DNA of 64,000 nt from Candidatus Woesearchaeota archaeon (lineage in GTDB: Archaea; Nanobdellota; Nanobdellia; SCGC-AAA011-G17; GW2011-AR18). Location: contig CAYFPK010000001.1 of NCBI GenBank assembly GCA_964344975.1, positions 15,485 to 79,484 of the forward strand. The letters are read 5' to 3'. The notes below the pieces were generated by a model. That model had not been told where the DNA came from. It did no database searches and saw nothing but the letters and a program-made list of their open reading frames with translations. The translations under genes were made by a program, and so were the position numbers. Shown piece after piece: positions 1-64,000 of the stretch; the stretch's first letter is position 1; the number at the start of each line of letters is the position of its first letter.

Positions 1-328
1 AAATAACACTAGAGAGGCTAGAAAAAACCAACATAGAAAAATACCCTAGCAATACGCTTGTTGATTACTACGATATTATACACAAACTACTAGAGGCAAC
101 AACACTCCAAGAAGGAACAAAGATAAAAGGAGAGGGTGCACACAAAGAACTCATAGACTACTGCGCAAAAAAGATACCACTAACAGAACAAACTCGCCAA
201 TTCTTACAGAGATTACGAGATTACCGAAACAGGATAGCCTATGAAGGTTTTATGGTTCGAGCAGAATTTATTAAAACAAACAACAAAGAGATCAAGAAGA
301 TTATCAAAGAGATACTAGAAAAATGGTA
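1..328 (+). CDS. HEPN-domain protein, C-terminal part (the gene starts upstream of the window)
   Basis: Open frame from the window edge to TAA at 326-328. The C-terminus reads ...FLQRLRDYRNRIAYEGF..., an R-x-N-R-x-x-[HY] HEPN-like motif. The same motif type recurs in ORF 9270..9698 (RKIRNKINYYG). Confidence 0.45.
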
Positions 329-387
329 ACAAAGAGAACCATATGGTTTCCAAAAAGTTCAAATAGTCTTAAAAGGAAAAGAAAATA

Positions 388-1386
388 ATGAAAAAAATAC
401 AACAAACTGCAATCGTGGCAAGCGCAATTATCGCAGCAGCGCTAGTCTTCATTCTCCTAGGACAAGGAGCAAGTACAGGATTCGCAGTAGTAGACACACA
501 AGCACAACAAGCTTTACAGCAAATAGAACAAGATATTACAGAATTAGAGCAAGTAGGGCTAAGCACAGCATACGTAACAGACCTCTATGAAGAAGCACAA
601 AGAGCGTTCCAAGGAGAAGATCTACAATCACTACAAATACGGGCAAAGTTTCTCAACAAGACAGACCCACAAACCGCGCAAGAACTCTTTACGCTTGCAG
701 AAGAGTTAGCAAAAGGAGACAGTAAAGTTGGAGAAGACTACAACAAAGTTTTAGAGATCCAACAAGAGGTACGAGCACATAAAGAGCAAGCCTTAGCTCT
801 TTTTGACGAACTCCACCTTGCAAAGGCACAGATTGAGGCAGTAAACGATTCACAAGTAAACTTAAGCAACGTTTGGGACATCTACCTCACAGAAGAAGAA
901 AACTTTTACGGCGACCGGTTTGAGAACATTTCAGCCAACCTAGCAACAATTGAGGAAGAAATAATTCAAGCGCAACTAGAAGCCACACGTCTGCGAGTAT
1001 TGTACAAAGCCTCACAACGAACATTAAAGGCATTCATAGCAAGAAATTGGGCATTTATACTCTTAAGTCTTATAATTTTAGCAGCAGCAGCAGCAATCAT
1101 GAATAATGAATATATTATTAAAAAGCTAAAGAAAAAACAAAAAGAGAATCAACAAGAAGAGCGCATTCTACAAGAGCTACGCAAAAAAACACAAGAGGAG
1201 TACTACGGTAAAGGAACATTATCACGGAGAACCTATGAAGCAAGAAAAAAGAAGTACAAAGAACGTCAGCTACAAATAAAAGAGCAAGCACCAGTCATTG
1301 CAAGCAAGCTAGAAAAGAGAAGAACAAGTAGAAAATGGTACGCAAAAATAACAAAAAGCTTTATTAAACGAGAAAAAAAGAGCTAA
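388..1386 (+). CDS. hypothetical membrane-anchored coiled-coil protein
   Basis: N-terminal hydrophobic segment (IVASAIIAAALVFILLG), a long Q/E-rich coiled-coil region, a second TM (NWAFILLSLIILAAAAAIM) and a lysine-rich C-terminal tail. I recognise no catalytic motifs. Confidence 0.45.
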   Translation: MKKIQQTAIVASAIIAAALVFILLGQGASTGFAVVDTQAQQALQQIEQDITELEQVGLSTAYVTDLYEEAQRAFQGEDLQSLQIRAKFLNKTDPQTAQELFTLAEELAKGDSKVGEDYNKVLEIQQEVRAHKEQALALFDELHLAKAQIEAVNDSQVNLSNVWDIYLTEEENFYGDRFENISANLATIEEEIIQAQLEATRLRVLYKASQRTLKAFIARNWAFILLSLIILAAAAAIMNNEYIIKKLKKKQKENQQEERILQELRKKTQEEYYGKGTLSRRTYEARKKKYKERQLQIKEQAPVIASKLEKRRTSRKWYAKITKSFIKREKKS

Positions 1387-1389
1387 CAA

Positions 1390-2250
1390 ATGGTAAACAT
1401 CGCAGACATAACAAGCGAGATAAAAAAAGACCTCAAAAAGGGTGGAAAACTTGCCAAAGAACGCAAAAAACTAGTAAAAGCAGTCAACAAAGATAAAAAG
1501 AAAGGCAAAAAGTCGCGAGAATACATGTACACAGGCATTGAAGGATTCGATGCCCTTTTACACGACGGCATTCCAAAAAACGCAAGCATTGTAGTTGCAG
1601 GCGGTGCAGGTTCTGGCAAAACCATCATGTGCCTACAAATTATAAAAAATGCAATTGATGAGGGAAAACGCTGTTACTACATGAGTTTTGAAGAATCTCC
1701 AAAACACCTCAAAGAACATATGGAAGACTTTGGCTGGGACATAAAAAAAATAGAAAAAACAAAAAGGTTTTTAGTAGAACGAAAAAACCCGTATGAAATT
1801 ACTCGCTCTGTTGAAGCAATGCTTGAGGAAGCTAAGGGAGATCTGTTAATTAAGGTAGACCCATTTATTTTGCCAAAAAGTTTTAAACCAGACATTGTAG
1901 TCATTGATTCCCTAACAGCGATAGCATCTGCATTTGTCGGTAAAGAAGACTCATACAGGATTTACATTGAGCAATTATTTAGGTTCTTAGAAAAGATGGA
2001 TGCCACTTCATTTTTAATTTCAGAAACTGAACAAGTACCAAAAATATTTAGCACCACAGGCGTTGAAGAATTCTTAGCTGACGGAGTGGTAGTATTGTAT
2101 AGCCTCAAGAGAGGAAACATCAGAGAAAACGCAATTGAGGTTCTAAAACTACGTGGCGCCAAACATGAAAAAAAGATTGTGGCCATGCAAATCACTGAAG
2201 ACGGTGTCGTAATTTATCCTGAGCAGGAAGTCTTTGGCGGTATAGAATAA
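1390..2250 (+). CDS. KaiC/RadA-like RecA-superfamily ATPase
   Basis: Walker A VVAGGAGSGKT and Walker B-like hhhhD (PDIVVIDSLTAI). GIEGFDALLHDGIP is typical of archaeal KaiC-domain proteins. Lys-rich N-terminal extension. It could be FlaH-like, but no archaellum genes are nearby. Confidence 0.6.
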   Translation: MVNIADITSEIKKDLKKGGKLAKERKKLVKAVNKDKKKGKKSREYMYTGIEGFDALLHDGIPKNASIVVAGGAGSGKTIMCLQIIKNAIDEGKRCYYMSFEESPKHLKEHMEDFGWDIKKIEKTKRFLVERKNPYEITRSVEAMLEEAKGDLLIKVDPFILPKSFKPDIVVIDSLTAIASAFVGKEDSYRIYIEQLFRFLEKMDATSFLISETEQVPKIFSTTGVEEFLADGVVVLYSLKRGNIRENAIEVLKLRGAKHEKKIVAMQITEDGVVIYPEQEVFGGIE

Positions 2251-2400
2251 TTAAGATCTTCCTCTAAACAATAGTTTTCGCAAAATTTGCGAAAAAATCT
2301 CCAAAAATGCTTTAAAGAAAATAGAACCAGTCTCATCATGGAAGTATACAAAGAGCTTAGAAAAGAAAAACTTAAATACATACACATACATACACAGACC

Positions 2401-2631
2401 ATGGGAACAAAGACCATCTCAATCACAGAAGAAGCATATAGAATTTTACAATCCAAAAAAGAAAAAGAAGAAAGTTTCAGTAAAGTGATAGTTAGACTTT
2501 CAGGAAAGAAAAATCTAGCTTCTTTTTTTGGAGCATTAAGCGAAAAATCAGCTAAAGACCTCAAAAAAGAGGTAGAACTTGCAAGAAAAAGACATAAAAA
2601 AAGACACCTCAAAAGGATAAAAGAGCAATGA
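2401..2631 (+). CDS. VapB-type antitoxin (COG1753-like); longest-ORF start is 2287
   Basis: MGTKTISITEEAYRILQSKKEKEESFSKVI matches the small archaeal antitoxins paired with PIN toxins. Its stop overlaps the start of the PIN gene (ATGA at 2628-2631). The internal ATG at 2401 is the likelier start. Confidence 0.5.
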   Translation: MGTKTISITEEAYRILQSKKEKEESFSKVIVRLSGKKNLASFFGALSEKSAKDLKKEVELARKRHKKRHLKRIKEQ

Positions 2632-3023
2632 TTCTAGACACCTCATTTTTGATAGACCTTCTAAGAGGCAAGGATCAAAAAGTAAAACAAAAAGCAGAAG
2701 AATTAGATAGAGTCTTTACAACAAGAGAAGTCTCAGCCATAACAGTCATGGAGCTCTGGAGAGGCGCATGTAAAGCAGCAAAAACAAAAAAAGAAAAAGA
2801 AAAGGTAGATACCCTTTTACAATCTTTAGTAATTCATAATTTTAACCAAACAACAGCAAAATATGCTGCAGAAATAGAAGTAGACCTAGAAAAAAGAGGA
2901 GAAATGATTGATCTAGAAGATATCATGATAGCAGCAACAGCAAGAGCAACAAACAAAAAAATTCTAACAAGAAATAACAAACATTTCAAAAGAATACAAA
3001 ATATAACCATAGAAACATACTAA
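2628..3023 (+). CDS. vapC: PIN-domain toxin VapC
   Basis: MILDTSFLIDLL start with the conserved N-terminal Asp. ...ITVMEL... and ...IAATARATNKKILTRNNKHF are characteristic PIN acidic-residue positions. Start overlaps the antitoxin stop. Confidence 0.7.
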   Translation: MILDTSFLIDLLRGKDQKVKQKAEELDRVFTTREVSAITVMELWRGACKAAKTKKEKEKVDTLLQSLVIHNFNQTTAKYAAEIEVDLEKRGEMIDLEDIMIAATARATNKKILTRNNKHFKRIQNITIETY

Positions 3024-3026
3024 GTC

Positions 3027-3130
3027 TTTGGCGGCATTGTGCAAAACATTAACACGGCAGAATGTCTAGCACAAGCCATAAACAAAAACTACGAGTCGCT
3101 TAGGGTTGTAAGAAATTGGTTTAATTACTG
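3027..3130 (+). pseudogene. remnant of a geranylgeranyl reductase C-terminal region, paralogous to 13346..13440
   Basis: 3030..3085 is about 93% identical at nucleotide level to 13346..13401 of the intact reductase gene (ggcggcattgtgcaaaacattaac[a/g]cggcagaatgtctagcaca...). It translates to GGIVQNINTAECLAQAINKNYESL... versus GGIVQNINAAECLAQAIDQNKSYETL.... No start codon; ends in a poly-G tract. Confidence 0.55.
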
Positions 3131-3140
3131 GGGGGGGGGG
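3131..3140. repeat. G10 homopolymer tract
   Basis: Ten consecutive G on a plus strand that is otherwise markedly G-poor. It lies between the reductase remnant and the compositionally atypical Cache-HAMP gene block. Confidence 0.8.
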
Positions 3141-3182
3141 TCAATAATCTTTAAATAAGTAATTAATAATAATTCTTTAATA

Positions 3183-4349
3183 ATGAAACTAAGATTCCAA
3201 TTATTGATATTGCTATTGGTTGTATCCATTATTCACATTATTTCTTTCACTTATCTTTCTTACACTGATACGGTTGATATATTGTTAGATGACAGTATCG
3301 AGGATCTAGAACGAGGTGTTTTTTCTAAGACCAAGGATGTAAACTTTTTTCTTTCTGGTGCTCAAGATGAGGTTTTGTTTCTAAGCCAATCTCCAATTCT
3401 TAATAAATTGGTTAATTCCAAAGACGAAAGTGATAAAGAATCACTAAAAGCAGATTTGGAGAAAGAATTTCTTTCGTTTCTAAAGAATAAGGATAAATAC
3501 CTTCAAGTAAGATATATTGATGAAGATGGTCAGGAAACCGTACGTATTGATAGAGGTGGTGGAACACCACTTATTGTTGATGAAGGATTACAAAATAAAG
3601 GAGATAGGTACTATTTCACCGATTCAATTAGTCTTAAAGAAGGAGAGATTTTTATCTCCCCACTAGACCTTAATATAGAAGAAGGAGTTATAGAAAACAG
3701 AGGAACGGAGGAAGAACCAGCCTATGTTCCTGTTATAAGATATGCAACTCCCATTTTTGATAAAGCAGGGAAAAACAGAGGAATTGTCATCACTAATCTT
3801 CATGCAGATGAGATGTTAAGTAATTTACAAAAAGGAGTTGTTGGGGACTTATTTTTGTTGAATAAGGAAGGATTCTACTTAACCCATCCCGATTATTATA
3901 AACAGTGGGGGTTTATGTTTGATAACGATGAGAAATTACAAAAAGATCATCCAGTAATAGCAGACAAATTACTTACCTCCAGCAACTTTTTTGAGTCCGG
4001 AAAACTCGTTGTTGTTGAAAACATTGAAGTAAACGAAGAAACATCTTGGGTTTTAGCAAATATAATCTCCAAAGATATTATTATAAATCCTGTGAAAAAA
4101 TCTGCTACCAAACTAATATGGATTGCAACAGTGCTAGCTGTTCTGATAACTATACTATCTCTTTATCTATCCCACACATTAACAAAACCAATAGAACTGA
4201 TAGCAAAGTTAAGTAGAGGAGAAAAAGGAGTTGATATTAAGAAGTTTAAGAAGAAGAATGATGAAATTGGTGATATGGCAAGAGCATTTAGCAGGATGAG
4301 CGCTAGTATCAAGTTTTTATCACAAGATGAAAAGAGTAAGAAAAAATGA
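3183..4349 (+). CDS. Cache-like sensor / TM / HAMP protein with no methyl-accepting signalling domain
   Basis: N-terminal TM (LLILLLVVSIIHIISFTYL), a ~270 aa extracytoplasmic domain with a Cache-like pattern, a second TM (IWIATVLAVLITILSLYL), then a HAMP-like segment (TKPIELIAKLSRGEKGVDIKKF...IGDMARAFSRMSASIKFL). The ORF stops right after HAMP. TATA-like ctttaaataa at 3149-3158, 24 nt upstream of the ATG. Coding strand is T-rich, unlike other plus-strand genes. Confidence 0.5.
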   Translation: MKLRFQLLILLLVVSIIHIISFTYLSYTDTVDILLDDSIEDLERGVFSKTKDVNFFLSGAQDEVLFLSQSPILNKLVNSKDESDKESLKADLEKEFLSFLKNKDKYLQVRYIDEDGQETVRIDRGGGTPLIVDEGLQNKGDRYYFTDSISLKEGEIFISPLDLNIEEGVIENRGTEEEPAYVPVIRYATPIFDKAGKNRGIVITNLHADEMLSNLQKGVVGDLFLLNKEGFYLTHPDYYKQWGFMFDNDEKLQKDHPVIADKLLTSSNFFESGKLVVVENIEVNEETSWVLANIISKDIIINPVKKSATKLIWIATVLAVLITILSLYLSHTLTKPIELIAKLSRGEKGVDIKKFKKKNDEIGDMARAFSRMSASIKFLSQDEKSKKK

Positions 4350-4570
4350 CACTAAAAGATGAGATGATGAAAGTTGCAGTTGAATACATGGGACCAGCTG
4401 CAGAAAGGTTTATGAAAAGGCAGGTTAAGAGTCATTTAAACAAAACACTAACCACTATTTCTAAAGAAGATCTCCCTGAATTGGCGAAATGGATAGAAAT
4501 TTCTGCGGGTTTGCTTATAGATAAAGAAGAGGCAAAACAATTCAAACAAGAAATTAAAGCATTAGCATAG
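4346..4570 (+). CDS. hypothetical 74 aa protein
   Basis: Start overlaps the previous stop (ATGA at 4346-4349). No recognisable motif. Confidence 0.35.
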   Translation: MTLKDEMMKVAVEYMGPAAERFMKRQVKSHLNKTLTTISKEDLPELAKWIEISAGLLIDKEEAKQFKQEIKALA

Positions 4571-4748
4571 ATTTGTACCATCTGCGGATACGCCCCACCG
4601 ATTATACTTCTTTCAGTTAAGTATTCTCATTGATGTTCCAAGAAGGAAGGAGAATACTTTGCATTTAAAATACCTCCTTCAAACGAGCCGCACAAAAGCC
4701 AAAAAGCTTAAATAAGAAAAAAAACAGAAAAGAAAAAGAGGTGAAACC

Positions 4749-5048
4749 ATGACAATTATGGAAATTCTTCCAAACACAATAGCAGCACTAGCATCATTAA
4801 TAGCAAGCGTGCTTTTGATAAAATTAGCCCTAGCAATGAAAGGAGGCTCACTAAGCAGTGTAATGAATTATACCGTCATAGGAATCATCCTAGCAGTATG
4901 TCTACACGCGTTTTTTGAGTTAGCAGCACAAACAGGCCTAGTAAACGAAGCCATAGTATTCCCTGTTATGGGAACGTTACTAACAGTAGGGTCTTTAAGC
5001 TTCATAGTGGCAGGGTACAAAGGACTAAGAGTGTTTAAGGAAAAATGA
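4749..5048 (+). CDS. small membrane protein (2-3 TM)
   Basis: Three hydrophobic helices. SD-like aagaggtga 6 nt upstream of the ATG. Confidence 0.45.
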   Translation: MTIMEILPNTIAALASLIASVLLIKLALAMKGGSLSSVMNYTVIGIILAVCLHAFFELAAQTGLVNEAIVFPVMGTLLTVGSLSFIVAGYKGLRVFKEK

Positions 5049-5329
5049 CAAAAAAAGGGTACGAGGAGATCACACAAACCATTCTCAGTGAAAAGAGAGA
5101 AACGTTTGGAAATCTAGCGATAAAAGTAGCAAAAAGTGTAGATGGGCTACAAGTTAGCGAGCAGGGAAACCTCCAAGCAATCTCAGGCAATCCTAAAACC
5201 GTCTTAAACAAGTTACTAGATAGATTTGAGGAAATAGCAGGAAAACCATCCTCTACCGGCGCAAGATTAGCAATTGCAAAGATAAAAGCCAAGTACCCAA
5301 AACTAGACTTACCCAGAAGGTTGGCATAG
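5045..5329 (+). CDS. hypothetical protein
   Basis: ATGA overlap with the preceding gene at 5045-5048. No recognisable motif. Confidence 0.35.
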   Translation: MTKKGYEEITQTILSEKRETFGNLAIKVAKSVDGLQVSEQGNLQAISGNPKTVLNKLLDRFEEIAGKPSSTGARLAIAKIKAKYPKLDLPRRLA

Positions 5330-5569
5330 TTATTTCAACTTACGTAATTCTTTTTTCTTTTCTTTAAGAATTTTTGAAGCTTCATCAATTTGATTTTCAA
5401 GAACAGAGATATAATACTTCAAGTACTTCTTACGACTCATGGCTTCAACTGCATCCACGTCACACTCTAAAGCCCGATGTCGAGAAGAAGAAACAGACTT
5501 CTTACGAGAAACCTTCTTTTTCACCTTCGTACGTTTTTGAGCAGCTTTTTTCTTCCGCTTCAATACCAT
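5330..5569 (-). CDS. small basic coiled-coil protein
   Basis: 79 aa, Lys/Arg-rich N-terminus followed by a coiled-coil. No motif. Confidence 0.3.
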   Translation of the reverse strand: MVLKRKKKAAQKRTKVKKKVSRKKSVSSSRHRALECDVDAVEAMSRKKYLKYYISVLENQIDEASKILKEKKKELRKLK

Positions 5570-5600
5570 AAGGCAAAAAGGAGCTCAGGGCTATTTAAAG

Positions 5601-6134
5601 CTATTTATATTCAACAACAGAATCAACGAAAAGCCCAATTTCCTTAAGCAAACCTTTCTCAGTATCTCCTTGCAAGGCGGTAAAGACAACAGTCATATCT
5701 TGTTTTTTAAGTTTGTTCACCAGACTATGCACAAACTTACTCACGGCATCTTTTTGATTGTATATCAAAAGTGTAGACAAAGAATCAAAAATCAACCCTT
5801 TAAACTTCCCAGTTTTTAGTGCCTTGGTAATCACAATGGAGAGCTCAGTAAGAGCACCAGACGACTGCACAAACAAACAATTCTCCGCATCCTCTCGTGC
5901 TTGACCAGCTGATTTTGAAATCCCATCAATAAACAGAAATTTGTTCAAATCAATGTTAGATTTTTTAAAATCGCGACAAAGAGAATCATAGAGTTTATTC
6001 AAACTAACATACAATAGCGGCTCACAGGAAGAACAGAGCTGTTTTGAGATGGCAAGAATTTCTTTAGTATAAGCTTTATTAGAAACAACCAAAACAACAA
6101 TCTCTTCTTTAGCAACTACATCTTTCAAATTCAT
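5601..6134 (-). CDS. RecA/KaiC-like fold protein with degenerate P-loop
   Basis: Alternating beta-strand/helix pattern (VVLVVSN..., GLIFDSLSTLL, MTVVFTALQGD) but no GxxGxGK[ST]. Start ATGA-coupled to the CheC-like gene upstream on the same strand. Confidence 0.4.
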   Translation of the reverse strand: MNLKDVVAKEEIVVLVVSNKAYTKEILAISKQLCSSCEPLLYVSLNKLYDSLCRDFKKSNIDLNKFLFIDGISKSAGQAREDAENCLFVQSSGALTELSIVITKALKTGKFKGLIFDSLSTLLIYNQKDAVSKFVHSLVNKLKKQDMTVVFTALQGDTEKGLLKEIGLFVDSVVEYK

Positions 6135-6754
6135 TGTAATTTATGCTTTATAGCCTCAACAACTTTAGTTAACGATTCAATAGCAATAAGTAAAATAAAC
6201 TCACCCTCTACCTTCTGTCCAGGAACAGAAAAATGAGTCTTAAGCAAAATGGAATACTTTTCCTCAATACCAAGCAGTGCTAAATCAGCAAGAGATTCAC
6301 CAAACGTTGAGACAATACGTTCTTCAGAAGAGTTAATAGAAAGTTCCAAAAATTCAGTAAGAGAATGTACATAATTTTTAGTTAGCACATTACCCACCTC
6401 TTTTAAACGAATTTGATCCTCAGCACTCAGTACCTTTGTTGTTCCAGGTTTACGACCATTGACAAGATCTACCAAAAACAAGGCATTTTCGGTAGTATAG
6501 ACGATCAAAACGGTACCAGCAACATCACCGGTCAAAGAGGAATAGGTACCCACCACCATTTGCTGAGGACCACCAAGAACAGTAGGCAAATCCTTAACAG
6601 GCAACAAATAAATTTCAGGGGTAATAAGATTCACTTGTTGATCCAGCAAACGAGCAAGAGCCCCAGAAGCCTTACCCGCCCCAATGTTGGAAACTTCTTT
6701 TAAAGCATCTTGAAACTTATCCAGTTTAAAGCCTTTCAAAGCGAACCACCTCAC
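6131..6754 (-). CDS. cheC: CheC-family (CheC/CheX/FliY-like) chemotaxis phosphatase
   Basis: Two internally repeated segments carrying CheC signatures: ALKEVSNIGAGKASGALARLL and EDQIRLKEVGNVLTKNYVHSL (E...N motifs). Confidence 0.55.
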   Translation of the reverse strand: MRWFALKGFKLDKFQDALKEVSNIGAGKASGALARLLDQQVNLITPEIYLLPVKDLPTVLGGPQQMVVGTYSSLTGDVAGTVLIVYTTENALFLVDLVNGRKPGTTKVLSAEDQIRLKEVGNVLTKNYVHSLTEFLELSINSSEERIVSTFGESLADLALLGIEEKYSILLKTHFSVPGQKVEGEFILLIAIESLTKVVEAIKHKLQ

Positions 6755-6817
6755 TAAACATGATAAAACCTAAGGTGAAGTTCTCCTATTAAAGATTTAC
6801 GATTAAAAAAAAGAGGA

Positions 6818-7900
6818 ATGTTACCACTCAAAAAAACAACAAATAAACTAAGCAATATACTTAAAAAGACAAAACAAGAAGAACCACTCATGATTAAGGT
6901 ACTCATTGTTGACGATTCTATGTTCATGCGCAAAATGATTGCCGACATTTTGGAAGAAGATCATAGAATAAAAGTTATAGCAACAGCAAAAAATGGTTTT
7001 GAAGCGTTAGACAAGATCCAACAGTTAAAGCCTGATGTAGTTACACTTGACCTTGAAATGCCAAAAATATCTGGCCTTGACACATTATACGAAATAATGC
7101 GTACCAACCCCACGCCAACAGTCATAATTTCTGCATATTCTCCGATGGGATCAAAAGAAGCAATCCTTGCACTACAATACGGAGCAATTGACATAGTAGA
7201 AAAACCATCAGGCCCCATTTCTATGAACATCAGCACGATCAAAGAACAAATACTTGCCGCAGTAAAAGCTGCAGCAAACGCTAACCCACAGCAAGTGCAT
7301 AAATTTATCAAAAAAAAGATAGCAAGAAAAATAAAAGTAAAAAAAGAGATAATTCTCATTGCAGCATCGTCAGGGGGCCCACCAGCCATTGAAAGCATTT
7401 TAAAAACGTTTCCCAAACGATTTCCAATCCCCATCGTGATACTGCAACACATGCCAAGACATTTCACAAAAGCCTTTGCCGAACGCCTCAACCGTGTCTG
7501 CCATATAGCAGTAAAAGAAGCAGAGGACAACGAAAAACTCTGCAACGGCCAAGTATATATAGCCCCTGGTGGCAAGGATTTAACATTTGAAAAAAAAGTT
7601 ACCTCGGTCCGGATAAGGTTAACAGAGGCAAAGCAGCAGCTGACACCGAATATTGATACAACATTCAATTCAGCAGCACAAATATACAGAGAAAAAGTAC
7701 TTGCAATCATCCTCACTGGCATGGGTAGTGATGGAGCCCAAGGTGCACTACAACTAAAGAACAAAGGAGCACAAATACTCGCTCAAGATAAAAAAACAAG
7801 CACGGTGTTCGGTATGCCACAAGCAGTCGTCGCGTTAAACGCAGCTGACGAAGTAGTTTCTTTGCCAAACATGCCAGAAACAATGAATAAGTATTTATAA
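6818..7900 (+). CDS. cheB: chemotaxis response regulator protein-glutamate methylesterase CheB (receiver + methylesterase)
   Basis: Receiver domain (KVLIVDDSMFMRKMI...VVTLDLEMPKISGL). C-terminal methylesterase with the catalytic Ser in the AASSGGP context, plus ...HMPRHFTKAFAERL... and ...GMGSDGAQG.... The alternative ATG at 6890 (MIKVLIVDD) is a likelier true start. Confidence 0.75.
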   Translation: MLPLKKTTNKLSNILKKTKQEEPLMIKVLIVDDSMFMRKMIADILEEDHRIKVIATAKNGFEALDKIQQLKPDVVTLDLEMPKISGLDTLYEIMRTNPTPTVIISAYSPMGSKEAILALQYGAIDIVEKPSGPISMNISTIKEQILAAVKAAANANPQQVHKFIKKKIARKIKVKKEIILIAASSGGPPAIESILKTFPKRFPIPIVILQHMPRHFTKAFAERLNRVCHIAVKEAEDNEKLCNGQVYIAPGGKDLTFEKKVTSVRIRLTEAKQQLTPNIDTTFNSAAQIYREKVLAIILTGMGSDGAQGALQLKNKGAQILAQDKKTSTVFGMPQAVVALNAADEVVSLPNMPETMNKYL

Positions 7901-7922
7901 GAGAAAAGGAAGAAAAAGAAAG

Positions 7923-8609
7923 ATGGAAATAGCAAAACTGTACAAAAAAGAGTGTGCAAATTGTCTGCAAGTCATCAAGGTCACAGTAACAAAAATAAAG
8001 AACAAAAAAGGCAACAAGCAAACATTCGCGAACTTACGCAGAGCAGCACATACCTTAAAGAGTAGTTCTCTACAAATGCAATATTATAGCATGGGGTACC
8101 TCGCGCAACAGTTAGAGGATATCGCAAGATTATTGGCAGAAAAAAAGATAAAACCAACAAAAAAGATAGTTGCATTTCTCCACGATTTTTCAACAACGAT
8201 TGGGAAAGTAGAAAAAGCAATTCAAAGCAAAAAAACCCCTCAGATCAAGCCAGAACTCATCAAAAATTTAGACAGTATCCTTGGAAAAGCCCAAGAAAAG
8301 GGCTTCACAAAGGTTAAAAAGTTAAAAGAAACAGACGATTTAGAAAAAATTTACAAAGAAGAAACCAAAAAAGCAATTAACATGTTACTAACAGACATAG
8401 AAAGAGTAAAAAGAGAAAGCGACCTAGACCTCTTCATAGAAACAACCAACAAAGATTTAAAAAAAGAGATAGAAAGAATCGACGCAAAGATAAATTTAAA
8501 GATTGGCAAATACAACAAAGAAAACTTGGTAATAAAGGAAATAGAAAAAAACCATATTATCCTAAAAGGAGTAGATATATTTTATGAAAAAAATAAATTT
8601 TTTGACTAA
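7923..8609 (+). CDS. stand-alone HPt (CheA-P1-like histidine phosphotransfer) domain protein
   Basis: LRRAAHTLKSSSLQMQYYSMGYLAQQLEDIARLL matches the HPt/CheA-P1 phospho-histidine helix (aHtlKGss...G...lE). The rest is a K/E-rich coiled-coil. No kinase catalytic domain. Confidence 0.55.
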   Translation: MEIAKLYKKECANCLQVIKVTVTKIKNKKGNKQTFANLRRAAHTLKSSSLQMQYYSMGYLAQQLEDIARLLAEKKIKPTKKIVAFLHDFSTTIGKVEKAIQSKKTPQIKPELIKNLDSILGKAQEKGFTKVKKLKETDDLEKIYKEETKKAINMLLTDIERVKRESDLDLFIETTNKDLKKEIERIDAKINLKIGKYNKENLVIKEIEKNHIILKGVDIFYEKNKFFD

Positions 8610-8742
8610 AATCTATGCAAAATGCTCCAACAACACTAGACAAAATAAAGGCCTTAGAAAAAGTACCAAAAAACAGCTACAAGAGACCAAAGCGAAAACT
8701 ATTTAAACAAGTGTCCAATAAAATAGACAAAGAAACAAAAAA

Positions 8743-9273
8743 ATGGACAGCATAGCAAAACACTTCTACAAAGAACCTCAAAGAGAGTTCCACATAAGAG
8801 AATTAGCAAAAATAACAAAGAAATCCCCTTCAACAGTAGCAAAATACCTTCAAAAATGGGCAAAAGAAGGACTGTTAAAAGAAAAAAAGCAATACAACCA
8901 CAAGATATACAGAGCAAACACAGAAAGCGAAATATTCAAAGAAAAAAAAAGACACAATAATCTGCTCAACATAAGAAAATCAAACCTAATAGAGCACCTC
9001 AACAAGACATACAATCATCCCGAAGCAATCATCCTTTTTGGTTCATACGCAAAAGCAGAAAATACACAAAGAAGTGACATAGATTTACTTATAATCACAG
9101 AAAAGAAGAATAAAGAAGACCTTAAAAAGTTCGAAAAAAAACTAGAACACAACATACAAGTATTTACAAAAACAAAAAAGGAAATAGAAAAAACGAAAAA
9201 AGAAAATAAAGAGTTACTAAACAACTGGGTAAACGGTATAACCTTAAGTGGTCATTGGGAGTTATTTGAATGA
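8743..9273 (+). CDS. nucleotidyltransferase (MNT-type) with N-terminal wHTH
   Basis: GS-x9-DxD nucleotidyltransferase motif (ILFGSYAKAENTQRSDIDLLIIT). Confidence 0.6.
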   Translation: MDSIAKHFYKEPQREFHIRELAKITKKSPSTVAKYLQKWAKEGLLKEKKQYNHKIYRANTESEIFKEKKRHNNLLNIRKSNLIEHLNKTYNHPEAIILFGSYAKAENTQRSDIDLLIITEKKNKEDLKKFEKKLEHNIQVFTKTKKEIEKTKKENKELLNNWVNGITLSGHWELFE

Positions 9274-9698
9274 GATTCAAAAATTTTATAGAGAGTGGTC
9301 AAGTCAGAAAAGGACAAAAAGATATATCTCTAGCAAAATCACTTGTAAAAACTGCAAAACAAGATTTAGTATATTTACAAACAGTAAAAATAGATAAGGA
9401 ATCTGCAAGAAAAACAGTTACAAATTACTATGACACTTTACGAAGTTTACTCGAGGCAGAAACTGCCCTGAAAGGATACAAGGTATATTCCCATGAAGCC
9501 TTTACGTATTATCTAAAAGAGAAAGGAGAAGAAAATTTTGCAATAAAATTTGACAGGTTTAGAAAAATTAGAAACAAAATAAATTATTATGGCCAAGAAA
9601 TATCACCAGAGGAAGCAGAAGAATATTGTAAAAAAATCCAGAAATTTATTAAAGAAAAGATAGGACAAATAAACCTAGAAAGAAAAAATGCCCGTTAA
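9270..9698 (+). CDS. HEPN-domain protein (partner of the preceding nucleotidyltransferase)
   Basis: ATGA overlap with the upstream nucleotidyltransferase. Helical, with RFRKIRNKINYYG, a HEPN R-x4-6-H-like motif. Confidence 0.5.
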   Translation: MRFKNFIESGQVRKGQKDISLAKSLVKTAKQDLVYLQTVKIDKESARKTVTNYYDTLRSLLEAETALKGYKVYSHEAFTYYLKEKGEENFAIKFDRFRKIRNKINYYGQEISPEEAEEYCKKIQKFIKEKIGQINLERKNAR

Positions 9699-10587
9699 CC
9701 CAGGAATAGATTTCCAACTAGCCGAAGAAGAGTACAAAAACGCTTCAACGACCTTAGACAAGATTAAAGGCCTAGAAAAGATGTATAGGACTTGTCCCAA
9801 ACATAAAGGTTCAGAAAAATTATTACAGCAAATAAAAACAAAACTCACTAAACTCAAAGCCCAAGTTGAAAAACAAAGACAAACCAAAAAAGGCGGCGGA
9901 CATTCTATAACCGTTAAACGTGAAGGCGCAGCGCAAGTAATTTTTATGGGCACAACTAATGTAGGAAAAAGTACATTATTACAAGAACTCACTAACGCAA
10001 AACCAGACATTGCAGAGTACGAATTCACAACAACCATGCCAGAGGTGGGCAGCATGAACTACCACGGAATTCAAATCCAGTTAATAGAACTACCAGCGAT
10101 TCATGAAGGCTACGCAGATAAAGGCAACGGGCCGGCGTTTATGGCCATTGCAAGAAACGCAAAACTCATAGTAATAATCTTAGATGGAGAAAAACCATTA
10201 GCAAAACAATTAAGATTAATAAAAAAAGAATGCGACAACAGCTTTCTCAACATTGACAAAGCAATCATTACGATAACAAAAAAGTTCAAACGACCAAAAA
10301 CTAAACTACAGTTAGTTAAACCAAAACACCTCAAAGAAGCTATTTGGAAAAACCTCAACTTCATATACGTATTCACTAAACAACCACAAAAAGATAAAGA
10401 CTGGCCACCGGTACATCTCAAAAAAGGAAGTACAATTAAAGACTTAGCAAGTATAGTCCATAAAGATTTTCTAAAAAAATTCAAATTTGCAAAAGTGTGG
10501 GGCAAAAGCGTCAAACACAACGGCACCAATGCAGGACTCGACCATGTGTTAAAGCAAGGTGACGTGATAGAACTACACCTCAAATAA
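9688..10587 (+). CDS. DRG-family (Obg-like) GTPase with C-terminal TGS domain
   Basis: N-terminal KKGGGHSITVKREGAAQV then G1 GTTNVGKST, G2 FTT, and ELPAI. C-terminal TGS-like GDVIELH. The pattern matches developmentally regulated GTP-binding proteins. Confidence 0.7.
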   Translation: MPVNPGIDFQLAEEEYKNASTTLDKIKGLEKMYRTCPKHKGSEKLLQQIKTKLTKLKAQVEKQRQTKKGGGHSITVKREGAAQVIFMGTTNVGKSTLLQELTNAKPDIAEYEFTTTMPEVGSMNYHGIQIQLIELPAIHEGYADKGNGPAFMAIARNAKLIVIILDGEKPLAKQLRLIKKECDNSFLNIDKAIITITKKFKRPKTKLQLVKPKHLKEAIWKNLNFIYVFTKQPQKDKDWPPVHLKKGSTIKDLASIVHKDFLKKFKFAKVWGKSVKHNGTNAGLDHVLKQGDVIELHLK

Positions 10588-10629
10588 TGTTGTATAATAC
10601 AACAAAAAATAAAAGGAGGAAGGAAGGCG

Positions 10630-11025
10630 TTGTACAGCACAACCAAAAAGCTTAAATATATGGATAACGTTGTAGGATATAACATGAACGAAAAAGAAGA
10701 AATTTTAAGAGAAAACATGGAAGAATACACGCAATCCGCAAATAAAGCGTACAAAGAAGAAAAGTACAATACCGCAGTAACCCTCTTCTTTAAAGCAATA
10801 GCAGCAGCAAGTGACCTATACATTCTCAAAAAAGAAGGCAGAGCCCCATCATCACACCAACAAAGATTCAGAATAGCACAAGAAAAACACCCCAAAATAT
10901 ACAACATACTAGATAAAGATTTTTCTTTCTATCAAGACAGTTATAGTAAAAGAATGAATAAAGAAGCAGCAGAGGTACTAAAAGAAGATGCTCAAGAAAT
11001 TACAAAAGCAATTAAACAGCTATAA
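10630..11025 (+). CDS. HEPN-domain protein
   Basis: All-helical small protein immediately upstream of, and overlapping, a nucleotidyltransferase gene. Conserved H/R region SSHQQRFRI. Confidence 0.45.
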   Translation: MYSTTKKLKYMDNVVGYNMNEKEEILRENMEEYTQSANKAYKEEKYNTAVTLFFKAIAAASDLYILKKEGRAPSSHQQRFRIAQEKHPKIYNILDKDFSFYQDSYSKRMNKEAAEVLKEDAQEITKAIKQL

Positions 11026-11545
11026 AAAAGATGAATCAATCTTTGATATAGTCATATACGGATCTGCTACAAAAGGAGAGAAAAAGCCAAACGACATTGA
11101 CATAGTTATAATTTGCAACGAGGGAACACTCAGACAAAGACTAGAGAAGGCACAAGAAATAAAAAGAAAGATAGAAACAAACAAAAAGATAGATATAAAA
11201 ACAATACTTTGGCAAGAATTATTTCAAAAAGAGTTTTTCGCACGAGCAGGAATCTTTACTGCCGGTATAAGTTGCTTTGAGAATAAACCTTTCGCGAATA
11301 AGATTGGTTGCACAGCAGCAACAATATTCACCTATAACCTAAAAAATAAAACACATACAGAAAAAATAAAGTTTAACTATATACTAAGAGGCAGAAATAC
11401 AATAGGAATGATAAAAAGATTAAAGGGTACACATGTGGCACCAGGAGTAATCCAAATACCTACAGAAAACCAGAAAGAATTCGAAGAAGTACTTAAAAAA
11501 AATAAAATCCAATACAAAAAAAAGAATCACCTTATAGAAATGTGA
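10988..11545 (+). CDS. nucleotidyltransferase-domain protein
   Basis: IVIYGSATKGEKKPNDIDIVII gives the GS...DxD signature. Confidence 0.6.
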   Translation: MLKKLQKQLNSYKKDESIFDIVIYGSATKGEKKPNDIDIVIICNEGTLRQRLEKAQEIKRKIETNKKIDIKTILWQELFQKEFFARAGIFTAGISCFENKPFANKIGCTAATIFTYNLKNKTHTEKIKFNYILRGRNTIGMIKRLKGTHVAPGVIQIPTENQKEFEEVLKKNKIQYKKKNHLIEM

Positions 11546-11578
11546 AAAAAGGTAATAGAGTTACATTTAAAATAAAGC

Positions 11579-11851
11579 CTATTCTCGTGGGGGCAAGCCC
11601 AAAAATTGACAAATATCCTTCTTTTTTCGAGGATTCAAAGAAACATGCCACTCACCTGTTTTTTTTGCACGAAGTAAAAACTCTTTACGTAATAATTCCT
11701 TAATAGCCTTCTGCACAACTTTCTCTCCTCGAAGATGCATAGGCAGACTCTTCACAAGGTTCTTCTCCTCAGTGTGAGAAGCACCCCATTTAGGAGGCCT
11801 CATAGACATTAACTTACGAAGAATTTTTTCTTGAATAGCTCGCTTTTCCAC
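11579..11851 (-). CDS. hypothetical small basic protein, possibly DNA/RNA-binding
   Basis: 90 aa, basic, no clear motif. Confidence 0.3.
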   Translation of the reverse strand: MEKRAIQEKILRKLMSMRPPKWGASHTEEKNLVKSLPMHLRGEKVVQKAIKELLRKEFLLRAKKTGEWHVSLNPRKKKDICQFLGLPPRE

Positions 11852-11956
11852 AGAGCAAAAAAGAACAACGACTTCTTAAGTCTTTCCAAACAAAAAGGTA
11901 TATCAACATACCAAAAAGAAAAGTTTAAATAGAGGTAGTCAGTACTTACTATCGAT

Positions 11957-12283
11957 ATGAAAACAACAACAGTATTTACCCAAGCACTAGGCAACTCACC
12001 AGTAATCCGAATATTAGATTTTCTCATAGAAGGCAGAGATTTAGATTATTCATTAACAGACATAGCAGAAAATGCGCACGTAAGCTGGAGCACATTACAC
12101 AGGGTATGGAACAATCTAATACAAACAAAGATGGTGAAACCAACACGAGAAATAGGAAGAGCAAAGTTATTCAAACTCAACCAAGAAAATCCAGCAGTAA
12201 AAAAGCTAATCATACTCTACGATACACTACTCTATCAAGCCACTCAAGAAAACATGGAAGAGATGACAATACAAGTAAAATGA
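11957..12283 (+). CDS. winged-helix transcriptional regulator
   Basis: VIRILDFLIEGRDLDYSLTDIAENAHVSWSTLHRVWNNL is a wHTH pattern. Confidence 0.5.
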   Translation: MKTTTVFTQALGNSPVIRILDFLIEGRDLDYSLTDIAENAHVSWSTLHRVWNNLIQTKMVKPTREIGRAKLFKLNQENPAVKKLIILYDTLLYQATQENMEEMTIQVK

Positions 12284-12537
12284 AAGCAGACAAATTTTGG
12301 GAAAAGGTATTGGCCATGGGAAGAATTCTTTCAGAGAAAGAAGCAGAAGAAACGCACAAAACATTATACGAGATGAAAAATGAAAAAGAGTCATTTTCAC
12401 AAGCCGTGCTACGACTAACAAGAAAAAAGAAAAGTGTCATGTCTCTGGAGGGTATAGTAAAAAACAATCCTGCATTCACCAAAGGATTAAAAAAAGCCGT
12501 TAAAGAGCGAGACAAAGGGATCCTACGGACATACTAA
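12280..12537 (+). CDS. hypothetical 85 aa protein, translationally coupled to the wHTH regulator
   Basis: ATGA overlap at 12280-12283. The longer 12106..12537 ORF in the track overlaps the regulator gene and is probably an artefact. Confidence 0.35.
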   Translation: MKADKFWEKVLAMGRILSEKEAEETHKTLYEMKNEKESFSQAVLRLTRKKKSVMSLEGIVKNNPAFTKGLKKAVKERDKGILRTY

Positions 12538-12577
12538 AACAGCAACACTTTTCAAACAAACCAACCTCACAAAACCC

Positions 12578-13645
12578 ATGAAAACAAGCATAATTGGCGC
12601 AGGACCTGCAGCAAACTGGTGTGCATACAATTTAGCAAAAAAAGGCCACGAAGTGCACGTCTACGAAGAACACAAAGAAATAGGCACACCGGTACAATGT
12701 ACAGGAATACTAACCCACGCAATAAAAGACTTAATACCGCTAAAAAAAGAAGTGATTGTTAACGAATGTAAAACAGTCAAAGTCTTTGCACCAAACAAAA
12801 AATGTATAGAATTTAACCTGAAAAAACCAGATATTATAGTTTGCAGAACAAAACTGGACCAACACCTAGCAGAGCTAGCACAAAAGCAAGGCGCAGAGTA
12901 TCATCTCAACCACAGGTTCATAAAAAATAACAAAAAAGAACTCACCTTCAACAATACAACGACCAAAACAGACATTGTAATCGGCGCCGACGGTCCAAAT
13001 TCAACAGTAGCAAAACAAAACGGTTTCAAAAAAAACGACTTTTTAACAGGCATGCAAGTAACAGCAAAAATAGAGATGGATCCAAACACGTACGAAGTAC
13101 ATTTAGGCTACGGTACATTCGGTTGGGTCGTCCCAGAATCAGAAACGGTTGCAAGAATAGGTATTGTCACAAAAGAGCACCCAAAACAAAGCTTTGACGA
13201 ATTTTTAAAAATGCGCGCAAAAAATAAAAAGATTCTAGCTAACCAATCAGGCCCAATTCCATTATTCAACATGTACAAAAAGACACATAAAGAGTTCATT
13301 TATTTATTAGGCGACGCAGCAGGCATGGTCAAAGCATCCACCCACGGCGGCATTGTGCAAAACATTAACGCGGCAGAATGTCTAGCACAGGCTATAGACC
13401 AAAACAAGAGTTACGAAACACTATGGAGAAAAAGAATCGGAAAAGATTTGTACATCCACAAAAAGATCTACCAAGTCATGCAAAACTTCAGCAAAGAGGA
13501 CCACAACGAACTACTAAACTTACTAACAAAACAAAAAACAAAAGAAATCATAGAAAACCATAACAGAGACTACATTACAAAATTCATAACCAAAGCAATA
13601 ATCTCGCAGCCAAAGTTACTAAAATTTCTCACAAAATTAGCATAA
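12578..13645 (+). CDS. geranylgeranyl reductase family FAD-dependent oxidoreductase (archaeal lipid saturation)
   Basis: N-terminal FAD-binding IIGAGPAANWCAYNLAKKGHEVHVYEE, VIGADGPNSTVAK, and overall length and order typical of archaeal geranylgeranyl reductases. Confidence 0.75.
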   Translation: MKTSIIGAGPAANWCAYNLAKKGHEVHVYEEHKEIGTPVQCTGILTHAIKDLIPLKKEVIVNECKTVKVFAPNKKCIEFNLKKPDIIVCRTKLDQHLAELAQKQGAEYHLNHRFIKNNKKELTFNNTTTKTDIVIGADGPNSTVAKQNGFKKNDFLTGMQVTAKIEMDPNTYEVHLGYGTFGWVVPESETVARIGIVTKEHPKQSFDEFLKMRAKNKKILANQSGPIPLFNMYKKTHKEFIYLLGDAAGMVKASTHGGIVQNINAAECLAQAIDQNKSYETLWRKRIGKDLYIHKKIYQVMQNFSKEDHNELLNLLTKQKTKEIIENHNRDYITKFITKAIISQPKLLKFLTKLA

Positions 13646-13668
13646 TATACGGAAAAACACCCAAAAGA
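13613..13668. repeat. direct repeat copy A: reductase 3' terminus plus downstream promoter region; second copy at 14512..14568
   Basis: About 88% identity over ~56 bp with 14512..14568. Both copies encode the same peptide KLLKFLTKLA* but with synonymous differences (tta/ctg, aca/acc, tta/cta). Confidence 0.6.
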
Positions 13669-13669
13669 C

Positions 13670-13677
13670 TTATATAA
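13670..13677 (+). promoter_or_regulatory. TATA box (ttatataa) for the leaderless DUF3368/UPF0175 cassette
   Basis: 21 nt upstream of ATG 13699. Same geometry as other promoters in the window. Confidence 0.45.
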
Positions 13678-13698
13678 CATTGTGCACATTGTAATACA

Positions 13699-14184
13699 AT
13701 GATAATTAAGGATAGCATGGTATTAATTCACCTTGCAAAATTAGCCTTACTAGAAGAAAGTTGTAACCTCTTCAAGAAAGTGAGCATCCCAAAAGAAGTA
13801 CACAAAGAGATAAAAAAAGGAAAACAAAGAGGCTACGCTGACGCACAAGTAACCCTTGATCTAATCGAAGAAGGGAAAATAAAAGTAAAGAAAGTAACAA
13901 AAAAAGACCTAATAAGAAGGGCATACCAATACAACATTCAAGGCGGAGAAGCCGAAGCAGTAGCCCTCTACTGGCAAGAAAATGCAAAAGCAATCGCAAC
14001 AGATGATGACAATGTAAGAAAAAAGAGAAGAATTTTAAATTTAACAATCATAGGAACACCAGCAATCATAGCAAAACTAAAAGAAGAAAAGAAAATAAGT
14101 AAACAAAGATTCAAACAAAGCATACATGAATTAAGAAAAATAGGATGGTTTAGTCAAGGAGTACTAGATCAATTAGATGAATAG
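13699..14184 (+). CDS. PIN-like toxin of the DUF3368 family
   Basis: N-terminal Asp (IIKDSMVLIHL), GEAEAVALY and ATDDDNVRKK motifs characteristic of DUF3368 PIN-like proteins. Confidence 0.55.
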   Translation: MIIKDSMVLIHLAKLALLEESCNLFKKVSIPKEVHKEIKKGKQRGYADAQVTLDLIEEGKIKVKKVTKKDLIRRAYQYNIQGGEAEAVALYWQENAKAIATDDDNVRKKRRILNLTIIGTPAIIAKLKEEKKISKQRFKQSIHELRKIGWFSQGVLDQLDE

Positions 14185-14189
14185 ATAAC

Positions 14190-14501
14190 ATGGCCGAAGC
14201 AATAGGAATAAGACTTGAGGTAGACTTTTTAAAAAAAGTTGAACGTTTATGCAAAAAGGAAGTAGAAGATAGGAGCAGTACCCTTCGAAAATTATTGGAA
14301 AAAGGATACAGACAAAAGATAAAAGAAAATGCAACAGAAACATACAAAAAGGGATTAATAACAATTTCTAAAGCCGCACAAGAAGCAGAAATAACAGTAT
14401 GGGAAATGCAAGAGCACCTCATAAACCAAGGAGTAGTTTCAAGTTACAATAAAGAAGATCTCAAAAGAGAAAAAGAGATACTTGATAAAATCGCAAAGTA
14501 A
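14190..14501 (+). CDS. UPF0175-family antitoxin (partner of DUF3368)
   Basis: ITISKAAQEAEITVWEMQEHLINQGV matches the UPF0175 HTH core. Adjacent to the DUF3368 gene. Confidence 0.5.
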   Translation: MAEAIGIRLEVDFLKKVERLCKKEVEDRSSTLRKLLEKGYRQKIKENATETYKKGLITISKAAQEAEITVWEMQEHLINQGVVSSYNKEDLKREKEILDKIAK

Positions 14502-14511
14502 GAAAAGAGTG

Positions 14512-14568
14512 AAACTGCTTAAATTTCTCACCAAACTAGCATAATATACGAAAAAACAACCAAAAAGT
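14512..14568. repeat. direct repeat copy B (diverged reductase 3'-end remnant plus promoter)
   Basis: See copy A. Encodes KLLKFLTKLA* out of frame with the neighbouring genes. Confidence 0.6.
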
Positions 14569-14575
14569 ATATAAA
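14568..14575 (+). promoter_or_regulatory. TATA box (tatataaa) for the AbrB-antitoxin/VapC cassette
   Basis: 23 nt upstream of ATG 14599. Confidence 0.45.
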
Positions 14576-14598
14576 GATGTTTAAACATATGTATAAAC

Positions 14599-14796
14599 AT
14601 GGAAGCAAGAGTAACAAAATGGGGAAATTCAATGGGAGTCCTCTTATCAAAAAGGAAACTAGAAGAGTTAGGTATTAAAAAAGGAGATAAAATCGAAATC
14701 AACATAATCAGCAAAAAAAGAATAGATGGGTTCGGAATTTGTAAAGGGGCAAAGCCATTTAAAAGAGAAAAAGACGAACACGAAGATTTATGGTAA
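14599..14796 (+). CDS. AbrB/MazE/SpoVT-type antitoxin
   Basis: VTKWGNSMGVLLSKRKLEELGIKKGDKIEI is the swapped-hairpin AbrB-type motif (K-x-GNS). Confidence 0.6.
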   Translation: MEARVTKWGNSMGVLLSKRKLEELGIKKGDKIEINIISKKRIDGFGICKGAKPFKREKDEHEDLW

Positions 14797-14797
14797 A

Positions 14798-15184
14798 ATG
14801 GAATACATATTAGATAGCTATGCCTGGATTGAATATTTTAATGGGACAGAAGAGGGAAAAATAGTGAATAAACTCTTTAAAGATCCAAAAAAGAGATTCT
14901 ACACAGTAATTTGTTGTCTTGCTGAAATACAAGGTTGGGCTTTGAAAAATAAAGGAAATTTTGAAAACCTTTTCAGACTAATAAAAAGCAATTCGACAAT
15001 AATACAACTTACAGAGCAAGATTGGATTCAAGCAGCAAAAGAAAAGCACGAGCAAAGAAAAGCCTACAAAGATTTTGGATTAATAGATGCAACACTCATC
15101 ACAATACAAAAACAGATAAAGGCAAAAATAGTTTCAGGTGACAAACATTTCAAAGAGCAAAAAGGAGTGATCTTTCTGGCATGA
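14798..15184 (+). CDS. vapC: PIN-domain toxin VapC (longest ORF starts at 14726)
   Basis: MEYILDSYAWIEYF start immediately after the antitoxin TAA (14794-14796). GLIDATLITIQ...GDKHF are PIN acidic positions. Confidence 0.65.
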   Translation: MEYILDSYAWIEYFNGTEEGKIVNKLFKDPKKRFYTVICCLAEIQGWALKNKGNFENLFRLIKSNSTIIQLTEQDWIQAAKEKHEQRKAYKDFGLIDATLITIQKQIKAKIVSGDKHFKEQKGVIFLA

Positions 15185-15281
15185 ATGAGAAAAAAGAAAA
15201 ACTGGGTTGGCTTATATTAGTAGAAAAAAATCTTGCAAAGGATTGGTTAAGCAAGGAAGAGGAAAAAGCATGGAAAGACCT

Positions 15282-16331
15282 TTAACCTAATCTATACCGC
15301 AACACACAAACAACCCCACCAAGCCCGTCAAGCTGCGCACCAGAATCAGAAGCACCAGAAACAATATGTACAGCACCAGATGATTTTTCACAATTTTCTA
15401 AAACAGCATCAAGTTCAGCGTATCGCTCATCTTCACGCAAAGAAGCAATAAACGTATCAGTAACTAACAAAACCTTAACAGCGCCCAAAGACACAGCAGA
15501 GCTAACATCAACAAGACCATAACACACCAAACCAGGATCAGTACGCAACACAGACAAAAATTCAGTAACTAAAGCAACATCTTGTTGCAAGCGAGCAAAA
15601 GATAATGCACGTTGCACTTCACTGCGACGCAACAACTCTTGTAAACCAACTTTTCCGGTGTGATGACAGGTAGCAAGAACAACTTTAAAGTTAACAGAAC
15701 CAAGCCGTTTATAGATTTCATCCTTCCAAAACGCCGGACTACCAATAACAACAGTAGACAAACCGTACCGGTCAACATACGAGGAGATCTCAGCAACCAC
15801 ATCAGCATAAAAGTCACCAGAAGACATATGCCCCGCTCTCTTTTTAGCAACATTACCAGAAATTTCACCCAAAAAAGCAAGACCATAGCCTTGCAACAAA
15901 CCAAAGGAAGCTACTTCCCGATCAAGAGCAACTAAAAGTACAGTTGACTTAGCAGAAGAACACGCATCATCTAAATGTTTTTTTTGAAAAGCAAGCAATT
16001 TAGATTTAGTAACAAAAAAAGTATCACCTACAGCAAAACGAAACGTATGGTAACTCCCTGATGCAACCTCATCAGACCCATCGACAACAGTACCAACAAC
16101 TTCTAACACATCTTGAGCAAAAGTAACTCGCTCAACATTAACAGATAACGAAAACACTTTACGCACCACACGCGACTTAGCATCAGCATCACCTAAACGT
16201 ACTTTACGCTCATCCTTGGCAATAACAACATCCCCAGCGGATAAAAAATGACTTAAGTGCCACAAATCATCAAGGGTAGCAACACGTAAACGAAACTCCT
16301 TTTTTTTCAGATCGCAAAAGACTAAATCCAT
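15282..16331 (-). CDS. pelA: Pelota/Dom34 ribosome-rescue factor (longest ORF extends to 16382)
   Basis: MDLVFCDLKKKEFRLRVATLDDLWHLSHFL matches the Pelota N-terminus (DLKKGEIKL..EDLDDLWHL). eRF1-like central and C-terminal domains follow. Confidence 0.75.
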   Translation of the reverse strand: MDLVFCDLKKKEFRLRVATLDDLWHLSHFLSAGDVVIAKDERKVRLGDADAKSRVVRKVFSLSVNVERVTFAQDVLEVVGTVVDGSDEVASGSYHTFRFAVGDTFFVTKSKLLAFQKKHLDDACSSAKSTVLLVALDREVASFGLLQGYGLAFLGEISGNVAKKRAGHMSSGDFYADVVAEISSYVDRYGLSTVVIGSPAFWKDEIYKRLGSVNFKVVLATCHHTGKVGLQELLRRSEVQRALSFARLQQDVALVTEFLSVLRTDPGLVCYGLVDVSSAVSLGAVKVLLVTDTFIASLREDERYAELDAVLENCEKSSGAVHIVSGASDSGAQLDGLGGVVCVLRYRLG

Positions 16332-16353
16332 AACACAACCAAGTACATAACCT

Positions 16354-16361
16354 TTATAAAG
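16354..16361. promoter_or_regulatory. palindromic TATA box (tttataaa) shared by divergent leaderless genes pelA and 16383
   Basis: 22 nt from the Pelota ATG (16331, minus) and 21 nt from ATG 16383 (plus). The intergenic region is only 51 bp. Confidence 0.5.
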
Positions 16362-16382
16362 CATACGAGCTAAAATCAACAC

Positions 16383-17561
16383 ATGTTCAACAAAAGAGGT
16401 GCAGGTGAAGGCAAAGCGATAGCCTCCCTAATTATGGTCATTGCATTAGCAATCGCCTTATACGTAATTTTAATCCCCCCTGAAGAACGTCAAGCACTTT
16501 TAGAAGGGGACATCACAGACGAAATAAAAGACACAGTAAAAAGCCTAGAACTCCTCTCAGAAGCACCTGGACAACTTTCACCTAGGCAAGAGACAGGCAC
16601 TGTTCATAGCATTAACGCAATCAACTTATTCATTAAAACCGAACCAGAGATAATCAGACTCGCAGACCATTTGCAAGTAAAAAGATCTTTAGTAACAAAA
16701 TCATCCCCCACGTTAAGATTCGACGCAAACAACTTAAACAATTTAAACAAGGCAAGCCTGTACTTCACCACACAAGAACCGCAAGGCACATTAAAACTTA
16801 AAATTAACGGTGAACAGTTTTACAGTAAAGAGCTTACAGGTGGCGTAAAAGTTATTGACATACCAACCATATACATACAAGAAACAAACCAGATACAGCT
16901 CACTGCATCATCCCCAGGACTGGCATTTTGGAGAACAAACGAATTTAACTTACAAGACGTGGGAGTTCGGTTAGAATACGAAAGAATTAACGCAAAAGAA
17001 ACACGCACGTTCCAAATTGCGCAGCAAGAGTTAGAATCATTAACAGAGGCAGACCTCAAGTATACCATGGTCTGTAATGCGCCGCTACAACAAAATACAG
17101 CAAACTTAAGAATTATCCTCAACGACTTAGAAATTATTGACAGCCAAATAAGATGTGTAAGCACAGAGCAAATAATTGAACTAGAAAAAAATCACTTAAG
17201 ACAGGGCCAAAACGAGGTAACTTTCATCATTGATGACGGTGAGTTCGCATTCAACCAGCTCAAGTTAGAAACAAAGTCTGATGAGATAACCCATCCCACC
17301 TACTTCTTCACTGTAAGTAGCAAAGAAATGCAAAGAATAGAGGAGCTTAACAAAGAGGCAATCCTAGAAATTTTCTTAGAGGATAACAACAAAGCAAAAA
17401 ACGCACGGCTAAACATTAACGACGAAACTATTTTCATGACCACACAAGAAAGCAAGTTCACCTACGATATAACAGACCTGCTAGATACAGGTACAAACTT
17501 CATCCGCATCCAACCAACAACGACATTCACGATGGTAGGATTGAAACTCACAATAGAATGA
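16383..17561 (+). CDS. N-terminally anchored extracytoplasmic protein
   Basis: Short basic N-terminus (MFNKRGAGEGK) followed by a hydrophobic helix (AIASLIMVIALAIALYVILI), then a ~350 aa hydrophilic beta-rich domain. No known motif. Confidence 0.45.
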   Translation: MFNKRGAGEGKAIASLIMVIALAIALYVILIPPEERQALLEGDITDEIKDTVKSLELLSEAPGQLSPRQETGTVHSINAINLFIKTEPEIIRLADHLQVKRSLVTKSSPTLRFDANNLNNLNKASLYFTTQEPQGTLKLKINGEQFYSKELTGGVKVIDIPTIYIQETNQIQLTASSPGLAFWRTNEFNLQDVGVRLEYERINAKETRTFQIAQQELESLTEADLKYTMVCNAPLQQNTANLRIILNDLEIIDSQIRCVSTEQIIELEKNHLRQGQNEVTFIIDDGEFAFNQLKLETKSDEITHPTYFFTVSSKEMQRIEELNKEAILEIFLEDNNKAKNARLNINDETIFMTTQESKFTYDITDLLDTGTNFIRIQPTTTFTMVGLKLTIE

Positions 17562-18958
17562 AACTTCTCCAAAACAAAAAAGGACAAAGTGCAACAGGGG
17601 CACTGAGTACACCAATGCGTACAGCCGAAGGTGAAGGCCTCATACCCACACCGATAAGGAAATTCTTCCAATTTCTAACAAAGATCATTCTCGGCACAGG
17701 AAAATACGCCATCGGCGTAGTACTCATCGCATCATTTATATGGGGCATATTTTACATGTACGGCATACAACAAACAGGTCTAACAGGAACCGCAATCGAC
17801 CATGGGGCCGTCGCAGCAAAAGAGCAAGTACCAAAAGTAATAGAAGCAATAGGCTTACAAAACGCATATCAAACATTTTTCAACCCTGAAGCGTTAGTAA
17901 TAGGCTATGGTTTTGAATCAGATATCGAAGAAAACGAAAACAATGAAAAGCTAGGTGTAAGAATAACAGACCTACGACCTACGAACAAATTCTTTGAAGG
18001 CGACAGTATTGCTTTAGACGGAACAATTAAAGCGCAAAGCATCCGAGAGCCATTAACGATCCAAGTGTACTGTGAACTTGAAGACTTCAACAACGAGCAA
18101 AAAATTCCTGCACAAATAGCAAGCGCAGAAGCACAAGGGAATCAAATAACCTTATACCCAGGAACAGAAGAAACCATCCTGGCAAGTTGTTTATTTGAAA
18201 ACGCAGCAGAGTTTAGAGAGAACGAAGATGATAAAGTAATTACATCTCGTCAAGCAACTATGTCAGTAACCTACGACTTTCAAACGTTAGCCATGCACAA
18301 AACCTATTTTTTAAACCAAAAAGAAAGTAACGCACTCAAAAAACGTGGCCAAGATCCGTTTGACACCTACCAAATACAAGACCCGCAACTCAACTACGAC
18401 AACACGATAAGGTCCCGTGCAACAGCAGGCCCACTCAAGGTAGCCATTGGTACGGTACAAAGTCAACCGTTCACCCAAAACCAACCTGCAGCGTTCGCCG
18501 TAACCATAGCAAACAACCCGCAATACGGCGGCAACGTAAAAACGCTGCAACAAATCACGCTACACACACCACCAAACACCATCCTGGAAAGCGACCCTGA
18601 ATACGGATCACAAGCATTGATCGATCAGTGTGCCTTTGAAACAACCGGTGAAGTGGACCAGGAAGGATTCAAAGTGTACAGCGTCAAAGACAGTGAACTT
18701 GACCAAGTAAACCAAGACTGTAAAGATATCACCTTAGCAACAGCACACTTAACCACAGAACAATGCATCAAGTTTTACAAAGGCGAGATGAATTTTAGAT
18801 GTAAATTTAAAGCAACCGAAGTCCCTGAAGAAGGTTTATTCTACGACATCATCCGTGCAGATGCAGAATATATTTATGAGACAAAGAAAAGTAAAGTAAT
18901 AACGATTCTCAGACTTCCAGAATCCGGCGTCACGCAGAGAGGTGCAGCTTTTGCATAA
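17558..18958 (+). CDS. membrane-anchored extracytoplasmic protein
   Basis: ATGA-coupled to the upstream gene. TM at about residues 45-67 (YAIGVVLIASFIWGIFYMYG), then a ~400 aa domain with Cys pairs. Confidence 0.45.
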   Translation: MKLLQNKKGQSATGALSTPMRTAEGEGLIPTPIRKFFQFLTKIILGTGKYAIGVVLIASFIWGIFYMYGIQQTGLTGTAIDHGAVAAKEQVPKVIEAIGLQNAYQTFFNPEALVIGYGFESDIEENENNEKLGVRITDLRPTNKFFEGDSIALDGTIKAQSIREPLTIQVYCELEDFNNEQKIPAQIASAEAQGNQITLYPGTEETILASCLFENAAEFRENEDDKVITSRQATMSVTYDFQTLAMHKTYFLNQKESNALKKRGQDPFDTYQIQDPQLNYDNTIRSRATAGPLKVAIGTVQSQPFTQNQPAAFAVTIANNPQYGGNVKTLQQITLHTPPNTILESDPEYGSQALIDQCAFETTGEVDQEGFKVYSVKDSELDQVNQDCKDITLATAHLTTEQCIKFYKGEMNFRCKFKATEVPEEGLFYDIIRADAEYIYETKKSKVITILRLPESGVTQRGAAFA

Positions 18959-18989
18959 CATTTTTAAAAACAAAAAACAACAACCAAGT

Positions 18990-19853
18990 ATGAAAATCTA
19001 CCTGCTCTTGACACTAGTCTTTCTCACCGCATGTACAGGCGCACAGACAAGCTCCGGGCAAGACATCAAAATAGAATTCACAGAAATTCCAACAAGCGAT
19101 TTGTATAACAACGACATTTTCAACGTGGGCATACAAATAACTAACAATGGTAACAGTCCAGTGCAAGGACAAGTATGTACAAGAGACTCTGTAAGCAATT
19201 ATTACGAAGGTATCCCCGACGGTATCTGCGAAGGGGTAAGTTTGCAAGCAGCAGAACGATTCCAAGACGCAAGAGAACCTGAAGTACACCAAACAAATTT
19301 TGGACCATTCAAATACACAAAACTAGATCCAAACCATAAACTGACATCAACAATCACCGCCGTGTTTAGGTACGACGTGCAAACAAGCGCAGCAACAGAG
19401 ATGTGCGTAAAACACCCAGCAGCAGACACAACCGACATCCCGTGCCAAAAAGAAGAAAATATACAACCAAGCCAGCAAAGCGAAACACCTCTGCAAGTAA
19501 CCAACATTAAAAAAACAACACGTAGAGTCGGCCAAGACGAAATTAATGTGGTTCTAGATATCACAGTAGAAGTCACTGAAGATGGCACAGTCATTTCAGA
19601 CATAAACAACCCGCTCGGCCAAGACATCCCAGAAGTAGAATACGAAGTAATCTATGACAACCAAAACATCGTATGTAGTAACGCACCGACAGGTACCATT
19701 GAGTGGAGAAAAGATAGAAACAAAAAAATGTTACACTGTCAACAACAAATGGCACTTAATCAAGAATTTCTTAACGCTCCACTAGAAGTAAAGTTAGCCT
19801 ACGCATTTGAGAAAAGAATTTCATCAGGTTCAATTGATTTAGTCACCACATAA
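18990..19853 (+). CDS. putative lipoprotein (longest ORF starts 18942)
   Basis: MKIYLLLTLVFLTAC|TGAQ is a lipobox-like signal. tttttaaaaa TATA-like element 22 nt upstream of ATG 18990. Confidence 0.45.
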   Translation: MKIYLLLTLVFLTACTGAQTSSGQDIKIEFTEIPTSDLYNNDIFNVGIQITNNGNSPVQGQVCTRDSVSNYYEGIPDGICEGVSLQAAERFQDAREPEVHQTNFGPFKYTKLDPNHKLTSTITAVFRYDVQTSAATEMCVKHPAADTTDIPCQKEENIQPSQQSETPLQVTNIKKTTRRVGQDEINVVLDITVEVTEDGTVISDINNPLGQDIPEVEYEVIYDNQNIVCSNAPTGTIEWRKDRNKKMLHCQQQMALNQEFLNAPLEVKLAYAFEKRISSGSIDLVTT

Positions 19854-19899
19854 TTCTAAAAAAACGAAAGGTATTTGCGAAAAAAAGTAACAAACACAT

Positions 19900-20130
19900 A
19901 TGAACAAAGAACATAAAGTTCTAATAATGAAAAAAGAGACAATAAAAACGCTTGCAAATGTTACAACGGCATTCACAACATGTATTGGCATAGGGTTAGC
20001 AAATGCATACTACATCAAAGAAATAAAAGAAATAAGTAACTACAGTATGACAATAATTGGAATAATTTATATATTAGCAATAATAGGTATTATTGCAATA
20101 ACAATAAGGGAAATACACGATGGACTTTAG
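19900..20130 (+). CDS. small hydrophobic protein
   Basis: 76 aa with two hydrophobic segments. Weak call. Confidence 0.25.
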   Translation: MNKEHKVLIMKKETIKTLANVTTAFTTCIGIGLANAYYIKEIKEISNYSMTIIGIIYILAIIGIIAITIREIHDGL

Positions 20131-20264
20131 AAAAATAAAAGCAGAAATTAAGAGATACTGGTTATATGTCGCAGTTGCGACTCTTGTTTTCCTTTTATTT
20201 TATCTAAGCTTACGGTAGAGAGATAAAAACCTTTAAAAACAAGCAAATACAAAAAACCACTAGA

Positions 20265-21209
20265 ATGAAAAGAGGCCTCATAATTCTCAGCATAGCAATG
20301 ATACTCCTTATAGCTGGCTGTCAAGGAAAAACAGAGACCACAACAGGCTTTGGCGCATTTTTAGGCGGCACAGACGGACTTATATTCAGCTTCGTGCAAG
20401 ACGAACCACCACTAACGGTACTCGACGATAACAACGAACCATTTTTCATTACCTTAGAGCTAGAAAACGCAGGAGAGTATCCTCTCCAAGAAAACGAAAT
20501 CCTCACAACATTATCCGGCATATCCTACGACGCGTTTGATATAGAAAAGGCGTCACTAACAAACGCAAACGCATTAGAAAAAGGGTACCTTAACAAACAA
20601 ACCGGCGAAATCGTGCAAGGTGGCGTTGATCAAATCACCTACGAGGCAGTCTACAAAGACGACTTAGAATACGACTTACCATTCACGATTGCAGCAAACG
20701 TGTGTTACCAATACCAGACCCAAGCAGTCGCACAAACCTGTTTATCAAAGCAACCGACACGACGCAGCCAACCGACTGACGTATGTATCATCACTGAAGA
20801 AAAGATTGTAGGCAACTCCGGCGGACCACTGCAAGTAACGTCATTTAGTGAGCGAACATCTGGCCAAAACGAAGTGACAATAACTTTCAAGGTAGAAAAT
20901 GTAAACCTGGGTGAAAGTTACCCACAAGATTATTTAGCACAAAAAGATGACTGTATCGCTGATGATAAGCTAAGAAACCAAGTGCACATCGCTGTAGCAA
21001 GCCCACAATCAATCCAAATTAACTGTCCAAAGTTAGGCGGCACAGCAGGCAACGTACGTTTAATCAACGGCCAAACAACTGTAACCTGTCGCATGGGCAC
21101 AGCAAACTTAGCTGAAGCAACACCATTCGCCGGCGCAATGGACATCAAGTTAGATTACGTCTACAAAGACTACATTACAACTGAACTTATCGTTGAAAAC
21201 GCTCTTTAG
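20265..21209 (+). CDS. putative lipoprotein
   Basis: [19 protein letters not shown]|QGK lipobox signal. tttaaaaa TATA-like element about 27 nt upstream. Confidence 0.5.
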
Positions 21210-22170
21210 AAAACTATTTTTAAGCACCTGTATACTCCTTCTGCTAAGTGGATGTACAATAAGTAACGAGACTATGGGAGAAAAAACAGCGATATTTGCA
21301 GGCGGCTGCTTTTGGTGCGTTGAAGCTGCCTTTGAAAAGGTAGACGGTGTTACAAAAGTCATTGCAGGCTACTCTGGAGGTACAGAGCAAAACCCTACAT
21401 ACAAAGATAACAAAGACCACAAAGAAGTAGTACAAATCCATTACGATCCAAAAAAAGTAAGCTACAAAGAGTTAGTTGACATATTCTGGAAACAAATTAA
21501 TCCAACAGACGACACAGGGCAATTTAGCGATAAAGGTCCACAATACACCACAGCGATTTATTACACAACACAAGAAGAAAAACACATAGCAGAACAATCA
21601 AAAGAGCAAGTCAGCAGCCGTTACGATAAACCTATGGTAACACCAATCCTTCCAGCAACAACCTTTTACAAAGCTGAAGAATACCATCAAGATTATTATA
21701 AAAAAAATCCAATACGATACAAAACATACAGATATTTCTCCGGCCGCGACCAATACTTAAAAAAAATCTGGGAGAAGCAAGAGCTCACAGAATTACAGTA
21801 TAAAGTCATAAAAGAGGACGGCACAGAACCAGCGTTTGACAACGAATACTGGGACAACAAAGAAGAAGGGATCTATGTGGACAGAATTTCTGGTACACCT
21901 TTATTCTCTTCTAAAGATAAATTTGACTCAGGCACCGGCTGGCCAAGCTTCACCAAACCAATTGATGAAGACAACATTATAGAGAAAAAAGATTACAAAC
22001 TCATCATCCCACGAACAGAGGTACGAAGCACCTCAGGCCACTTAGGCCACGTGTTTAACGACGGACCGACAGGGAAGAGATATTGTATAAACTCAGCAAG
22101 TCTAAGGTTTATTGCAAAGCAGGATCTAAAAGAACAAGGGTATGAAGAATACGAAAAAGAATTTAGCTAA
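21193..22170 (+). CDS. msrAB: bifunctional peptide methionine sulfoxide reductase MsrA-MsrB with lipoprotein signal
   Basis: Signal LLLLSGC, MsrA active site [11 protein letters not shown], and MsrB zinc/active-site region GTGWPSF...[19 protein letters not shown] with a CxxC-type pair. Confidence 0.8.
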
Positions 22171-22940
22171 CCGATATATGGCGCAAGCTCTTCAAACAAC
22201 TCTCGACCTTTTTCAGCTTGATATTCAGTTAGCTGAGAAATCTTTTCAGAAATTTCCTTCTCCACTTGCGCAACATCAGAATCTAACTGCTTTAAACGCA
22301 GCCTAAAATTAAATTGTTGTTTTAAAAGCGATAGAATCTTTCGCGCTCCACCTAAACCTAAGTAGGTCGGATCAGCAAACGTTTCAGCAAGCACACAGAC
22401 ACCCTTCACGTTATAATGCAGCGCAAGACCAACTAACAACCCAGAAACTCCAATGATCGGCCCGGTTGCAACTGAACCGTAGGTAACTAAAGAGCTAGGT
22501 AAAGATTTTAATGTTTTAACATCAGTAGCAACAGCAAACAGTTGAGGATCAACAGGAACATCATCTAGCGCATACCCACCAAGCGTAACGATTAACGAAC
22601 CACCTAGTGAAGAAAACAATGCCAACAATTCATGAGAAACTGAGTACGAGGCAGCTGAATCACTAGGTTGCACATCACCAGATAAAAATAAATAATCTAC
22701 ACCTTTCACTTTTTTATGAAAGATTTCCCATACAGGCACACTGGCAACCCCTTTTTCTGAGACAAACGCACAATTGGCAAACGAACAAGAAGTAATAGTA
22801 TACAACTTGGTCGCCTTTAAATCATCAATAACAAAATCTACAGCAATCTTACCAACATTGCCAGCACCAGGCAAACCTTCTATTAAAATCGGTTTAGAAA
22901 GCTTAACTTTCTTATGCGTAAAAAGGCGCCAATCGTTCAT
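22167..22940 (-). CDS. PAC2-family protein (proteasome assembly chaperone-like, COG1938)
   Basis: [25 protein letters not shown] is the PAC2 family signature. It holds the conserved archaeal position after Nop10. Confidence 0.65.
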
Positions 22941-22964
22941 AACAACATTAAGTAAGAGCTGCTT

Positions 22965-23117
22965 TTAAAGATACCGACGCTTATACGCACGCCGGTACTT
23001 ACCGTACGCATCACCGACAGACCATTTAGCAGGCTTACAACTCACCGCCTTGCCACAACAAGAAGTCAAAACATACGAAGAACATTTCTGACACTGTAAA
23101 ATTTCAACTTGTGCCAC
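22965..23117 (-). CDS. nop10: H/ACA ribonucleoprotein subunit Nop10 (50 aa; not in the ORF track)
   Basis: Minus-strand translation: (V/M)AQVEILQCQKCSSYVLTSCCGKAVSCKPAKWSVGDAYGKYRRAYKRRYL*. Zn-ribbon plus the PxxFSPxDxYGxYRR-like tail of archaeal Nop10. Apparent GTG start at 23117, so the start is uncertain. Confidence 0.6.
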   Translation of the reverse strand: MAQVEILQCQKCSSYVLTSCCGKAVSCKPAKWSVGDAYGKYRRAYKRRYL

Positions 23118-23877
23118 GAACAAACTCCACGCTACCAGAAAAAGAATCAGTCACATAGTCAACAACATCTAACAAAGCTGCTTCACCAGTTTTATAATCA
23201 GACGCAACTAAACTCACTTTATATTTTGGCGCGCTGACATACGTGATAGAGCAATCAAACTTTTTAGCTGCAGCAACTAAAACTGAACGAATTTGCGCAA
23301 CACCGTCCGGTGCAAGAGAATGTAAATGTAAATGGCCAACTAAGGTGACTGAAGGCGCAGAGATTTTAGAAGTAATAATAGTGTACACATCATCAAGCTG
23401 TTTACCACTAAGACCAACAGAAGTTAACACTTCTTTACCATCAACAACAACAGCTTCAAAAAATGGCGTTAAACGTCCATATTCAGCAAGCGCAGCAGAG
23501 CCAAACAACTTGTACACAGAAGGTAAATCTTTACCTAACTTTTTCCCGATAAACCCAAGTAATTTTTCAGCCTTATCATCTTGCTTAACTTCATGCAACT
23601 TTTTGACACGTAAGCCAGTACCAACACGACGTAAAGATAAATCAATGTGCCCTTTTTTCTGATCAATTTTAAGCACTTTACACACGACACGTTTATCTTC
23701 TTTAACATAATCGCGAATGTTACGAATACGCCCAGGCGCAATTTCAGAAATATGAATAAGACCGTCTAAACGTTCAAACTCTTCAAGACGTGCAAAGACC
23801 GCATGCGGCAACACTTTGGTAACACGACACAACACAAGTTCACTCACATCAGGATATCCCTTGCGTTTATAATGCAT
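23104..23877 (-). CDS. eif2a: translation initiation factor 2 alpha subunit (aIF2-alpha)
   Basis: S1 domain (GYPDVSELVLCRVTKVLPHAVFARLEE...GLIHISEIAPGRIRNIRDYV), then helical and alpha-beta domains. Confidence 0.8.
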   Translation of the reverse strand: MHYKRKGYPDVSELVLCRVTKVLPHAVFARLEEFERLDGLIHISEIAPGRIRNIRDYVKEDKRVVCKVLKIDQKKGHIDLSLRRVGTGLRVKKLHEVKQDDKAEKLLGFIGKKLGKDLPSVYKLFGSAALAEYGRLTPFFEAVVVDGKEVLTSVGLSGKQLDDVYTIITSKISAPSVTLVGHLHLHSLAPDGVAQIRSVLVAAAKKFDCSITYVSAPKYKVSLVASDYKTGEAALLDVVDYVTDSFSGSVEFVRGTS

Positions 23878-23880
23878 TTT

Positions 23881-24051
23881 TTACAACACCTTGCCAAGAA
23901 TTTTTGCTTTACCGCCACGGGGTACAGCTAAAGGCTCACCACACACAAGACAAGCAACTGATGTTGAAGCATGAGAAAAAAGCGTTTGCTCATTTTTACA
24001 CTTCGCACAGCCAACTTTGATAAAATCACTGGTTGTTCGTTTAACACGCAT
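23881..24051 (-). CDS. rps27e: ribosomal protein S27e (56 aa; not in the ORF track)
   Basis: Minus-strand translation: MRVKRTTSDFIKVGCAKCKNEQTLFSHASTSVACLVCGEPLAVPRGGKAKILGKVL*. C4 zinc ribbon of eS27. Confidence 0.7.
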   Translation of the reverse strand: MRVKRTTSDFIKVGCAKCKNEQTLFSHASTSVACLVCGEPLAVPRGGKAKILGKVL

Positions 24052-24053
24052 CG

Positions 24054-24380
24054 TTATACCATCTCCACCTTTTTCGCGCGAATACCGCGCCTTTGCTGTG
24101 TCGCTTTTTTACAGACACTGCAACGGTATCGTGACGTTGTTTTTTTAGAAATTTTAGCACCGGTTCGTTTAAAGCCAGAAATAGCTTTTTTAGAAAATCG
24201 TCCTTGCGACCCAAAACCGGTATGTTTACCTCGCGCTTGGGTACGCTGTTTGGACCCCCGTGACAGCGGTCCACGCTTACCAGCACTCTTATACTGGTCC
24301 ACTTTTTGCTCTGTGGACTTGTTACACTTCGGGCAAAACCGTTTCATAGTTTTAGGAATTTTCATCACTGGTGGGCACAC
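24054..24380 (-). CDS. rpl44e: ribosomal protein L44e
   Basis: MKIPKTMKRFCPKCNKSTEQKV...RYRCSVCKKA is the eL42/L44e zinc-ribbon pattern. Confidence 0.8.
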   Translation of the reverse strand: MCPPVMKIPKTMKRFCPKCNKSTEQKVDQYKSAGKRGPLSRGSKQRTQARGKHTGFGSQGRFSKKAISGFKRTGAKISKKTTSRYRCSVCKKATQQRRGIRAKKVEMV

Positions 24381-24517
24381 AAAAGCACTATTAAAGCTTT
24401 TGGAACAAAACAGGATAAATCAAAAGCGAAAATCTGGACAAATCAGCGAGTGTAGAGCCAAATAACAAGATATTTAAGGATGCAGACCTAGTAAGAGAGT
24501 ACTGTCTAGGGACGAAA

Positions 24518-25273
24518 ATGGAAAGAGGACTTGAATATCTGTTGGCTGGCGCATTAGCGTTGACAGCCTGTGTTGATCCAGTAAATGACGACGATAGCTA
24601 CAATGATGATGATGTCGTCAATGACGATGATATGGTAAACGATGACGATATCACAGCAAACGACGACGATGTTAGTAACGATGATGATACCACACCGACA
24701 AATAATGCACCCTACGCTGAAATTGCATCCCCTGAGACTGGGTCAGAAGTAATCCAAGGCATCGAAGTATTTTTTGATGCGTGTACGTCCTACGATAAAG
24801 ACGGCGATAGTTTAAGCTACCACTGGTTTTTCGGTGACAGCAACACGTTGACCTTACAAGATGATTGTCTAGCAAGCCACGTCTATACAGCAGAACCTGG
24901 TTTGAAAGAAGTCGTGCTGCGTGTAGAAGATGAACATGGCGCCTACGATGAAGATACAATTGAACTCACCTTAAATGAGGACGTAAAAGAAAATCAACCA
25001 CCAGTGGCGATTGCGGGTGGACCGTATGAAGTTGATTTAAGTGTTTCACCATATCTAGTAGTAGATTTTTCAGAAGGTGGTACAGGGTCCTACGATCCTG
25101 ACGGAGAAATAGTTAATTATCATGTAAATTGGGGAAATAATGGAACAAATACCAATTCATCTGGTTCAATGGTACATCAATATCCAGCAATTGGAGAGTA
25201 TACTCTCACGCTAACAGTTGAAGACAACCAAGGAAGTGAAGATACAAACACTACAACAGTCACAGTATACTAA
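24518..25273 (+). CDS. lipoprotein with an NDDD tandem-repeat linker and two PKD-like domains
   Basis: Signal/lipobox LAGALALTAC. Then (V/M)NDDD repeated about 6 times (15-nt tandem repeats at ~24583..24690). Two PKD-like modules (SYDKDGDSLSYHWFFGDS...LRVEDEHG and SYDPDGEIVNYHVNWGNN...LTVEDNQG). The coding strand is G/T-rich, unlike other plus-strand genes. Confidence 0.6.
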   Translation: MERGLEYLLAGALALTACVDPVNDDDSYNDDDVVNDDDMVNDDDITANDDDVSNDDDTTPTNNAPYAEIASPETGSEVIQGIEVFFDACTSYDKDGDSLSYHWFFGDSNTLTLQDDCLASHVYTAEPGLKEVVLRVEDEHGAYDEDTIELTLNEDVKENQPPVAIAGGPYEVDLSVSPYLVVDFSEGGTGSYDPDGEIVNYHVNWGNNGTNTNSSGSMVHQYPAIGEYTLTLTVEDNQGSEDTNTTTVTVY

Positions 25274-25929
25274 TAATCAATAAAGACTTCTACATCATCA
25301 CCATCATACGAAAAAGACCCAGTAGCACTGGGATCTTCCGCCAAATTTTCTCTCAAAAAACCCGCAGGAACCTCTACCCCTTCAATTTGAATTTCAAGAA
25401 GATCCCAACTAGTATCTTCAAGATCAAGTGCAACTTGATTCGATTCATCATCATAATTTACCAAAGGAACCTCAACAGATTCTTCTAAGATTTGTCCCCC
25501 CACATCAAGTGCAATTGTTCCCACTGAACCAGTAGAAAGAGAAGCAACAGTTAATTGGACAACTTCTTCACCCGTTAAAGATTCTCCAGATAAAGTAATA
25601 GTCTTCCCATTAGATAAAAAATTCTGAATATAAATCACACCAGTATTCGGATCTTGATAAATTTGATAGAAGCCATAGTTAGGATCAACGGTACCTGAAT
25701 ACGCTGAAAATGTCGTCCCAAAGTTATCTAACTCTACAGCAACATCAGTCCCATCATAAATAGCCTTGTTAATCACCACATCTTGCTCATACGCAAAATT
25801 ATCATTCAACTCTTCAAAATTCTCAATCTCCACCATCGACCATGCAGAATTATACGTAGCAGTCATCAAAAACAGAAAAAAGATTATCACAATCGCAAAT
25901 ACTAAAAAGAATTGACCTTTTTTATGCAT
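25270..25929 (-). CDS. secreted/membrane-anchored protein (longest ORF extends to 26010)
   Basis: MHKKGQFFLVFAIVIIFFLFLMTATYNSAWS looks like a signal anchor. A tatataaa element lies ~23 nt upstream of ATG 25929 (on the minus strand). Confidence 0.4.
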   Translation of the reverse strand: MHKKGQFFLVFAIVIIFFLFLMTATYNSAWSMVEIENFEELNDNFAYEQDVVINKAIYDGTDVAVELDNFGTTFSAYSGTVDPNYGFYQIYQDPNTGVIYIQNFLSNGKTITLSGESLTGEEVVQLTVASLSTGSVGTIALDVGGQILEESVEVPLVNYDDESNQVALDLEDTSWDLLEIQIEGVEVPAGFLRENLAEDPSATGSFSYDGDDVEVFIDY

Positions 25930-25951
25930 ACACAAACTAAGAAATAACAAT

Positions 25952-26680
25952 TTATATACATTCCGAAAATGCAACAACAGGGTTATGATCCGAAACAGAC
26001 GAAGAGACACATTCTACATCCTTCAAAAGAAACTTTTTCTTATGAACAAGGATATAATCTAAAGTAACGGGCTCAGAATCATGAGAATGATTCGTTGGAT
26101 AAAAAGAAAAATATGGTTTAAGTTGATAAGAGATATGATAATCCTCCCCAGCAAGGTCAATCAAATCTGAAACAATGCTTAGATTAAAATCACCAGCAAT
26201 AATCGGCGTAAGACCCCGCTCTGCACACCAGGCAAGAGTCTGTCGTAGATGTTGTCTTGCTCCAGCATCAGTATTCTCAAAATGAACATTAAGTACATCA
26301 AGATCCCCCTTTGGTGTTACAATTTTCAAATACAAGAAGCCAAATTTTTTTTGTTTCTCACAAGCTGGTAAAAAAACCATTTCTTTTTTGAGAAGAGGAA
26401 ATTTACAAAGAAAGCCCAGGCCAAAAAACATTTCTTTCAAAAGAGGCTTTCCATGCCAGTGAGTCATTTTCATCATTTTAGAAAAAGCACATGCAGGGTA
26501 GTCAAGATGTTCATTAATTTCTGTCACTTGATCAGAAAAAGTACGCTCAGAGTCAAAAGCAACCTCCTGCAAAAAAACAAGATCAGCGTCTTGCTCTTCA
26601 AGAAAAGAAAGTAACTCTTCTTTACGTTTCTCCCACTCATAATATCTCCACACATTGAGGGTTAAAATTTTAAGTTGCAT
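25952..26680 (-). CDS. endonuclease/exonuclease/phosphatase (EEP) family protein
   Basis: LKILTLNVW..., ...DLVFLQEV..., ...IIAGDFN..., ...SDHNPV are EEP catalytic motifs. Confidence 0.6.
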   Translation of the reverse strand: MQLKILTLNVWRYYEWEKRKEELLSFLEEQDADLVFLQEVAFDSERTFSDQVTEINEHLDYPACAFSKMMKMTHWHGKPLLKEMFFGLGFLCKFPLLKKEMVFLPACEKQKKFGFLYLKIVTPKGDLDVLNVHFENTDAGARQHLRQTLAWCAERGLTPIIAGDFNLSIVSDLIDLAGEDYHISYQLKPYFSFYPTNHSHDSEPVTLDYILVHKKKFLLKDVECVSSSVSDHNPVVAFSECI

Positions 26681-26817
26681 TTAGCCAAATTCCTCATAGA
26701 TTATTTTTTCCCTAACACTTTCATCTTTATAGACTTTCCCCTAAACTCCTTCAGACAACTTAACAAAGTGTTTTTTCCAGATAAAAGGAAGAGTATGCGT
26801 GACAAGGAAAAAATAGT

Positions 26818-27513
26818 TTAAACTAAATGTTGAACAACATGACAAACAATAGCAAACGAATTGTGAGCTACTGTTGATTTAAACGTATTATAATCTGCTA
26901 CAGCAGAACCATCAGCCTTATCAGAAACTGTACGGATAACAACATGAGGTACCTCATTCATAACACAAACTTGCGCAACAGCGGCACCTTCCATTTCGAT
27001 ACAATCTCCCGCAAGTTCCTCAGTTAAATAAGTATGTTGTTCTTTATCAGCTTGAGTAAAAAACTGATCACCAGTCAAAATTCTTCCTACAGCAATTTTA
27101 TGATTTTCTAAAGGCGCTTTTGCCGCCAATGCAACAAGAGCTTTCTCCGCTTCAAAGAACCTGTAATCCGTATATGAAATCTGGCCACGTTTAAAACCAA
27201 GAGGTTGTGCATCAAAGTCATGATGAACAGTATCTTGCCCAACGATAACATCACCAATATCTAAGTCTTTGTTTAGCGAACCACCAACACCAGTGAAAAG
27301 AATTTGAGTAGTGTGAAAACGATCAATAAGGTGTTGACAGATCATCGCTGCAAAGACTTTTCCTACACCAGATTTAACTAATACAACTTCTTTATCATAG
27401 AGTTGACCTTCATAAAAAGTAAAGATTTTCCATTCAGTCTTCTGAAGGTTTTCAATCTTATCAAGGTACATGGCAATTTCATCATCCATGGCCCCTATAA
27501 TACCCAGTTTCAT
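26818..27513 (-). CDS. mtnN: 5'-methylthioadenosine/S-adenosylhomocysteine nucleosidase (MtnN/Pfs)
   Basis: MKLGIIGAMDDEI..., ...VKSGVGKVFAAM..., ...IEMEGAAVAQVC... are Pfs-family signatures. Confidence 0.7.
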   Translation of the reverse strand: MKLGIIGAMDDEIAMYLDKIENLQKTEWKIFTFYEGQLYDKEVVLVKSGVGKVFAAMICQHLIDRFHTTQILFTGVGGSLNKDLDIGDVIVGQDTVHHDFDAQPLGFKRGQISYTDYRFFEAEKALVALAAKAPLENHKIAVGRILTGDQFFTQADKEQHTYLTEELAGDCIEMEGAAVAQVCVMNEVPHVVIRTVSDKADGSAVADYNTFKSTVAHNSFAIVCHVVQHLV

Positions 27514-27594
27514 GACATTGGTGAGCGCAAAAGGTTTATAAGTTCGAAGGATAGGAAAGCAGACACTATAAAAAGATTATATACGTTTGCAAAC

Positions 27595-28197
27595 CTAAAC
27601 CGCAACAGCACGCCCACGTTTAATCAACACGTCAGTTAATTCTTTGGGCAAACTAGCAATGTCAGACGCAACAAACGGCCCATACACCGATTCATCCACA
27701 CCGACAAACGCAGGCACAGCGTGCAAAAACCGAATCAACACAACTTCAGAAGAGCTAGCCACAGCACCACCATACGACACAGCAGGTAAACTACACTGTA
27801 ACAAATTACCCAACACGCCATGACGGTACGCATCAAACAAACTAACTAAATGCTCATACAACTCCCGCTCTTCCTTTAAGAGCAACCGCACGCCAGGCAA
27901 AGCGGTTTCTTGACGAGAACTAAGTAAAGCCAACTGCAAAATTTTATGCTCACGTTTCTCATACAAATCCCGCAAGATTTTATGCACCTGTTCAAGCTGC
28001 CGACGCGTTTTAGCAACTGACGACGAGGCAAAGATACTCTCCTTTTTCTCTTGGGATGCTAAAATAGCTTTTTTCTCAGAAACGTACCGCACAATTTGTG
28101 CGTACAAAAGGGGATCTAGCGGCTGAATCTCCGGCTTCGTCTTCTCCAAACGAAGTAACTCGTACAAACGATCATACGTGATAACGGCATCAGTCAT
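27595..28197 (-). CDS. possible GINS-like (Sld5/Psf1 A-domain) replication protein; longest ORF extends to 28221
   Basis: MTDAVITYDRLYELLRLEKTKPEIQPLDPLLYAQIVRYV...KILRDL...LKEERELYEHLVSLFDAYR resembles the helical A-domain of archaeal GINS subunits. Pattern-level recognition only. Confidence 0.35.
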   Translation of the reverse strand: MTDAVITYDRLYELLRLEKTKPEIQPLDPLLYAQIVRYVSEKKAILASQEKKESIFASSSVAKTRRQLEQVHKILRDLYEKREHKILQLALLSSRQETALPGVRLLLKEERELYEHLVSLFDAYRHGVLGNLLQCSLPAVSYGGAVASSSEVVLIRFLHAVPAFVGVDESVYGPFVASDIASLPKELTDVLIKRGRAVAV

Positions 28198-28255
28198 ACA
28201 CACTAAAGAACAAAGATACATTTAACTATTTCGCGACAGCAAAGCACAGATTAAA

Positions 28256-28510
28256 CTATTCAGAACAATTTTCATACAAATCTGAAGTTGTAGCAACATA
28301 CACCATATCACCACCAGAAAAGTAAGGGTTCCATACAGCCAAAGTAGCAACATCACCACCTAAAAAAGAAGCAACATCAGAAAGCTCATCACCAACAAAA
28401 CTTTGATAACACGCAACAGGAGGCGGATCCTCAGCATCTTCTGAAAGTACACCAGCAGTAAGACCACCTGCTACAACAGAGTACAATATTAATCGTCGAA
28501 GTGGGATCAC
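28256..28510 (-). CDS. small hypothetical protein with hydrophobic N-terminus
   Basis: 84 aa. N-terminal RRLILYSVVAGGLTAGV signal-like segment. Confidence 0.3.
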   Translation of the reverse strand: MIPLRRLILYSVVAGGLTAGVLSEDAEDPPPVACYQSFVGDELSDVASFLGGDVATLAVWNPYFSGGDMVYVATTSDLYENCSE

Positions 28511-28542
28511 AGATAAAAAGTAAAACTCAAAGTTAAAAAAGG

Positions 28543-29769
28543 TTACTCGAATCCAACTTTCTGCAAAACATCACGACCAAGCATTTCACCTAACGATCCA
28601 TCAACACAAGTCAACTCAGAAAAAGAATCAAGACCATCCGCACGAGTCCCGTTATAAAACAACACAGGCACTAAGTCAGCAGAATGCGCACGTAAAGAAC
28701 ACGGTGTCGCATGATCCCCGGTAACGACTAAAGATAAATCAGTTTTACGTTTCCACAACCATTTGAAAAACTTCTTATCTAGTAACTCAAGCAACTCTTG
28801 TTTTAAAGCAAAATCCCCATCATGCCCAGCAACATCAATCGGTTTAAAGTGTATATAGTAAGAATCAAAATACGCTTTTTTTAGATGCGTTTTAGCAGCA
28901 GCAATTTCAGCCAACAATTGTTTACGTGCACGTTTAGCCAAATCAGCAACTAAAGCAGGGTACTCGATAGTGAGCACCCGCATACCGGCACACCGCGCAA
29001 GACCTTTCTCAAGAGGCATACCCACAACCGCCGCCCAATCCTTTTTTTTAGCAAACGTAGGCAAAGCAACACCCGCATCGCGCGGTAATACAACATTCGC
29101 CGGCAACAATTTTCTATCCAACCGCCCAAGATTTACCGAATGATCTTTAAGCACACGATAGGACTCTTTGACAAACGCATTCACAGCTGCTGCAGCAAGC
29201 TGCGATTTACTCGACGAATCAAGCGGCCGCGCTTGAAAGACTTTAGTAGATTTAGCAGACGAAGAAACACTAAACGTTCCTTCACGTCTATACGCTGGAT
29301 CCACGTTAGAAATCTGATCAGAAAAATTCCCTTTAATCACTAAAACCCCCCGATGTTCGGTGGTGGACACAAACGAAAAAGGGTAATCTAGTTTAACAGA
29401 AGCATTCAACACCTCAGCAAGCTTATGCGCTTCAGGCGTAGAAAGGCTTCGACCAGCACGTCGATCAACTAATTTACCATCTAAAAGCGTACCAAAGTTA
29501 CAACGCAACACCAAATCACCAGTATCAAAGGCAACCCGTGCACCAAACGCTTCTAAAGGCCCACGCCCGGTGTAAGACGTATACGGATCATACCCAAGTA
29601 AGGCGGTAACAGCAACATCACTTTCAGGAGCAAGACCTGCCCCGACAGGATAGTGATACCCTTGGCAACCATGCGATGCAAAGAGATCTAAAAAGGGCGT
29701 AGCAGCAGCAGATAAAGGAGTTGTATCACCAACATCAGCTAAACCATCAATGATAACTAAGACACGCAT
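28543..29769 (-). CDS. apgM: 2,3-bisphosphoglycerate-independent phosphoglycerate mutase, archaeal type (ApgM)
   Basis: MRVLVIIDGLADVG..., ...VVTGDHATPCS..., metal-binding His/Asp pattern of the archaeal iPGM family. Confidence 0.75.
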   Translation of the reverse strand: MRVLVIIDGLADVGDTTPLSAAATPFLDLFASHGCQGYHYPVGAGLAPESDVAVTALLGYDPYTSYTGRGPLEAFGARVAFDTGDLVLRCNFGTLLDGKLVDRRAGRSLSTPEAHKLAEVLNASVKLDYPFSFVSTTEHRGVLVIKGNFSDQISNVDPAYRREGTFSVSSSAKSTKVFQARPLDSSSKSQLAAAAVNAFVKESYRVLKDHSVNLGRLDRKLLPANVVLPRDAGVALPTFAKKKDWAAVVGMPLEKGLARCAGMRVLTIEYPALVADLAKRARKQLLAEIAAAKTHLKKAYFDSYYIHFKPIDVAGHDGDFALKQELLELLDKKFFKWLWKRKTDLSLVVTGDHATPCSLRAHSADLVPVLFYNGTRADGLDSFSELTCVDGSLGEMLGRDVLQKVGFE

Positions 29770-29793
29770 ACAAGCAAAAGAAACAACGATATT

Positions 29794-30207
29794 TTAAAGG
29801 TTATCGAAACTAGAACAGGCATCATAACAAGGGAAGAGTTCTACAACTTCAGCATCACCATGCTCACGAGCAGAATATTTCGCAACAACGCGTTTAGCCA
29901 AAGGCAAGCAACGATCATCAGAAACAAGAACCGGGACAGACCCTTCATGTGCAGCAAGTGCCTCAACGCAAGCCGGTGAAAAAAGAAGGTCATCAACAAC
30001 AGCACCAAGTTTACGCATATCCCACGTGGAGCCTGCATATACGTGAGGCGTACGACCGGGAGTTACTAAACGAATAAAGGGTACAGGTTTAGGCCAAGGA
30101 CCACGTTCAGTGGTCAAATGCAGGTAAAGAGAAGAGGTAGGAGGAGTTTGCGTTACAGAAAGGCCAGAATCAAGAAGGGCACGTCGTTGAGCTATTTTCA
30201 CATCCAT
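29794..30207 (-). CDS. hypothetical protein
   Basis: 137 aa, no recognisable motif. Confidence 0.3.
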   Translation of the reverse strand: MDVKIAQRRALLDSGLSVTQTPPTSSLYLHLTTERGPWPKPVPFIRLVTPGRTPHVYAGSTWDMRKLGAVVDDLLFSPACVEALAAHEGSVPVLVSDDRCLPLAKRVVAKYSAREHGDAEVVELFPCYDACSSFDNL

Positions 30208-30257
30208 ACCAGTGAGAACACCTAAAAGTATATAAAAATGTCCTGCAAAAAAGCCCC

Positions 30258-31205
30258 ATGATCATAAAAGAGCAACCAGAAGACTTCATTGTTAATGAGA
30301 AAATAGAGCTTAAAATAGAGAAAGGCCCGTATACCTACCTCAAAATCACCAAAATCAACAGAAATACGCTGGATATAGTCAAATTCTTAGAAAACAAGTT
30401 CAGAACCAAAGTCGGTTTTGCCGGGACAAAAGACAAAAAAGCGGTAACCAGCCAAGTTCTTTCACTCAAGAACGTCCAACCAGAACAGCTCAAACATCTA
30501 AAAATTGACCAAACCACGTTAGAAGTTTTGGGTACAGGAAAAACACCTATCTCGTTAGGAGACCACAAGGGCAACGAATTTATCATCATGGTAAAAGACA
30601 TAGATAAAAAAGCGCAAGAATACACCCAAGTAGAAAACTATTTTGACGAGCAAAGATTCAGTACACATAATGTAAGCATAGGCCGAGCGTTAATAAAAAA
30701 AGAGCTAGAAAAAGCGTGTAAATTAATCCAAGATAAAAAAATGAACGAATACCTACAAAAAAGACCTAAAGATTTCATCGGCGCCTTGCAGACCTTACAC
30801 AAAAAACAACTACAGTTTTATCTGCACGCGTATCAAAGTTATTTGTTCAATGAAGCACTCAAAAGTTACGTGCAGCAGCAAACAGAAAACACAGTAGAAG
30901 TATCCTACAGCAAAGGAACATTTAGTTTTACAAAAAAACAGATTAAAGAGACAGAGCTACCTTTAGCAACTTTTGACATGCCAGAATGTACATACTACAA
31001 TGACATCTTCAAAAAAGAGGAGCTAACACAAAGAGACTTTGCAACAAGACACTTACCGCAACTCATCAGCACGACAACAACCAGGCCAACACATGTAGAG
31101 GTAGAAAACCTCAAGATAGACTACAAGAAAGGCCAAGCCAAATGTGCATTTTTCTTAAAGAAAGGCAGCTACGCCACAATTGTTATAAAAAAGCTCTTTG
31201 CATAA
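30258..31205 (+). CDS. truD: tRNA pseudouridine synthase TruD/Pus7 family
   Basis: N-terminal EQPEDFIVNE and GFAGTKDKKAVTSQ contain the TruD catalytic Asp motif (GxKD). Confidence 0.7.
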   Translation: MIIKEQPEDFIVNEKIELKIEKGPYTYLKITKINRNTLDIVKFLENKFRTKVGFAGTKDKKAVTSQVLSLKNVQPEQLKHLKIDQTTLEVLGTGKTPISLGDHKGNEFIIMVKDIDKKAQEYTQVENYFDEQRFSTHNVSIGRALIKKELEKACKLIQDKKMNEYLQKRPKDFIGALQTLHKKQLQFYLHAYQSYLFNEALKSYVQQQTENTVEVSYSKGTFSFTKKQIKETELPLATFDMPECTYYNDIFKKEELTQRDFATRHLPQLISTTTTRPTHVEVENLKIDYKKGQAKCAFFLKKGSYATIVIKKLFA

Positions 31206-31243
31206 CAAGTATATTTATTAAGATAAAGGATAGGAAAAAACAC

Positions 31244-31687
31244 ATGGGTTTACCAATATACACAGAGATAAAAAGACAAATAGAATCTGGATTATTAGTA
31301 AAGACAGAAGGGTGTTCAAAAGAAGGGTTAGAATTTTGTATAAGAGGTTTTACATCCTCAGATCCAATCCCAACACTAACAATTGTAAGAAGAAACATAG
31401 TATATGGCAGAGGGTTTCAAACAATGATGTTAGATCTAGGAAGAGAGTTAGCAACACCAGTAGAATATTTTGAAAAAATAACCACTTACAAAAAGGGAGA
31501 TCTTGAACATGCAACAAGAGAGCCATTAAAAGCAGAGATTAGATTTTGGCAATATGGAAACAGTGATTTAGGAACTGTAAGTATCAAAATGGATCTCCTA
31601 ACGCAGAGAGGAGAATTCATAAGAGCCCCCCACCTAAATATTATCGCAGGGATTGAATCAAGCATAGCAAATTACACACAAGAATAA
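31244..31687 (+). CDS. hypothetical protein (longest ORF starts 31142)
   Basis: ATG at 31244 (MGLPIYTEI...) preceded by AT-rich TATA-like sequence. No motif. Confidence 0.35.
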   Translation: MGLPIYTEIKRQIESGLLVKTEGCSKEGLEFCIRGFTSSDPIPTLTIVRRNIVYGRGFQTMMLDLGRELATPVEYFEKITTYKKGDLEHATREPLKAEIRFWQYGNSDLGTVSIKMDLLTQRGEFIRAPHLNIIAGIESSIANYTQE

Positions 31688-31836
31688 GATGAACAAGGAA
31701 GAACTAAACCTAATTGAGAAATTAATCAAAGTAAGCGACAAAAGAGACCTTTACAAAACCGAAGAAGAGCTCTTTAGAGCATTAATTAAAGAAACAGAAT
31801 AACAAGCCTTTTAAAACCAAAGACCACACCATTCCC

Positions 31837-32973
31837 ATGTTCAAATTCATCAAAGATAAGCTCAAAGACGCTGTAGACAAGATTTCTGAAAAGATAGCTG
31901 AGGAAGCACCAGAAGAGGTTGCAGAGGAAAAAAAGGTTGAAGAAAAACCAAAAGAAAAGAAGAAAAAAGAACCTAAAAAAGAAAAGCCTAAGAAAAAACC
32001 TAAAGTAGAAGAATCTGTAAAAGAAGAGCCAACTGAAGAAAAAGGGTTCTTTACAAAAGTAAAAGAAAAATTAACTAAAGAAGAACCAGAAGAAAAAGAA
32101 TCTATTCTAACAAAACTTAAAACAAAGGTAACAACAAAAAAGGTAACCCAAGACCTATTCCAAGAAATATTTTGGGAATTAGAATTGGTACTGTTAGAAA
32201 GCAATGTTGCCATAGAAGTCATTGAAAAAATAAAAGAAGATTTACAAAAAAACATAGTAGACAAGCAAATTAAAAGAGCAGAGATAGAACAAACAATCCA
32301 AGATACCTTAAGAGAATCAATTGACGAAATTCTCACACAAGAACCTATTGACTTACTCAAACAAGCAAAAACAAAAAAACCGTACGTGATTTGCTTCGTC
32401 GGCATAAACGGCACAGGTAAAACAACAAGCATAGGTAAAGTCGCACAATACCTCAAAGACAACAACCTTTCAAGCATAATGATCGCAGCAGACACATTTA
32501 GAGCAGCAGCAATCGAACAGTTAGAAGAGTGGGGAAAACGGACAAAAACAAAAGTGATTAAACATGATTACGGCTCAGACGCAGCGGCAGTAGCGTTTGA
32601 CGGGATAAAACATGCAAAAGCAAAAGACATTGACGTAGTACTCATAGACACCGCAGGAAGATTGCACTCCAACACAGACTTAATGAACGAGCTACATAAG
32701 ATAATAAAAATTGCAACACCAGATTTAAAAATATTCGTTGGTGAGGCAACCACAGGAAATGATTGTGTTGAACAAATTAAAGAGTTCAACGAAAAGGTAA
32801 ATATAGACGGCATAATCCTAACTAAACTTGACGTAGACGAGAAAGGCGGCGCAGCATTATCAACAAGTTATGTGACAAAAAAACCAATCATCTTTGTAGG
32901 GACAGGACAAAACGCAAAAGATTTACAACCGTTTGACAAAAAAACAATGATAAAAAATTTAGGGTTTGACTAA
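31837..32973 (+). CDS. ftsY: signal recognition particle receptor FtsY
   Basis: Charged K/E-rich A-domain, then NG domain with G1 FVGINGTGKTTS, DTAGR, and TKLD motifs. Confidence 0.8.
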   Translation: MFKFIKDKLKDAVDKISEKIAEEAPEEVAEEKKVEEKPKEKKKKEPKKEKPKKKPKVEESVKEEPTEEKGFFTKVKEKLTKEEPEEKESILTKLKTKVTTKKVTQDLFQEIFWELELVLLESNVAIEVIEKIKEDLQKNIVDKQIKRAEIEQTIQDTLRESIDEILTQEPIDLLKQAKTKKPYVICFVGINGTGKTTSIGKVAQYLKDNNLSSIMIAADTFRAAAIEQLEEWGKRTKTKVIKHDYGSDAAAVAFDGIKHAKAKDIDVVLIDTAGRLHSNTDLMNELHKIIKIATPDLKIFVGEATTGNDCVEQIKEFNEKVNIDGIILTKLDVDEKGGAALSTSYVTKKPIIFVGTGQNAKDLQPFDKKTMIKNLGFD

Positions 32974-34316
32974 TGGTACTTGAAAAGCTAGGCTCATCAC
33001 TCAAAAACACAGTAGACAAAGTAACAAGAGCCATGTTCGTCGATGATAGAGTCATCAACGAACTCGTAAAAGACATACAAAGGGCACTCTTACAAGCTGA
33101 TGTGAATGTACAACTCGTCTTCACACTCTCAAACGACATTAAAGAACGATACAAAAAAGAACCTACTCCAAAAGCAGTCACACAAAAAGAACACCTCATA
33201 AAAATAGTATATGAAGAACTGGTAAAATTCTTAGGTGGCGAGGAGACAAAACGGCCAAAGATTGAAAAAAAACCACACAAGATTATGTTGGTAGGGCTTT
33301 TAGGTAATGGTAAGACAACCACAGCAGCAAAGCTTGCAAAGTATTATTACACAAGAGGAAAAAAGGTAGCCTGTATCCAAACAGACACTTACAGGCCTGC
33401 GGCATTTACCCAACTAGAAACTCAAACAAAAAAATTCAATATCAAAACCTTTGGAGATCCAGAAAACAAAGACGCAATAGACATCTACACTACATATGAA
33501 AAAGAACTAGAAAATTACGATATAGTCATCATTGATACAGCAGGAAGAGATGCACTCGCACAAGAGTTAATCAAAGAAATAGAGAGTTTACACAAACGAG
33601 CACAACCTGACGAAACATTCCTCGTCTTAGCAGCAGACTTAGGCCAGACAGCACAAATGCAAGCAGAACAGTTCCACAAAAGTTGCCACATTACAGGCAT
33701 TATAGCAACAAAAATGGACGGTACAGCAAAAGCAGGTGGCGCAATTACTGCATGTGCAGCAACCGACGCACCACTTACATTCATCGGCATAGGTGAAAAG
33801 ATTGACGACTTAGAAGAATTCAACGCAAAAAGGTTCGTCGGAAAAATGCTTGGCATGGGCGATTTAGAATCTTTATTAGAAAAAGCACGTTTAGCAATAT
33901 CAGAAGATGAAGCTGAAGATTTATCAAAAAAATTCCTGAAAGGAGAATTTAATTTTCTAGATTTATATGAGCAAATGGAAGCAGTAAAAAAAATGGGGCC
34001 ACTCAGTAAAGTCTTAGAAATGATCCCAGGCATGAGTAAAGCACAAATCCCAAAAGAAGCACTCACAGGTCAAGAAGACAAAATGAAAAAGTGGAAATTT
34101 GCCCTGCAGAGTATGACCAAAAAAGAGCTAGAAGAACCAGAGACCTTAAACAATGAAAGAATTAAAAGAATAGCAACAGGTTCAGGCACAGATGAAAAAA
34201 CAGTAAGAGAATTATTAAAACAATACAAGCAAGCAAAAAAAATGATGAAGTTAATGAAAGGCAAAGATCCAGAGAAAATGATGAAAAAATTCAAAGGCAA
34301 AATGCCAGGGCTGTAA
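32973..34316 (+). CDS. srp54: signal recognition particle protein SRP54
   Basis: N-domain, G-domain (GLLGNGKTTTAAKLA, DTAGR, TKMDG) and Met-rich M-domain (KMMKKFKGKMPGL). Start overlaps the FtsY stop by 1 nt. Confidence 0.85.
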   Translation: MVLEKLGSSLKNTVDKVTRAMFVDDRVINELVKDIQRALLQADVNVQLVFTLSNDIKERYKKEPTPKAVTQKEHLIKIVYEELVKFLGGEETKRPKIEKKPHKIMLVGLLGNGKTTTAAKLAKYYYTRGKKVACIQTDTYRPAAFTQLETQTKKFNIKTFGDPENKDAIDIYTTYEKELENYDIVIIDTAGRDALAQELIKEIESLHKRAQPDETFLVLAADLGQTAQMQAEQFHKSCHITGIIATKMDGTAKAGGAITACAATDAPLTFIGIGEKIDDLEEFNAKRFVGKMLGMGDLESLLEKARLAISEDEAEDLSKKFLKGEFNFLDLYEQMEAVKKMGPLSKVLEMIPGMSKAQIPKEALTGQEDKMKKWKFALQSMTKKELEEPETLNNERIKRIATGSGTDEKTVRELLKQYKQAKKMMKLMKGKDPEKMMKKFKGKMPGL

Positions 34317-34363
34317 CCTCACCCAGAAAGCTTTATAAGCTCCCCACACCCTCCAAAGGCACC

Positions 34364-34657
34364 ATGATGCGTATAGGCGGCTTTAGACGAAAAACAAGAC
34401 ACAAGTTAAGCAAAAACATCAGAAAAAAAGGTAAAGTAAGCTTAACCCAGTTTTTCCAGAAACTACAGCAAGGCGACAAAGTACTCCTAAAGGCAGAACC
34501 TGCGATCCAAACAGGCATGTACTTTCCTCGCTTCCACGGCAAAACAGGCACGGTAGTAGGCAAAATAGGCAAATGTTACCAAGTCTTAATCCAAGACAAA
34601 AACAAACAAAAGCTCCAAACGATTCACCCGGTACACTTACGAAAATGGCAGAACTAG
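34364..34657 (+). CDS. rpl21e: ribosomal protein L21e
   Basis: GFRRKTRHKLSK...GDKV...FHGKTGTVVGK..YQV is the eL21 pattern. Confidence 0.75.
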   Translation: MMRIGGFRRKTRHKLSKNIRKKGKVSLTQFFQKLQQGDKVLLKAEPAIQTGMYFPRFHGKTGTVVGKIGKCYQVLIQDKNKQKLQTIHPVHLRKWQN

Positions 34658-34986
34658 AAATAATAAACAAAACAGCGTTAAGCATGAGTGAGGTAAAGAT
34701 GAGACTAGAAACATTCAAAGAAAAAAAAGAGCTCAATTACAGATCAAACAAAGTGCTTGACCACATCCAACAGTTCCCCACGATTAAACAAGAGGCAATC
34801 AAGGCAGTTACTGAAGAGCTAGCTAGCCTAGGCATCACCCGACTCAAAGAAAAGCAAATCACTAAGCTCATTGATACCCTGCCAACGACTGAAGAACAGG
34901 TAAAAGCAACCTTAGCAGGAGAAAACATCACCGTCAAAGCAGATGACTTAAAACGCATCGCTGAAGCAATCATAAAAACACAATGA
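34645..34986 (+). CDS. rpoF: RNA polymerase subunit Rpo4/F (longest ORF starts 34573)
   Basis: MAELEIINKTALSMSEVKMRLE...; canonical archaeal position between L21e and the DUF655 gene. Overlaps the L21e stop by 13 nt. Confidence 0.55.
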   Translation: MAELEIINKTALSMSEVKMRLETFKEKKELNYRSNKVLDHIQQFPTIKQEAIKAVTEELASLGITRLKEKQITKLIDTLPTTEEQVKATLAGENITVKADDLKRIAEAIIKTQ

Positions 34987-34998
34987 TAGGAAAGACCC

Positions 34999-35562
34999 AT
35001 GATAACAAAAAAAGAACAATTTGCCATAATTCTAGACTTTTTGCCACATGGGTATCCCTTCGATAAAAGACCAATCCACAGAAAAACAGCAGTAGCACAA
35101 GCTATAGGTAAAGAAACATTAGTATTGTTAGAACTAATCCCAAAAAAAGATGTCTTCTTACAACCACACCAAGAGGTGTACATTGGCTCAGAAAAACGTG
35201 AAGAGATCCACCACATCCAAAATAGAATACTACCAAAAAAACTCACCACCACAGCAAAAGCCGAGTTAGTACACGTGCTAGAAAAAATTATCAATGACAA
35301 CGAGCAAAAGTTTGTAGAATTTTTTAGCAAGGCAGGCCCTATTAACATGCGCAGACATCAAGTAGAACTTTTACCAGGTATAGGAAAAAGACATATGCGA
35401 GAAATTCTAGATGTACGAAGAGATGGAGATTTCACCAGTTTTGAAAATATAAAAGAGCGCGTAAAATTGATGCCAGACCCGCAAAAGGCTATTCTTAGAC
35501 GAATTCTTTTAGAGCTTGAAGGCAACGAGAAATACAACTTATTTGTCAAAGCCCAGAGCTGA
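34999..35562 (+). CDS. DUF655/COG1491 predicted RNA-binding protein (conserved archaeal rpoF neighbour)
   Basis: EQFAIILDFLPHGYPFDKRP... followed by a helix-hairpin-helix-like C-terminus. Confidence 0.6.
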   Translation: MITKKEQFAIILDFLPHGYPFDKRPIHRKTAVAQAIGKETLVLLELIPKKDVFLQPHQEVYIGSEKREEIHHIQNRILPKKLTTTAKAELVHVLEKIINDNEQKFVEFFSKAGPINMRRHQVELLPGIGKRHMREILDVRRDGDFTSFENIKERVKLMPDPQKAILRRILLELEGNEKYNLFVKAQS

Positions 35563-35605
35563 AGAAAGCTTTATAAAAGACCCAAAAATCGCAAATATAT
35601 ATAAA

Positions 35606-36049
35606 ATGGCTGAATTAGAACACTTTGTACGCATCGCAAACACTGACCTACTGGGCAAAAAACAGATGGCACAAGCCCTAACAAAAATTAAAGGCATTGG
35701 CCAAAATTATGCATTTACACTGTGTAAAGCACTCAAATTAGACCCAAAAAAGCTGATGGGCTACGCAACTAAAGAAGAGGTAGAAAAATTTGAAAAAGCG
35801 ATTCAAGAAAGTCCGCTACCCACCTGGATGCAAAACCGAAGAAAAGATATGACAACAGGAAAAGATGTACACCTAACCGGTGCAGACCTCAAAATAAAAG
35901 TTGATAATGAGAAGAAAGTCCAAAAACGACTCAAAAGTTATCGGGGAACAAGATATTCTGCAAATCTCCCGGTACGTGGGCAAAAGACAAAAAGTAATTT
36001 TAGACGATCTAAAGGAAAAGCCGTTGGTGTAAAACGGAAGAAAAAATAA
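35606..36049 (+). CDS. rps13: ribosomal protein S13 (longest ORF starts 35516)
   Basis: MAELEHFVRIANTDLLGKKQMAQALTKIKGIGQNYAFTLCKAL is the uS13 N-terminus. Basic C-terminal tail. Confidence 0.75.
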   Translation: MAELEHFVRIANTDLLGKKQMAQALTKIKGIGQNYAFTLCKALKLDPKKLMGYATKEEVEKFEKAIQESPLPTWMQNRRKDMTTGKDVHLTGADLKIKVDNEKKVQKRLKSYRGTRYSANLPVRGQKTKSNFRRSKGKAVGVKRKKK

Positions 36050-36050
36050 A

Positions 36051-36653
36051 ATGGGCGACCCGAGAAAACAAAAAAAGAAATATGCAACGCCACGTCACCC
36101 ATGGATTAAAACAAGAATTGAGCAAGAAAAAAAATTAGTTGAAGAATACGGCTTAAAAAACAAAAAAGAAATTTACAGAGCAAACACCGAGTTAAAGCGA
36201 TACACCAATGCAACAAAAGCATTAACAAAGTTAGGCGAAGATAAACAGGCTCAAAAAGAAGCGCAAGAAATTGTTACAAGGCTCAAAAGATACAACATCC
36301 TACAAGAAGATCAGGGCACAGAAGACATTCTCGGATTAAGCACAACCAATTTTTTAGATCGAAGATTACAAACCATTGTTGCACGAAGGGGCCTAGCATT
36401 AACCATGAAACAAGCACGACAGTTAATTACACACGGCCACATTAGAGTTAATGGAAGAAAAATTAGCGCACCGAGTTATTTAGTAAAAAAAGACGACGAA
36501 ATTACTTTCACAGAGAAATCATCTTTTGCAAACGACGAGCAACCTGAACGTGCAAAAAAGATTCAGACAGATAAAAAAGAAATTGAACAGGCAGCAAAAG
36601 AGGTCACAGAACAGGTAACAGAAGAACCACCCAAAGAGAAGGTACAAGCATAA
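36051..36653 (+). CDS. rps4: ribosomal protein S4
   Basis: [11 protein letters not shown]... and an S4 RNA-binding domain ([32 protein letters not shown]). Confidence 0.8.
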
Positions 36654-37144
36654 TGGTAGAGCAAGCAAAAAAGGCAGAAGAAAAAAAGCCAGCTAAAGTT
36701 GAGACTAAAAAAGCTACAGAGAAAAAACATGAACAAAGACCCCATAAAAAAAGACAAGAAACACGTTGGGCAGTAGCACACATTTACGCATCATACAATA
36801 ACACCATTATTCATATCACAGATGTTACAGGAACTGAAACCTTAGCAAAAGCATCTGGCGGGATGGTCGTTAAAGCACACCGTATGGAAAGCTCCCCTGG
36901 GGCAGCTATGGCTGCAGCAAAGCTAGCAGCAGAACAAGCAAGAGAAAAAGGCATCAACGGCCTACACATTAAAATCAGAGCACCAGGCGGCCACAATGGA
37001 CCAATGAACGCAGGCCCTGGCGCAAACGCTGCAGTACGAACACTTTCACGTTTAGGTTTTAGAATTGGCGTTTTAGAAGATGTGACACCAGTACCGCACG
37101 ATTCTTGCCGTAAACGTGGCGGCAAACGCGGAAGAAGAGTTTAA
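36653..37144 (+). CDS. rps11: ribosomal protein S11
   Basis: [25 protein letters not shown]...GGM..K..R...SPGAAMAAA is the uS11 core. Lys-rich N-terminal extension. Start overlaps the S4 stop. Confidence 0.8.
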
Positions 37145-37467
37145 TCACGATAAAAGTCTTCTATAAATGTTGCTGGATCAAAACCAGCAGGTGCTAAAGT
37201 TACAGAAATATACGCTAAAGTAGCAGCTACATCTGAACAGGTAGCTTCTGGTGCAAGGTCAAGACAATAGCGAGCCAACTGCAAATCTGAAGGATACGCC
37301 CGATCACCTTTTCTTTCTAAAACATCAGCATGTAACCGTTCAGCCAAATGGATAATTTCATCTAGAGAAAGCCGAGCAAAAACAGTTTCACGGTCAGCCC
37401 GCTCATCAAAAAACAAGAGAGCTTCAGCATCATCATATTGCCAAGGCATAAAATTGCTAAAGAACAA
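37141..37467 (-). CDS. hypothetical protein
   Basis: 108 aa, no motif. Convergent with S11 (4-nt overlap). Confidence 0.3.
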
Positions 37468-37484
37468 AAAGGTAATAAAGTTAC

Positions 37485-38348
37485 CTAAAACAAAAGCGGT
37501 GTTATATATACTTCAACAAACGCGCCAACAACAAGCAAAGATACAGCAATAAACATTAAGCTTAACGCATCAACAAAGACTTTTTTAAACATGCCATCTT
37601 TAAGCCCCTTTTGCATAACAACTAAAGATAAGATACCGCCAGCCAATCCACCGATAAAATAAGAAACAATTTCAAAAACGCCATGCAGCATAAAGCGCAT
37701 AATACTCATCGAATATAAGTGAAAGTAGGAAGCAAGAGAAGACCAGCCAAAACTCAACGCATAATATTCAAGCCCACGACGAAAGTATGTCCCGACAGCT
37801 GCAGAAATAACTGAGGCGTTCCACACTAAAATAAACAAAGCTCCAGCGCCAAAAAAGAAGGCAAAAAACAAACAAAAGACAAACACCTTAATATTGTTCA
37901 ATAAAATAGCAAAAAACGTATCGACAGACCCAGAAACAGCAATGTTACCGGTAAAGGTAACGTGCGAGTTGATAGCAGAAATGGTATCAAGTTGCGACAT
38001 AAAAAGAGCAGAGACCAGATCACTAGGCAAAACTAAGTACCACAAAGAAAAAGCAACCACATAGCCCATAAAAAGTAACGTAAGAAATGATAATGCAACG
38101 CTATGCTTTTGCAACAGAGTAAGCTCAGACAACCCCGTTAAATCTAAAGCTTCCTGTTCTCGTAGAGTAGAATACATTAAAGGAATCGAGATCACCACAG
38201 TCAAAAACACCATAACTAAGGAAGCTTGCGGGCGAAAAATCCACAAACTAAACAATACAGCAAATGAAGCAAACAACCCACCCATCAAAAAAGTCCGCAA
38301 AGGATGATGAATAGCATTTTTCGGATTAACTAAAGATTCAAGAACCAT
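37485..38348 (-). CDS. polytopic membrane protein of the SpoIIM/DUF95-like type
   Basis: Six to seven predicted TM helices. This family often accompanies vWA/BatA-like membrane proteins. Confidence 0.45.
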   Translation of the reverse strand: MVLESLVNPKNAIHHPLRTFLMGGLFASFAVLFSLWIFRPQASLVMVFLTVVISIPLMYSTLREQEALDLTGLSELTLLQKHSVALSFLTLLFMGYVVAFSLWYLVLPSDLVSALFMSQLDTISAINSHVTFTGNIAVSGSVDTFFAILLNNIKVFVFCLFFAFFFGAGALFILVWNASVISAAVGTYFRRGLEYYALSFGWSSLASYFHLYSMSIMRFMLHGVFEIVSYFIGGLAGGILSLVVMQKGLKDGMFKKVFVDALSLMFIAVSLLVVGAFVEVYITPLLF

Positions 38349-38382
38349 ACAAATAATAATTTAAAAACATCCTTTAAAAAGG

Positions 38383-40770
38383 TTATCGTAGCCTATTTCT
38401 AAACGATCGACGAATAAATATCTCAATCAAATAGACAATTAACGCAAGCAACAAAAACGGCCACGCGTAATAGGTTCGCTCATACACCGCCTTCTGAGAA
38501 GCAGAACGCAAGAACACTTCAATACCATCAACATCAGCAGGATCAAACATATGCCCACCAGTACCTTCAACAATACGAGATAAATCCTTGTTAAAGCCGA
38601 CACGCTTATACTCCGTTGGCCCATTGATAGCATACGTCGCACCTAAAAGCGTATGAAACCCAACATCTTCAGCGACAAGCACACCTTCATATAAATTATC
38701 AGCAAACTTGACAAAAGAAACAGAGTCAGAGACAGGCTGCGAAGAAGACTTCACACGAACGGTGATGGTATCACCAACAGCAGCATCACTGATATCAACA
38801 AAATATTCATTCTTTCGTTCAGGATCGCCAATAGCCCAATTCACCATACGAGTAAGAACCTGCGAATTACCACGACTCAAAATTTCAGGCGCATACGCGG
38901 TCCCATCATCTAAGGTAAAGCTAGCAACACGACCAAGTCCGTACCGCCAAACCGTTAATGCAGGATCCCCTTGTGACGTAGTCAGAAGTAAATGCGCAGC
39001 AGCCTTAGGCACAACGGTGTTAAAACCATACACAGCAGCAGAAATGTCACCTAAATCTTGCGTGATAAAATGATGTTCATTTAAAACAGTTAAATGTTGC
39101 ACCGCAGCACCAGAATCGTCCGGGTCACCAAACAATAATTTAATACGCTCCTTCTCTGCAGCCTTAAAATACGCACCATGCCCATAATCCGCGATACGTT
39201 GCATCACATCATCGTTGGTCCGCCCACCAACACCGATGGTGTAAATACGCACACCCGCATCAGCAGCCCGAGCAGCGGCACGCAGAGCTTCATCATACCC
39301 CTGCGTTTTCCCATCAGAAATTAAAATAATATTTTTATCACCAGAAACCGAAGAAAGCATCTCCACACCAGCCATGATACCGACATCAATTTTTGTACCA
39401 CCCAAATCACTCAACGCAGCAACATCATCAACTAAGTCCACTTGCTCAAGTAACATCTTCATTTCAGCGATAGTGTACGGCACCGTATTAAAGGCAATAA
39501 AACCCACACGGTTGAGCACACCAATGTCACTTAACACCCCTAAAGCAATTGCTTTTTCCACATCAACTGCTTTATCACCAGCAACTAAAGAACCGGTACT
39601 ACCTGAGATATCCATAACAACAACAATGTTAATGTCACCTTGCTTTTTTCCGGCCTGCGCAACATACACAGGCAACACCTGCTCAAAGACAGAACCTTTG
39701 TAATCGCTTGCATCATACGCCTGTGGTCCACCAAAAACAACTAAACCGTTACCATCAGCAACAAAGCTAGACACTGAAGACACTGAAGGGTCAACTAAAG
39801 CAGCAGGCGTGTTTGAGACAACTAAAGCGGTGTATGGATCTAAAGCATCTAAAGATTCAAGCTCAACTAAATCATAGATAGGAGAAAAGAGTTCAACCAA
39901 AGGTGACGTGCCAAGGCTATACAAGCCAACCTTCGGCTTGGGTACAACTTTCACGGTTTTGTAAAAGACATTATTCGATGCAAAAGTATCTTGTACGGGT
40001 AGAGTCGCAACAATTTCGTGATACCCGCTTGAAAACGTTGCAGAAAACTGCCACCCAGAATCAACAGCACGTAAAGCAACAGGCATACCATCTAAGGTAA
40101 CAGTAGGTGCAGCGACACCACGATCAAGACTTTCATCGACAAAAATACCAAACGTGTTTTCCACATTCGCGGTAGTTTTCCCGGGACCAACGACACGCAC
40201 AGCAGCATCATACTCATCAGCAACAAGTTGCACAGCAGAAATGGTCGCGTTTAAAGAGGTAGCATACGTGGCAATATCTTCAAGAGACGAACCACTAGTG
40301 GTATACCCATCACTAACAAGTAAAAGGTTATCATGCTCACGCAAATGTGACAAAACACCATCACCTAAATCCGATACCGTGGCAAACCCAACAGGATTAT
40401 ATTCAACCCGTACACGTTCCGTTAAAGCGTCACGCAAAGTTGGCGCAACGTTTGCATCAAAAAGGGTAAACGAATCTGACGCATCAGCCAAAATATGTAC
40501 ACGCGGATCACCAGAAACCGTATGCGTATCATAGGTGTACGGCAAAGAAAGTGCAATAAGCAGTAAAAAGAAAATTAAGCTACGAGAGAACAAAAAGAAA
40601 ACACGTAACCGTGAACGATATTTTGCTAAACGTTCTGAAGTAAACGTTTTATGTTTAGCTTCATCTTGCAAATAAAAATATAAAAAGATAAAGAGCGGAA
40701 CAATGGCAAGCATAAACAGGGGCTTTTCAAAAAACTGATACAAGACCGTTAACAAATCAGCAAGAACCAC
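38383..40770 (-). CDS. membrane-anchored von Willebrand factor A (vWA) domain protein, BatB-like
   Basis: N-terminal double TM, vWA MIDAS motif (VVVMDISGSTGSL), C-terminal TM (WPFLLLALIVYLIEIFI). 795 aa. Confidence 0.6.
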   Translation of the reverse strand: MVLADLLTVLYQFFEKPLFMLAIVPLFIFLYFYLQDEAKHKTFTSERLAKYRSRLRVFFLFSRSLIFFLLLIALSLPYTYDTHTVSGDPRVHILADASDSFTLFDANVAPTLRDALTERVRVEYNPVGFATVSDLGDGVLSHLREHDNLLLVSDGYTTSGSSLEDIATYATSLNATISAVQLVADEYDAAVRVVGPGKTTANVENTFGIFVDESLDRGVAAPTVTLDGMPVALRAVDSGWQFSATFSSGYHEIVATLPVQDTFASNNVFYKTVKVVPKPKVGLYSLGTSPLVELFSPIYDLVELESLDALDPYTALVVSNTPAALVDPSVSSVSSFVADGNGLVVFGGPQAYDASDYKGSVFEQVLPVYVAQAGKKQGDINIVVVMDISGSTGSLVAGDKAVDVEKAIALGVLSDIGVLNRVGFIAFNTVPYTIAEMKMLLEQVDLVDDVAALSDLGGTKIDVGIMAGVEMLSSVSGDKNIILISDGKTQGYDEALRAAARAADAGVRIYTIGVGGRTNDDVMQRIADYGHGAYFKAAEKERIKLLFGDPDDSGAAVQHLTVLNEHHFITQDLGDISAAVYGFNTVVPKAAAHLLLTTSQGDPALTVWRYGLGRVASFTLDDGTAYAPEILSRGNSQVLTRMVNWAIGDPERKNEYFVDISDAAVGDTITVRVKSSSQPVSDSVSFVKFADNLYEGVLVAEDVGFHTLLGATYAINGPTEYKRVGFNKDLSRIVEGTGGHMFDPADVDGIEVFLRSASQKAVYERTYYAWPFLLLALIVYLIEIFIRRSFRNRLR

Positions 40771-42546
40771 CTAAAACGCCCCCCGTCGTCGTAAAAAGAA
40801 AAGTTCAGCAAGTAGCAACACAAAAGCACACAGAGCAAGTAAAAACAAAAACGGTTGACGTACAGATTTTCGCACAACTGAAAATTCATATTGCGCTGAA
40901 GAAACAGCATCAGCCGCAGGCGTAGCAACAAGATGCGATTCACGCTCATCAGCTAAGTTTACAGCAACCTTGTGCCCACCGACGGTAAAGATACCAACTT
41001 TATCAAGTAACGTCAAATCAAGCAACCCCTGCGCACCAGGCGCAGACACAGAATCACCGGTACGCAAATTTACAGCAGACAACTCCGGCCACCCGCCAAG
41101 ATATTTTACCACACGTGACCAAAAGATCGGATACGAAGGAGAGAGCATAAAGTCACTTGAAGCAGCAGAAATACCAGAGTACAACACTTGGCCACCTGCA
41201 ATATCAGACAACACGATGATAGGCGTAGCATCAGCAGTTGCAAGCACAACAGCATCACCACCAAGAGTAGTGTTCACATAACTGGTTACAGCACCAAACT
41301 CAACATCTTGTGTTAAACGGTTCCCGCTATGTACAGAAACAACTCCATGTCCAGAGGTAGGACCAAAATCTACAGGAAGATATGTATCAAATCCAGCAAC
41401 ATTTCCTGAAAAAATAATACCGCCTCCATCAGTAGCAATACTTTCTAAGATTTCATCAACAGTACCATGCAAAACATCATCTAAAGTAATGTCAGCAAAC
41501 ACATACACATCATACCCAGAGGTAGGAACAATCGGCGGCTCAGCCACACGCACAGAAACAACACCGGACGCTTCAAGAGCAGCACGCATGTACCGCGCAT
41601 CCCCTGAAGTCACCAAAAGGACATCTAAAAAATCTTTATCAGGTACTGAAACAAACGCTTCATTGTCAACAGTAAAATCATCAGCAACATCTAAAGCAAT
41701 TTTCGTCACACCAGGTAAAGTAGAAAAGAGGTAGGGCTCAACCGCACCAGCAGATAAAGACAATTTAGTTTGTTCTACATCATTAACAAGGATAGGCACT
41801 TGTACAGGCGCATCCAAATAATTCTTTACATAGATAGACGTGGTACGCTCATCAACAGCAACATCTACAATACCTATGTTAGCCAAATCAGACTCAGCGT
41901 AAGAGATAAAGTCAACAACAATCTCGCGAGATTCTAAAAGACCTTTAGCAACATCAGGGTGCATACCTTTCGTTGAAATAAAATCACTAAGCACATACAC
42001 GCGTCCAGGCTCACCAGCTAACAACTCCCCCGCAAGAAGCACCGCATCACCGATAGCAGATTCAGTATCTGTTGCCTGTACAGAACGCAACAACCGTTGC
42101 GCAGCACCACGATCTGCATCTTCTAGTGCAAGCAACGGCGTCGACCCGGCTAAAATAATAGTTGTGGAATCAGAAACCAAAGATAAAGCACGCTCTTGCA
42201 TAGAGGCAAAGATCTCTTCACCAGAAACTTCTGCTTGCGTACTTGCAGACACATCAAGCACAATCACGGTATGATCAGCGGCAACATCCCGAGGTACATC
42301 CATCCACGGATCCGTGATAGCAAGGGCAAGTAAAATAAAAATAAGAAACTGTAGCCAAAAAAGAGGATCTGAGACAAATTTACGAAAAAACGTTTGATGA
42401 TGCGCTTTGTGAATATCCTTCATAAAAAACATAAGCGAAGGTACCTTTAGCTTTTCCGGACGCGGTTTAATTAAATATAAAATAATTAAAGGAATCAAAA
42501 ACAAAAAAGCAGCAAACCCTGCTGCATGTAACACCCCAAAAGCCAT
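40771..42546 (-). CDS. membrane-anchored vWA domain protein, BatA-like
   Basis: N-terminal double TM (AAFLFLIPLIILYLI...), MIDAS-like VIVLDVSASTQ, C-terminal TM. Directly abuts the downstream vWA gene (zero intergenic). Confidence 0.6.
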   Translation of the reverse strand: MAFGVLHAAGFAAFLFLIPLIILYLIKPRPEKLKVPSLMFFMKDIHKAHHQTFFRKFVSDPLFWLQFLIFILLALAITDPWMDVPRDVAADHTVIVLDVSASTQAEVSGEEIFASMQERALSLVSDSTTIILAGSTPLLALEDADRGAAQRLLRSVQATDTESAIGDAVLLAGELLAGEPGRVYVLSDFISTKGMHPDVAKGLLESREIVVDFISYAESDLANIGIVDVAVDERTTSIYVKNYLDAPVQVPILVNDVEQTKLSLSAGAVEPYLFSTLPGVTKIALDVADDFTVDNEAFVSVPDKDFLDVLLVTSGDARYMRAALEASGVVSVRVAEPPIVPTSGYDVYVFADITLDDVLHGTVDEILESIATDGGGIIFSGNVAGFDTYLPVDFGPTSGHGVVSVHSGNRLTQDVEFGAVTSYVNTTLGGDAVVLATADATPIIVLSDIAGGQVLYSGISAASSDFMLSPSYPIFWSRVVKYLGGWPELSAVNLRTGDSVSAPGAQGLLDLTLLDKVGIFTVGGHKVAVNLADERESHLVATPAADAVSSAQYEFSVVRKSVRQPFLFLLALCAFVLLLAELFFLRRRGAF

Positions 42547-42594
42547 AGAAGGTTTCTACAAAATCTGCTTTAAAAGACTTTTGCTAAAGGTAAA

Positions 42595-42718
42595 CGCCGC
42601 GGGCAGGATTTGAACCTACATATCCGTGAGGAAACCGGCTCTCTCGAACTCCGTTGGGAGTAGAAAGCTAAGCTTTCGTATTCAAGGCCGGCGCAATACC
42701 AGATTATGCGACCGCGGC
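42595..42718 (-). tRNA. tRNA-Ser (anticodon UGA) with a ~40-nt intron at the canonical 37/38 position
   Basis: Manual fold of the minus strand: acceptor GCCGCGG/CCGCGGC, D-arm, anticodon stem CCGGC/GCCGG with loop CUUGAA[intron]A (anticodon UGA), 15-nt variable arm with UCC/GGA stem (type II tRNA), T-arm GUAGG-UUCAAAU-CCUGC, discriminator G. Intron about 42641..42680. Needs confirmation with tRNAscan-SE / BHB-motif search. Confidence 0.6.
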
Positions 42719-42772
42719 ACAAGTAATGAAAAAAGAACCCAGCTTAAAAAAGTAACGAAAAAAAGAAAAAAA

Positions 42773-43150
42773 TTATTTTTTCCAGGCGTACTTGCCAGGA
42801 CCAAAGCTTGCCAAAGTTAAAGCCATCGCTACAATAAGCAAATCCCTCTCAAGACCAGCAACCACACCTTGTGGCAACTGTACAAAGACAATTGCAACAA
42901 CAATAATCGCAGCCAAGATAAGATTCGCCCACATATGCCAAAGACCAACTAAGATGGCTAAAGCACACAGCACTTCAACAACACCAACGATAGGACCTAA
43001 AAATGCAGGAAAGCCCATCGCAGCAAACTTGTCCATCGCCATGGAAGGGTTCAGCGCTTTAGGTACACCGTGCCATAAAAAAATAAAAACAAGCACAAGG
43101 CGGCTTAAAAGCAAACCGCCATCTTTGTACTTCGCAAGATCCACGTTCAT
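42773..43150 (-). CDS. DoxX-family membrane protein
   Basis: Four TM helices; LVFIFLWHGVPKAL is the DoxX pattern. ATGA overlap with the upstream DsbA-like gene. Confidence 0.55.
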   Translation of the reverse strand: MNVDLAKYKDGGLLLSRLVLVFIFLWHGVPKALNPSMAMDKFAAMGFPAFLGPIVGVVEVLCALAILVGLWHMWANLILAAIIVVAIVFVQLPQGVVAGLERDLLIVAMALTLASFGPGKYAWKK

Positions 43151-43875
43151 AGCTCCGCCTCGATGATTTGTTGGAACACAGCAAACGGTTGCGCACCACT
43201 AACCAGCTTTCCATTTACTAAGAAACCCGGCGTACCTTGTACACCACCAGCCTGACCAGCTTGCATGTCAGCTAAGATCCGAGGTTCATGTTTACCTGAT
43301 TCTACACAGGAATCAAAGTCAGCTCTGTTCAAACCAAGTTCGTCAGCCCAAATGCCAAAGGAAAACGCATTCATACCAGACTGCTGCTCAAAAATTTTGT
43401 CATGATACTCCCAAAACTTCCCCTGCTCACCTGCACACTCAGCGGCAACCGCCGCAGGCATTGCTAATTGGTGAAAACTTAGTGGAAAGTGGTGGAATTC
43501 TAAACGAACTTTCCCCGTATCTATATACTGCGTCTTAATTTGTTGATACGCATCACTGTAAAACCGTCCACAGAACGGACACTCAAAATCCGACCATTCC
43601 TGGATTAATACAGGCGCATCCTCTGAACCAATTGCGTGCGCGTCACCATCAGCAACAACACTAGGCCCAGAAGGTCTATTCTCTGCGTGCAAAAATGCAA
43701 AGCCCTGCGTTGCAATAGATGCAACAAGCAACACTAAAAGCACGACAGTTGCCGCTTGCCACTTCTTTTCGGCAAGCTCTTGAAAAAACGTATTTTCTGC
43801 CATATAATATATCAACTCCCTATATATTTTTGATAGAAGCACAAAGGAAGTACCCATTAAATAAGGTTGTGGCAA
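43147..43875 (-). CDS. DsbA-like thioredoxin-fold thiol:disulfide oxidoreductase, membrane-anchored
   Basis: N-terminal TM (ATVVLLVLLVASIATQGFAF) and CxxC active site in the DsbA context (WSDFECPFCGRFY). Confidence 0.65.
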   Translation of the reverse strand: MPQPYLMGTSFVLLSKIYRELIYYMAENTFFQELAEKKWQAATVVLLVLLVASIATQGFAFLHAENRPSGPSVVADGDAHAIGSEDAPVLIQEWSDFECPFCGRFYSDAYQQIKTQYIDTGKVRLEFHHFPLSFHQLAMPAAVAAECAGEQGKFWEYHDKIFEQQSGMNAFSFGIWADELGLNRADFDSCVESGKHEPRILADMQAGQAGGVQGTPGFLVNGKLVSGAQPFAVFQQIIEAEL

Positions 43876-43945
43876 AAACCATCAAAAAAAAAGAGGAGAA
43901 AAGAAGAAAAAAAGAAGAAAAAAAGCTTCTTAACGTTCACAAAGC

Positions 43946-44494
43946 CTAAATTTCCTTTTTCAAAAATAAGGCATACGACTTTCCTTTAGGCGTGCGAGCA
44001 ATAAGACCTTTCTTTTCAAAAGAACTAACAATTTGACTGACCTTCGCCTTTGAAAGATCACAACGCACACCAACCATATGTTGTGTAATCCCCTCTGCAG
44101 CAACTATAGTTGAAAGCACCTTACGCTCCGAAGGGTCTAACACTAAAGACAAGGTATCTAAACGTATTTTACGAACATCCATTCGTTGAGCAGCATCCAA
44201 ACGAGAAAGAATATCATCAGAACCCCGGTGAAAAAGAAGAAGATAAAAAGAGAAGCTTAAAAGAGCAACCACAAGCCCCACAGCAATGTGAGAAAGATTC
44301 AAACTTTGACTAATTTGGATACAATCTGCAGAAATACTACACCCTAAAGACATACTTTGCGATTGCAACTGTGCAACAACAAAATAAAGAAAAAGAGCAA
44401 AGAAGAGGCTAAAACCAAGTAAAATGAGACCTAACTTTTTACGTTCCACAAATAAAACAGTAAAAGGCAGCTTTAAATAAATTGCGAAAAGCAA
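43946..44494 (-). CDS. membrane-anchored winged-helix regulator (start uncertain)
   Basis: Two N-terminal TM segments, then a C-terminal wHTH (LDPSERKVLSTIVAAEGITQHMVGVRCDLSKAKVSQIVSSFEKKGLI). Only 6 bp separate this start from the divergent topA start, so one of the two starts may be wrong. Confidence 0.4.
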   Translation of the reverse strand: MLFAIYLKLPFTVLFVERKKLGLILLGFSLFFALFLYFVVAQLQSQSMSLGCSISADCIQISQSLNLSHIAVGLVVALLSFSFYLLLFHRGSDDILSRLDAAQRMDVRKIRLDTLSLVLDPSERKVLSTIVAAEGITQHMVGVRCDLSKAKVSQIVSSFEKKGLIARTPKGKSYALFLKKEI

Positions 44495-44500
44495 AAGATC

Positions 44501-46687
44501 ATGTCCTACGAATTAATCATTGCCGAAAAACCATCTGCAGCAAAAAAAATCGCAGAAAGCCTAGCAGACAAAAAACCTAAAGCAACAAAGGTTGGCAAAG
44601 TAAAATATTACAAAATTACACACGAAAAAAAAGATATTATTGTCTGCTCTGCAGTAGGACACTTGTTTGGATTAAAAGAAAAAGACAAGAAAGGTTGGAC
44701 ATACCCCACATTTTCCTACGAATGGCAACCCACATTCATCATAGATAAAAAGGCAGGCTACACAAAAGAATACTATGATGTGTTAGTAAAGCTAGTAAAA
44801 GATGCAAAAAAGTTCACGGTCGCAACAGACTACGACGCTGAGGGCGAAGTAATAGGCTACAACATCATCAAATACATAGCTAAGAAAAAAGACGCAAAGA
44901 GAATGAAATTCTCAACCATGACCAAAGATGAGTTAAGAGAAAGTTATCAAAAGGCACAAAAACACCTAGATCACGCACAAGCACAGGCGGGTTTAACAAG
45001 ACACCAGCTAGACTGGTTATGGGGCATTAACCTTTCTCGCGCACTTACACTTTCCATAAAAAACGCAACAAACAGATTCAAGATACTTTCTACAGGCCGT
45101 GTGCAAGGCCCCGCACTCCACTTACTAGCTGAAAAAGAAAAAGAGATTCAAAAATTCAAGCCAACACTGTACTGGGAGTTACCCACAACAGGTGTAGTAA
45201 GAAAAACAGCAATTGAAGCTGAACATAAAAAAGGGAAATTTACAGATAAAAAACAGGCACAAAAGATCTACAAAAAGGTGCAAGGAAAAAATGGTGAGGT
45301 AACCCAGATCAAAGCCACGAATAAAAAGATTCCACCCCCCCACCCGTTCGATTTAACTAGCCTACAGATCGAAGCCTATAGAGTTGGCGGCATCACACCA
45401 AAGAAAACGCTAGAATACGCCCAGAGCCTATACAGCGATGGATATATTTCTTATCCAAGAACATCATCACAAAAGTTACCCGCTTCTATTAACTACAAAA
45501 AGATTCTCAAAAAGCTAGCAAAACAGTTCCCTAAAGAAGCAGAGTTTGTGTTAAACACAAAACTACAACCCAACGAAGGAAAAAAACAAGACGCAGCCCA
45601 CCCGGCAATATACCCGACAGGCAACGTGCCCGCAAAAAAAGTGCAAGGCCAAGAAAAGAAAGTATACGAGCTAATCGTAAGAAGATTTTTTGCAACATTT
45701 GGGCAAGCGGCAACACGGCAAACAATTACAATAACAATAGACATCGCAAAAGAACCTTTTATTACAAAAGGAACCAGAACAATAGAGCAAGGGTGGTACG
45801 ATTTATACTCTAAAAAATTCACCAAGGCAACTGAAGAAGAACTGCCCAAGGTAGAAAAAGGCGACAAAGTAACAAAAATAAAGGTAAAGTTGGAAGAAAA
45901 AGAAACGCAACCTCCAAGAAGATACTCTGAAGCATCGATCATTAAAGCGCTTGAAAAAGAAAATTTGGGAACAAAATCTACGCGCGCAAATGTGATCCAA
46001 AACCTCTACGATCGAAGTTACATTGAAGGAAAATCAATTAAAGTAACAGACCTAGGCATGACCACAGTAAAAACGCTCAACAAATACTGCCCAGAGATTT
46101 TAGACGAAGAATTAACAAGAGATTTCGAAGTGGACATGGAAAAAATTATTGAAGAAAAAAGAAAACCCGAGAACATTCTTAAAAACGCAGAAAAGTTTTT
46201 GAAAAAAACATTAAAGAACTTTAAAGAACATGAAACCAAAATTGGCAAGGTATTAGGAAAATCTCACCAAGAGACACAAGAAAAACAAAGTTATCTAGGC
46301 CCATGCCCAGTGTGTAAAAAGGCAGACTTACAGATTAGAAGAGGGCGTTTTGGTTTTTTTGCTGCATGCAAAGGCTATCCTAAATGTGAAACAACCGCAT
46401 CGTTACCTAAAGCAAAAATTGAAAGTTTACATAAAGCGTGCGAAAGTTGCAAATGGCCAATGGTAAAAATAATTAAAGCAAAATCACGACCGTTTGACAC
46501 ATGTTTAAATTTAAAGTGTAAAACAAAAGAAGTAGACAAAAAGATAGCTAAACAAAAAAAGTTCTGTCCAAAATGTGAATCACAGTTGGTGTTAAGAAAA
46601 ACATTAAATGGCGCATTCTGGGCCTGCCCAGGCTTTCCTAAATGTAGACACATTGAGGCAATTGATAAGCCTAAAGCAAAAGCGTAA
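44501..46687 (+). CDS. topA: type IA DNA topoisomerase (topoisomerase I/III family) with C-terminal zinc ribbons
   Basis: Toprim (LIIAEKPSAAKKIA, ...DYDAEGE...), active-site Tyr region (GYISYPRTSSQ), and three C4 zinc-ribbon repeats (CPVCKK...CKGYPKC, CESCKW..., CPKCES...CPGFPKC). Confidence 0.8.
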   Translation: MSYELIIAEKPSAAKKIAESLADKKPKATKVGKVKYYKITHEKKDIIVCSAVGHLFGLKEKDKKGWTYPTFSYEWQPTFIIDKKAGYTKEYYDVLVKLVKDAKKFTVATDYDAEGEVIGYNIIKYIAKKKDAKRMKFSTMTKDELRESYQKAQKHLDHAQAQAGLTRHQLDWLWGINLSRALTLSIKNATNRFKILSTGRVQGPALHLLAEKEKEIQKFKPTLYWELPTTGVVRKTAIEAEHKKGKFTDKKQAQKIYKKVQGKNGEVTQIKATNKKIPPPHPFDLTSLQIEAYRVGGITPKKTLEYAQSLYSDGYISYPRTSSQKLPASINYKKILKKLAKQFPKEAEFVLNTKLQPNEGKKQDAAHPAIYPTGNVPAKKVQGQEKKVYELIVRRFFATFGQAATRQTITITIDIAKEPFITKGTRTIEQGWYDLYSKKFTKATEEELPKVEKGDKVTKIKVKLEEKETQPPRRYSEASIIKALEKENLGTKSTRANVIQNLYDRSYIEGKSIKVTDLGMTTVKTLNKYCPEILDEELTRDFEVDMEKIIEEKRKPENILKNAEKFLKKTLKNFKEHETKIGKVLGKSHQETQEKQSYLGPCPVCKKADLQIRRGRFGFFAACKGYPKCETTASLPKAKIESLHKACESCKWPMVKIIKAKSRPFDTCLNLKCKTKEVDKKIAKQKKFCPKCESQLVLRKTLNGAFWACPGFPKCRHIEAIDKPKAKA

Positions 46688-47300
46688 TTCCTTCTTGCAC
46701 AATTTCCATGGGACATTTCTTCCCATCAGGCTCTTCTAAAGCAAACTCACGAGGGTTTGTAGAGAGTAAAATAATATAACGACAAAATGTACGAAGAAGA
46801 TTTCCACCAACATTTTTCACGCCCCCAGTGGCAAAGTCAGCATAGACTTGGTTGATTAACAACACAGGAATAGATTGTTGGTTTAAACGAGACAAATGTT
46901 GTAATTGAGCAATCATAGATTGATTAGCAGCATCAGCATCTTCACGTAAAGCCATTCTATACAAATGACCGATGGTATCAACAACAACCAACGAAACATT
47001 GGTCGGCAAAGACAAAATTATTTTTTCTTGCTCCAAAAAACTACGACAGGGCAAAACAAAGAGGTTAGATAAATAAGAATCACATTCAGGGTCCAATTGG
47101 CGTAACCGGTCAAGAGAAAACCCTTCTTCGGTATCAATATAGATAACTTTACGGCCATACTTAGCTGCAATCAACGCAGCATGCATACCCAAAGTGGTTT
47201 TGCCTGAAGCAGGCTCACCGTAAATCATGGTTAAGACAGAATCAGGGTACCCACCAATAAAACGATCAACCGTATCTGACCCAGAACTAATTTTTGGCAT
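46671..47300 (-). CDS. radB: RadB-like RecA-family ATPase
   Basis: Walker A GEPASGKTT, Walker B VVVDTIGHLYR. Short (~209 aa) RadA paralog typical of archaeal RadB. Confidence 0.6.
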   Translation of the reverse strand: MPKISSGSDTVDRFIGGYPDSVLTMIYGEPASGKTTLGMHAALIAAKYGRKVIYIDTEEGFSLDRLRQLDPECDSYLSNLFVLPCRSFLEQEKIILSLPTNVSLVVVDTIGHLYRMALREDADAANQSMIAQLQHLSRLNQQSIPVLLINQVYADFATGGVKNVGGNLLRTFCRYIILLSTNPREFALEEPDGKKCPMEIVQEGITLLL

Positions 47301-47379
47301 ACAACATCATAAGAAGAGGTATATAAATAGACATCGAAAAAGACAGATTTAAAAGTTTTACGCAACTCCAAAGCAGATT

Positions 47380-47664
47380 ATGAACGATAAAGCGCGTGGA
47401 CTCGAAGATGTGTCGTTAGACGAAGCAGCAGAAATAGTAAAAGGACTTCTAGAGAGAAGAACCCGCGATTTAGCAGAAGCTGAAGCAGAAATAGCAGCAT
47501 TCAAAGAAAAAATAAACGGCTCAAAACCTTCACTAACCTTCACAGAGCCAATGATAAGCGCTATCGCCGAATATCGAATAAGAGTAGAGCAAGAAGAAGA
47601 AACCTGCCGACCCCTACTTGAAAAGTACGATAAGTACGTAGAAAGCCAGACCTACGGGAAATAA
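47380..47664 (+). CDS. hypothetical helical protein
   Basis: 94 aa, coiled-coil character. Confidence 0.3.
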   Translation: MNDKARGLEDVSLDEAAEIVKGLLERRTRDLAEAEAEIAAFKEKINGSKPSLTFTEPMISAIAEYRIRVEQEEETCRPLLEKYDKYVESQTYGK

Positions 47665-47705
47665 AAAGGCTTATATACAAGTATACACACAAAGATGTAT
47701 ACACA

Positions 47706-48056
47706 ATGGAAGATATATTCAGCGCAACCATACTTTGTACCGAATGTAACCAGCCAACACAACGAAAAATAGAACAAAAAGACGGCTTTGAGTTACGCTC
47801 AGCACAGTGTAAGCGTTGTAACAAAGTATTCTATCATCCAGTAGACCTCCAGAGATTCCAAAAATTCAAAAATCTCAAAGAAAAGGAATTTACCGTCAAA
47901 CTCCGGATGGTAGGCAACTCCCATTGTATATCTATTCCAAAAGAAGTACTTTTATTTAGACAATTAGAACAACAACTAGATCAGTTAGTCAACCTTTCAT
48001 TACAAGGCCCAGATCAAATGATCATAACCTTTAAAAAAATCCAAAAACGGTGGTAA
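47706..48056 (+). CDS. Zn-ribbon plus AbrB/SpoVT-like small protein, immediately upstream of Cdc48
   Basis: CTECNQ...CKRCNK zinc ribbon. C-terminal RMVGNSHCISIPKEV resembles the AbrB/MazE swapped-hairpin motif. Stops 4 nt before the Cdc48 ATG. Confidence 0.4.
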   Translation: MEDIFSATILCTECNQPTQRKIEQKDGFELRSAQCKRCNKVFYHPVDLQRFQKFKNLKEKEFTVKLRMVGNSHCISIPKEVLLFRQLEQQLDQLVNLSLQGPDQMIITFKKIQKRW

Positions 48057-48059
48057 GAA

Positions 48060-50348
48060 ATGAAACCTGAAGAGAACAGAGACGTAAAACTAAAAGTGCT
48101 TGAGGCACTCCAAGAAGAAGCGTATAAAGGTATTGTGAGAATAGACTCACAAACCATGCGCGGCATTAACGTACGCCCAGGTGACATTGTTGAAATTGAA
48201 GGTAAAAGAAAAACAGTCGGTGTAGTTGACAGAGCTTACCCAACCGACGTTGGCCGTGCAGTCATTCGCATGGACGGAATTCTCAGACGTAACGCACGAA
48301 CATCTTTAGGTGAAGACGTAAAGGTGCGAAAAGCTGATGTAAAAGAAGCAACAAAAATTACCTTAGCGCCAGCACAACAAGGTGTAACTATTCAGGCAGA
48401 TCCATTACTATTCAAAAGAGGATTACTCGCAAGAGCCGTGATGGTCGGCGACCAGTTAGCTTTAGGTGGAACACGCAGACGTAAGCGAACCATGGTAGGT
48501 TCCCCGTTTGAAGACATGTTCGACATTTTTGAAGATTTTAACAGCGGGTTCGGGTTTGGTTCATTAAAATTCATCGTGGTAAAATCAGAACCAAAAGGTC
48601 CTGTCATTATCACAGAAAATACAACTATTAACATTAATCCAAAAGCAACTGAAGTAACTGAAGAACATGCAATCGATGTAACCTATGAAGACATCGGTGG
48701 GTTAACTGAAGAGGTTAAAAAAATAAGAGAGATGGTAGAGTTACCATTAAAACATCCTGAAATTTTTGAAAGATTAGGTGTACAACCACCACGAGGAGTT
48801 TTATTACACGGCCCACCAGGTACAGGTAAAACATTGCTAGCAAAAGCTGTAGCTAATGAAACAAACGCACATTTCATCCATTTAGACGCACCGGCAATTA
48901 TGAGTAAATTTGTCGGTGAAGCAGAAAAGAAAATTCGAGAAATTTTCGAAGACGCAGAAAAAAACGCACCAGCAATCATTTTCTTAGACGAAATTGACGC
49001 GGTGGCAACCAAACGTGAAGAAAGTTACGGTGAAGTGGAAAAACGAGTAGTAGCACAACTCTTAGCAACCATGGACGGATTAAGGTCACGAGGAAGAGTG
49101 GTAGTCATTGCGGCAACCAACAGACCAAACTCAATTGATCCTGCATTAAGACGCCCAGGACGTTTTGACAGGGAAGTAGAAATTGGCGCACCAAAAAAAG
49201 AAGGACGATTACAAATTTTAAAAATCCATACAAGAAATATGCCGTTAGATAAAAGTGTAGACTTAGAAGAAATTGCACGCGTAACACACGGCTTTGTCGG
49301 TGCAGACTTAGAAGCATTATGTAAAGAAGCGGCAATGGTGGTATTAAGAAAAGTTTTACCAGAGTTGCAAATGCAAAAAGATGAACCAATCCCAAAAGAA
49401 ATTTTAGAAAGGCTAAGAATTACGTACGGTGACTTTAGAGAAAGCCTCAAACTAGTAAGACCATCAGCCATGCGTGAAGTGTTAGTTGAAGCACCCAACG
49501 TAAACTGGAGTGACGTGGGTGGACTAGAAAACATCAAACAAGAACTTAAAGAAGCAGTAGAATGGCCACTCAAAAAGCCACACATTTTCAGACGCCTAGG
49601 GATCAGACCGCCAAGAGGAATCATTTTATACGGCCCACCGGGAACAGGTAAAACCCTTTTAGCAAAAGCGGTAGCAAACGAATCTGAAGCAAACTTCATT
49701 TTAGTTAAAGGTCCTGAACTCTTATCAAAGTTTGTCGGCGAATCAGAAAAAGGCATTAGAAAAATTTTCAAAAAAGCAAGACAAACAGCACCAACGATCA
49801 TTTTCTTTGACGAAATTGACGCAATAGCACCGCAACGTGGACGTAACATGGACACAAACGTAACAGAACGCGTAGTCAACCAACTGCTAACAGAGATTGA
49901 CGGCCTAGAAGAATTAAATGATGTAGTAGTTATCGGTGCGACAAACAGACCAGATATTATGGATCCCGCATTATTAAGACCAGGACGTTTCGACAGAGTA
50001 ATTTTAGCACCAGTACCAGATAAAGAGTCAAGACAAAAGATTCTACAAATTCATTCAGCAAAAATGCCACTAGCAGAAAGTGTGAACATCCAAACCTTAG
50101 CTGAAAAAACGCAAGGGTACGTCGGTGCAGATATTGAAGGGCTATGTCGTGAAGCAGCAATGATCGCATTACGTGACAACGAAAGCACAGAAATTGTTGA
50201 GATGCAACATTTCCAAAAAGCATTAGAAAAAGTACACCCATCTGTTCGCGAAGAAGATATGAAAAAGTACGAAGAAATCGAAGAAAGTTACTTAAGAACA
50301 GCTCGCGCACAAGCAATGTCTAAAGCACAAACAAACTATTTTGGTTGA
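48060..50348 (+). CDS. cdc48: Cdc48/VCP-like AAA+ ATPase (two AAA domains)
   Basis: N-domain, D1 ([15 protein letters not shown]...DEIDA) and D2 ([15 protein letters not shown]...[11 protein letters not shown]) with second-region-of-homology motifs. Confidence 0.9.
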
Positions 50349-50593
50349 TAAAAAGAGTACCCTTCTCGATAAGCAGCTAAATGAAAAAGCGCAAAACGAT
50401 CCTCAGATTCTAAACAAACGATGGCACGTGCAAGCCCATCAATCATATCAGTAACTGCAACAGATCCATCATTCGAAAAGATATAAGAATCACGTAATGC
50501 CATAAGACCATCTACCGAAACATCCAAAAAGGCATCAGCAACACCACAAGCAAAAGGACTTCGTTCCATAAAAAAAACAACACACAAAAACAT
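50336..50593 (-). CDS. hypothetical small protein
   Basis: 85 aa, convergent with Cdc48. Weak call. Confidence 0.25.
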   Translation of the reverse strand: MFLCVVFFMERSPFACGVADAFLDVSVDGLMALRDSYIFSNDGSVAVTDMIDGLARAIVCLESEDRFALFHLAAYREGYSFYQPK

Positions 50594-50600
50594 ATAAAGC

Positions 50601-51500
50601 TTACAGATGTTTAAACGGTGTCGTGATCACATGTCCGGTTTTCGTCACAAAAAATGAATTCTCATGCTGCGTAACTAACTGACCATCACGATCAGGTAAC
50701 TGTGCGTAGCCATAAATCACCCGGGCACGGTCAAGCATCATAAGACCTCGCGTAGCTTTTTGCACACCAAACTCATTAGCAATCGCTAATTTAGAAAAAG
50801 GCAGAGTCTTAAACTCAGCCAAAATAAAATTCAACACATCACGAGCAACTCTATCACGTACAGGCGCTTTACGATCAAACCGATAGATAGTAGAATGTGC
50901 TCCTTCTTTAACAAAACCACTGCCTGCAGTAACAAAAGGCTCAATAGCAATCATCTGTCCTGCTTTAAGCTGCGTCTCATCACCGTTATCATAATTAGGA
51001 ATAGTCATACCAGCGTGAACCTTCCAACGAGCAACCCCATGCCCAGATAAATTACGCACTGGATTAAACCCTGCATCTTTAGCAACATCATGTACAGCAG
51101 CACCAATTTCACGCACAGCGGTTCCAGGTTTCACAAGTTTAGTCGCCGCTTGTAAACAATGCAAAGAAGCATCAAGAATATCACTAGACCCACCACCAAC
51201 CAGAACAGTTCGCGCATTGTCAGCGATGTAGCCATCAACATGCACACCAACATCAATTTTGACTAAATCACCTTTGGCAAACACTTTAGGATCATTTGGT
51301 GCAGGCGTATAATGTGCAGCCATATCATTGACAGACAAACCAACAGGAAAAGCTAAACGTCCACCTTTACTACGAACAAACGCTTCAACCTTGTTGGCAA
51401 CATCCAAAAGTAAAACGCCCTCTTTAATCAAATGAGCACCATAATACAGAGCTTCAGACGCAATCACGCCAGGTTTTTGCCATAAAGCTAAATCATCCAT
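50601..51500 (-). CDS. map: methionine aminopeptidase, type 2 (archaeal); longest ORF extends to 51638
   Basis: Pita-bread fold motifs (...GLSVNDMAAHYTP..., ...KIDVGVHVDGYIADNARTV..., metal ligands D/D/H/E/E). Start chosen at ATG 51500 (MDDLALWQ...) because of promoter geometry and the overlap with fen1. Confidence 0.75.
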   Translation of the reverse strand: MDDLALWQKPGVIASEALYYGAHLIKEGVLLLDVANKVEAFVRSKGGRLAFPVGLSVNDMAAHYTPAPNDPKVFAKGDLVKIDVGVHVDGYIADNARTVLVGGGSSDILDASLHCLQAATKLVKPGTAVREIGAAVHDVAKDAGFNPVRNLSGHGVARWKVHAGMTIPNYDNGDETQLKAGQMIAIEPFVTAGSGFVKEGAHSTIYRFDRKAPVRDRVARDVLNFILAEFKTLPFSKLAIANEFGVQKATRGLMMLDRARVIYGYAQLPDRDGQLVTQHENSFFVTKTGHVITTPFKHL

Positions 51501-51521
51501 AAAGCAGGGAACCAAAACCAT

Positions 51522-51529
51522 TTTATAAA
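51522..51529. promoter_or_regulatory. palindromic TATA box (tttataaa) shared by divergent leaderless map and fen1
   Basis: 21 nt from ATG 51500 (minus) and 20 nt from ATG 51550 (plus). Confidence 0.5.
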
Positions 51530-51549
51530 GCTTTATTAGAGCAAAAACC

Positions 51550-52557
51550 ATGGGCATCAACTTAGCAAGTATCATTCCAAAAGAAGAAATCAAGTTTGAA
51601 GATCTTAAAGGCAAAAAGGTAGCAGTAGACTTCTCCAATATGGCCTATCAATTCCTAGCAAGCATTAGGCAACCAGACGGCACTCCTTTACAAAACAGCC
51701 AAGGAAAAACAACATCACATTTGCAAGGAATATTGTCACGAGTGAGCAATTTAACAGAAAAAGAAATTAAACTTGCTTTTGTCTTTGACGGCAAACCGCC
51801 ATTACTTAAAGTAAAAGAACTTGAAGCACGTGCACACAGAAAAGTGCTCGCAAAACAAAAGTATGACACAGCAATGCAAGAAGATAATGTAGACGACGCA
51901 TACAAGTACAGTAAGCAAACCATCAGATTAACAAAAGAGATGAAAGAAGAATCGCAAGAACTCCTAGAAGCTATGGGGTTTCCCTGTATACAAGCCCCCC
52001 AAGAAGCTGAAGCACAAACAGCATACATGACCAAAAAAAATGATGTCTTCGCAGCAGCATCTTCTGATTACGACAGTTTACTGTTTGGCTGTCCAAGAAG
52101 TATTCGAAACTTAACACTGGCACAAAAAAGAAGACTACGGGGTGGAAAATATGTATACACGTTTTTAGAACTCATGAAACTTGAAAAAATAAAAAAAGAA
52201 CTAGTCATTAACCAAGAACAACTAATAGCAATTGGGATATTAACAGGGACAGATTTTAACAGAGGCGGCATAAAAGGGATTGGCCCAAAAAAAGCAATAA
52301 AGTTAGTTAAAGAGAAAAAAACGATAAAAAACATCTTCAAAGATCTTGAGTGCGACTTTGATCCAGAAGAAATTTACAACATTTTCACCAAAATGCCCAT
52401 TGAAGAAAAATACAAACTAGTATGGAAACAACCAAACGAAAAAAGGTTGTTAAATTTATTGGTAGACAAAAATGAGTTTAACCAAGCAAGAGTCGAAGGG
52501 TACATAAAAAGACTCAGCAAAAGAGAAAAAACCCAAAAAGGGTTAAGCGACTTTTAA
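51550..52557 (+). CDS. fen1: flap endonuclease FEN-1
   Basis: MGINLASIIPKEEIKFEDLKGKKVAVDFSNMAYQFL is the XPG-N start, followed by XPG-I (GTDFN...GIGPKKA) and an H3TH motif. Confidence 0.85.
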   Translation: MGINLASIIPKEEIKFEDLKGKKVAVDFSNMAYQFLASIRQPDGTPLQNSQGKTTSHLQGILSRVSNLTEKEIKLAFVFDGKPPLLKVKELEARAHRKVLAKQKYDTAMQEDNVDDAYKYSKQTIRLTKEMKEESQELLEAMGFPCIQAPQEAEAQTAYMTKKNDVFAAASSDYDSLLFGCPRSIRNLTLAQKRRLRGGKYVYTFLELMKLEKIKKELVINQEQLIAIGILTGTDFNRGGIKGIGPKKAIKLVKEKKTIKNIFKDLECDFDPEEIYNIFTKMPIEEKYKLVWKQPNEKRLLNLLVDKNEFNQARVEGYIKRLSKREKTQKGLSDF

Positions 52558-55502
52558 AGCGTTTCAACTTCTTCTGTATCAACATCTTCTAACTCAGAAA
52601 AACTACGTTCACCTTCACCAACTTCAACAGTGTCTTCTTCTAAAGAAAGTTCAGGTAAACGCTCATCAGTTACATCCAACCAATCATCTGGTTTTTGCAA
52701 CTGCATGGCATATCGATCAAGAAATTCATGGCGCAGATAATAAAGACTAGTAGCATCTTTATCTGTACTACCAGTAAAGTTTTGAATAGTTTTTAGAGCA
52801 AGCCCATATTTAGCCATTGAAAAAACATGTACAAACGAATCCATAAGCGTCTTAAAACGTGGAGTCAACAAAGAATCAAGGTCAAGACCATACATGACAG
52901 AAAGATCAACAAATGAGGAAAGATGCTCAAAAGCCTCAACAACGGCACTTTCTACTGAAGAGATTTGTAAAAGAACAGTATCCACTGCACGATGTTGTTC
53001 ATCAGTAAGTGCAACACCATCTGTATAGCGCTTAAGCAGACGTCGCAACTTCAAAAACAAAACCTTTTCCTCATCCAAAAGATGTGCAGCATCTAAGATA
53101 GGCGCTGGAGATGTAGAAAGGCGCACATCAAACGGCAAAGAAAGAGCAAGTTCTGCACCAGAAGAATCAAAACCTCTCGCAATAAACGAAAGGACAAGTT
53201 CATCTGAAGGTTTGTAATGCAATTCTAAACCTTCACCAACTTTTTCAACAAAATGCTCCGAATCTGTAGTCCACCATTCCACACGAGCAACATTTTTCGG
53301 AACACCAGTAACATACAAATAGATTTCATCTAAAAGCGAAGCATAAGGTTTACCAGCAACAACCAATTCGGGCAAAGTCACAGCAATAGGACTAACAGAA
53401 AAAAGTAATCGAGTAAAAACTTTTTCACCTAATGAATCTTGCCCCCGGACAAGAAGCTCTTTACGACCAGGCACATGCGGCGTATACAAAAAATCAGCAC
53501 CAACAGTCAGATTTTGAGGAAAAGAAAAGTCACTTGTACGAGAAGCAACATCATAAATATCAACAGAAACAAGGTTTTCCACAAGAGGTCGAGAAGAGCT
53601 AACAGAAAAAACAACAGATTCATCAACAGCTAAACTTGCAGGAAAATTATGTACAACCAAATCAGCAACAGGCGCAGCGCCAACAGTAACCGCCCCCACA
53701 GCAGAACCTAGAAAAGCACCAGACACATGGTACGCCTCAGCACGTAACGTGACCTGTTGACCAGTTAAAGAATCAGCAAATTGATAGACAGCAACAAGAT
53801 CTCCTGCAACAGCAGCATCCTCTGGCAAAGCAGCAACTTCTCCTGAAGCATCAACATACGACCATGTAACAAACGCAGGTGCAGGCCCAGATTTCACTAA
53901 AAGGTGTACAGACAACTCCTCTCCTGCAGCAACAGCATCCTCAGAAACAAGATGATAGATAGGAAGTTCATCAACGGCAGTTAGAATTTGACGCGCAATC
54001 ATAAAATACTGTCCAGCATAACGAACATAGACATACAACGTGTACCTTCCTTCATCATGCAAGCGAAAAGAAACAGGAGAAGAAACTTGCACAGGGCCAA
54101 CAGCATCAGCCACAGCAAACTTTGAAGCAACAAGTTCATCAAAAGTAGACGAGCTCACTGCATAGTAAACATCATACAACGCCGTCGTGTCCACTGCATA
54201 AGAGACATCTGTGTTACAAGCAACAACAGCAGGCCCTTCTATGGTAACAGCAATATCTGCAGGGTGACGTAAAACTGTAATAGGAAACGAAAGTTCATCA
54301 ACAATACCATCCAAGGTATGCAATCGTGCAACTAAACGGTTTGCAGCTAAAGCTTCACCACCCAAAACAAGATCTACAACTATGCCGGCAACATCTTGCG
54401 CAACAACATCATCTAAATCAATAAAGTGTCCAGAAATTTCATATCCCCACAAAACATGCTGTACAGCAAAAGGATCGCCAAAAAAATCTACTGACCAACG
54501 TGAAGGTGAACCAACAAACAAAATGTTAGACCCATCATCCGGCGTTACAGAGAGTAAGAAAGGTACAAAAACAAGCGGCAATTCAATAGCAGAGTCATAA
54601 AGTGGGTGTGTTGCATCAACACAGGGAACTAAACGCACAGAGGTATAATCAACAAGTGCAGAGCGAGAAAAAGTAACAGCACCGTCTCCAACAGGGTAAG
54701 TCATTGCAGAACTCGTAAAGGATCCATCACTAGACAAAAAATCTACGCGAATAAAAGCAACATCAGAATCCGCAAAGGACTGATAAGCTAAAGTAACTTC
54801 TTCACGGTCAACACGCAACTCCTGCTCATCAACAAACAGATGAAACCGCCGCTCATAAGAAAAATCGCGAGAAACTGAAGCTAAAACCACATCACCACGA
54901 GAAAGAACTTCAACAACAATTTGTCCAGAACTTCCAACAACAGCAGTAGGTTTCCAAACTAAAACAACGTCACGCTGTGGGCGATCTAAAGGCAAAAGTT
55001 GCATAAGGGTACGTTTATTAGCAACGACCTGATACAAAGCAACAGAGGCAACATCTTTAAGCGAACCTGCTAAATGAATAGGGATAGAGATTTGATCACG
55101 ACTCATAATCTGGTAGGTTTCATCTGTAGCTGCAAAGGAAGCATCAATAGTAACAACTAAAGGCGCAGAAACAGTAGGCGCAGAAACAGGCTGCGGTTCC
55201 TCACGAGGAAAGTGTAAAGCAATGGGAGTAATTTTAACTAAAGATGCATCAGATTTTTTTTTAGCAATTAAAAAAAGAGTTGCATCATCATACTGGTTAT
55301 AAAAGTCAGTAACATCACAAGCTAAAGCAGGAAGCACATCAGAACCAAATCGATGCGGCTCAAGTTTATCTTCAGTAATAGCAATAGCTTTGTCCAAGTC
55401 AGCATCAACATCAAAACGATCAAGGTCCCCGGGCAAAACCAAATAAAAAAAATCAAGGTCAGAATGTAAACGTATAGAACGGTAATATATTTTAGGATTC
55501 AT
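52554..55502 (-). CDS. giant uncharacterized protein D (982 aa), last gene of a four-gene coupled operon
   Basis: No recognisable domain, signal peptide or TM. Predicted beta-rich, repetitive V/A/S/D-rich segments. Acidic C-terminal tail (...EDTVEVGEGERSFSELEDVDTEEVETL). ATG overlaps the stop of gene C (ATGA at 55499-55502). Confidence 0.55.
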   Translation of the reverse strand: MNPKIYYRSIRLHSDLDFFYLVLPGDLDRFDVDADLDKAIAITEDKLEPHRFGSDVLPALACDVTDFYNQYDDATLFLIAKKKSDASLVKITPIALHFPREEPQPVSAPTVSAPLVVTIDASFAATDETYQIMSRDQISIPIHLAGSLKDVASVALYQVVANKRTLMQLLPLDRPQRDVVLVWKPTAVVGSSGQIVVEVLSRGDVVLASVSRDFSYERRFHLFVDEQELRVDREEVTLAYQSFADSDVAFIRVDFLSSDGSFTSSAMTYPVGDGAVTFSRSALVDYTSVRLVPCVDATHPLYDSAIELPLVFVPFLLSVTPDDGSNILFVGSPSRWSVDFFGDPFAVQHVLWGYEISGHFIDLDDVVAQDVAGIVVDLVLGGEALAANRLVARLHTLDGIVDELSFPITVLRHPADIAVTIEGPAVVACNTDVSYAVDTTALYDVYYAVSSSTFDELVASKFAVADAVGPVQVSSPVSFRLHDEGRYTLYVYVRYAGQYFMIARQILTAVDELPIYHLVSEDAVAAGEELSVHLLVKSGPAPAFVTWSYVDASGEVAALPEDAAVAGDLVAVYQFADSLTGQQVTLRAEAYHVSGAFLGSAVGAVTVGAAPVADLVVHNFPASLAVDESVVFSVSSSRPLVENLVSVDIYDVASRTSDFSFPQNLTVGADFLYTPHVPGRKELLVRGQDSLGEKVFTRLLFSVSPIAVTLPELVVAGKPYASLLDEIYLYVTGVPKNVARVEWWTTDSEHFVEKVGEGLELHYKPSDELVLSFIARGFDSSGAELALSLPFDVRLSTSPAPILDAAHLLDEEKVLFLKLRRLLKRYTDGVALTDEQHRAVDTVLLQISSVESAVVEAFEHLSSFVDLSVMYGLDLDSLLTPRFKTLMDSFVHVFSMAKYGLALKTIQNFTGSTDKDATSLYYLRHEFLDRYAMQLQKPDDWLDVTDERLPELSLEEDTVEVGEGERSFSELEDVDTEEVETL

Positions 55503-56878
55503 CTAAACCAATCATCCTCCGAATCACCAGAAAAGTTTACATCTTCTTTGCCCGCAAAAATATCGGCATACGGATCCGCAGAGACTGCAGGTTCAGGTGA
55601 AAGTTCAGCAGGAGCAGTTGCAACTTCAGGCTCAGCTGCAAGCTCACTTTCACCAACTTTTACCTTAGGCTCATCAGTAATAGTAAACGTGTAACTGCGA
55701 TGTGCAAGATCTTTTCGTTCCCCAGAAGAAGAGATTCGTGAAAGGTAAACATCCAAAGTGACCTCTGAAAACTCAGCAAAGAGATCGAAATGATCAAAAA
55801 GCGAAGGGTTCTCATTATCAAAAAGAGACAAAACATCGCCTGTTGCAGAACTTTTCCAACTAAATTGTAAGTCTGGAGCAAGTACTGCCCGCTCAACATC
55901 CGTAAGACCTTGTATGGAGAAATAAAGCCAAGCATCAGCAAGATCAGATCGGGCAACAGTATATTGCATATGTTTACGCAAACCTTTACGAACCATACGA
56001 CCATCAACATGACGCATAGAGCTTAAAGAAAAGTCCAGCTTTAGTTTCGGCGCTGCAAACCTAAGCGAATATTGTTCAAAGAAAAGTTCATCAGAATGAT
56101 CAACATACTCTTTTTTATCTTTAGGTAAAACAACAAGATAAAGCTTGGGTGAATCAATAGAACTAAAATGCACATCAAGACCTGTCTTAGCAAAAGAGCG
56201 CTGCAGATCAGAAGAAGAGACATAGTAAAGAACATCATCACGTGAACGTGTACAAGCAACATAAGAGGATGAATGGCTAGTAGAGCTTTGAATACGAACA
56301 AAAACAGAGTAATCTTTAGGTTTAGCTTTAACAAACTTAAAGGCAATGCGAAAATCTTCAGGGTTTGTAACAGTAAAAGATACAGCTTTACGCCAGTTAG
56401 GCTCAGCAGAAACATTCTTAGAATATTTTTTAATAAAATTCAAGCCAAACCCATCAGGCAAGGTTGGTTTTTCTTGAGCAGGAGACTTTAAAGAAGAAAG
56501 TTCTTCATCATCAAGAATTTTTTCTCGAGCAGGTGCATGAGTAGACTCATCTATAAGTTCCTCAGGTTTTTCAGGACGCGTAGCAGCAACATAAAAATAA
56601 TCATAAAAAGCCCGACCACTCTCTTTATCTTGCAGTAACACACACACTGTCGCCATAGGGTAGTCCTTAAATGCTAGAGCAGAACAAGTAGAGGCATCAA
56701 AGTCAAAAATATAAACAGTTTTCCGAATTCTATAAGCAAAAAAAGAGGGATACTTTTTTTCTGCAAAAATTTTAGGAATTCTTGAAGCAACAAGAAATCC
56801 AGGGTAAATACAATAAGAGACAGAATCAGGAGCAACAACATCCTTAGGAATAGCCAAACGGATATATCGCCAGCTCAT
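55499..56878 (-). CDS. uncharacterized protein C (459 aa) of the coupled operon
   Basis: No motif. Acidic and aromatic C-terminus (...NFSGDSEDDWFR). ATGA overlaps at both ends (56875-56878 and 55499-55502). Confidence 0.55.
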   Translation of the reverse strand: MSWRYIRLAIPKDVVAPDSVSYCIYPGFLVASRIPKIFAEKKYPSFFAYRIRKTVYIFDFDASTCSALAFKDYPMATVCVLLQDKESGRAFYDYFYVAATRPEKPEELIDESTHAPAREKILDDEELSSLKSPAQEKPTLPDGFGLNFIKKYSKNVSAEPNWRKAVSFTVTNPEDFRIAFKFVKAKPKDYSVFVRIQSSTSHSSSYVACTRSRDDVLYYVSSSDLQRSFAKTGLDVHFSSIDSPKLYLVVLPKDKKEYVDHSDELFFEQYSLRFAAPKLKLDFSLSSMRHVDGRMVRKGLRKHMQYTVARSDLADAWLYFSIQGLTDVERAVLAPDLQFSWKSSATGDVLSLFDNENPSLFDHFDLFAEFSEVTLDVYLSRISSSGERKDLAHRSYTFTITDEPKVKVGESELAAEPEVATAPAELSPEPAVSADPYADIFAGKEDVNFSGDSEDDWFR

Positions 56879-58686
56879 TTTTTCTCGTCCTCCAACAAAT
56901 ATGCAATATCAGCTGACTCAGGCTCATCTAAAAATACAAAACGGTTTTCATCAACACCTAAAACCGCAAAATCTTCAGCACGACCAACAGGCGGAGAATC
57001 AATAGATTCGCGATCAGCTTCAGACTCATCAACAACTGGCGGTTCAACTTCCTCTTCAGGAATTAAAGAAGAAAAGTCAGGACTCTTGGAAAAATCAAAT
57101 CTAAAAAAAGCAGAGTTCTCATCACAAGAATAACGAATCGACTTAGGCATCGCTCCCGACTTCGTTGCAATAGGACCTAAAGCAATAGGGGTTTGAAAAC
57201 GGTCAGGCCTTCTTTCAGGGCCAGAGGTACCTTTAGCAAAGGGCAAACGCCAAAAAGAGATTGTTTTTCCCTCAAAAGCAGGATAAAAACTAAGACGAGT
57301 AGAACGGTATGAAGAAAAAAGATCAGTAACAAACCGAGAGGTAAAAAGAAACCTTCCATCTTCAGAAAAAGGTTCTCCTGAGTAGGAATTTCCAGCATAA
57401 AGATTGCAGGAAAAACCAACAGGAAAATCAGAAAGATTCGCAATAGTTGCAACAACGGGTTGTGAAGAGTACGGTTTATTTAATAGGACATAGTAATAAT
57501 AAATTTTTGGATCAGGACCACTAAGAAGTCTATCCAATAAAGAATCTCTCGGAGCAAGTGTTTTCACAACTGGATAGTTCAGCAAGATTTTCATCACAGG
57601 CATCTTCGGCATAGGGTCAGTTAACACCAAATAGTTCCAACCAACAATATCACCATGAGTTTTCTCACGGCCACTCACCACAACACAAAGTAACGTAAAC
57701 GTTTTAGGGTAAGGTTTTTTAAGCCGTTCACGATAATTACAATCCCACTCCAAAGAAGTTCCAAGACCCACAGGTTTACGTTTACCACGATACACTTTTG
57801 CAACATCCTTAAGCGTCAACGCCTTTTTGCCACGCACAACATACCACAAGACTGTCGCTTTCAAAGGTACATCACGCGCAGCAACCTCTAAAGTTGTATC
57901 GGTTAAAGGCAACAGCCCCTTGTGCAAATCAGAACCCACAAACGCAGCAGTATCAACAGGAGACATAATATGCACACGGGAAACTCCACGGGAAACTTCT
58001 TCTCCAGGTACTTCTTCAGTTGGAGGTTCAGGCGTAGAAAGAGGAAGTAACGGGTCAAATCTAAACAAGAACTCAGAGGTAGTCAAAAGATGTTTATCAG
58101 AGTAACGAAGAAGTGAAGCATCTAAGCGAACAACATCTGCACCATCTCCAAGTTCATCACAGATAAAATGGCTCAGCACAAGTAAAAAAGAACCATCTTC
58201 TTGAGCAACCAAAGTATGTGCAGCAAGAACAGCGCTGGTAAAAAGAAATGCACGGCCATCTTCAGTAACAAGAGAAACCTCCAATTCATAGTCTTGAAGC
58301 CGTTCCCCAGAAAGTTTAAAGGCAATCTTGGCATCATCCACACGAGTTCCATCAAAAAGCAGTACATCTTTGCGAAAACCAAAGGCACCTTCCTTGGCAA
58401 AACGCAGGTGAGCACAAAAGTTAGGATCAATATCAACTCCAAGAGATTCAGCAATCTCCTCTTCATCCACAATTTCAACAGGCACTTCTACAGGCACGTG
58501 AAACGAAAACAACACAGGCGCAGTAACAGCAATTTGTTCACCACCCACATCATAAAGTTCAGCAGAAATCTCATACTCTCCAGAAGATACCATCTTACTT
58601 AAAGCAACAAACTCAGAGGTAAAATCATAGGTAAAGTCATCACCCGCAGCAGGTTCCAAGATAAATCCTTTCTTAAACTTCTTCAT
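56875..58686 (-). CDS. uncharacterized protein B (~603 aa) of the coupled operon; longest ORF extends to 58746
   Basis: ATG at 58686 (MKKFKKGFILEPAAGDD...) overlaps the TGA of gene A (ATGA at 58683-58686). No motif. Acidic C-terminus. Confidence 0.55.
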   Translation of the reverse strand: MKKFKKGFILEPAAGDDFTYDFTSEFVALSKMVSSGEYEISAELYDVGGEQIAVTAPVLFSFHVPVEVPVEIVDEEEIAESLGVDIDPNFCAHLRFAKEGAFGFRKDVLLFDGTRVDDAKIAFKLSGERLQDYELEVSLVTEDGRAFLFTSAVLAAHTLVAQEDGSFLLVLSHFICDELGDGADVVRLDASLLRYSDKHLLTTSEFLFRFDPLLPLSTPEPPTEEVPGEEVSRGVSRVHIMSPVDTAAFVGSDLHKGLLPLTDTTLEVAARDVPLKATVLWYVVRGKKALTLKDVAKVYRGKRKPVGLGTSLEWDCNYRERLKKPYPKTFTLLCVVVSGREKTHGDIVGWNYLVLTDPMPKMPVMKILLNYPVVKTLAPRDSLLDRLLSGPDPKIYYYYVLLNKPYSSQPVVATIANLSDFPVGFSCNLYAGNSYSGEPFSEDGRFLFTSRFVTDLFSSYRSTRLSFYPAFEGKTISFWRLPFAKGTSGPERRPDRFQTPIALGPIATKSGAMPKSIRYSCDENSAFFRFDFSKSPDFSSLIPEEEVEPPVVDESEADRESIDSPPVGRAEDFAVLGVDENRFVFLDEPESADIAYLLEDEKK

Positions 58687-60908
58687 GGACGTTTTCCCCC
58701 AAAAGGCCACCAACCCTTTTTTTTCTTGGCAGGTCGCACATGCCACACAATGCGATCAACACGGTCAGCCACTTCACCAGGCTCTAAGCGAGCAACAACG
58801 GGACCTCCAGCAGTTACTTCAGCAGGCATATCCAAATGAACAACAGGCAAAGGTGTAGCTTCATCAGAGGTTTCTGCAAGTATAGACAAAAAATAATCCT
58901 CTGAAGACAAAATGGAGCGATCGTACTCAACATCCGCATCAGGCGCAAAGACTTTGAAAAAGAAAAGATAAGGTTTCCCAAAAGCAGGCGGATATTCAGA
59001 AGAAAAATGGCGGCGAAGTTGAGAAAGATCAAAAAGATAGGATCCATCATCCTCCATAAACATACCGGGAAAAAGAGTGGTACCATCCTGAGATCTAAAG
59101 AGAAGTGAAAGTTGATAAGGTATAAAATCCTTTTTTTGCAACTGTAGTCCAAGATGTAGTGGTACAGATGAATGAAAATCAGCAAAAGAGATTCTAAATT
59201 CATAAGGGGTACGCCAAGAAGGTGTAGAAATACCCGAGGATTTATTTTTCAAAAAGCGAAATTTAAAATCCTTTGGTAGAGTAGGAGGTCCATCCGCTTC
59301 AGGCTCTTCAGGACTAACTCCTTCACCTACAACTTCAACAAAAATAAGGTCATAATTAACACGCTCACCAGCATCATCATAACCTGCAACAGCAACCGTG
59401 TAAAGGTTCGAATCAAGCGGAGGAGTAGAAAAAGTAGTTAAGACTCCTCTTGCAGAGGGTCTAACAGAAATATGATCAAAAGAAACATATCCTGGTACAA
59501 TACTCCAACCAGAAGAAACAACTGAAGAACCAAATAGTGCACTAAAAGTCAACTCAGTATTTGCCGGAACTTGCACAAAGTTTTTATCTTTTCTAACTTT
59601 TATTTTAAACTCTTTCCAATCAGATCGCGCAGCAACAATCCTCACAGAAGTAGCTCGAGCAGCTTCACCCAGTTCAGCATCTTCATCTTTGCCTCGCCGC
59701 CACTTTCGCTTTAAACGTTCCCACCAATTAAGACCTTCATCCTCAGGCTTAACCTCTTCAGGTTCAGGAAGAATAGGAGCAACAGTATCATTAACAATTT
59801 GAACACCATGCACACCTGATGACGCTTTTGCGCCAGTCTCAGTATCGGTACAGGTTACTTCTAAACCAAGGTTCATGCGTTGCCCAGGCCGCAACCCATA
59901 ACGTGCAAGATCTAAGGTAATCGAATCTAAGTTCGGACCAGCAAAACGTTGTGGATAATTTTTCACACGCCACTTAAACTGATAAATACGGCCAGGTTCT
60001 CCACCTTGCACATGAGCAATGAGACGCAACGTAGGACTAGCTGAAATTCGTACAGGGTCAATGGCAGGCTCATGATGAAGTATAACAGTAAATGAAGCAC
60101 GTGGCGTTGATCTAAAAAGCCCACCGAATTTTTTAAACGGCCAAAGAGCAAGACCACCAAGTCCTTTTGCAGCACCCCAGCCAAGACCACCAACACCTTT
60201 AGCAGCGCCCCAACCTTTATCGCCAGTCCACTTAGCAGCTCCCCAACCTTTATCGCCAGTCCACTTAGCAGCACCAACACCTTTATCTTTTCCAGAAGAA
60301 GAAAGGCGACCAAGACCGTGCCAAAAACCTTCCTTAGCACCATCTTCACCAGCACCATACGCAGCAACACGATCTTTAGTACCACGTAAGATATGAATTA
60401 ATAATAGCAACCCTAAGAGTAAAGCTACAGGAAGCAAAAATTCTGCAGGGATAGGTATCCAATAAAACAACTGCGGGTACCACAGATAGCCAACAAGTAA
60501 AGCAGCAAGTAAAATGCCAATAAGGTACATCCCCGACCCATGCGTTTTATCTTTAACCAAGTGATACAAAAACCCAACAGCAATGATACCTAAGAAAACT
60601 AACACAAACGGACCAATGCTAAAAAGTGAAAACCCTTGATAAATTTCCCAGGTAACAAGTGCAAGTGAACATACTAGCCCAAGTGCAAAAGCAAGGTTCT
60701 TTGAAGTTTTACCATCACCACCCACTAACGGTTTGAGGGCAACATCAAAAAGTAAAGACAAAACAAGAAAGGCAACAAAAAAATCGAGCCAACCGTAATA
60801 ATCATAATACAAATCTAGAGGAGTAAAAACAACAGCAGAAACTAAAGGTAAACAAAGTAGCAACAGAGCAAAAACTAGCAAAAACCTACCTCTTTTTAGC
60901 ACAAACAT
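58683..60908 (-). CDS. polytopic membrane protein A (~741 aa; longest ORF extends to 61121) with W/G-rich tandem repeats, first gene of the coupled operon
   Basis: From ATG 60908: MFVLKRGRFLLVFALLLLCLPLVSAVVF..., about 8 TM helices in the first ~230 aa. Then GKDKGVGAAKWTGDKGWGAAKWTGDKGWGAAKGVGGLGWGAAKGLGG (exact 33-bp tandem duplication at 60208..60273). Then a ~450 aa hydrophilic beta-rich domain. Basic C-terminus. Start at 60908 is preferred because 61121 would overlap the divergent Trm5-like gene by 158 nt. Confidence 0.5.
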   Translation of the reverse strand: MFVLKRGRFLLVFALLLLCLPLVSAVVFTPLDLYYDYYGWLDFFVAFLVLSLLFDVALKPLVGGDGKTSKNLAFALGLVCSLALVTWEIYQGFSLFSIGPFVLVFLGIIAVGFLYHLVKDKTHGSGMYLIGILLAALLVGYLWYPQLFYWIPIPAEFLLPVALLLGLLLLIHILRGTKDRVAAYGAGEDGAKEGFWHGLGRLSSSGKDKGVGAAKWTGDKGWGAAKWTGDKGWGAAKGVGGLGWGAAKGLGGLALWPFKKFGGLFRSTPRASFTVILHHEPAIDPVRISASPTLRLIAHVQGGEPGRIYQFKWRVKNYPQRFAGPNLDSITLDLARYGLRPGQRMNLGLEVTCTDTETGAKASSGVHGVQIVNDTVAPILPEPEEVKPEDEGLNWWERLKRKWRRGKDEDAELGEAARATSVRIVAARSDWKEFKIKVRKDKNFVQVPANTELTFSALFGSSVVSSGWSIVPGYVSFDHISVRPSARGVLTTFSTPPLDSNLYTVAVAGYDDAGERVNYDLIFVEVVGEGVSPEEPEADGPPTLPKDFKFRFLKNKSSGISTPSWRTPYEFRISFADFHSSVPLHLGLQLQKKDFIPYQLSLLFRSQDGTTLFPGMFMEDDGSYLFDLSQLRRHFSSEYPPAFGKPYLFFFKVFAPDADVEYDRSILSSEDYFLSILAETSDEATPLPVVHLDMPAEVTAGGPVVARLEPGEVADRVDRIVWHVRPAKKKKGWWPFGGKRP
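60150..60290. repeat. 33-bp tandem repeats inside membrane protein A (encodes the KGWGAAKWTGD units)
   Basis: Unit ccccaacctttatcgccagtccacttagcagc(t) occurs as two exact adjacent copies (60208..60273), flanked by degenerate copies. Confidence 0.7.
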
Positions 60909-60934
60909 GTCTAAATGCAAAATCGGCGAAATGG

Positions 60935-60943
60935 TTATATAAA
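60935..60943. promoter_or_regulatory. palindromic TATA box (ttatataaa) between divergent membrane protein A and the Trm5-like gene
   Basis: 20 nt upstream of ATG 60964 (plus) and 26 nt upstream of ATG 60908 (minus). Confidence 0.45.
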
Positions 60944-60963
60944 GCTTGTGATAACATAAACAG

Positions 60964-61944
60964 ATGAAAGCAGCTAAAATCCCACTAAGCAAGGCACAAG
61001 AAGAAAAAAAACGCCTTTTTGACAAAGGGGTAATAAACAAAGAATATAAAGCAAAAAGAGACAAAAAATTTTTGTACATTCCTCTCATAAAAGAAATAAA
61101 AGGCATTAAAATGGTCAACAAAGTGTTTGAAAAAAAACAACGTATAACAGCAAAAACAATATTAAAAAAAGTGTTAACAAAAGAACAATTAAAACTCCTC
61201 CCATCTGCCTACGATGTGATAGGTAGCATCTTAATTTTCGAACTTAAAAGTGAGTTAACAAAAAAGGAAAAGGTTATTGCACAAGCATATTTGCAAGCAA
61301 ACAAAAATGTAGAGACCGTAGCAAAAAAGCAAGGCATCCACCACGGCGTGTACAGAACACAAAACATCAAAATTTTAGCAGGAAAAAACACGAAGGTAAC
61401 CACACATAAAGAGAACGGGATTCAAATTGAACTCAACGTAGAAAAGGTCTATTTTTCACCGAGAACAGCAACAGAAAGGCTAAGAATAGCAAAATTGACA
61501 AAAAAAGGTGAAGAAATTTTAGTACCATTTGCTGGCTGTGCCCCATTTCCATTAGTGATGAAAAAGCAAAACCCGACCGTAAAAATAACAGCAATTGAAC
61601 TCAATCCAACAGCATGTAGATACGCTAAAAAAAATTGTAAAAAAACAGACATAGAAGTCATCTGCGGTGATGTGAAAAAAGCAATCCCAAAAAAGACTTA
61701 CGACCGAATCATCATGCCCTTACCTAAATCCGCTGAAGAGTTCTTGCCCACGATAAAAAAACATGTCAAAAAAGGCACAAATATCCACGTGTACGCATTT
61801 AATCTAGAGCAAACCGCACAAGACATCAAAAAGCGCCTAGAAAAGGAGCATACATGGCTTAAAGTGCAAAAAACCGTCAAATGCGGCGACTATGGCCCAA
61901 ACATCCACAGGTACTGTTTTGACTGTAAAGCGAAAGGTATTTAA
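60964..61944 (+). CDS. Trm5/Taw2(TYW2)-family tRNA methyltransferase
   Basis: SAM-binding motifs (ILVPFAGCAPFPL, ...DRIIMPLP...) typical of the Trm5/Tyw2 class I methyltransferase family. N-terminal D1-like domain. Confidence 0.6.
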   Translation: MKAAKIPLSKAQEEKKRLFDKGVINKEYKAKRDKKFLYIPLIKEIKGIKMVNKVFEKKQRITAKTILKKVLTKEQLKLLPSAYDVIGSILIFELKSELTKKEKVIAQAYLQANKNVETVAKKQGIHHGVYRTQNIKILAGKNTKVTTHKENGIQIELNVEKVYFSPRTATERLRIAKLTKKGEEILVPFAGCAPFPLVMKKQNPTVKITAIELNPTACRYAKKNCKKTDIEVICGDVKKAIPKKTYDRIIMPLPKSAEEFLPTIKKHVKKGTNIHVYAFNLEQTAQDIKKRLEKEHTWLKVQKTVKCGDYGPNIHRYCFDCKAKGI

Positions 61945-61971
61945 AGAAACTACTACTAACAAAGAGTAACA

Positions 61972-62358
61972 ATGCCTTTAACAGATATCACTCAAGGACT
62001 TTTAGGAACCGCAATGATTGCTAGCGCAATTACAGCAGCAGTATTCGCATATCAAGGCTGTAATAGAAGTGAAGCCGAAGAGCTAGGCATCACAGTATGT
62101 CCAAACGGCATTTATTTAGCAAACGGTCACTGGGATCCACAATCCGACTATTTTGAAGTACGAGACGTAGGTATCGACATCAATGGTAACCCGGTTGAGC
62201 AAGGAACATACCAATTTCCAAAAGACAACGTCTTAGTTGGTCTTGACCTTGAACGTTGTGAATTTCGAAGTGCTGAAGATATGTACGAAGGACACTTAAC
62301 ACCGTTCGTTTTACAAGCACAACCAGACGGTTCATTGCAAAAAATAACAAGACCTTAA
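61972..62358 (+). CDS. small N-terminally anchored protein with a Cys pair
   Basis: 128 aa. Hydrophobic N-terminus (LLGTAMIASAITAAVFAY), then a hydrophilic domain with 3 Cys. Confidence 0.35.
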   Translation: MPLTDITQGLLGTAMIASAITAAVFAYQGCNRSEAEELGITVCPNGIYLANGHWDPQSDYFEVRDVGIDINGNPVEQGTYQFPKDNVLVGLDLERCEFRSAEDMYEGHLTPFVLQAQPDGSLQKITRP

Positions 62359-62448
62359 AAACTAAAACAACTTCTAATCATCGAGGGATGATTTAGTGAA
62401 CACCCGCGGATCCTTTCAGGAGATGACGGACGGTAGTAGCTGATGACC

Positions 62449-64000
62449 TCACAATCCTAATTTTTCAAAGGCAGAACCTTTTGCTTTAACAGCAACAGGA
62501 GCATCAGCACCATGCCACGTTTTTCGAGGATGAATTTGCAGTGGATACATTTTCTCAGCAGTATCATCTAAGACCAAAGCAGCCCCTTTCATACGCGGCA
62601 ACATATCAAAATATTTCTGAATCTGCCCTGGCAAATATGAATGCATCATCGCATTCAAAGCAGCAATGTCACGTTTAGAAGTTAAACGGTGTGACAACAC
62701 TATGTCAGTTTGCGTAATAACATCGGTATGAATCTCACCGGGCTGTTGAGTCGCTAAAACTAAACTCACACCAGGCTGACGCCCTTCACGAAGCACCTGT
62801 ACTAACGCATCCGTTGCAGGCGTCACCGCATCTTTAGGTAAAAACTCATGGGCTTCATCGACAAGCAACCAGACCAAAGGCATCTGCGAACCTACAGCCC
62901 CCATTTGTGAAGAAAAATACGAATGACCACGTTGCACATCATCAAGTTCTTCAACTTTACGATGCGCCATACGCTGTTGCATTAACTTACGAGTTAAAAG
63001 CCCAACGACCAAACTTTTTATGTTCCAATCAGCATAACAACTCACATCAAGAATACTCACCTTACCGCCAGCAACAATCTCAACTAAAGGCGTAGCATCA
63101 ACAGAAAAAATTCCCCAAGACGCAGCTGCAGAAAATCTGTTTTCACAGGCTAAACGCAGCGAAGCAGTTAATCGCGTGTCAGCACGAACAGCGGCAAGTA
63201 AATCACTTAAATCATACACATCTTTTCGAGAAGAAACGCTTCGTACAACACGATCAAGCGCAATACCCAAATCAGAGAACAGCGTTACACCAAACACCCC
63301 ACACCAGTCGGAGCTAGATAGTTCACTTGGTAAAATCGTAAAAGGCGCATCAACAGGAATCCCTGCCTCTTTTTGTGAAGTAAACGCACCTGCAGGGGTA
63401 TACAACGTCACATCAAGACCCTGCGCACGTAACCCCCACTCATCAAGCAAATCTTCTTGTTTGACGTTAGGATACTTCATGGTCCAAAACACCCCCATGG
63501 TATCAAAAATTAACACGGCAATTTTTTCTTTAATCTCAGCATCTAGAGAAGAGATTTCTTCAGCTATTGCAGCTAAGGTGTAAGAATTATGAACAATAAT
63601 ATCATTTGCAACAAAGTTATGAGTCTCAGGAACACAAAAATCATAAACCTCAAATTCACCGTCAAGATATTCTAAAGAGACAATCTCATCCCAAAAAATG
63701 TCTGATTGAGCAAGCTGTGCGATCGCAGGTTGGTTATCAGCAAGAGCAATTTGTAGCAACGTTTGCCTATGTGGTGCATAGCGAATTCTTTCACGCATGG
63801 CCTTGGGGTGCGCATAACCCATAGCACGTCCAACTGCAGCCCAATTAGCAGGCCTATACAAATCCCAAATACCTTTCGGAATAGTGTCAATATTTGAATT
63901 AGAAGCAATTTTAGCTAAATCAGCCAGACAACGTTGAGCTTTCTGCTTTTTGGCACCATAAAACCCGATTTCTTCAATAAACTTCTCACGACTTTCGGAC
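62449..64000 (-). CDS. HerA/FtsK-superfamily (DUF87-like) P-loop ATPase interrupted by an intein; 5' end lies beyond the window edge
   Basis: The reading frame is open from 64000 with no stop. Residues ...DIFWDEIVSLEYLDGEFEVYDFCVPETHNFVANDIIVHN|S are the canonical intein C-terminal splicing block (HNFxANxIxVHN followed by +1 Ser), placing the intein/C-extein junction near 63586. The C-extein carries Walker B and downstream motifs (LVWLLVDEAHEFLP, ...LVLATQQPGEI...). Upstream in-window sequence (KFIEEIGFYGAKKQ...) is consistent with a homing-endonuclease region. Confidence 0.6.
   Translation of the reverse strand, partial: SESREKFIEEIGFYGAKKQKAQRCLADLAKIASNSNIDTIPKGIWDLYRPANWAAVGRAMGYAHPKAMRERIRYAPHRQTLLQIALADNQPAIAQLAQSDIFWDEIVSLEYLDGEFEVYDFCVPETHNFVANDIIVHNSYTLAAIAEEISSLDAEIKEKIAVLIFDTMGVFWTMKYPNVKQEDLLDEWGLRAQGLDVTLYTPAGAFTSQKEAGIPVDAPFTILPSELSSSDWCGVFGVTLFSDLGIALDRVVRSVSSRKDVYDLSDLLAAVRADTRLTASLRLACENRFSAAASWGIFSVDATPLVEIVAGGKVSILDVSCYADWNIKSLVVGLLTRKLMQQRMAHRKVEELDDVQRGHSYFSSQMGAVGSQMPLVWLLVDEAHEFLPKDAVTPATDALVQVLREGRQPGVSLVLATQQPGEIHTDVITQTDIVLSHRLTSKRDIAALNAMMHSYLPGQIQKYFDMLPRMKGAALVLDDTAEKMYPLQIHPRKTWHGADAPVAVKAKGSAFEKLGL

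Follow-up and report, generated by a model that had tools for sequence, protein, structure and literature searches.

Strong strand-specific base asymmetry, independent of gene direction, in chromosomal DNA of a DPANN archaeon

Strand-specific compositional bias has been described in Borrelia burgdorferi and other spirochaetes, and in Chlamydia, Buchnera and Lawsonia (McInerney 1998; Lafay et al. 1999; Rocha et al. 1999; PMC2671203; PMC2031905). The largest phylum mean of replication-linked AT skew in bacteria is 0.075 (PMC2031905 Table 1). In archaea, cumulative GC skew of the bacterial type is found in Pyrococcus, Halobacterium NRC-1 and the DPANN archaeon Ca. Forterrea (PMC7111523; PMC5905446; PMC3269012), and in the latter the origin predicted from the skew adjoins cdc6 (PMC5905446). 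For the DPANN lineage considered here, no report of strand-specific mutational bias was found in the searchable literature. The host of the DNA analysed, a stretch of 64,000 nucleotides referred to below as the window, is a DPANN archaeon related to Woesearchaeota/Nanoarchaeota. What it displays is a phenomenon of known kind with a magnitude outside the known range.

Over the full window the plus strand consists of 39.4% A, 21.5% T, 21.1% C and 18.0% G (25220, 13770, 13475 and 11535 bases, respectively), giving an AT skew of +0.294, which lies 58 SD off parity, and a GC skew of -0.078, 12 SD off parity. The enrichment of this strand in A and C, claimed in a preliminary description of the sequence, is thus present: A+C amounts to 60.5%, and each of the 64 one-kb bins has a positive AT skew (range 0.06-0.48). 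In 51 of these bins GC skew is below zero. At four-fold sites (n = 8569) the plus strand carries A, C, T and G at.554,.197,.154 and.096, corresponding to an AT skew of 0.565 and a GC skew of -0.342; here the minus strand is 75% G+T, and purines make up 65% of the plus strand. When the four-fold sites are divided into 8-kb bins (n = 8), AT skew is 0.46-0.64 in all of them and GC skew -0.25 to -0.41. No trend in either skew is seen along the 64 kb (r = 0.02 and -0.04), a small fraction of the genome. Contigs extending the window on either side (L086, -1.65 kb; L092, +6.8 kb) keep the sign of the skew, and no polarity switch is seen across window and extensions, ~72 kb in all. Di- and trinucleotide counts, examined for context dependence, contain no diagnostic mutational signature. 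The blocks of genes along the window are listed in the table; FEN1, GINS51 and an ExoIII-family nuclease are among the proteins encoded.

Table. Features of the window, with coordinates, strand and third-position skew (AT3, GC3)
Position	Strand	Feature	Composition
1..64000	.	Unbroken strand asymmetry	Plus strand A/C-rich, minus strand T/G-rich; without polarity switch or gradient
3183..4349	+	dCache sensor gene (local exception)	Silent sites unskewed; AT3 0.00, GC3 +0.03
6818..15285	+	CheB, Hpt, NTP-transferases, DRG GTPase, FAD oxidoreductase, toxin-antitoxin pairs	A-rich coding; AT3 +0.33 to +0.76
11579-11851	-	Small ORF inside the 6818..15285 run	
15282..16364	-	Pelota	T/G-rich strand; AT3 on plus strand +0.54
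22167..23877	-	PAC2, eIF2-alpha	AT3 on plus strand +0.32 and +0.38; V 10-12.5%
24054..25273	.	L44e (-), PKD-domain protein (+) (local exceptions)	AT3 -0.04 and -0.02
25270..30207	-	Exo_endo_phos nuclease, PNP_UDP, GINS51, ApgM phosphoglycerate mutase, hypotheticals	Plus-strand AT3 +0.34 to +0.54
30258..37144	+	TruD, FtsY, SRP54, L21e, Rpb4, DUF655, S13, S4, S11	AT3 +0.36 to +0.65
37141..44353	-	SpoIIM, two vWA/BatA, intron-bearing tRNA, DoxX, DsbA-like, MarR	Plus-strand AT3 +0.25 to +0.53
44501..52557	.	Mixed block: TopoIA (+), RadB (-), two small ORFs (+), CDC48 (+), small ORF (-), M24 peptidase (-), FEN1 (+)	
52554..60908	-	Four large ORFs (982, 459, 603, 741 aa) without Pfam hits	Plus-strand AT3 +0.42 to +0.50

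Publicly available assemblies of this organism supplied the gene calls, which comprise 48 genes on the plus strand and 30 on the minus strand. Third codon positions are A-rich in plus-strand genes (A3.48, T3.19, C3.21, G3.12), and T-rich on the coding strand of minus-strand genes (T3.51, A3.20, G3.20, C3.09). Read on the plus strand, AT3 in genes of at least 100 aa has a mean of +0.445 for plus-strand and +0.433 for minus-strand genes (t-test, p = 0.69), and the corresponding GC3 means are -0.29 and -0.34 (p = 0.19); AT3 exceeds zero in 60 of 62 genes. At these positions the strand effect on AT skew is +0.44 and the orientation effect -0.02, with -0.32 and +0.04 for GC skew. As the third-position skew is the same for both orientations, it follows the chromosome strand and not gene direction, in agreement with the preliminary description. 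The strand effect on AT skew climbs from 0.12 at position 2 and 0.26 at position 1 to 0.44 at position 3 and 0.565 at four-fold sites. Intergenic DNA, too, is skewed (AT skew +0.33). The peak at four-fold sites and the occurrence in intergenic DNA support a bias that is mutational in character. The AT strand component, sigmaA^R, is 0.285 and the GC strand component 0.083. Taken over all codon positions, plus-strand genes have a GC skew of ~0 because G at first positions counteracts the bias; the C enrichment in raw counts is therefore visible only over minus-strand genes and silent sites.

Silent sites are saturated, genes split into two codon dialects, and the bias leaks into codon positions 1 and 2. 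For alanine, GCA accounts for 71% of codons in plus-strand genes and GCT for 55% in minus-strand genes. Two amino-acid classes of proteins are likewise found, as had been described: plus- and minus-strand genes differ in Lys (12.1 vs 5.6%), Asn (4.4 vs 2.0%), Ile (8.3 vs 4.5%), Val (5.4 vs 9.9%) and Ser (4.2 vs 7.8%), and Lys-rich tracts occur in FtsY, S11, S13 and the ORF at 388-1386. Proteins encoded with the T/G-rich strand gain Val, Ser, Phe and Leu, and lose Lys, Ile, Glu and Asn. Compared with 118 orthologs, Pelota has a composition index of z = -4.7 and is the most shifted of all 119 (K 5.7 vs 12.4%, I 2.0 vs 9.0%, V 14.0 vs 6.8%). SRP54 is displaced the other way (z = +2.3; Thr 7.4 vs 4.0%), with Lys at 14.1% vs 14.0% in its orthologs. 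The mixed block at 44501..52557 served for an ortholog-controlled composition test, in which the index of RadB and that of M24 fall below those of all their orthologs (0/8 and 0/24), and TopoIA, FEN1 and CDC48 each exceed the mean of their orthologs. CDC48 gave no significant correlation as a probe of amino-acid drift (r = 0.21) and was dropped as too conserved to respond; faster-evolving orthologs were used in its place. The amino-acid shift is real in the ortholog-controlled tests, large for minus-strand and mild for plus-strand genes. The high Lys of plus-strand genes is mostly the lineage baseline, and the strongly abnormal class is that of the minus-strand genes. Richness of plus-strand genes in K, E, N and Q, as first described, is therefore seen but was overstated, being largely the norm of the lineage. 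Similarly, the statement that translation genes obey their strand holds for Pelota and SRP54 but not for L44e (AT3 -0.04, K 18.6%).

Many relatives show the same coupling of A+C against G+T. Among 68 related loci, strand-linked AT3 and GC3 skews are correlated at r = -0.73, so that the A-rich strand is also C-rich, which is the direction of coupling in replication skews (PMC2031905; PMC3269012). A sister species (L097) has the synteny, polarity and strength of the window, and another relative (L098) is more extreme still, with T3+G3 at 92%. The balance of AT and GC skew varies among relatives (L139, AT only; L131, mainly GC). Orthologs on opposite strands, proposed earlier as a check, were compared in a clade related to the lineage of the window, with a clear positive outcome. 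There, two loci (L033 and L017) with CDC48 genes 88% identical share six syntenic genes of like relative orientation, and silent-site skew has the opposite sign in 6/6 of them; for CDC48, AT3 is -0.62 vs +0.58 and GC3 +0.39 vs -0.38. Since the signs are opposite in every gene, polarity is set by the orientation of the block in the chromosome. Amino-acid differences between the two loci go in the predicted direction at 187 sites vs 139 (p = 0.009): silent sites have fully re-equilibrated after the polarity flip and the proteins are only starting to follow. A change-point scan of the best 80 CDC48 loci from GTDB found no convincing polarity switch, and none is seen in ~120 related loci. With orc1 as origin marker (found in L074; 120 homologs collected), three loci on long contigs and 80 JGI loci were read, and none of the skewed loci among them reverses at orc1. 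The sign is unchanged through orc1/cdc6 in 12 skewed relatives; most of these orc1 loci lack a long intergenic gap adjoining orc1. Between the window and its 13 matching contigs there are 87 differences, 52 of them within one 210-bp patch; these were rejected as a mutation spectrum, as they are clustered and look like recombined strain variants and not independent mutations.

The reading we prefer, with a probability of about two in three, is that this chromosomal DNA has experienced very strong and long-lasting strand-specific mutation pressure, most likely linked to the replication fork. Such pressure would push the minus strand towards T and G, and hence the plus strand towards A and C, acting on a given strand everywhere, whichever strand is transcribed. 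Its direction would be set by a polar process, most probably passage of the fork; as no polarity switch is seen anywhere, the link to replication is one that we infer. The usual G+T rule would make the minus strand the one with leading-strand sequence; forks would then travel leftwards through the window, and the origin closest to it would be situated past its right end. The preliminary description had already proposed a replication-linked skew with the minus strand as leading strand. Of this, a skew tied to the strand and not to transcription stands; neither a replication cause nor the assignment of the leading strand is established, given no switch in ~72 kb and none at orc1/cdc6 in the 12 skewed relatives. 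Co-orientation with the proposed leading strand extends to only 46% of coding bases; this counts against a replication link, as does the placement of the ribosomal-protein and SRP genes, which would sit on the lagging strand. Because pyrimidines occupy 65% of the four-fold sites on the minus strand, cytosine deamination would be insufficient, and asymmetric purine-to-T transversions would be needed as well. The pattern may fit damage on a strand that stays single-stranded for long, by deamination, oxidation or purine loss with A inserted opposite. The AT component is ~4x the largest bacterial phylum mean, a level that coupled synthesis at the fork could attain only with difficulty.

Bias linked to transcription, or purine loading, would make the skew track the coding strand. 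Over all codon positions a small orientation effect of this kind exists (sigmaA^T +0.06, sigmaG^T +0.08), but the coding strands of minus-strand genes are T-rich (AT skew -0.22; T3 51%) and plus-strand AT3 is equal for both orientations, so that these per-orientation counts refute the explanation, and its probability is practically nil. An artefact of assembly or binning, or a mobile element in place of a chromosome, is just as remote: 13 contigs, assembled independently from three samples and by two assemblers, agree with the window at 99.6-100% identity, on which ground an assembly artefact was rejected, and genes for ribosomal proteins, SRP54, FtsY, eIF2-alpha, Pelota, GINS and FEN1 speak against a mobile element. 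Selection, for instance on codon usage, on the match to tRNAs or on some structural feature of the DNA, is hardly credible. Nothing specific favours it, although the small, highly expressed L44e escapes the skew; one tRNA pool cannot match the complementary codon preferences of both strands, intergenic DNA is skewed too, and a whole syntenic block flips polarity between close relatives, and selection on codon usage was rejected for these three reasons.

Other readings keep replication and change what it contributes. The skew might stem from the enzymes that copy the two strands, through unlike error spectra or unlike handling of lesions, or from a repair pathway having been lost as the genome was reduced, in place of extra damage to single-stranded DNA. 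The transversion component (65% purines on the plus strand at four-fold sites) fits this, and the differing AT/GC balance of L139 and L131 suggests lineage-specific enzymology; however, the window does carry FEN1, GINS51 and the ExoIII-family nuclease, and we regard the explanation as very unlikely. Alternatively, intrinsically asymmetric replication could impose a single polarity on the chromosome as a whole or on very long stretches of it. Such replication might be unidirectional, or one strand might be synthesised late, as happens in the strand-displacement replication of animal mitochondrial DNA; one parental strand would then be left single-stranded for long. The four-fold G+T of 75% on one strand, in the direction of the mitochondrial H/L asymmetry (PMC3269012), the ~72 kb without a switch, the 12 skewed relatives without one at orc1 and the 92% T3+G3 of L098 all point this way. 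Yet a gradient is absent along the 64 kb, a small fraction of the genome; about one origin or terminus is expected by chance in such a sample, making the missing switch weak evidence; orc1 does not always adjoin the origin; and another DPANN archaeon has ordinary bidirectional skew (PMC5905446). On balance this form of replication is unlikely. It is quite unlikely that some Woesearchaeota-like DPANN archaea replicate their chromosomes in an uncoupled, unidirectional or strand-displacement-like manner, with one strand long single-stranded. If they did, theirs would be a cellular genome with a mitochondria-like asymmetry that keeps its sign at orc1, and Chargaff's second rule would be broken across the entire chromosome or across very long stretches of it.

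Strand-specific mutation pressure, the preferred reading, extends to a DPANN archaeal lineage a bias known from a few bacteria and from organelles, at a strength well beyond the published phylum means of 185 bacterial chromosomes (PMC2031905 Table 1). As a natural experiment, it shows to what extent proteins can be remodelled by mutation pressure and nothing else, as in Pelota, where Lys and Val differ two-fold and Ile more than four-fold depending on the strand. In these archaea, strand will bias composition-based binning, gene calling, measures of codon adaptation and phylogenies. The skew could be used for assembly checking and origin location in a group whose replication is unstudied, and the absent switch at orc1 poses a testable question on the replication mode of these cells.

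Spirochaete-type bacteria resemble the window in having a skew independent of gene direction, with G+T-rich and A+C-rich strands, two codon-usage classes and a measurable strand-dependent difference in amino acids. In these bacteria, however, a switch at oriC is demonstrated, whereas in the archaeal window none is seen in ~72 kb. The AT component of the window is ~4x the spirochaete mean (sigmaA^R 0.285 vs 0.075), and the GC component is similar (0.083 vs 0.096; PMC2031905 Table 1). The H/L asymmetry of animal mitochondria likewise sets a G/T-rich against an A/C-rich strand, with strand-dependent codon usage (PMC3269012; PMC2939890). In animal mtDNA polarity reverses on inversion relative to replication, as in the flip between L033 and L017. 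The very large four-fold asymmetry of the window looks comparable in size to that of mitochondria. However, mtDNA is a 16-kb organelle genome, whereas the window belongs to a cellular chromosome and has no gradient along 64 kb, and in insect mtDNA the sign of the all-position AT skew follows gene direction, which it does not here. Ca. Forterrea has its skew-predicted origin beside cdc6, in contrast to the relatives of the window, which have no switch at orc1. Pyrococcus, Halobacterium NRC-1 and Ca. Forterrea share with the window an archaeal strand skew, attributed in their case to replication direction; theirs are weak, whereas that of the window is extreme.

The plus strand of the window holds 25220 A, 13770 T, 13475 C and 11535 G (60.5% A+C, AT skew +0.294, GC skew -0.078), departing from parity by 58 standard deviations for A/T and 12 for C/G. 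Of 64 one-kb bins, all have a positive AT skew (range 0.06 to 0.48) and 51 a negative GC skew, so that the enrichment in A and C claimed for the whole window in the preliminary description is confirmed. The skew is flat along the 64 kb and persists beyond it, where public contigs extend the sequence by 1.65 kb on one side and 6.8 kb on the other; intergenic DNA has it too (AT skew +0.33).

Gene calls and Pfam hits were taken, in place of raw ORFs, from public assemblies containing the same DNA; in three metagenome runs of project PRJEB17505, 13 contigs are 99.6-100% identical to the window. All mapped genes (48 on the plus strand, 30 on the minus strand) translate cleanly, and both strands hold well-supported genes: FtsY, SRP54, L21e, S13, S4, S11, TruD, topoisomerase IA, CDC48, FEN1, Trm5 and CheB on plus; Pelota, eIF2-alpha, L44e, PAC2, GINS51, phosphoglycerate mutase ApgM, two vWA/BatA proteins, RadB and an M24 peptidase on minus. 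No rRNA genes were found in the window.

Third codon positions of plus-strand genes comprise A.48, T.19, C.21 and G.12, and those of minus-strand genes, taken along the coding strand, T.51, A.20, G.20 and C.09. Expressed for the plus strand, the mean third-position AT skew (AT3) is +0.445 for plus and +0.433 for minus genes (p = 0.69), and the corresponding GC skew (GC3) is -0.29 and -0.34 (p = 0.19). Separating the two components gives a strand effect of +0.44 and an orientation effect of -0.02 for AT3, and of -0.32 and +0.04 for GC3. At four-fold sites the plus strand has A.554, C.197, T.154 and G.096 (AT skew 0.565, GC skew -0.342, A+C 75%, purines 65%). The skew tracks the chromosome strand and not gene direction, as had been proposed. 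Of 62 genes encoding 100 aa or more, 60 have AT3 above zero; the sole exceptions, a dCache sensor and a PKD-domain protein, may be recent acquisitions. L44e also lacks silent-site AT skew and may be under codon selection.

Features of the window and of related loci (L-numbers, from public assemblies)
Feature	Position	Strand	Remarks
Toxin-antitoxin-like pairs	2338-3023, 8743-9698, 10660-11545, 11957-12537, 13717-14501		VapB/PIN, nucleotidyltransferase pairs, DUF3368/UPF0175; not in the syntenic region of sister species L097
Chemotaxis-like gene set	3183-8609		dCache sensor, CheC-like, CheB, Hpt-domain protein, in a DPANN-type genome
dCache sensor	3183-4349	+	
Pelota	15282-16364	-	
L44e	24054-24347	-	
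PKD-domain protein	24518-25273	+	
tRNA, presumably intron-bearing	42595-42718	-	124 nt; Rfam 44 bits; missed by ARAGORN; the window's one tRNA
Four large overlapping ORFs in succession	52554-60908	-	982, 459, 603 and 741 aa; no Pfam match
ORF of the 982-aa protein	52554-55502	-	contains the 210-bp patch
210-bp patch	54837-55047		52 of the 87 differences between window and three-sample contigs; looks like a strain-variable or recombined segment
ATPase-like gene, 854 aa	62449-64000	-	runs on to about 65013 in L092, which extends the window; split by an intein that carries a LAGLIDADG endonuclease domain
orc1 7-9 kb upstream of CDC48, same orientation	L034:135-12280; L074:1684-12283		ORF-free gap of ~540-590 bp directly downstream of orc1 (ORF-gap scan); the window, by comparison, lacks an orc1 near CDC48
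orc1 7-9 kb upstream of CDC48, same orientation	L095:10001-21083		~670 bp downstream of orc1 per assembly gene calls; ORF-gap scan found no such gap
Cas12a (Cpf1) CRISPR-Cas locus with Cas1, Cas2, Cas4	L096:2996-8659		adjoins orc1; 939-kb contig, 24% G+C over the 21-kb locus read
orc1 and DNA ligase	L098 (CAZAFK010000092.1, 1-3490)		3.5-kb contig of another relative

Synonymous codon choice differs between the two gene sets. Plus genes prefer GCA for Ala (71%), AGA for Arg (56%) and ACA for Thr (61%), and minus genes GCT (55%), CGT (53%) and ACT (43%); TTC makes up 42% of Phe codons in the former and 6% in the latter. Pooled amino-acid usage (plus vs minus) also diverges: K 12.1 vs 5.6%, N 4.4 vs 2.0, I 8.3 vs 4.5, V 5.4 vs 9.9 and S 4.2 vs 7.8. 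Because function is confounded with strand, many membrane or secreted proteins being on minus, single proteins were compared with their orthologs by a composition index, high for the A-rich-strand type and low for the T/G-rich-strand type. On the minus strand, Pelota is the most extreme among 119 orthologs (z = -4.7; K 5.7 vs 12.4%, I 2.0 vs 9.0%, V 14.0 vs 6.8%), and no ortholog has a lower index than RadB (0/8 below, z = -2.2) or the M24 peptidase (0/24 below, z = -3.5). Pelota is ~40% identical to its orthologs, barring the same organism's own near-identical copy (99%) and a relative at 58%, vs 65-75% for CDC48 and SRP54, and composition may have driven this divergence. Six plus-strand proteins all lie above their ortholog mean (z = +0.6 to +2.0). 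SRP54 is second-highest of 119 (z = +2.3), chiefly through Thr (7.4 vs 4.0%) and lower Gly, Ser and Val, with Lys at the ortholog mean; CDC48 is barely shifted. The amino-acid effect is therefore real but lopsided: proteins of the T/G-rich strand are strongly altered, and those of the A/C-rich strand resemble the usual proteins of this Lys-rich lineage with their traits slightly exaggerated. The two amino-acid classes of the preliminary description are borne out within the window, but the Lys richness of plus-strand proteins is largely the baseline of the lineage, and the description's rule that translation genes follow their own strand suits Pelota and SRP54 but not L44e, whose composition does not track its strand.

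Among the best 80 GTDB matches, the closest CDC48 relatives (55-69% identity) belong to MAGs labelled Woesearchaeota, Nanoarchaeota or Pacearchaeota, all DPANN archaea; none of these 80 loci comes from the genome of the window itself. When each related locus is decomposed in the same way, the strand effect reaches at least 0.2 in AT3 or GC3 in 27 of 68. The two effects are coupled across these loci (r = -0.73), so the A-rich strand is also the C-rich strand. By AT3 strand effect the window ranks third, after L033 (-0.55) and L018 (+0.48). In the sister species L097, from another project (Pelota 58% identical), synteny and polarity are as in the window, and AT3 is -0.36 to -0.62 in 13/13 genes, read in Pelota orientation. 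L098 exceeds the window in extremity (third positions T 62%, G 30%, C 5%, A 3%), with all its genes on one strand, so that strand and orientation are inseparable there.

Orthologs on opposite strands occur within a tight group, L033, L017 and L021 (CDC48 86-88% identical). In L033 and L017 six genes recur with order and relative orientation conserved (61-88% amino-acid identity), and silent-site skew has the opposite sign in all six; for CDC48, AT3 is -0.62 vs +0.58 and GC3 +0.39 vs -0.38. Other-strand genes of the block flip in the reverse sense. The skew is thus set by the orientation of the block in the chromosome, and not by genes, transcription or neighbours. Proteins follow, as the index is higher in the copy on the A-rich strand in 6/6 pairs, and 187 differing residues go in the predicted direction vs 139 against it (p = 0.009). 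The bias is strand-specific, transcription-independent and strongest at silent sites; it persists over long evolutionary times, and inversion can reverse it.

The strand-linked, mutational and non-transcriptional parts of the earlier interpretation stand; its replication link and leading-strand assignment we infer. The polar process would be replication. In single-origin archaea, G and T are generally in excess on the leading strand. The same excess marks it in nearly all bacteria (PMC2031905; PMC3269012), and on this ground the minus strand would be the leading-strand sequence, and the fork would run leftwards through the window. Deamination of cytosine is not enough by itself, because transitions hold purines at 50% and the minus strand has only 35% at four-fold sites. 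Judging from base frequencies, asymmetric purine-to-T changes would also be required. Oxidised or lost purines, opposite which A is inserted during copying, are a candidate source; both are typical damage of single-stranded DNA.

Several observations speak against replication as the cause, or at least do not favour it. Gene orientation shows no preference for the proposed leading strand. Neither the window with its extensions nor any of about 120 related loci shows a polarity switch, although this is weak evidence, as only about one origin or terminus is expected in strongly skewed DNA of that extent. At 12 loci with clear strand skew (L121, L131, L139, L106, L164, L165, L167, L170, L096, L124, L126, L109), the sign is unchanged across orc1/cdc6, used as the probable origin marker, and most lack a long intergenic gap beside it. 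Either the origin of these archaea is unconnected with this orc1, or replication proceeds asymmetrically about it. An AT component of this size is also difficult to explain if DNA is single-stranded only briefly, as at ordinary coupled forks. Both the constant sign at orc1 and this magnitude would suit a strand left single for a long time, as when mitochondria replicate by strand displacement (PMC3269012), a reading that we nevertheless consider unlikely. Something more unusual in how these archaea replicate is a minority possibility.

Bacterial-type GC skew is known from some archaea, including one DPANN (PMC7111523; PMC5905446); no description of strand skew in Woesearchaeota was found in the literature searched, of which coverage was incomplete. 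In Forterrea, a DPANN archaeon, the origin predicted from skew adjoins cdc6 (PMC5905446), whereas the 12 skewed relatives keep their sign through orc1. The division of codon and amino-acid usage by strand-specific mutational bias resembles that of Borrelia and other spirochaetes, Chlamydia, Buchnera and Lawsonia (PMC2671203; PMC2031905), and the contrast of a G+T-rich with an A+C-rich strand that of animal mitochondria (PMC3269012). The L033/L017 reversal likewise recalls insect mitochondria upon inversion of the replication origin (PMC2939890). Among 185 bacterial chromosomes the largest phylum means, both from spirochaetes, are, in the notation of Chen and Chen, -0.075 for sigmaA^R and +0.096 for sigmaG^R (PMC2031905); with minus taken as leading, the window has a similar GC component (+0.083) but a far larger AT component (-0.285). 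The kind of phenomenon is therefore already known, and the window is a new and extreme case of it, set apart by its host lineage, its magnitude, the predominance of the A/T component and the signal of transversions.

Follow-up and report, generated by a model that had tools for sequence, protein, structure and literature searches.

Introduction

The archaeal/Firmicute-type chemotaxis operon, known from Halobacterium salinarum, Thermococcales and Bacillus subtilis, comprises cheY-cheB-cheA-cheR-cheD-cheC-cheW together with MCP genes. In Rhodobacter sphaeroides, the P1 domain of CheA3 is phosphorylated in trans by CheA4, and Pseudomonas ChpA carries multiple Hpt domains. In 2017, inactivated KaiC-like (iKaiC) domains and KaiC-like ATPases were reportedly presented as archaeal signalling hubs by Makarova, Galperin and Koonin. 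Their part in archaeal signalling was also described by Galperin et al. (2018; PMC5847659), and the described cases are fusions (iKaiC-REC, REC-DUF835 and MEDS).

Here, we analysed a 64-kb stretch of DNA (hereafter the window), whose chemotaxis-related genes encode CheB, CheC, a CheA-P1-type Hpt protein, a single-domain KaiC-like ATPase, iKaiC and a Cache-TM-HAMP sensor. The DNA stems from a small archaeon of DPANN type with low GC content, most likely a member of the Woesearchaeota. The CheB and CheC of the window are clear orthologs of those of the archaeal/Firmicute-type operon with the catalytic residues kept, the order of cheB followed by a P1 gene fits the cheB-cheA adjacency of that operon, and the full canonical set is present in relatives of the window. 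The window itself, however, lacks the kinase core, CheW, CheR, CheD, CheY and any MCP, and its lineage differs from the described operon in adding a separate P1-type Hpt gene in the gap between cheB and cheA as well as a CheC-iKaiC(-KaiC) unit.

Gene content of the window

Pfam and NCBIfam searches of the ORFs upheld all gene assignments of the original prediction, including those of the Hpt and CheC proteins. The features of the region are as follows.

1390..2250, +: single-domain KaiC-like ATPase, 286 aa (PF06745, 1e-53)
2287..3023, +: VapB-VapC pair, between the KaiC gene and the remaining che genes (VAPB_antitox, 5e-14; PIN, 2.4e-16)
3183..4349, +: membrane sensor, TM-Cache-TM-HAMP-Lys-rich tail, no output domain (HK_sensor_dom_bact, 6.9e-17)
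4749..5329, +: small-gene pair, 99-aa membrane protein followed by 94-aa soluble protein
5330..5569, −: 79-aa Lys-rich ORF, downstream of iKaiC on the same strand
5601..6134, −: iKaiC, DUF7504-like, 177 aa (PF06745, 5e-10; DUF7504, 1e-8)
6131..6754, −: CheC-like phosphatase, 207 aa (NF041093, 1.3e-28; T. maritima CheC 1XKR, 2.5e-20)
6818..7900, +: CheB, receiver and methylesterase (NF001965, 2.5e-118, above cut-off)
7923..8609, +: chimeric Hpt ORF, 228 aa (PF01627, 6.3e-9, above cut-off)
7923..8300, +: Hpt domain 1, residues 1 to ~126, with His43 (PF01627; family alignment; AlphaFold)
8337..8401, +: stub of a second Hpt domain, residues 139-160, helix A only (alignment with tandem-Hpt proteins)
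8402..8615, +: fragment of an MNT-type nucleotidyltransferase (NTase), residues ~161-228 (nucleotide and amino acid identity to an intact NTase)
8743..9698, +: wHTH-NTase (176 aa) and 142-aa partner (Polbeta, 1.2e-11; NTP_transf_2, 7e-11)
9688..10587, +: DRG/Obg-type GTPase with TGS domain (MMR_HSR1, 2e-18; TGS, 7e-15)

CheB, whose gene probably starts at the ATG at position 6890, appears intact and without sign of decay: it exceeds the NCBIfam cut-off, and its alignment with 1A2O revealed the complete Ser-His-Asp triad (ASSGG, QHMP, GMGSDG) as well as the conserved receiver residues (DD, D, K). Its closest homologs share at most 48% identity with it.

The cheC and iKaiC genes overlap by ATGA and are translationally coupled. 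CheC is a member of an iKaiC-paired subfamily; its site 1 is intact (D-x3-E-x2-N-x22-P), and its site 2 is partly degenerate (E and N kept, D/S and P lost), as is the case throughout the aligned iKaiC-paired relatives. The alignment of the iKaiC family showed that Walker A and the catalytic EE are absent and that D117-S118 is invariant. Among the 98 iKaiC homologs, every one with a named source organism carries the label Candidatus Woesearchaeota, and CheC lies directly upstream of iKaiC in six of the seven loci examined. Like the archaeal iKaiC hubs, the window iKaiC has a RecA/KaiC fold that has lost Walker A and the catalytic glutamates, and it lies beside receiver-domain signalling genes and an active KaiC-like ATPase; unlike the described fusions, it is a stand-alone protein of ~175 aa coupled to a CheC-like phosphatase. 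No description of the CheC-iKaiC pairing was found in the literature searched, and this conserved pair, together with the additional Hpt gene that separates cheB from cheA, is modestly novel. In complete loci, CheC-iKaiC might dephosphorylate CheY-P while anchored to a KaiC-type ring.

The KaiC-like ATPase carries Walker A (GGAGSGKT), Walker B (VVIDS) and the catalytic glutamates of SFEES. It is orthologous to the KaiC domain of a 545-aa protein that follows iKaiC in the relative's locus L008 (63% identity over 249 aa), relative to which the window gene is inverted and lies 3.3 kb from iKaiC; its nucleotide identity to sister contig L033 is 88%. The ATPase resembles ArlH (FlaH), the KaiC-like component of the archaellum motor, in being single-domain and of similar size. 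The ArlH NCBIfam matches are nevertheless weak (5e-14 for 1390-2250 and 1.4e-3 for iKaiC), the cut-off lying far above the window score (215 vs 52.6 bits), and arlB, arlI and arlJ were not found in the Pfam survey of the window ORFs.

That survey comprised 67 ORFs: almost every ORF regarded as a gene with a length of ≥110 aa and, within the che region, shorter ones too. It was complemented by tblastn searches of all six frames of the window with 29 proteins from the che loci of relatives. Neither approach revealed a CheA core, CheW, CheR, CheD, CheY or MCPsignal domain in the 64 kb, in line with the earlier claim that CheA, CheW, CheR, CheD and MCP signalling domains are absent, nor did they detect leftovers of the missing genes; the tblastn matches were limited to the CheB receiver, CheC and the P1 region. 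In contrast to the relatives, no cheY lies upstream of cheB. Since the locus encodes neither a kinase core nor a coupling protein, receptor, methyltransferase or CheY, we infer that its genes alone cannot make up a chemotaxis pathway and that they are either recently orphaned or dependent on genes elsewhere in the genome.

A recombination junction within the Hpt gene

The 228-aa protein had been described as a stand-alone HPt protein whose sole recognisable feature was an HPt helix. Our results revised this description, because the protein is a chimera of an Hpt domain, one helix of a second Hpt domain and the product of the 3′ third of an NTase gene, from which its last ~68 residues are derived. 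Hpt domain 1 is an intact CheA-P1-type phosphotransfer domain. Its His43 is invariant in the family alignment, the AlphaFold pLDDT of residues 1-100 is 63-85 (mostly >70), and the best PDB matches of the model are CheA P1 domains (3KYJ and 1I5N; TM 0.8), foremost that of R. sphaeroides CheA3 (3KYJ; TM 0.81); the phmmer matches are dominated by multi-Hpt giant proteins. As in split or multi-P1 CheA systems, the window Hpt is a five-helix domain of CheA-P1 type not attached to a kinase core. However, the CheA proteins of the relatives retain their own P1, so that the Hpt is additional rather than split off; in the complete loci it would receive its phosphate in trans from the kinase core of CheA. 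The window encodes no kinase at all.

A second, weak HMM match in the Hpt ORF covers residues 139-165. The stub located here aligns with the start of domain 2 in the tandem-Hpt proteins P0247, P0250, P0252 and P0274, and the phospho-accepting His of this second domain is missing from the chimera. The following segment, 8402-8615, consists of the last ~68 codons and the stop codon of the NTase gene plus the first 32 nt of its partner HEPN gene, all derived from a HEPN/MNT toxin-antitoxin cassette, and the NTase fragment is fused in frame and provides the stop codon of the Hpt ORF. The segment is 88% identical to positions 10342-10555 of sister contig L031, i.e., the 3′-terminal part of an intact gene for an NTase of 182 aa, and residues 166-228 share 89% amino acid identity with residues 120-182 of NTase P0002. 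Only the C-terminal third of the NTase is present here, and the loss of the Gly-Ser motif upstream of DxD means that the fragment cannot be an active nucleotidyltransferase. The pLDDT of this tail is <50 from residue 190. The junction is carried by five independent assemblies from three sequencing runs (three MEGAHIT-style ENA assemblies, one per run, and two Logan assemblies), which are 99.98-100% identical across it. It is a real recombination point within the gene.

A different, intact HEPN/MNT cassette (8743-9698) sits between the chimera and the conserved GTPase gene. Its 176-aa wHTH-NTase is only 29% identical to the NTase that gave the fragment, and its 142-aa partner, which has no significant Pfam match, is HEPN-like by position. 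The VapC at the other side of the region also matches NF047863 (2.6e-25). The GTPase gene (95.6% nucleotide and 100% amino acid identity to the sister contig) forms the right-hand anchor of a variable interval; between KaiC and GTPase, the window and the sister strain have nothing in common save the 214-nt NTase fragment, and the sister strain's contig contains no CheB, CheC, iKaiC, CheA, CheW, CheR or MCP gene.

che loci of relatives

Complete che loci occur in distant relatives, whose proteins are 47-67% identical to those of the window. These loci are composed of two units, CheY(n)-CheB-Hpt(single or tandem)-CheA and CheC-iKaiC, and both are present in L008 and L039 together with CheW, MCP and CheR, and in L008 also CheD. 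In L008, KaiC, iKaiC and CheC are divergent from CheY-CheY-CheB, which is followed by the full che set, and a gene homologous to the window GTPase flanks the locus near its end. L039 has the order CheA, Hpt129, CheB, CheY, CheY, CheW, MCP, then CheR, CheY, a CheX-like gene, CheC and iKaiC. The orders CheY-CheY-CheB-Hpt134-CheA-...-CheD-CheR, CheY x3-CheB-tandem Hpt (283 aa)-CheA-CheC and Hpt-CheA-CheC were found in L006, L036/L037 and L038, respectively. Within ±10 kb, L029 carries CheR, Hpt, two CheY, a CheX-like gene, CheC and iKaiC, and CheA, CheW and MCP were not seen in that range. CheC-iKaiC stands without other che genes beside a PAS protein on a 71-kb JGI contig, and L040 has iKaiC without CheC, adjoining PAS and histidine-kinase genes. 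No CheF gene is annotated in any of the relatives' loci examined.

Origin of the locus

We consider the region, with a probability of roughly 0.68, to be one end of a lineage-typical chemotaxis locus that was cut by a rearrangement in a variable region rich in toxin-antitoxin genes. The decaying or incomplete chemotaxis locus of the original prediction is thereby supported, through the junction inside the Hpt gene and the full set in the same order in relatives. Whether an ancestral locus suffered a deletion or only a fragment was imported, the genes that would follow the first helix of the second Hpt domain were lost or never arrived in this scenario, and the breakpoint would have been fused, with the reading frame kept, to the final ~68 codons of an NTase gene of MNT type that belonged to a HEPN/MNT cassette beside the conserved GTPase gene. 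Further changes may have included the loss of the cheY genes and the placement of the KaiC gene 3.3 kb away, inverted, behind VapBC and the Cache-HAMP sensor gene. The event would be mostly ordinary gene loss, by which lineage-specific accessory genes were exposed. What speaks against a remnant is that CheB, CheC site 1, Hpt His43 and the KaiC motifs are all intact, which implies that the loss is very recent or that the genes are still used; the incomplete sets of L029 and the JGI contig suggest that dispersed or reduced che sets may be normal in the lineage.

The same intactness also fits a split locus, in which CheB, CheC-iKaiC and the one-domain Hpt still serve a working system whose cheA, cheW, cheR, cheY, MCP and archaellum genes lie elsewhere in the genome. 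The che genes of relatives sometimes extend over >10 kb or do not appear within the 20 kb inspected, and reports of Woesearchaeota MAGs in which cheABCD and archaellin genes are expressed (PMC11606122) favour this explanation as well. We regard it as unlikely, though worth serious consideration, since CheB and CheA are adjacent in complete relatives with only the Hpt gene between them, an arrangement broken here by the junction, and since a second cluster elsewhere would normally include a further CheB and CheC. The small genomes of DPANN archaea seldom retain duplicates, which also weighs against a split. An assembler mis-join at repeated NTase sequence is the least probable explanation: paralogous NTase/HEPN cassettes are abundant in the region and contigs from two strains end at one and the same homologous point (window 10348), but the ENA and Logan assemblies all contain the identical junction, and a fragment only 88% identical to the intact NTase indicates a distinct locus rather than mis-joined reads of the same one.

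It had also been speculated that a KaiC-like autokinase replaces CheA. Hpt, CheB, CheC, iKaiC and the KaiC-like ATPase would then form a functional, non-canonical phosphorelay, with the Hpt fed by KaiC autophosphorylation or by an unrelated kinase. Known partnerships of iKaiC with receiver domains in archaea (PMC5847659), the conserved CheC-iKaiC pair that stands alone beside a PAS protein on the JGI contig, the PAS and histidine-kinase neighbours of iKaiC in L040, the in-frame Hpt fusion and the intact retained genes agree with such a module. We nevertheless consider it improbable, because KaiC, iKaiC and CheC in L008, and iKaiC and CheC in L039, adjoin a canonical CheA within a normal CheA-CheW-MCP-CheR-CheD set, so that in relatives these proteins accompany CheA instead of replacing it, and because none of the other loci examined has the exact reduced set of the window. 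Autophosphorylation of KaiC-type proteins takes place on Ser/Thr rather than on His/Asp, and no path is known by which KaiC could pass phosphate to the histidine of an Hpt domain. Furthermore, CheB would be left with no substrate if MCPs are absent, the destruction of the second Hpt domain by an unrelated gene fragment looks accidental, and the NTase-derived tail is modelled with low confidence.

Sensor gene and neighbouring small ORFs

The sensor protein, which also gave sub-cut-off Pfam matches to dCache_1 (2.3e-10) and, weakly, HAMP (0.005), stops 8 residues past HAMP, and its gene overlaps a 74-aa ORF (4346-4570) by ATGA. Although it had been taken for a truncated protein, its architecture, with TM, HAMP and Lys-rich tail, recurs in a 400-aa protein of L033 (23-25% identity, E 2e-7 to 2e-10) and in a 328-aa protein adjoining the L006 che cluster, so it is probably not a truncation. 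The adjacent homopolymer, previously given as G10, is G11 (3130-3140). The atypical composition of the gene was recovered as a low A-over-T skew, yet this is shared by the minus-strand CheC and iKaiC genes, and in our reading it may track lysine content rather than origin. Recent acquisition of this segment is plausible, given that the entire KaiC-to-GTPase interval differs between two close strains.

The 99-aa and 94-aa ORFs match no Pfam family. The 94-aa ORF is 49% identical (E 8e-23) to a 96-aa gene inside the L039 che cluster, where it is preceded by a 138-aa TM gene, and the 79-aa ORF resembles a 59-aa gene after cheR in L006 (tblastn, 47-51% over 32-35 aa; E 6e-8 and 2e-6).

Gene content of the che region

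The ORF listing and profile searches bore out the CheB, CheC, Hpt, Cache-HAMP and KaiC-like gene calls of the original prediction. The CheB, CheC, Hpt and KaiC-like proteins all belong to established families, and the genes of the region are as follows.

Genes of the che region (coordinates, strand, product)
1390-2250 (+), single-domain KaiC-type ATPase (PF06745, 1e-53; Walker A GGAGSGKT, Walker B and the glutamates of SFEES)
2287-3023 (+), VapB-VapC pair
3183-4349 (+), TM, Cache-type sensor, TM, HAMP protein with a Lys-rich tail, ending 8 residues past HAMP
5601-6134 (-), KaiC/DUF7504-like protein without P-loop and catalytic glutamates (inactivated KaiC-like protein, iKaiC)
6131-6754 (-), CheC (NF041093, 1.3e-28; 1XKR, 2.5e-20), with an ATGA overlap with iKaiC
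6818-7900 (+), complete CheB (NF001965, 2.5e-118; residues aligned to Salmonella CheB 1A2O)
7923-8609 (+), ORF with an Hpt domain (PF01627, 6.3e-9)

The ATPase at 1390-2250, in which Walker A, Walker B and the catalytic glutamates are present, scored 138 bits against the NCBIfam KaiC model (cut-off 408). Bona fide KaiC has two tandem domains; since the window protein has a single domain only, it is KaiC-like and not a circadian KaiC. iKaiC was matched by PF06745 (39.6 bits) and DUF7504 (36.1 bits), both above the cut-offs, and carries V-S-N-K-A-Y-T in place of the P-loop and SLNK in place of SFEES; judged from its sequence, it is predicted to be incapable of canonical ATP binding or hydrolysis. 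At least 98 homologs of iKaiC were found, and all of those with an organism name were assigned to 'Candidatus Woesearchaeota'.

CheB scored 395 bits against NF001965 (cut-off 293). Its alignment to 1A2O revealed an intact receiver pocket (D35/D36 in VDDS, the Asp in TLDLEMP and the Lys in VEKP) and an intact esterase triad (the Ser in ASSGG, the His in QHMP and the Asp in GMGSDG). A scan of the species-representative genome collection with this protein returned only distant CheB loci, with identity of at most 42%. CheC reached 100 bits, under the NCBIfam equivalog cut-off of 250. Its active site 1 (D/S-x3-E-x2-N-x22-P) is complete; active site 2 keeps E and N, with Ile replacing D/S and Glu replacing Pro, and the alignment showed the same site to be degenerate in every iKaiC-paired relative. 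Going by these alignments, the residues needed for activity are all present in CheB, Hpt domain 1, CheC site 1 and the KaiC-like ATPase.

The claim that CheA core, CheW, CheR, CheD and MCP domains are missing from the 64 kb also held. The Pfam scan of the 67 ORFs judged to be genes in the window found no CheA core, CheW, CheR, CheD, CheY, MCPsignal, CheF or archaellum family, and neither the CheA dimerisation, HATPase_c and P5/CheW-like domains nor PF01584 and PF00015 gave a match in these ORFs. When 29 proteins of relatives' che loci were compared with all six frames of the window by tblastn, the matches were confined to the CheB receiver, CheC and the P1 region. The CheA queries of three relatives matched only the P1 region at 7938-8351, the CheW and MCP queries from L008, L039 and L030 gave no match below E 0.01, and CheR was found neither by Pfam on the ORFs nor by tblastn. 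CheB supplies the only receiver domain, and no pseudogene fragments of the missing che genes were seen with the 29 queries in the 64-kb window. The observation is thus confirmed for the 64 kb, because neither method finds other che genes or fragments.

The window, with a mean GC of 0.39, also carries archaeal genes for an eRF1-family protein, aIF2-alpha, GINS, SRP54/FtsY, Rpb4 and S13/S4/S11. Together with the low GC and the named iKaiC homologs, these genes place the host, with moderate confidence, in the Woesearchaeota. ARAGORN found no tRNA in the window and missed an intron-containing tRNA gene of 124 nt at 42595-42718 (-), which was matched by Rfam with 44 bits.

The Cache-HAMP gene and its surroundings

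The Cache-HAMP protein has no output module of either kind (MCPsignal, or HisKA plus HATPase_c), and no output domain was matched downstream of its gene. The original prediction had suggested truncation, which is unlikely because two other proteins share the same output-less architecture. One, of 400 aa, is encoded on the sister contig L033 and aligns almost end to end at 23-25% identity; the other, of 328 aa, is encoded next to the L006 che cluster. In all three proteins, a Lys-rich tail follows just after HAMP, and the chain then ends. Derivation from a dCache-HAMP-MCP of L039 or from another relative's MCP was likewise rejected, as the coding region showed no tblastn similarity. The compositional case for horizontal acquisition was judged uninformative, the GC content being 0.32-0.36 and the AT skew being tentatively attributed to lysine content. 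Overall, the gene is not demonstrably part of the che remnant.

The G10 tract proposed beside this gene is real; its length is 11, not 10. The G11 tract, at 3130-3140, lies 43 nt upstream of the start codon, just 5′ of the TTTAAATA box, and is the only G run of at least 9 in the 64 kb (expected 0.07). Its length was the same in three independent assemblies, and there is therefore no evidence of phase variation.

At the other end of the KaiC-like gene, the TM/coiled-coil ORF at 388-1386 lies in one frame with it, with a single stop codon between them. The idea that this ORF once formed the N-terminal half of a KaiC protein like the 545-aa one of L008 was rejected, since no similarity was found; the presence of a 286-aa KaiC as a separate gene in the sister strain also counts against it. 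Homology to the sister contig starts at 1344, within the 3′ end of the ORF, and the upstream ORF therefore appears to be joined onto sequence that serves as the KaiC promoter region in the sister.

The Hpt ORF is a chimera

The Hpt domain of the ORF at 7923-8609 scored 36.4 bits against PF01627 (cut-off 24.6), and its His43 is invariant in the alignment of the Hpt family. The AlphaFold model has helices at residues 2-26, 32-51, 55-72, 80-101 and 110-131, which form a five-helix P1-like domain (per-ten-residue mean pLDDT of 63-85 over residues 1-100, mostly above 70), followed by a tail of low confidence. The best PDB matches of the model were CheA P1 domains, namely those of R. sphaeroides CheA3 (3KYJ), Salmonella (1I5N) and T. 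maritima (1TQG). A phmmer search of residues 1-165 against 1.8 billion representatives returned multi-Hpt giants together with small proteins of two kinds, single-Hpt forms of 112-150 aa (30-39% identity) and tandem-Hpt forms of 235-283 aa (about 150 residues aligned). The small proteins share the motif AHTLKSSSxQMGxYxVGYL. The Hpt-family HMM matched three formerly unannotated small genes, of 134 aa in L006, 135 aa in L008 and 112 aa in L029, as well as the P1 domains of the neighbouring CheA in L006 and L008. A metagenome scan with a six-sequence Hpt alignment returned one locus (L035), an unrelated bacterial hybrid kinase.

The original prediction had taken the 228-aa product for a stand-alone Hpt protein. 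This did not survive a search of 5.8 billion proteins, in which the ORF had no full-length homolog and its last third was matched by 20 nucleotidyltransferases (NTases) of about 182 aa. Residues 166-228 of the ORF are 89% identical to residues 120-182 of an intact 182-aa NTase (P0002), which is of the MNT type known from HEPN/MNT toxin-antitoxin cassettes. At the DNA level, window positions 8402-8615 are 88% identical to positions 10342-10555 of the sister contig L031, a stretch that runs from the last ~68 codons of the NTase gene through the stop codon to nucleotide 32 of the HEPN gene. In L031, the NTase is intact and belongs to an NTase182-HEPN163 cassette, directly downstream of which lies a GTPase gene. 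The NTase part of the chimera corresponds to residues 115-182 of the 182-aa protein, and it comprises neither the catalytic G-S motif nor the complete NTase fold with G-S...DxD motifs.

Alignment with the tandem forms identified residues 139-160 as helix A of a second Hpt domain, whose phospho-His region is replaced by NTase sequence. The window gene thus keeps domain 1 and its position directly after cheB; of domain 2 it retains helix A alone, and it is not followed by CheA. The apparent stand-alone signalling ORF is a fusion of two unrelated gene fragments. Its junction is not an assembly error, because five assemblies from three runs agree with the window across it (99.98-100% identity). 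Compared with the intact copy, the NTase-derived tail has a dN/dS of 0.18 (0.03-0.04 for KaiC and the GTPase), a value that is compatible with some relaxation but proves nothing, since the stretch is too short and two lineages are confounded.

Comparison with related che loci

Gene context was compared across 12 related loci, including the following.

Gene order in relatives' che loci
L036/L037, three CheY, CheB, tandem Hpt, CheA, CheC
L038, Hpt123, CheA, CheC
L006, CheB, Hpt134, CheA
L039, CheB, Hpt129, CheA; complete set plus CheY, CheX-like gene, CheC, iKaiC
L008 (GCA_003358065.1), KaiC(545 aa)-iKaiC-CheC on one strand; CheY-CheY-CheB, then CheW, MCP, CheR, CheD, CheX-like, CheC, CheA, Hpt135 on the divergent strand; TGS-GTPase at the far end
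L030 (named Woesearchaeota MAG), CheY, CheC, CheY-CheD, MCP, CheW, CheY, CheB, two CheR, CheC, iKaiC
L029, CheR, Hpt112, CheY on one strand; CheY, CheX-like gene, CheC, iKaiC on the other

Identities between L008 and the window were 63% for KaiC, 50% for iKaiC, 53% for CheC, 47% for CheB and 30% for the GTPase. The closest relative for CheC (67%) and iKaiC (66%) was L029, and large KaiC-like genes lie near the che set of L030. CheC stands directly upstream of iKaiC in six of seven loci, the exception being L040, where iKaiC adjoins PAS and histidine-kinase genes. In L036/L037, L038, L006 and L039, the position of the Hpt genes is consistent, as a rule between cheB and cheA, and the window gene is therefore their homolog in both position and sequence. 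No CheF (PF04283) or ArlCDE was annotated within 10 kb on either side of the che clusters of L006, L008, L029, L030, L036 and L039.

Several genes of ~190-220 aa at relatives' che clusters gave weak CheX/FliM-like matches. Within 4749-5329 (+), a 94-aa window ORF shares 49% identity with a 96-aa gene of the L039 che cluster, which there is preceded by a small TM gene. The 79-aa Lys-rich ORF at 5330-5569 (-) has a similar 59-aa counterpart in L006, located after cheR, with 47-51% of residues identical over 32-35 aa. These small conserved genes may be unrecognised che-associated components.

The variable interval and its boundaries

The sister contig (L031/L033), from the same project, aligns with the window on both sides of the region, in KaiC (88% nucleotide identity, dS 0.71) and in the DRG/Obg-type GTPase gene with a TGS domain at 9688-10587 (+) (95.6% nucleotide identity; 100% amino acid identity over 220 residues). 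The interval between these genes measures ~19 kb in the sister and 7.4 kb in the window, and the two versions are unrelated save for the 214-nt NTase fragment. No CheB, CheC, iKaiC, CheA, CheW, CheR or MCP genes were found on the sister contig. On either side of the NTase182-HEPN163 cassette of L031 stands a copy of a 48-nt direct repeat of the 5′ end of the GTPase gene (85% identical, at 9914-9961 and 10999-11046); the window has a single copy of this 48-mer, at 9683-9732. The repeat pair has the appearance of a footprint left by cassette insertion. The same site holds a different cassette in the window (NTase176 with a 142-aa protein), and therefore the che remnant ends exactly at a toxin-antitoxin exchange point. 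Homology between the V4R genes of the sister contig and L008 was undetectable, and their synteny was dropped as evidence for a shared ancestral right-hand end.

Toxin-antitoxin genes are unusually dense in the first 15 kb of the window, comprising VapBC, two wHTH-NTase genes (one with the 142-aa partner), a lone VapB and a PIN protein at the following sites.

Toxin-antitoxin sites
2287-3023
8743-9698
10988-11545
~12280-12537
14726-15184

Local GC dips to 0.29-0.32 at the cassettes 2287-3023 and 8743-9698. The contigs L002 and L031, from two strains and different runs, end at the same homologous position in the GTPase gene (window 10348), a coincidence that points to a branch in the assembly graph arising from mosaicism among strains at this locus. 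The region illustrates how toxin-antitoxin cassettes mark gene-flux boundaries in DPANN genomes.

Origin and possible function of the retained genes

The window keeps the iKaiC-CheC / CheB-Hpt junction of an L008/L039-type locus. Missing are the CheY genes and all that would follow the middle of the Hpt gene, and the KaiC ortholog of the window is inverted and set apart by VapBC, the Cache-HAMP gene and small ORFs. The window lineage may have lost the distal che genes, or the fragment alone may have been imported; whichever the direction, the che set is incomplete because of rearrangement. With a rearrangement junction found and full sets carried by relatives, the suggestion of a decaying chemotaxis locus proved well founded, and our preferred reading is that the window che genes were recently orphaned (probability about 0.7). 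We infer that the genes present here cannot make a chemotaxis pathway without CheA, CheW, MCPs, CheR and CheY. That they instead serve che genes located elsewhere, as parts of a split locus, is rather unlikely. The original prediction had also raised a CheA-independent relay with a KaiC-like autokinase in place of CheA. This is highly improbable, because the same KaiC, iKaiC and CheC genes occur together with CheA in L008, as do the same iKaiC and CheC genes in L039, because KaiC-type proteins autophosphorylate on Ser/Thr, and because CheB would be left without a substrate. A seemingly exotic "minimal phosphorelay" is thus explained by one rearrangement that can be mapped within a few bases, a cautionary result for this genome.

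In relatives with complete loci, the CheA core might phosphorylate the additional P1-type Hpt proteins in trans, for which the R. sphaeroides system, where CheA3-P1 is phosphorylated by CheA4, provides a model; phosphotransfer to the several CheY and CheB receivers would thereby become more diverse. By analogy, CheC-iKaiC would tether a CheY-P phosphatase to a KaiC-type ring. A further reading, which we regard as very doubtful, takes the retained genes not for debris but for the core of a lineage-specific module, in which a single-site CheC-like phosphatase and its translationally coupled iKaiC would work together with an active KaiC-like ATPase and a P1-type Hpt protein that acts in trans. 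On this reading, CheC-iKaiC could be an adaptor from phospho-CheY to a KaiC-type ring such as ArlH at the archaellum motor in Woesearchaeota, whose che loci compared here show no CheF, and could persist in this genome as a reduced, CheA-independent relay.

The window itself represents ordinary locus erosion, and the che architecture of the lineage is a new variation on a known system. Three features characterise the Woesearchaeota-like che loci, namely a further P1-type Hpt gene, in single or tandem form, that separates cheB from cheA, the conserved CheC-iKaiC gene pair (6/7 loci), and a KaiC-like ATPase gene that shares the operon in one relative. They are candidates for how KaiC-family proteins plug into archaeal two-component signalling and for a route of CheY-P to the archaellum in lineages without CheF/ArlCDE. 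Makarova et al. reportedly described, in 2017, iKaiC-receiver fusions and KaiC-like ATPases as archaeal signalling hubs. In the literature searched, a set that excludes that 2017 study, no description was found of the CheC-iKaiC pair, of an Hpt gene added between cheB and cheA, of the chimera, or of a KaiC-like ATPase in a che operon of Woesearchaeota-like loci. Published work includes Woesearchaeota with expressed cheABCD (PMC11606122), receiver-fused iKaiC domains and the idea that KaiC-like ATPases act as hubs of archaeal signalling (PMC5847659).

Other ORFs of the window

Two runs of large consecutive ORFs, at 52554-61121 (-) (982, 459, 623 and 812 aa) and 16383-19853 (+) (392, 466 and 303 aa), had no Pfam match at 1e-4 and may encode lineage-specific surface or structural proteins. 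The 470-aa ORF at 62449-63861 (-) combines an intein splicing domain with a Zot-like P-loop NTPase region.

Follow-up and report, generated by a model that had tools for sequence, protein, structure and literature searches.

The window analyzed here, a 64-kb stretch of DNA (64,000 nucleotides) from a Candidatus Woesearchaeota archaeon, contains an intact geranylgeranyl reductase family gene whose 3' end occurs a second time beyond a small two-gene cassette. The locus is framed by a conserved GTPase gene on the left and a conserved, convergent Pelota gene on the right, with the following features:

9688-10587, + strand: DRG-type GTPase gene (MMR_HSR1 and TGS domains), conserved left flank (Pfam, synteny)
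10588-12537, + strand: variable block upstream of the reductase gene (Pfam, NCBIfam)
10660-11025, + strand: 121-aa ORF in the variable block
10988-11545, + strand: MNT-type nucleotidyltransferase in the variable block
11957-12283, + strand: HTH protein in the variable block
12280-12537, + strand: orphan VapB-like antitoxin in the variable block
12578-13645, + strand: geranylgeranyl reductase family gene, intact, 355 aa (TIGR02032)
13613-13668, + strand: repeat copy 1, the working reductase 3' end (last 10 codons and stop, then a 23-nt spacer)
13669-14511, + strand: inserted cassette A, 843 nt (Pfam; missing in the haplotype L contigs L015 and L021)
13670-13677, + strand: TATA-like box of cassette A, TTATATAA, 29 nt before the ATG, putative promoter element
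Within cassette A, + strand: palindromic operator-like sequence ACATTGTGCACATTGT
13699-14184, + strand: PIN-DUF3368 toxin gene of cassette A, 155 aa (PF11848 on record)
14190-14501, + strand: UPF0175 antitoxin gene of cassette A (Pfam), followed by 10 further nt to the cassette end
14512-14568, + strand: repeat copy 2, a reductase-terminus relic (KLLKFLTKLA, stop and spacer), non-coding here
14568-15184, + strand: cassette B, AbrB/VapC (NCBIfam, Pfam), present in both haplotypes
14568-14575, + strand: TATA box of cassette B, TATATAAA
14599-14796, + strand: AbrB/MazE-like antitoxin gene of cassette B (weak matches only)
14798-15184, + strand: VapC PIN toxin gene of cassette B
15181-15285, + strand: 34-aa ORF overlapping both the VapC and Pelota stops, also called in independent contigs, with no family match in Pfam/NCBIfam scans
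15282-16382, - strand: Pelota (eRF1-like) gene, conserved right flank, convergent with the reductase gene (Pfam)

The reductase passed the NCBIfam geranylgeranyl reductase model TIGR02032 over its full length (174.9 bits against a cutoff of 158.8). It had 1357 homologues with E<=1e-10, several of which are labelled geranylgeranyl or digeranylgeranylglycerophospholipid reductase in the source databases, and the C-terminal motif (P)RLLKFxTKL is conserved in homologues. Cassette A runs from CTTATATAACATTGTGCAC… to …GAAAAGAGTG and holds only two toxin-antitoxin genes and their promoter; its TATA box and operator are conserved ahead of homologous cassettes in other genomes. For the PIN-DUF3368 gene, our own Pfam scan gave PIN and DUF3368 matches below cutoff, and PF11848 is recorded for the 155-aa product, as it is for 120/120 homologues among the matches listed. 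UPF0175 scored 36 bits (cutoff 27.9). The two genes, small, adjacent, co-directional and bearing these family domains, form a putative type II toxin-antitoxin pair, and the cassette gene calls of the first-pass annotation were retained.

Searching the reductase gene against the whole window with blastn matched 13619-13666 to 14518-14565 at 89.6% identity (E=3e-12), so that the recurrence of the reductase 3' end at 14512-14568, claimed earlier from inspection, proved significant. The extended match, 13613-13668 against 14512-14568, was identical at about 48 of 57 positions, and similarity ran on across the TATA box as far as ~13679/14578. Translation of either copy gives KLLKFLTKLA and a stop. 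As the first-pass annotation had noted, the peptide is kept through synonymous changes: the 33 coding nucleotides contain six differences, at codon positions 3, 1, 3, 3, 3 and 1, and 6/6 are synonymous. The probability that peptide and stop would survive six random substitutions is 4.5e-5 if every one of them hit a neutral relic, and about 0.003 for 6/6 synonymous changes if half of them hit the constrained copy. Cassette A is bracketed by these direct repeats (13613-13668 and 14512-14568), again as proposed, and one repeat completes the target gene, the arrangement expected of an att-type element.

Another reductase fragment was found at a second locus of the window, where genes for a KaiC-like ATPase and a dCache sensor flank a vapBC cassette (2401-3023):

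2401-2631, + strand: vapB (Pfam)
2628-3023, + strand: vapC (Pfam)
3030-3113, + strand: reductase fragment, internal, from codons 257-286 of another allele (blastn, tblastn)
3130-3140, + strand: G11 homopolymer, between the reductase fragment and the dCache promoter region

Positions 3030-3089 matched 13346-13405 at 55/60 nucleotides (blastn, E=1e-18), and at the protein level the match extended to 3113, covering reductase residues 257-286 with a 2-codon gap (tblastn, E=1e-6). The similarity described earlier and its position directly after vapC both stood, the fragment starting 6 nt past the vapC stop (3023); the statement that it ends in a G10 tract did not, since the tract is a G11 that begins about 17 nt past the recognizable end of the fragment. 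The fragment would be the same kind of relic, still attached to a vapBC cassette that was moved or truncated after having lain beside a reductase gene. It shows that vapBC was once next to a reductase gene; it is internal and at another locus, and does not document integration into the present reductase gene.

A self-blast of the whole 64-kb window returned as interspersed repeats only these two and a pair of AAA domains within one gene. The tandem reductase-end copies were reproduced at 99.9-100% in L001, L013, L014, L016 and L020, and the 3030 fragment with its G11 tract at 99.9-100% in four independent assemblies (L009-L012), where the fragment itself was identical. Altogether, the junctions recur in nine independent contigs, which come from two projects and several samples. 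Because independent assemblies repeat both structures, an assembly artefact is excluded. More broadly, the repeats could be unrelated to the reductase, reflecting a conserved promoter or regulatory motif, chance A-rich similarity or a chimeric assembly; the spacer of both copies does end at a TATA box, and the + strand is strongly A-rich. Against this stand the two blastn E values for the only interspersed repeats in 64 kb, the nine contigs, and a strain haplotype described below that holds a real reductase terminus matching copy 2. We therefore give this account practically no credence, and a promoter motif in particular was rejected on the haplotype alignment.

Comparing reductase genes with and without a downstream cassette, as had been suggested, revealed the empty site. 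In L015 and L021, the reductase gene is followed by a 25-nt spacer and a TATA box leading directly into AbrB, with no cassette A; in L017, this haplotype (haplotype L) continues through VapC into Pelota. The haplotype L reductase end, contiguous with AbrB, aligned with copy 2. This alignment, together with the empty site, identifies copy 2 as a displaced reductase end and not a promoter motif, and agrees with the earlier proposal that it derives from a diverged reductase allele. The relic originated in a coding allele.

The two haplotypes co-occur, with L001 and L021 both assembled from ERR2281800 and L015 and L020 from ERR2281801 (L020 is a linear assembly bubble, not a circle). Their divergence is confined to 10395-14568, with identity of about 100% on either side. 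On the left, L021 matched the window at 100% over 10268-10394 and at 94% over 10395-10587, which places the divergence boundary inside the GTPase gene, at 10394/10395. On the right, L017 was 100% identical over 14569-15774. Since the haplotypes return to ~100% past 14568, the right breakpoint lies at 14568/14569, the edge of copy 2, in keeping with the earlier suggestion that cassette-carrying DNA may recombine through the gene terminus. Between the breakpoints, the window and haplotype L share 81% identity in VapB and 91.4% in the reductase (body 8.6% diverged), and in L015 and L021 an intact VapB (74 aa) and VapC (129 aa) replace the variable upstream block. The copy 2 relic itself matched the L-type terminus at 26/33 and 28/31 positions, about nine differences in 64 nt. 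Given the distance between the reductase bodies, the different upstream blocks and a relic that is not identical to the L terminus, at least two events are needed.

These breakpoints bear on a single homology-facilitated illegitimate import, by which the GTPase end, the upstream block, the reductase gene and cassette A would have arrived together from a diverged strain. Homology would have anchored the left side, an illegitimate join at resident codon 346 would have closed the right, and the relic would be accidental. The divergent tract (10395-14511) stops where copy 2 starts, and the reductase body (91%) is more diverged than the flanks, both as such an import would predict. However, the relic is itself diverged from the L-type terminus, full identity resumes at 14568/14569 and not at 14512, and the homology between copies 1 and 2, which reaches 25-34 nt beyond the stop, is left unexplained.

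Relatives indicate what was added. In L002-L005, the GTPase and reductase genes overlap, the variable block is absent, and Pelota and the reductase 3' end share 9 nt. As the three genes are directly adjacent there, both junctions gained DNA in the window lineage. Reductase-end repeats were absent from the closer reductase relatives (L006, L007, L008 and L002-L005); these relatives show only that the junction is variable, with inserts or gaps without repeats in L006 and L007. Exact-protein look-ups with UPF0175, GTPase and Pelota gave only window-type contigs, with no third haplotype or donor, and at about 60% identity even the nearest homologues of the PIN-DUF3368 toxin do not point to a recent donor. 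The exact pattern AAATTTCTCACNAAANTAGCATAATATAC had no match in the genome or metagenome contig collections, which contain neither this organism nor close kin. Upstream of the reductase start, similarity to the GTPase 3' end was too weak to claim a relic.

The same architecture was found well beyond this gene. Loci were scored for a plus-strand repeat shared between the 300 nt ahead of the toxin gene and the stretch right after the antitoxin gene; by this measure, 15/69 PIN-DUF3368/UPF0175 cassette loci were bracketed by direct repeats, against 0/67 and 0/65 in shifted controls. The repeats are the 3' end of a neighboring tRNA or protein gene, the targets including tRNA-Lys, tRNA-Met, ProRS, deoxyhypusine synthase, FttA and a PD-(D/E)XK gene. 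They span 21-92 nt across loci; the tRNA cases comprise a 45-nt 3' half (tRNA-Lys, L036) and a 21-nt 3' end (tRNA-Met, L096). The relic begins within -4 to +10 nt of the last stop codon in no fewer than 14 repeat pairs, representing about 12 distinct loci. A TATA-like box of its own, a putative promoter, precedes the ATG of every cassette by 29-31 nt. In L022, L040 and L070, arrays of 3-6 relics lie between MNT, Fic, AbiE and PIN cassettes, and relic left ends vary inside the arrays. Over the surveyed loci and the window, pooled differences between relic and working copy numbered 7/3/20 at codon positions 1, 2 and 3.

The reductase terminus was reused independently in a distant lineage (L117), where a MazE/ParE cassette lies between 63-nt reductase-end repeats. 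This reuse fits the first-pass view of this terminus as an integration or recombination hotspot; the terminus is not special, with only this one further case among 63 reductase loci. The repeat-flanked architecture belongs to a cassette family that uses many targets, and not to the reductase specifically. In the same reductase survey, L168 was set aside as a tandem duplication of two minus-strand genes and not a relic. A gene encoding a Zn-ribbon and a PD-(D/E)XK domain (gene X), whose 3' end supplies the repeat of the L022 and L040 arrays, was considered as a possible dedicated recombinase and rejected. It occurs in only 4/80 surveyed loci (three arrangements) and is missing from the window, and we therefore treat it as one target among many.

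The survey also weighs on the explanations that involve no att-type exchange. The 15 repeat-flanked loci and the arrays are not accounted for by the illegitimate import introduced above, which argues against it as a general explanation; even for the window we consider it very improbable. Alternatively, a staggered break or a replication template switch could have duplicated the last ~57 nt of the gene in situ, after which a diverged allele replaced the working gene. Two copies would then bound the insert exactly, as they do, and repeat lengths that differ by locus (21 to 92 nt), young-looking pairs of 95-97% identity (L022, L070, L117) and the allele replacement that clearly occurs at the reductase locus all fit such an origin. 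Yet the 6/6 synonymous differences and the pooled third-position bias would demand an extra allele replacement at each locus, the inspected junctions showed no microhomology by eye, conserved cassette ends and a transposase were not found, and tRNA 3'-half targets are not predicted. On balance, we regard duplication in place as unlikely.

Searches for a recombination enzyme were negative. No integrase, transposase or other recombinase was detected by Pfam in the main window ORFs scanned (all except those at 52554-55502 and 58683-61106 and several of ~50-105 aa) or in the neighborhoods of about 20 repeat-flanked loci, nor an integrase in arrays of up to six relics or among the best 25 of 94 families in a pooled Pfam scan of 63 neighboring ORFs. 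In view of these results, any recombinase invoked below is hypothetical. Known element classes were also compared. Integron attC sites were rejected, because relic DNA does not fold (-0.9 to -6.6 kcal/mol, z-scores -0.7 to +0.7), and integron cassettes likewise, because no intI was found and each cassette carries its own TATA-like box instead of a common promoter. A transposon with target-site duplication was discarded as well, there being no conserved ends, no transposase found and no fixed repeat length (21-92 nt). The distance from repeat end to TATA box is 0-60 nt with no conserved sequence between, so that conserved cassette termini were rejected. The 843-nt insert, with nothing but toxin-antitoxin genes and a promoter, falls within the definition of a cis-mobilizable element (CIME; PMC5704250). 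Cassette A contains no remnants of other element genes, and relics lie close to the stop codon in the pairs counted above, a picture that would suit a minimal unit as well as extreme streamlining of a larger integrative element.

We consider it somewhat probable that copy 2 is the scar of an att-type (Campbell) recombination at the reductase terminus and that cassette A is a CIME-like unit without an integrase. Incoming DNA, made up of the PIN-DUF3368/UPF0175 cassette and its own reductase terminus, would have recombined with the resident terminus, leaving the gene intact and a terminus on either side of the 843-nt insert. Cassette A would be a tiny non-autonomous integrative unit, with att-like repeats and no integrase, that joined the locus beside the older AbrB/VapC cassette. 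The first insertions may have been made by a hypothetical site-specific integrase of the tyrosine type, acting in trans or since lost, as the tRNA 3'-half and 3'-end targets suggest. Occupied and empty alleles would now be swapped between strains by homologous recombination, with the GTPase gene and the relic with its spacer as arms, and toxin-antitoxin addiction would hold the cassette in place. Several observations count against the att-type reading: the recombinase searches were negative, the haplotypes differ by more than cassette A and call for at least two events, neither an excised circle nor an attP junction was seen, one cassette family at at least eight different targets is awkward for sequence-specific integrases, relic left ends vary inside arrays, and the L006 and L007 junctions have inserts or gaps without repeats.

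It is conceivable, though we hold it to be rather doubtful, that the cassettes are independent of any integrase and carry a host-gene terminus as a portable homology arm for host recombination (RadA). They would leave as circles formed between two repeats and enter the homologous terminus of another genome, or enter as linear DNA by double crossover with gene body and relic as arms, and arrays would grow at the gene end in an integron-like manner without integrase or attC sites. The negative integrase searches in the scanned ORFs and in arrays with up to six relics, the many unrelated targets of one cassette family and the variable left boundaries of relics inside arrays are what this mechanism leads one to expect, as are the mosaic relics in L022 and L117, in which 100% blocks adjoin diverged blocks. 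Both haplotype breakpoints, the left one inside the GTPase gene and the right one where the relic ends, fall where a double crossover with those arms would place them. In bacteria, toxin-antitoxin islets have been proposed to spread without an integrase, through homologous recombination in the flanks (PMC13617665). What host recombination does not explain is how a new target's terminus was first acquired, nor why 3' ends are the targets. Several repeats are only 21-30 nt, short for homologous recombination. The 45-nt 3' half and the 21-nt 3' end of the tRNA cases, also unexplained by it, are extents typical of integrase att sites.

Several known systems resemble the att-type arrangement that we favor. 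In the streptococcal ICESt1/ICESt3 family, CIMEs occur and elements accrete in tandem behind a target gene, at its 3' end (PMC5704250). As here, CIMEs lack integration genes of their own, tandem additions at one site (here in the window, L022, L040 and L070) leave internal repeats, and the target gene stays intact. The units described here differ in being single toxin-antitoxin operons of ~0.85 kb, whereas CIMEs are decayed multi-kb islands; their hosts are DPANN-type archaea, one cassette family occupies many unrelated targets, no cognate integrase-bearing element or functional partner element was seen, and mobilization of the cassettes is putative. Archaeal integrases of the SSV/pNOB8 type that target tRNA genes are reviewed in PMC8371274, and Prochlorococcus tycheposons are described in bioRxiv 10.1101/2020.12.28.424599. 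Such tRNA-targeting elements share with our loci a partial tRNA 3' copy flanking the insert (L036, L096) and tandem integration at one site. Here, in contrast, the insert is a toxin-antitoxin pair only, most targets are protein-gene ends, including that of the reductase, and no integrase gene or remnant was detected.

Other systems are closer to recombination by homology. For Photorhabdus, exchange of toxin-antitoxin islets through homologous recombination at flanking core genes has been proposed (PMC13617665). Those islets too are tiny, strain-variable, toxin-antitoxin-only islands between core genes without mobile-element genes, and flanking recombination is visible in our haplotypes as the breakpoints 10394/10395 and 14568/14569. 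Bracketing gene-end relics or relic arrays are not mentioned in the passages searched, whereas here the relic appears to act as one homology arm. Int(pTN3), an integrase of Thermococcus, also catalyzes homology-dependent recombination, with segments down to 104 bp (PMC5495485), and so demonstrates that any two similar sequences can be recombined by an archaeal tyrosine recombinase. As a lead only, such an activity could act on gene-end copies at many targets; no such enzyme was found here, and our repeats are shorter (21-92 nt) and diverged. Integron arrays, including those of archaeal integrons (PMC9668308), likewise consist of small, mostly single-operon, toxin-antitoxin-rich cassettes, each followed by a recombination-site-like repeat, with the newest-looking repeat nearest the anchor gene. 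They differ in that no IntI was found here, the repeats are non-folding copies of host gene 3' ends, and each cassette has a TATA promoter.

Taken over the surveyed loci, toxin-antitoxin cassettes of many archaea appear to behave like miniature mobile elements that lack an integrase gene. A tentative extension, which we put forward as a minority possibility, is that DPANN-type archaea have a general process of cassette accretion, independent of integrases or run by an unrecognized recombinase, in which small toxin-antitoxin and abortive-infection operons carry the termini of host tRNA or housekeeping protein genes as portable recombination sites. If so, integron-like arrays would build up behind essential genes, and cassettes would move between strains without element-encoded machinery.

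DPANN archaea have tiny genomes, few recognizable mobile elements and many toxin-antitoxin pairs, and we know of no cultured genetic systems for them. The scars provide a sequence-readable record of how toxin-antitoxin pairs enter and accumulate in such genomes, unit by unit and behind tRNA and housekeeping genes, each leaving a duplicate of the gene's 3' end, and their signature offers a simple way to locate cassette arrays genome-wide. With occupied and empty alleles in the same samples, excision, integration and recombination are measurable from reads, which makes the locus suited to asking whether host recombination alone is enough for selfish toxin-antitoxin operons to spread. Should the recombinase prove to be new, or absent, archaea would have in these cassettes their own equivalent of integrons and cis-mobilizable elements.

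The plus strand of the window is A-rich, with about 37% G+C, and its host is a DPANN-type archaeon, because the reductase homologues that carried a source name were labelled Nanoarchaeota or Woesearchaeota. The reductase gene has the following surroundings.

Gene map of the reductase locus
9688-10587: DRG-type GTPase gene, upstream of the reductase
10588-12279: MNT-type nucleotidyltransferase and HTH protein genes, an extra block of the window haplotype
12280-12537: orphan VapB-like antitoxin gene, directly upstream of the reductase
12578-13645: geranylgeranyl reductase family gene (TIGR02032, 174.9 bits; cutoff 158.8)
13699-14184: PIN-DUF3368 gene, downstream of the reductase
14190-14501: UPF0175 gene, downstream
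14599-14796: AbrB/MazE-like gene, downstream
14798-15184: VapC gene, downstream
15181-15285: 34-aa ORF (MNEKKEKLGWLILVEKNLAKDWLSKEEEKAWKDL), its start overlapping the VapC stop and its end the Pelota stop; in both haplotypes; no family match
15282-16382, minus strand: Pelota gene, convergent with the reductase

Elsewhere in the window, a 457-aa ORF (62449-63822, minus strand) combines an intein splicing domain with a Zot-like P-loop region.

Comparison of the reductase gene with the window using blastn gave two significant matches, 3030-3089 (55/60 identical, E=1e-18) and 14518-14565 (89.6%, E=3e-12), and self-comparison of all 64 kb revealed no further interspersed repeats. After extension, the working 3' end with its spacer (copy 1, 13613-13668) and the downstream repeat (copy 2, 14512-14568) agreed at about 48/57 positions, the likeness continuing through a TATA-like box. 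Both copies translate to KLLKFLTKLA*, and their six coding differences are all synonymous (6/6). The probability that six random substitutions leave peptide and stop unchanged is P=4.5e-5, or P ~0.003 under a mixture model in which part of the changes fell on a constrained copy. The first-pass annotation, which had described reductase ends repeated beside toxin-antitoxin cassettes and a copy 2 preserving the peptide through synonymous changes, was thus borne out. Nine contigs of independent assembly, drawn from several samples and two projects, carried these junctions at 99.9-100%.

A strain variant, haplotype L, lacks the PIN-DUF3368/UPF0175 cassette. Its contigs L015 (retrieved by exact-protein look-up of the AbrB-like antitoxin) and L021 (retrieved via the reductase cluster) have the gene order GTPase end, VapB, VapC, reductase, AbrB, and contig L017 starts in an L-type reductase end and reaches Pelota by way of AbrB, VapC and the 34-aa ORF. 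Both haplotypes co-occur in the same samples: ERR2281800 was the source of L001 (window type) and L021, and ERR2281801 of L015 and L020, a bubble with the cassette (window 13568-14598). The haplotype L terminus aligns with copy 2 and runs directly into AbrB. Copy 2 is thus a displaced reductase terminus, here called a relic, in agreement with its earlier attribution to a diverged homolog. This contiguous, aligning terminus excludes the alternative that the repeat is a mere promoter motif unrelated to the reductase.

Haplotype L compared with the window
10268-10394: 100%
GTPase gene, last 193 nt: 94%
Upstream block: not homologous; nothing in L replaces the MNT/HTH genes
VapB: DNA 81%; intact VapB and VapC pair (L021 387-1002) where the window has the orphan VapB and no VapC
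Reductase: 91.4%, differences evenly spread and mostly synonymous
Relic against L terminus: 26/33 coding, 28/31 spacer
14569-15774 (L017): 100%

Presence or absence of the cassette is not the only difference between the haplotypes. Positions 10395-14568 form a diverged allele in an otherwise identical background, which points to homologous exchange, with putative crossovers within the GTPase gene and at the relic's right edge. The terminus exists in at least three roughly equidistant versions (working copy, relic and L), and the 3030 fragment, which has diagnostic bases in common with both haplotypes, is apparently a fourth. One L-type contig has GAA in place of the TAA stop of AbrB (L021 2358, window 14794), which lengthens the antitoxin ORF to 72 aa; a 152-aa VapC variant (P0126) also occurs in the protein cluster.

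The 3030 fragment, in the same state in all contigs recovered, is situated in the interval between the genes for a KaiC-like ATPase and a dCache sensor, and corresponds to codons 257-286 of the reductase apart from a gap of two codons. It is, as originally described, an internal piece placed after vapC; the homopolymer 3' of it is a G11 tract (3130-3140), not G10. On the simplest reading, this vapBC unit, then with a longer relic, would once have been the neighbour of a reductase gene and later have been moved or truncated. The G11 tract, between the fragment and the dCache gene promoter, has surroundings of 34-38% G+C and is the same in four independent assemblies. The chemotaxis-like cluster that follows (3183-9698), in a DPANN-type genome, comprises a dCache/HAMP sensor without a signalling domain, CheC, CheB and an Hpt-only 228-aa protein in the position expected for a full CheA, with an MNT/HEPN-like pair (8743-9698) after the Hpt gene; it may have been eroded and invaded by cassettes.

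In a relative with a 58% identical reductase (L002-L005), no DNA separates the genes for GTPase, reductase and Pelota, which abut or overlap. At the reductase/Pelota junction, L006 carries an unrelated 1.1-kb insert and L007 a 67-nt gap. Both reductase junctions have thus gained DNA repeatedly.

The same scar was observed at other cassettes. In L022, a Woesearchaeota-type contig, a PIN-DUF3368 toxin homologue lies behind a 338-aa Zn-ribbon/PD-(D/E)XK gene whose last ~100 nt are repeated directly after the UPF0175 stop (92 nt, 95%) and again directly after the next cassette, AbiEii and a partner gene. Species-representative genomes supplied 80 loci of this toxin family, of which 69 could be tested. 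In 15/69, a plus-strand repeat linked the zone just past the antitoxin gene to the stretch of 300 nt ahead of the toxin gene; control queries, shifted upstream by another 300 or 600 nt, yielded 0/67 and 0/65. The downstream relic begins at -4 to +10 nt relative to the stop of the cassette's last gene in at least 14 repeat pairs (~12 distinct loci), as does the 3030 fragment, 6 nt past the vapC stop. What is repeated is the 3' end of the gene adjoining the cassette, on either strand.

Target genes of surveyed loci
tRNA-Lys: L036, 45 nt, anticodon loop to 3' end
tRNA-Met: L096, 21 nt
Prolyl-tRNA synthetase: L047, L099
Deoxyhypusine synthase: L070
Termination factor FttA: L077
PD-(D/E)XK gene: L022, L040

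Locus L070 holds at least five deoxyhypusine synthase-end relics between MNT, PIN/UPF0175, Fic and other cassettes, and L040 holds six relics; a one-off illegitimate import is a less likely origin. The relic most similar to the host gene is the one nearest to it (97% in L070, 95% in L022), which suggests the working end of the gene as the entry point for new cassettes. Relics have diverged mostly as coding sequence, because their differences from the working copy, added up for the window and for those loci whose host frame is clear, number 7/3/20 at codon positions 1/2/3. Duplication of the target in situ is also a less likely explanation. Among 63 metagenome reductase loci, one further true case was found, L117, where a 63-nt repeat of the reductase end (97%) lies on both sides of a MazE/ParE pair.

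A candidate reductase relic on a marine contig (L168 6091-7307) was rejected as a tandem duplication of two minus-strand genes; these lie directly downstream of the reductase gene and have a common C-terminus, ...FAALAAGYGISKLPKRKTAEKETK. The anchor gene of relic arrays in three lineages (L022 1957-2973; L032 1111-2145; L040 1000-3950) encodes a 338-344-aa protein that has a zinc ribbon at its N-terminus and a PD-(D/E)XK nuclease domain at its C-terminus; in L040, nothing is left but gene fragments and the relics. This gene may be simply a frequent target or part of the machinery.

The conserved features of the cassettes are their own TATA box and a palindrome (ACAATGTGCACATTGT) ahead of the toxin ATG, probably a leaderless promoter with its operator. 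The TATA-like box lies 29-31 nt before the ATG in each cassette (window 13670-13698 and 14568-14598; surveyed loci) and 0-60 nt from the repeat end. The palindrome that follows is ACATTGTGCACATTGT in PIN-DUF3368 cassettes, kept across distant genomes, and GTTTAAAC/ATATGTAT in AbrB/VapC cassettes. This arrangement suggests leaderless, autoregulated operons. The cassette left ends have no conserved sequence, and the relics show no attC-like folding. The earlier proposal that toxin-antitoxin elements integrate at the gene end was supported, but no integrase, transposase or other recombinase was identified in the relic arrays inspected or among the window ORFs scanned (those outside 52554-55502, 58683-61106 and several of ~50-105 aa).

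All the data are consistent with recombination by way of a copied gene terminus (the Campbell outcome), in which the host gene stays intact and the insert ends up with a terminus on each side. Site-specific integrases that acted in trans, or that have been lost since, are the most likely agents of the first insertions, because the targets are 3' ends and include tRNA halves of classical extents. Such tRNA halves are the classical pattern of integrase targets (the review consulted is silent on DPANN). If integrases did act in trans or were lost, the archaeal cassettes would be the single-operon equivalent of cis-mobilizable elements with tandem accretion (PMC5704250). The main rival dispenses with integrases and treats the relic as a portable homology arm: this would account for their complete absence, the many targets of one cassette family, the varying relic boundaries and the mosaic identity blocks, but the repeats are very short in some loci and the first capture of a new terminus is left unexplained. 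The two explanations need not be exclusive, since Int-pTN3, an archaeal integrase, recombines any similar sequence pair (PMC5495485).

After their entry, cassettes would spread and be lost by ordinary homologous recombination, which seems directly visible in the haplotype breakpoints and agrees with the spread proposed for bacterial toxin-antitoxin islets (PMC13617665). In the literature searched, we found no account of archaeal toxin-antitoxin cassettes that lack an integrase and are bracketed by gene-end relics. The first-pass annotation had read the reductase terminus as a hotspot; integration or recombination through the gene end stands, whereas the hotspot behaviour is a property of the cassettes and not of the reductase in particular.
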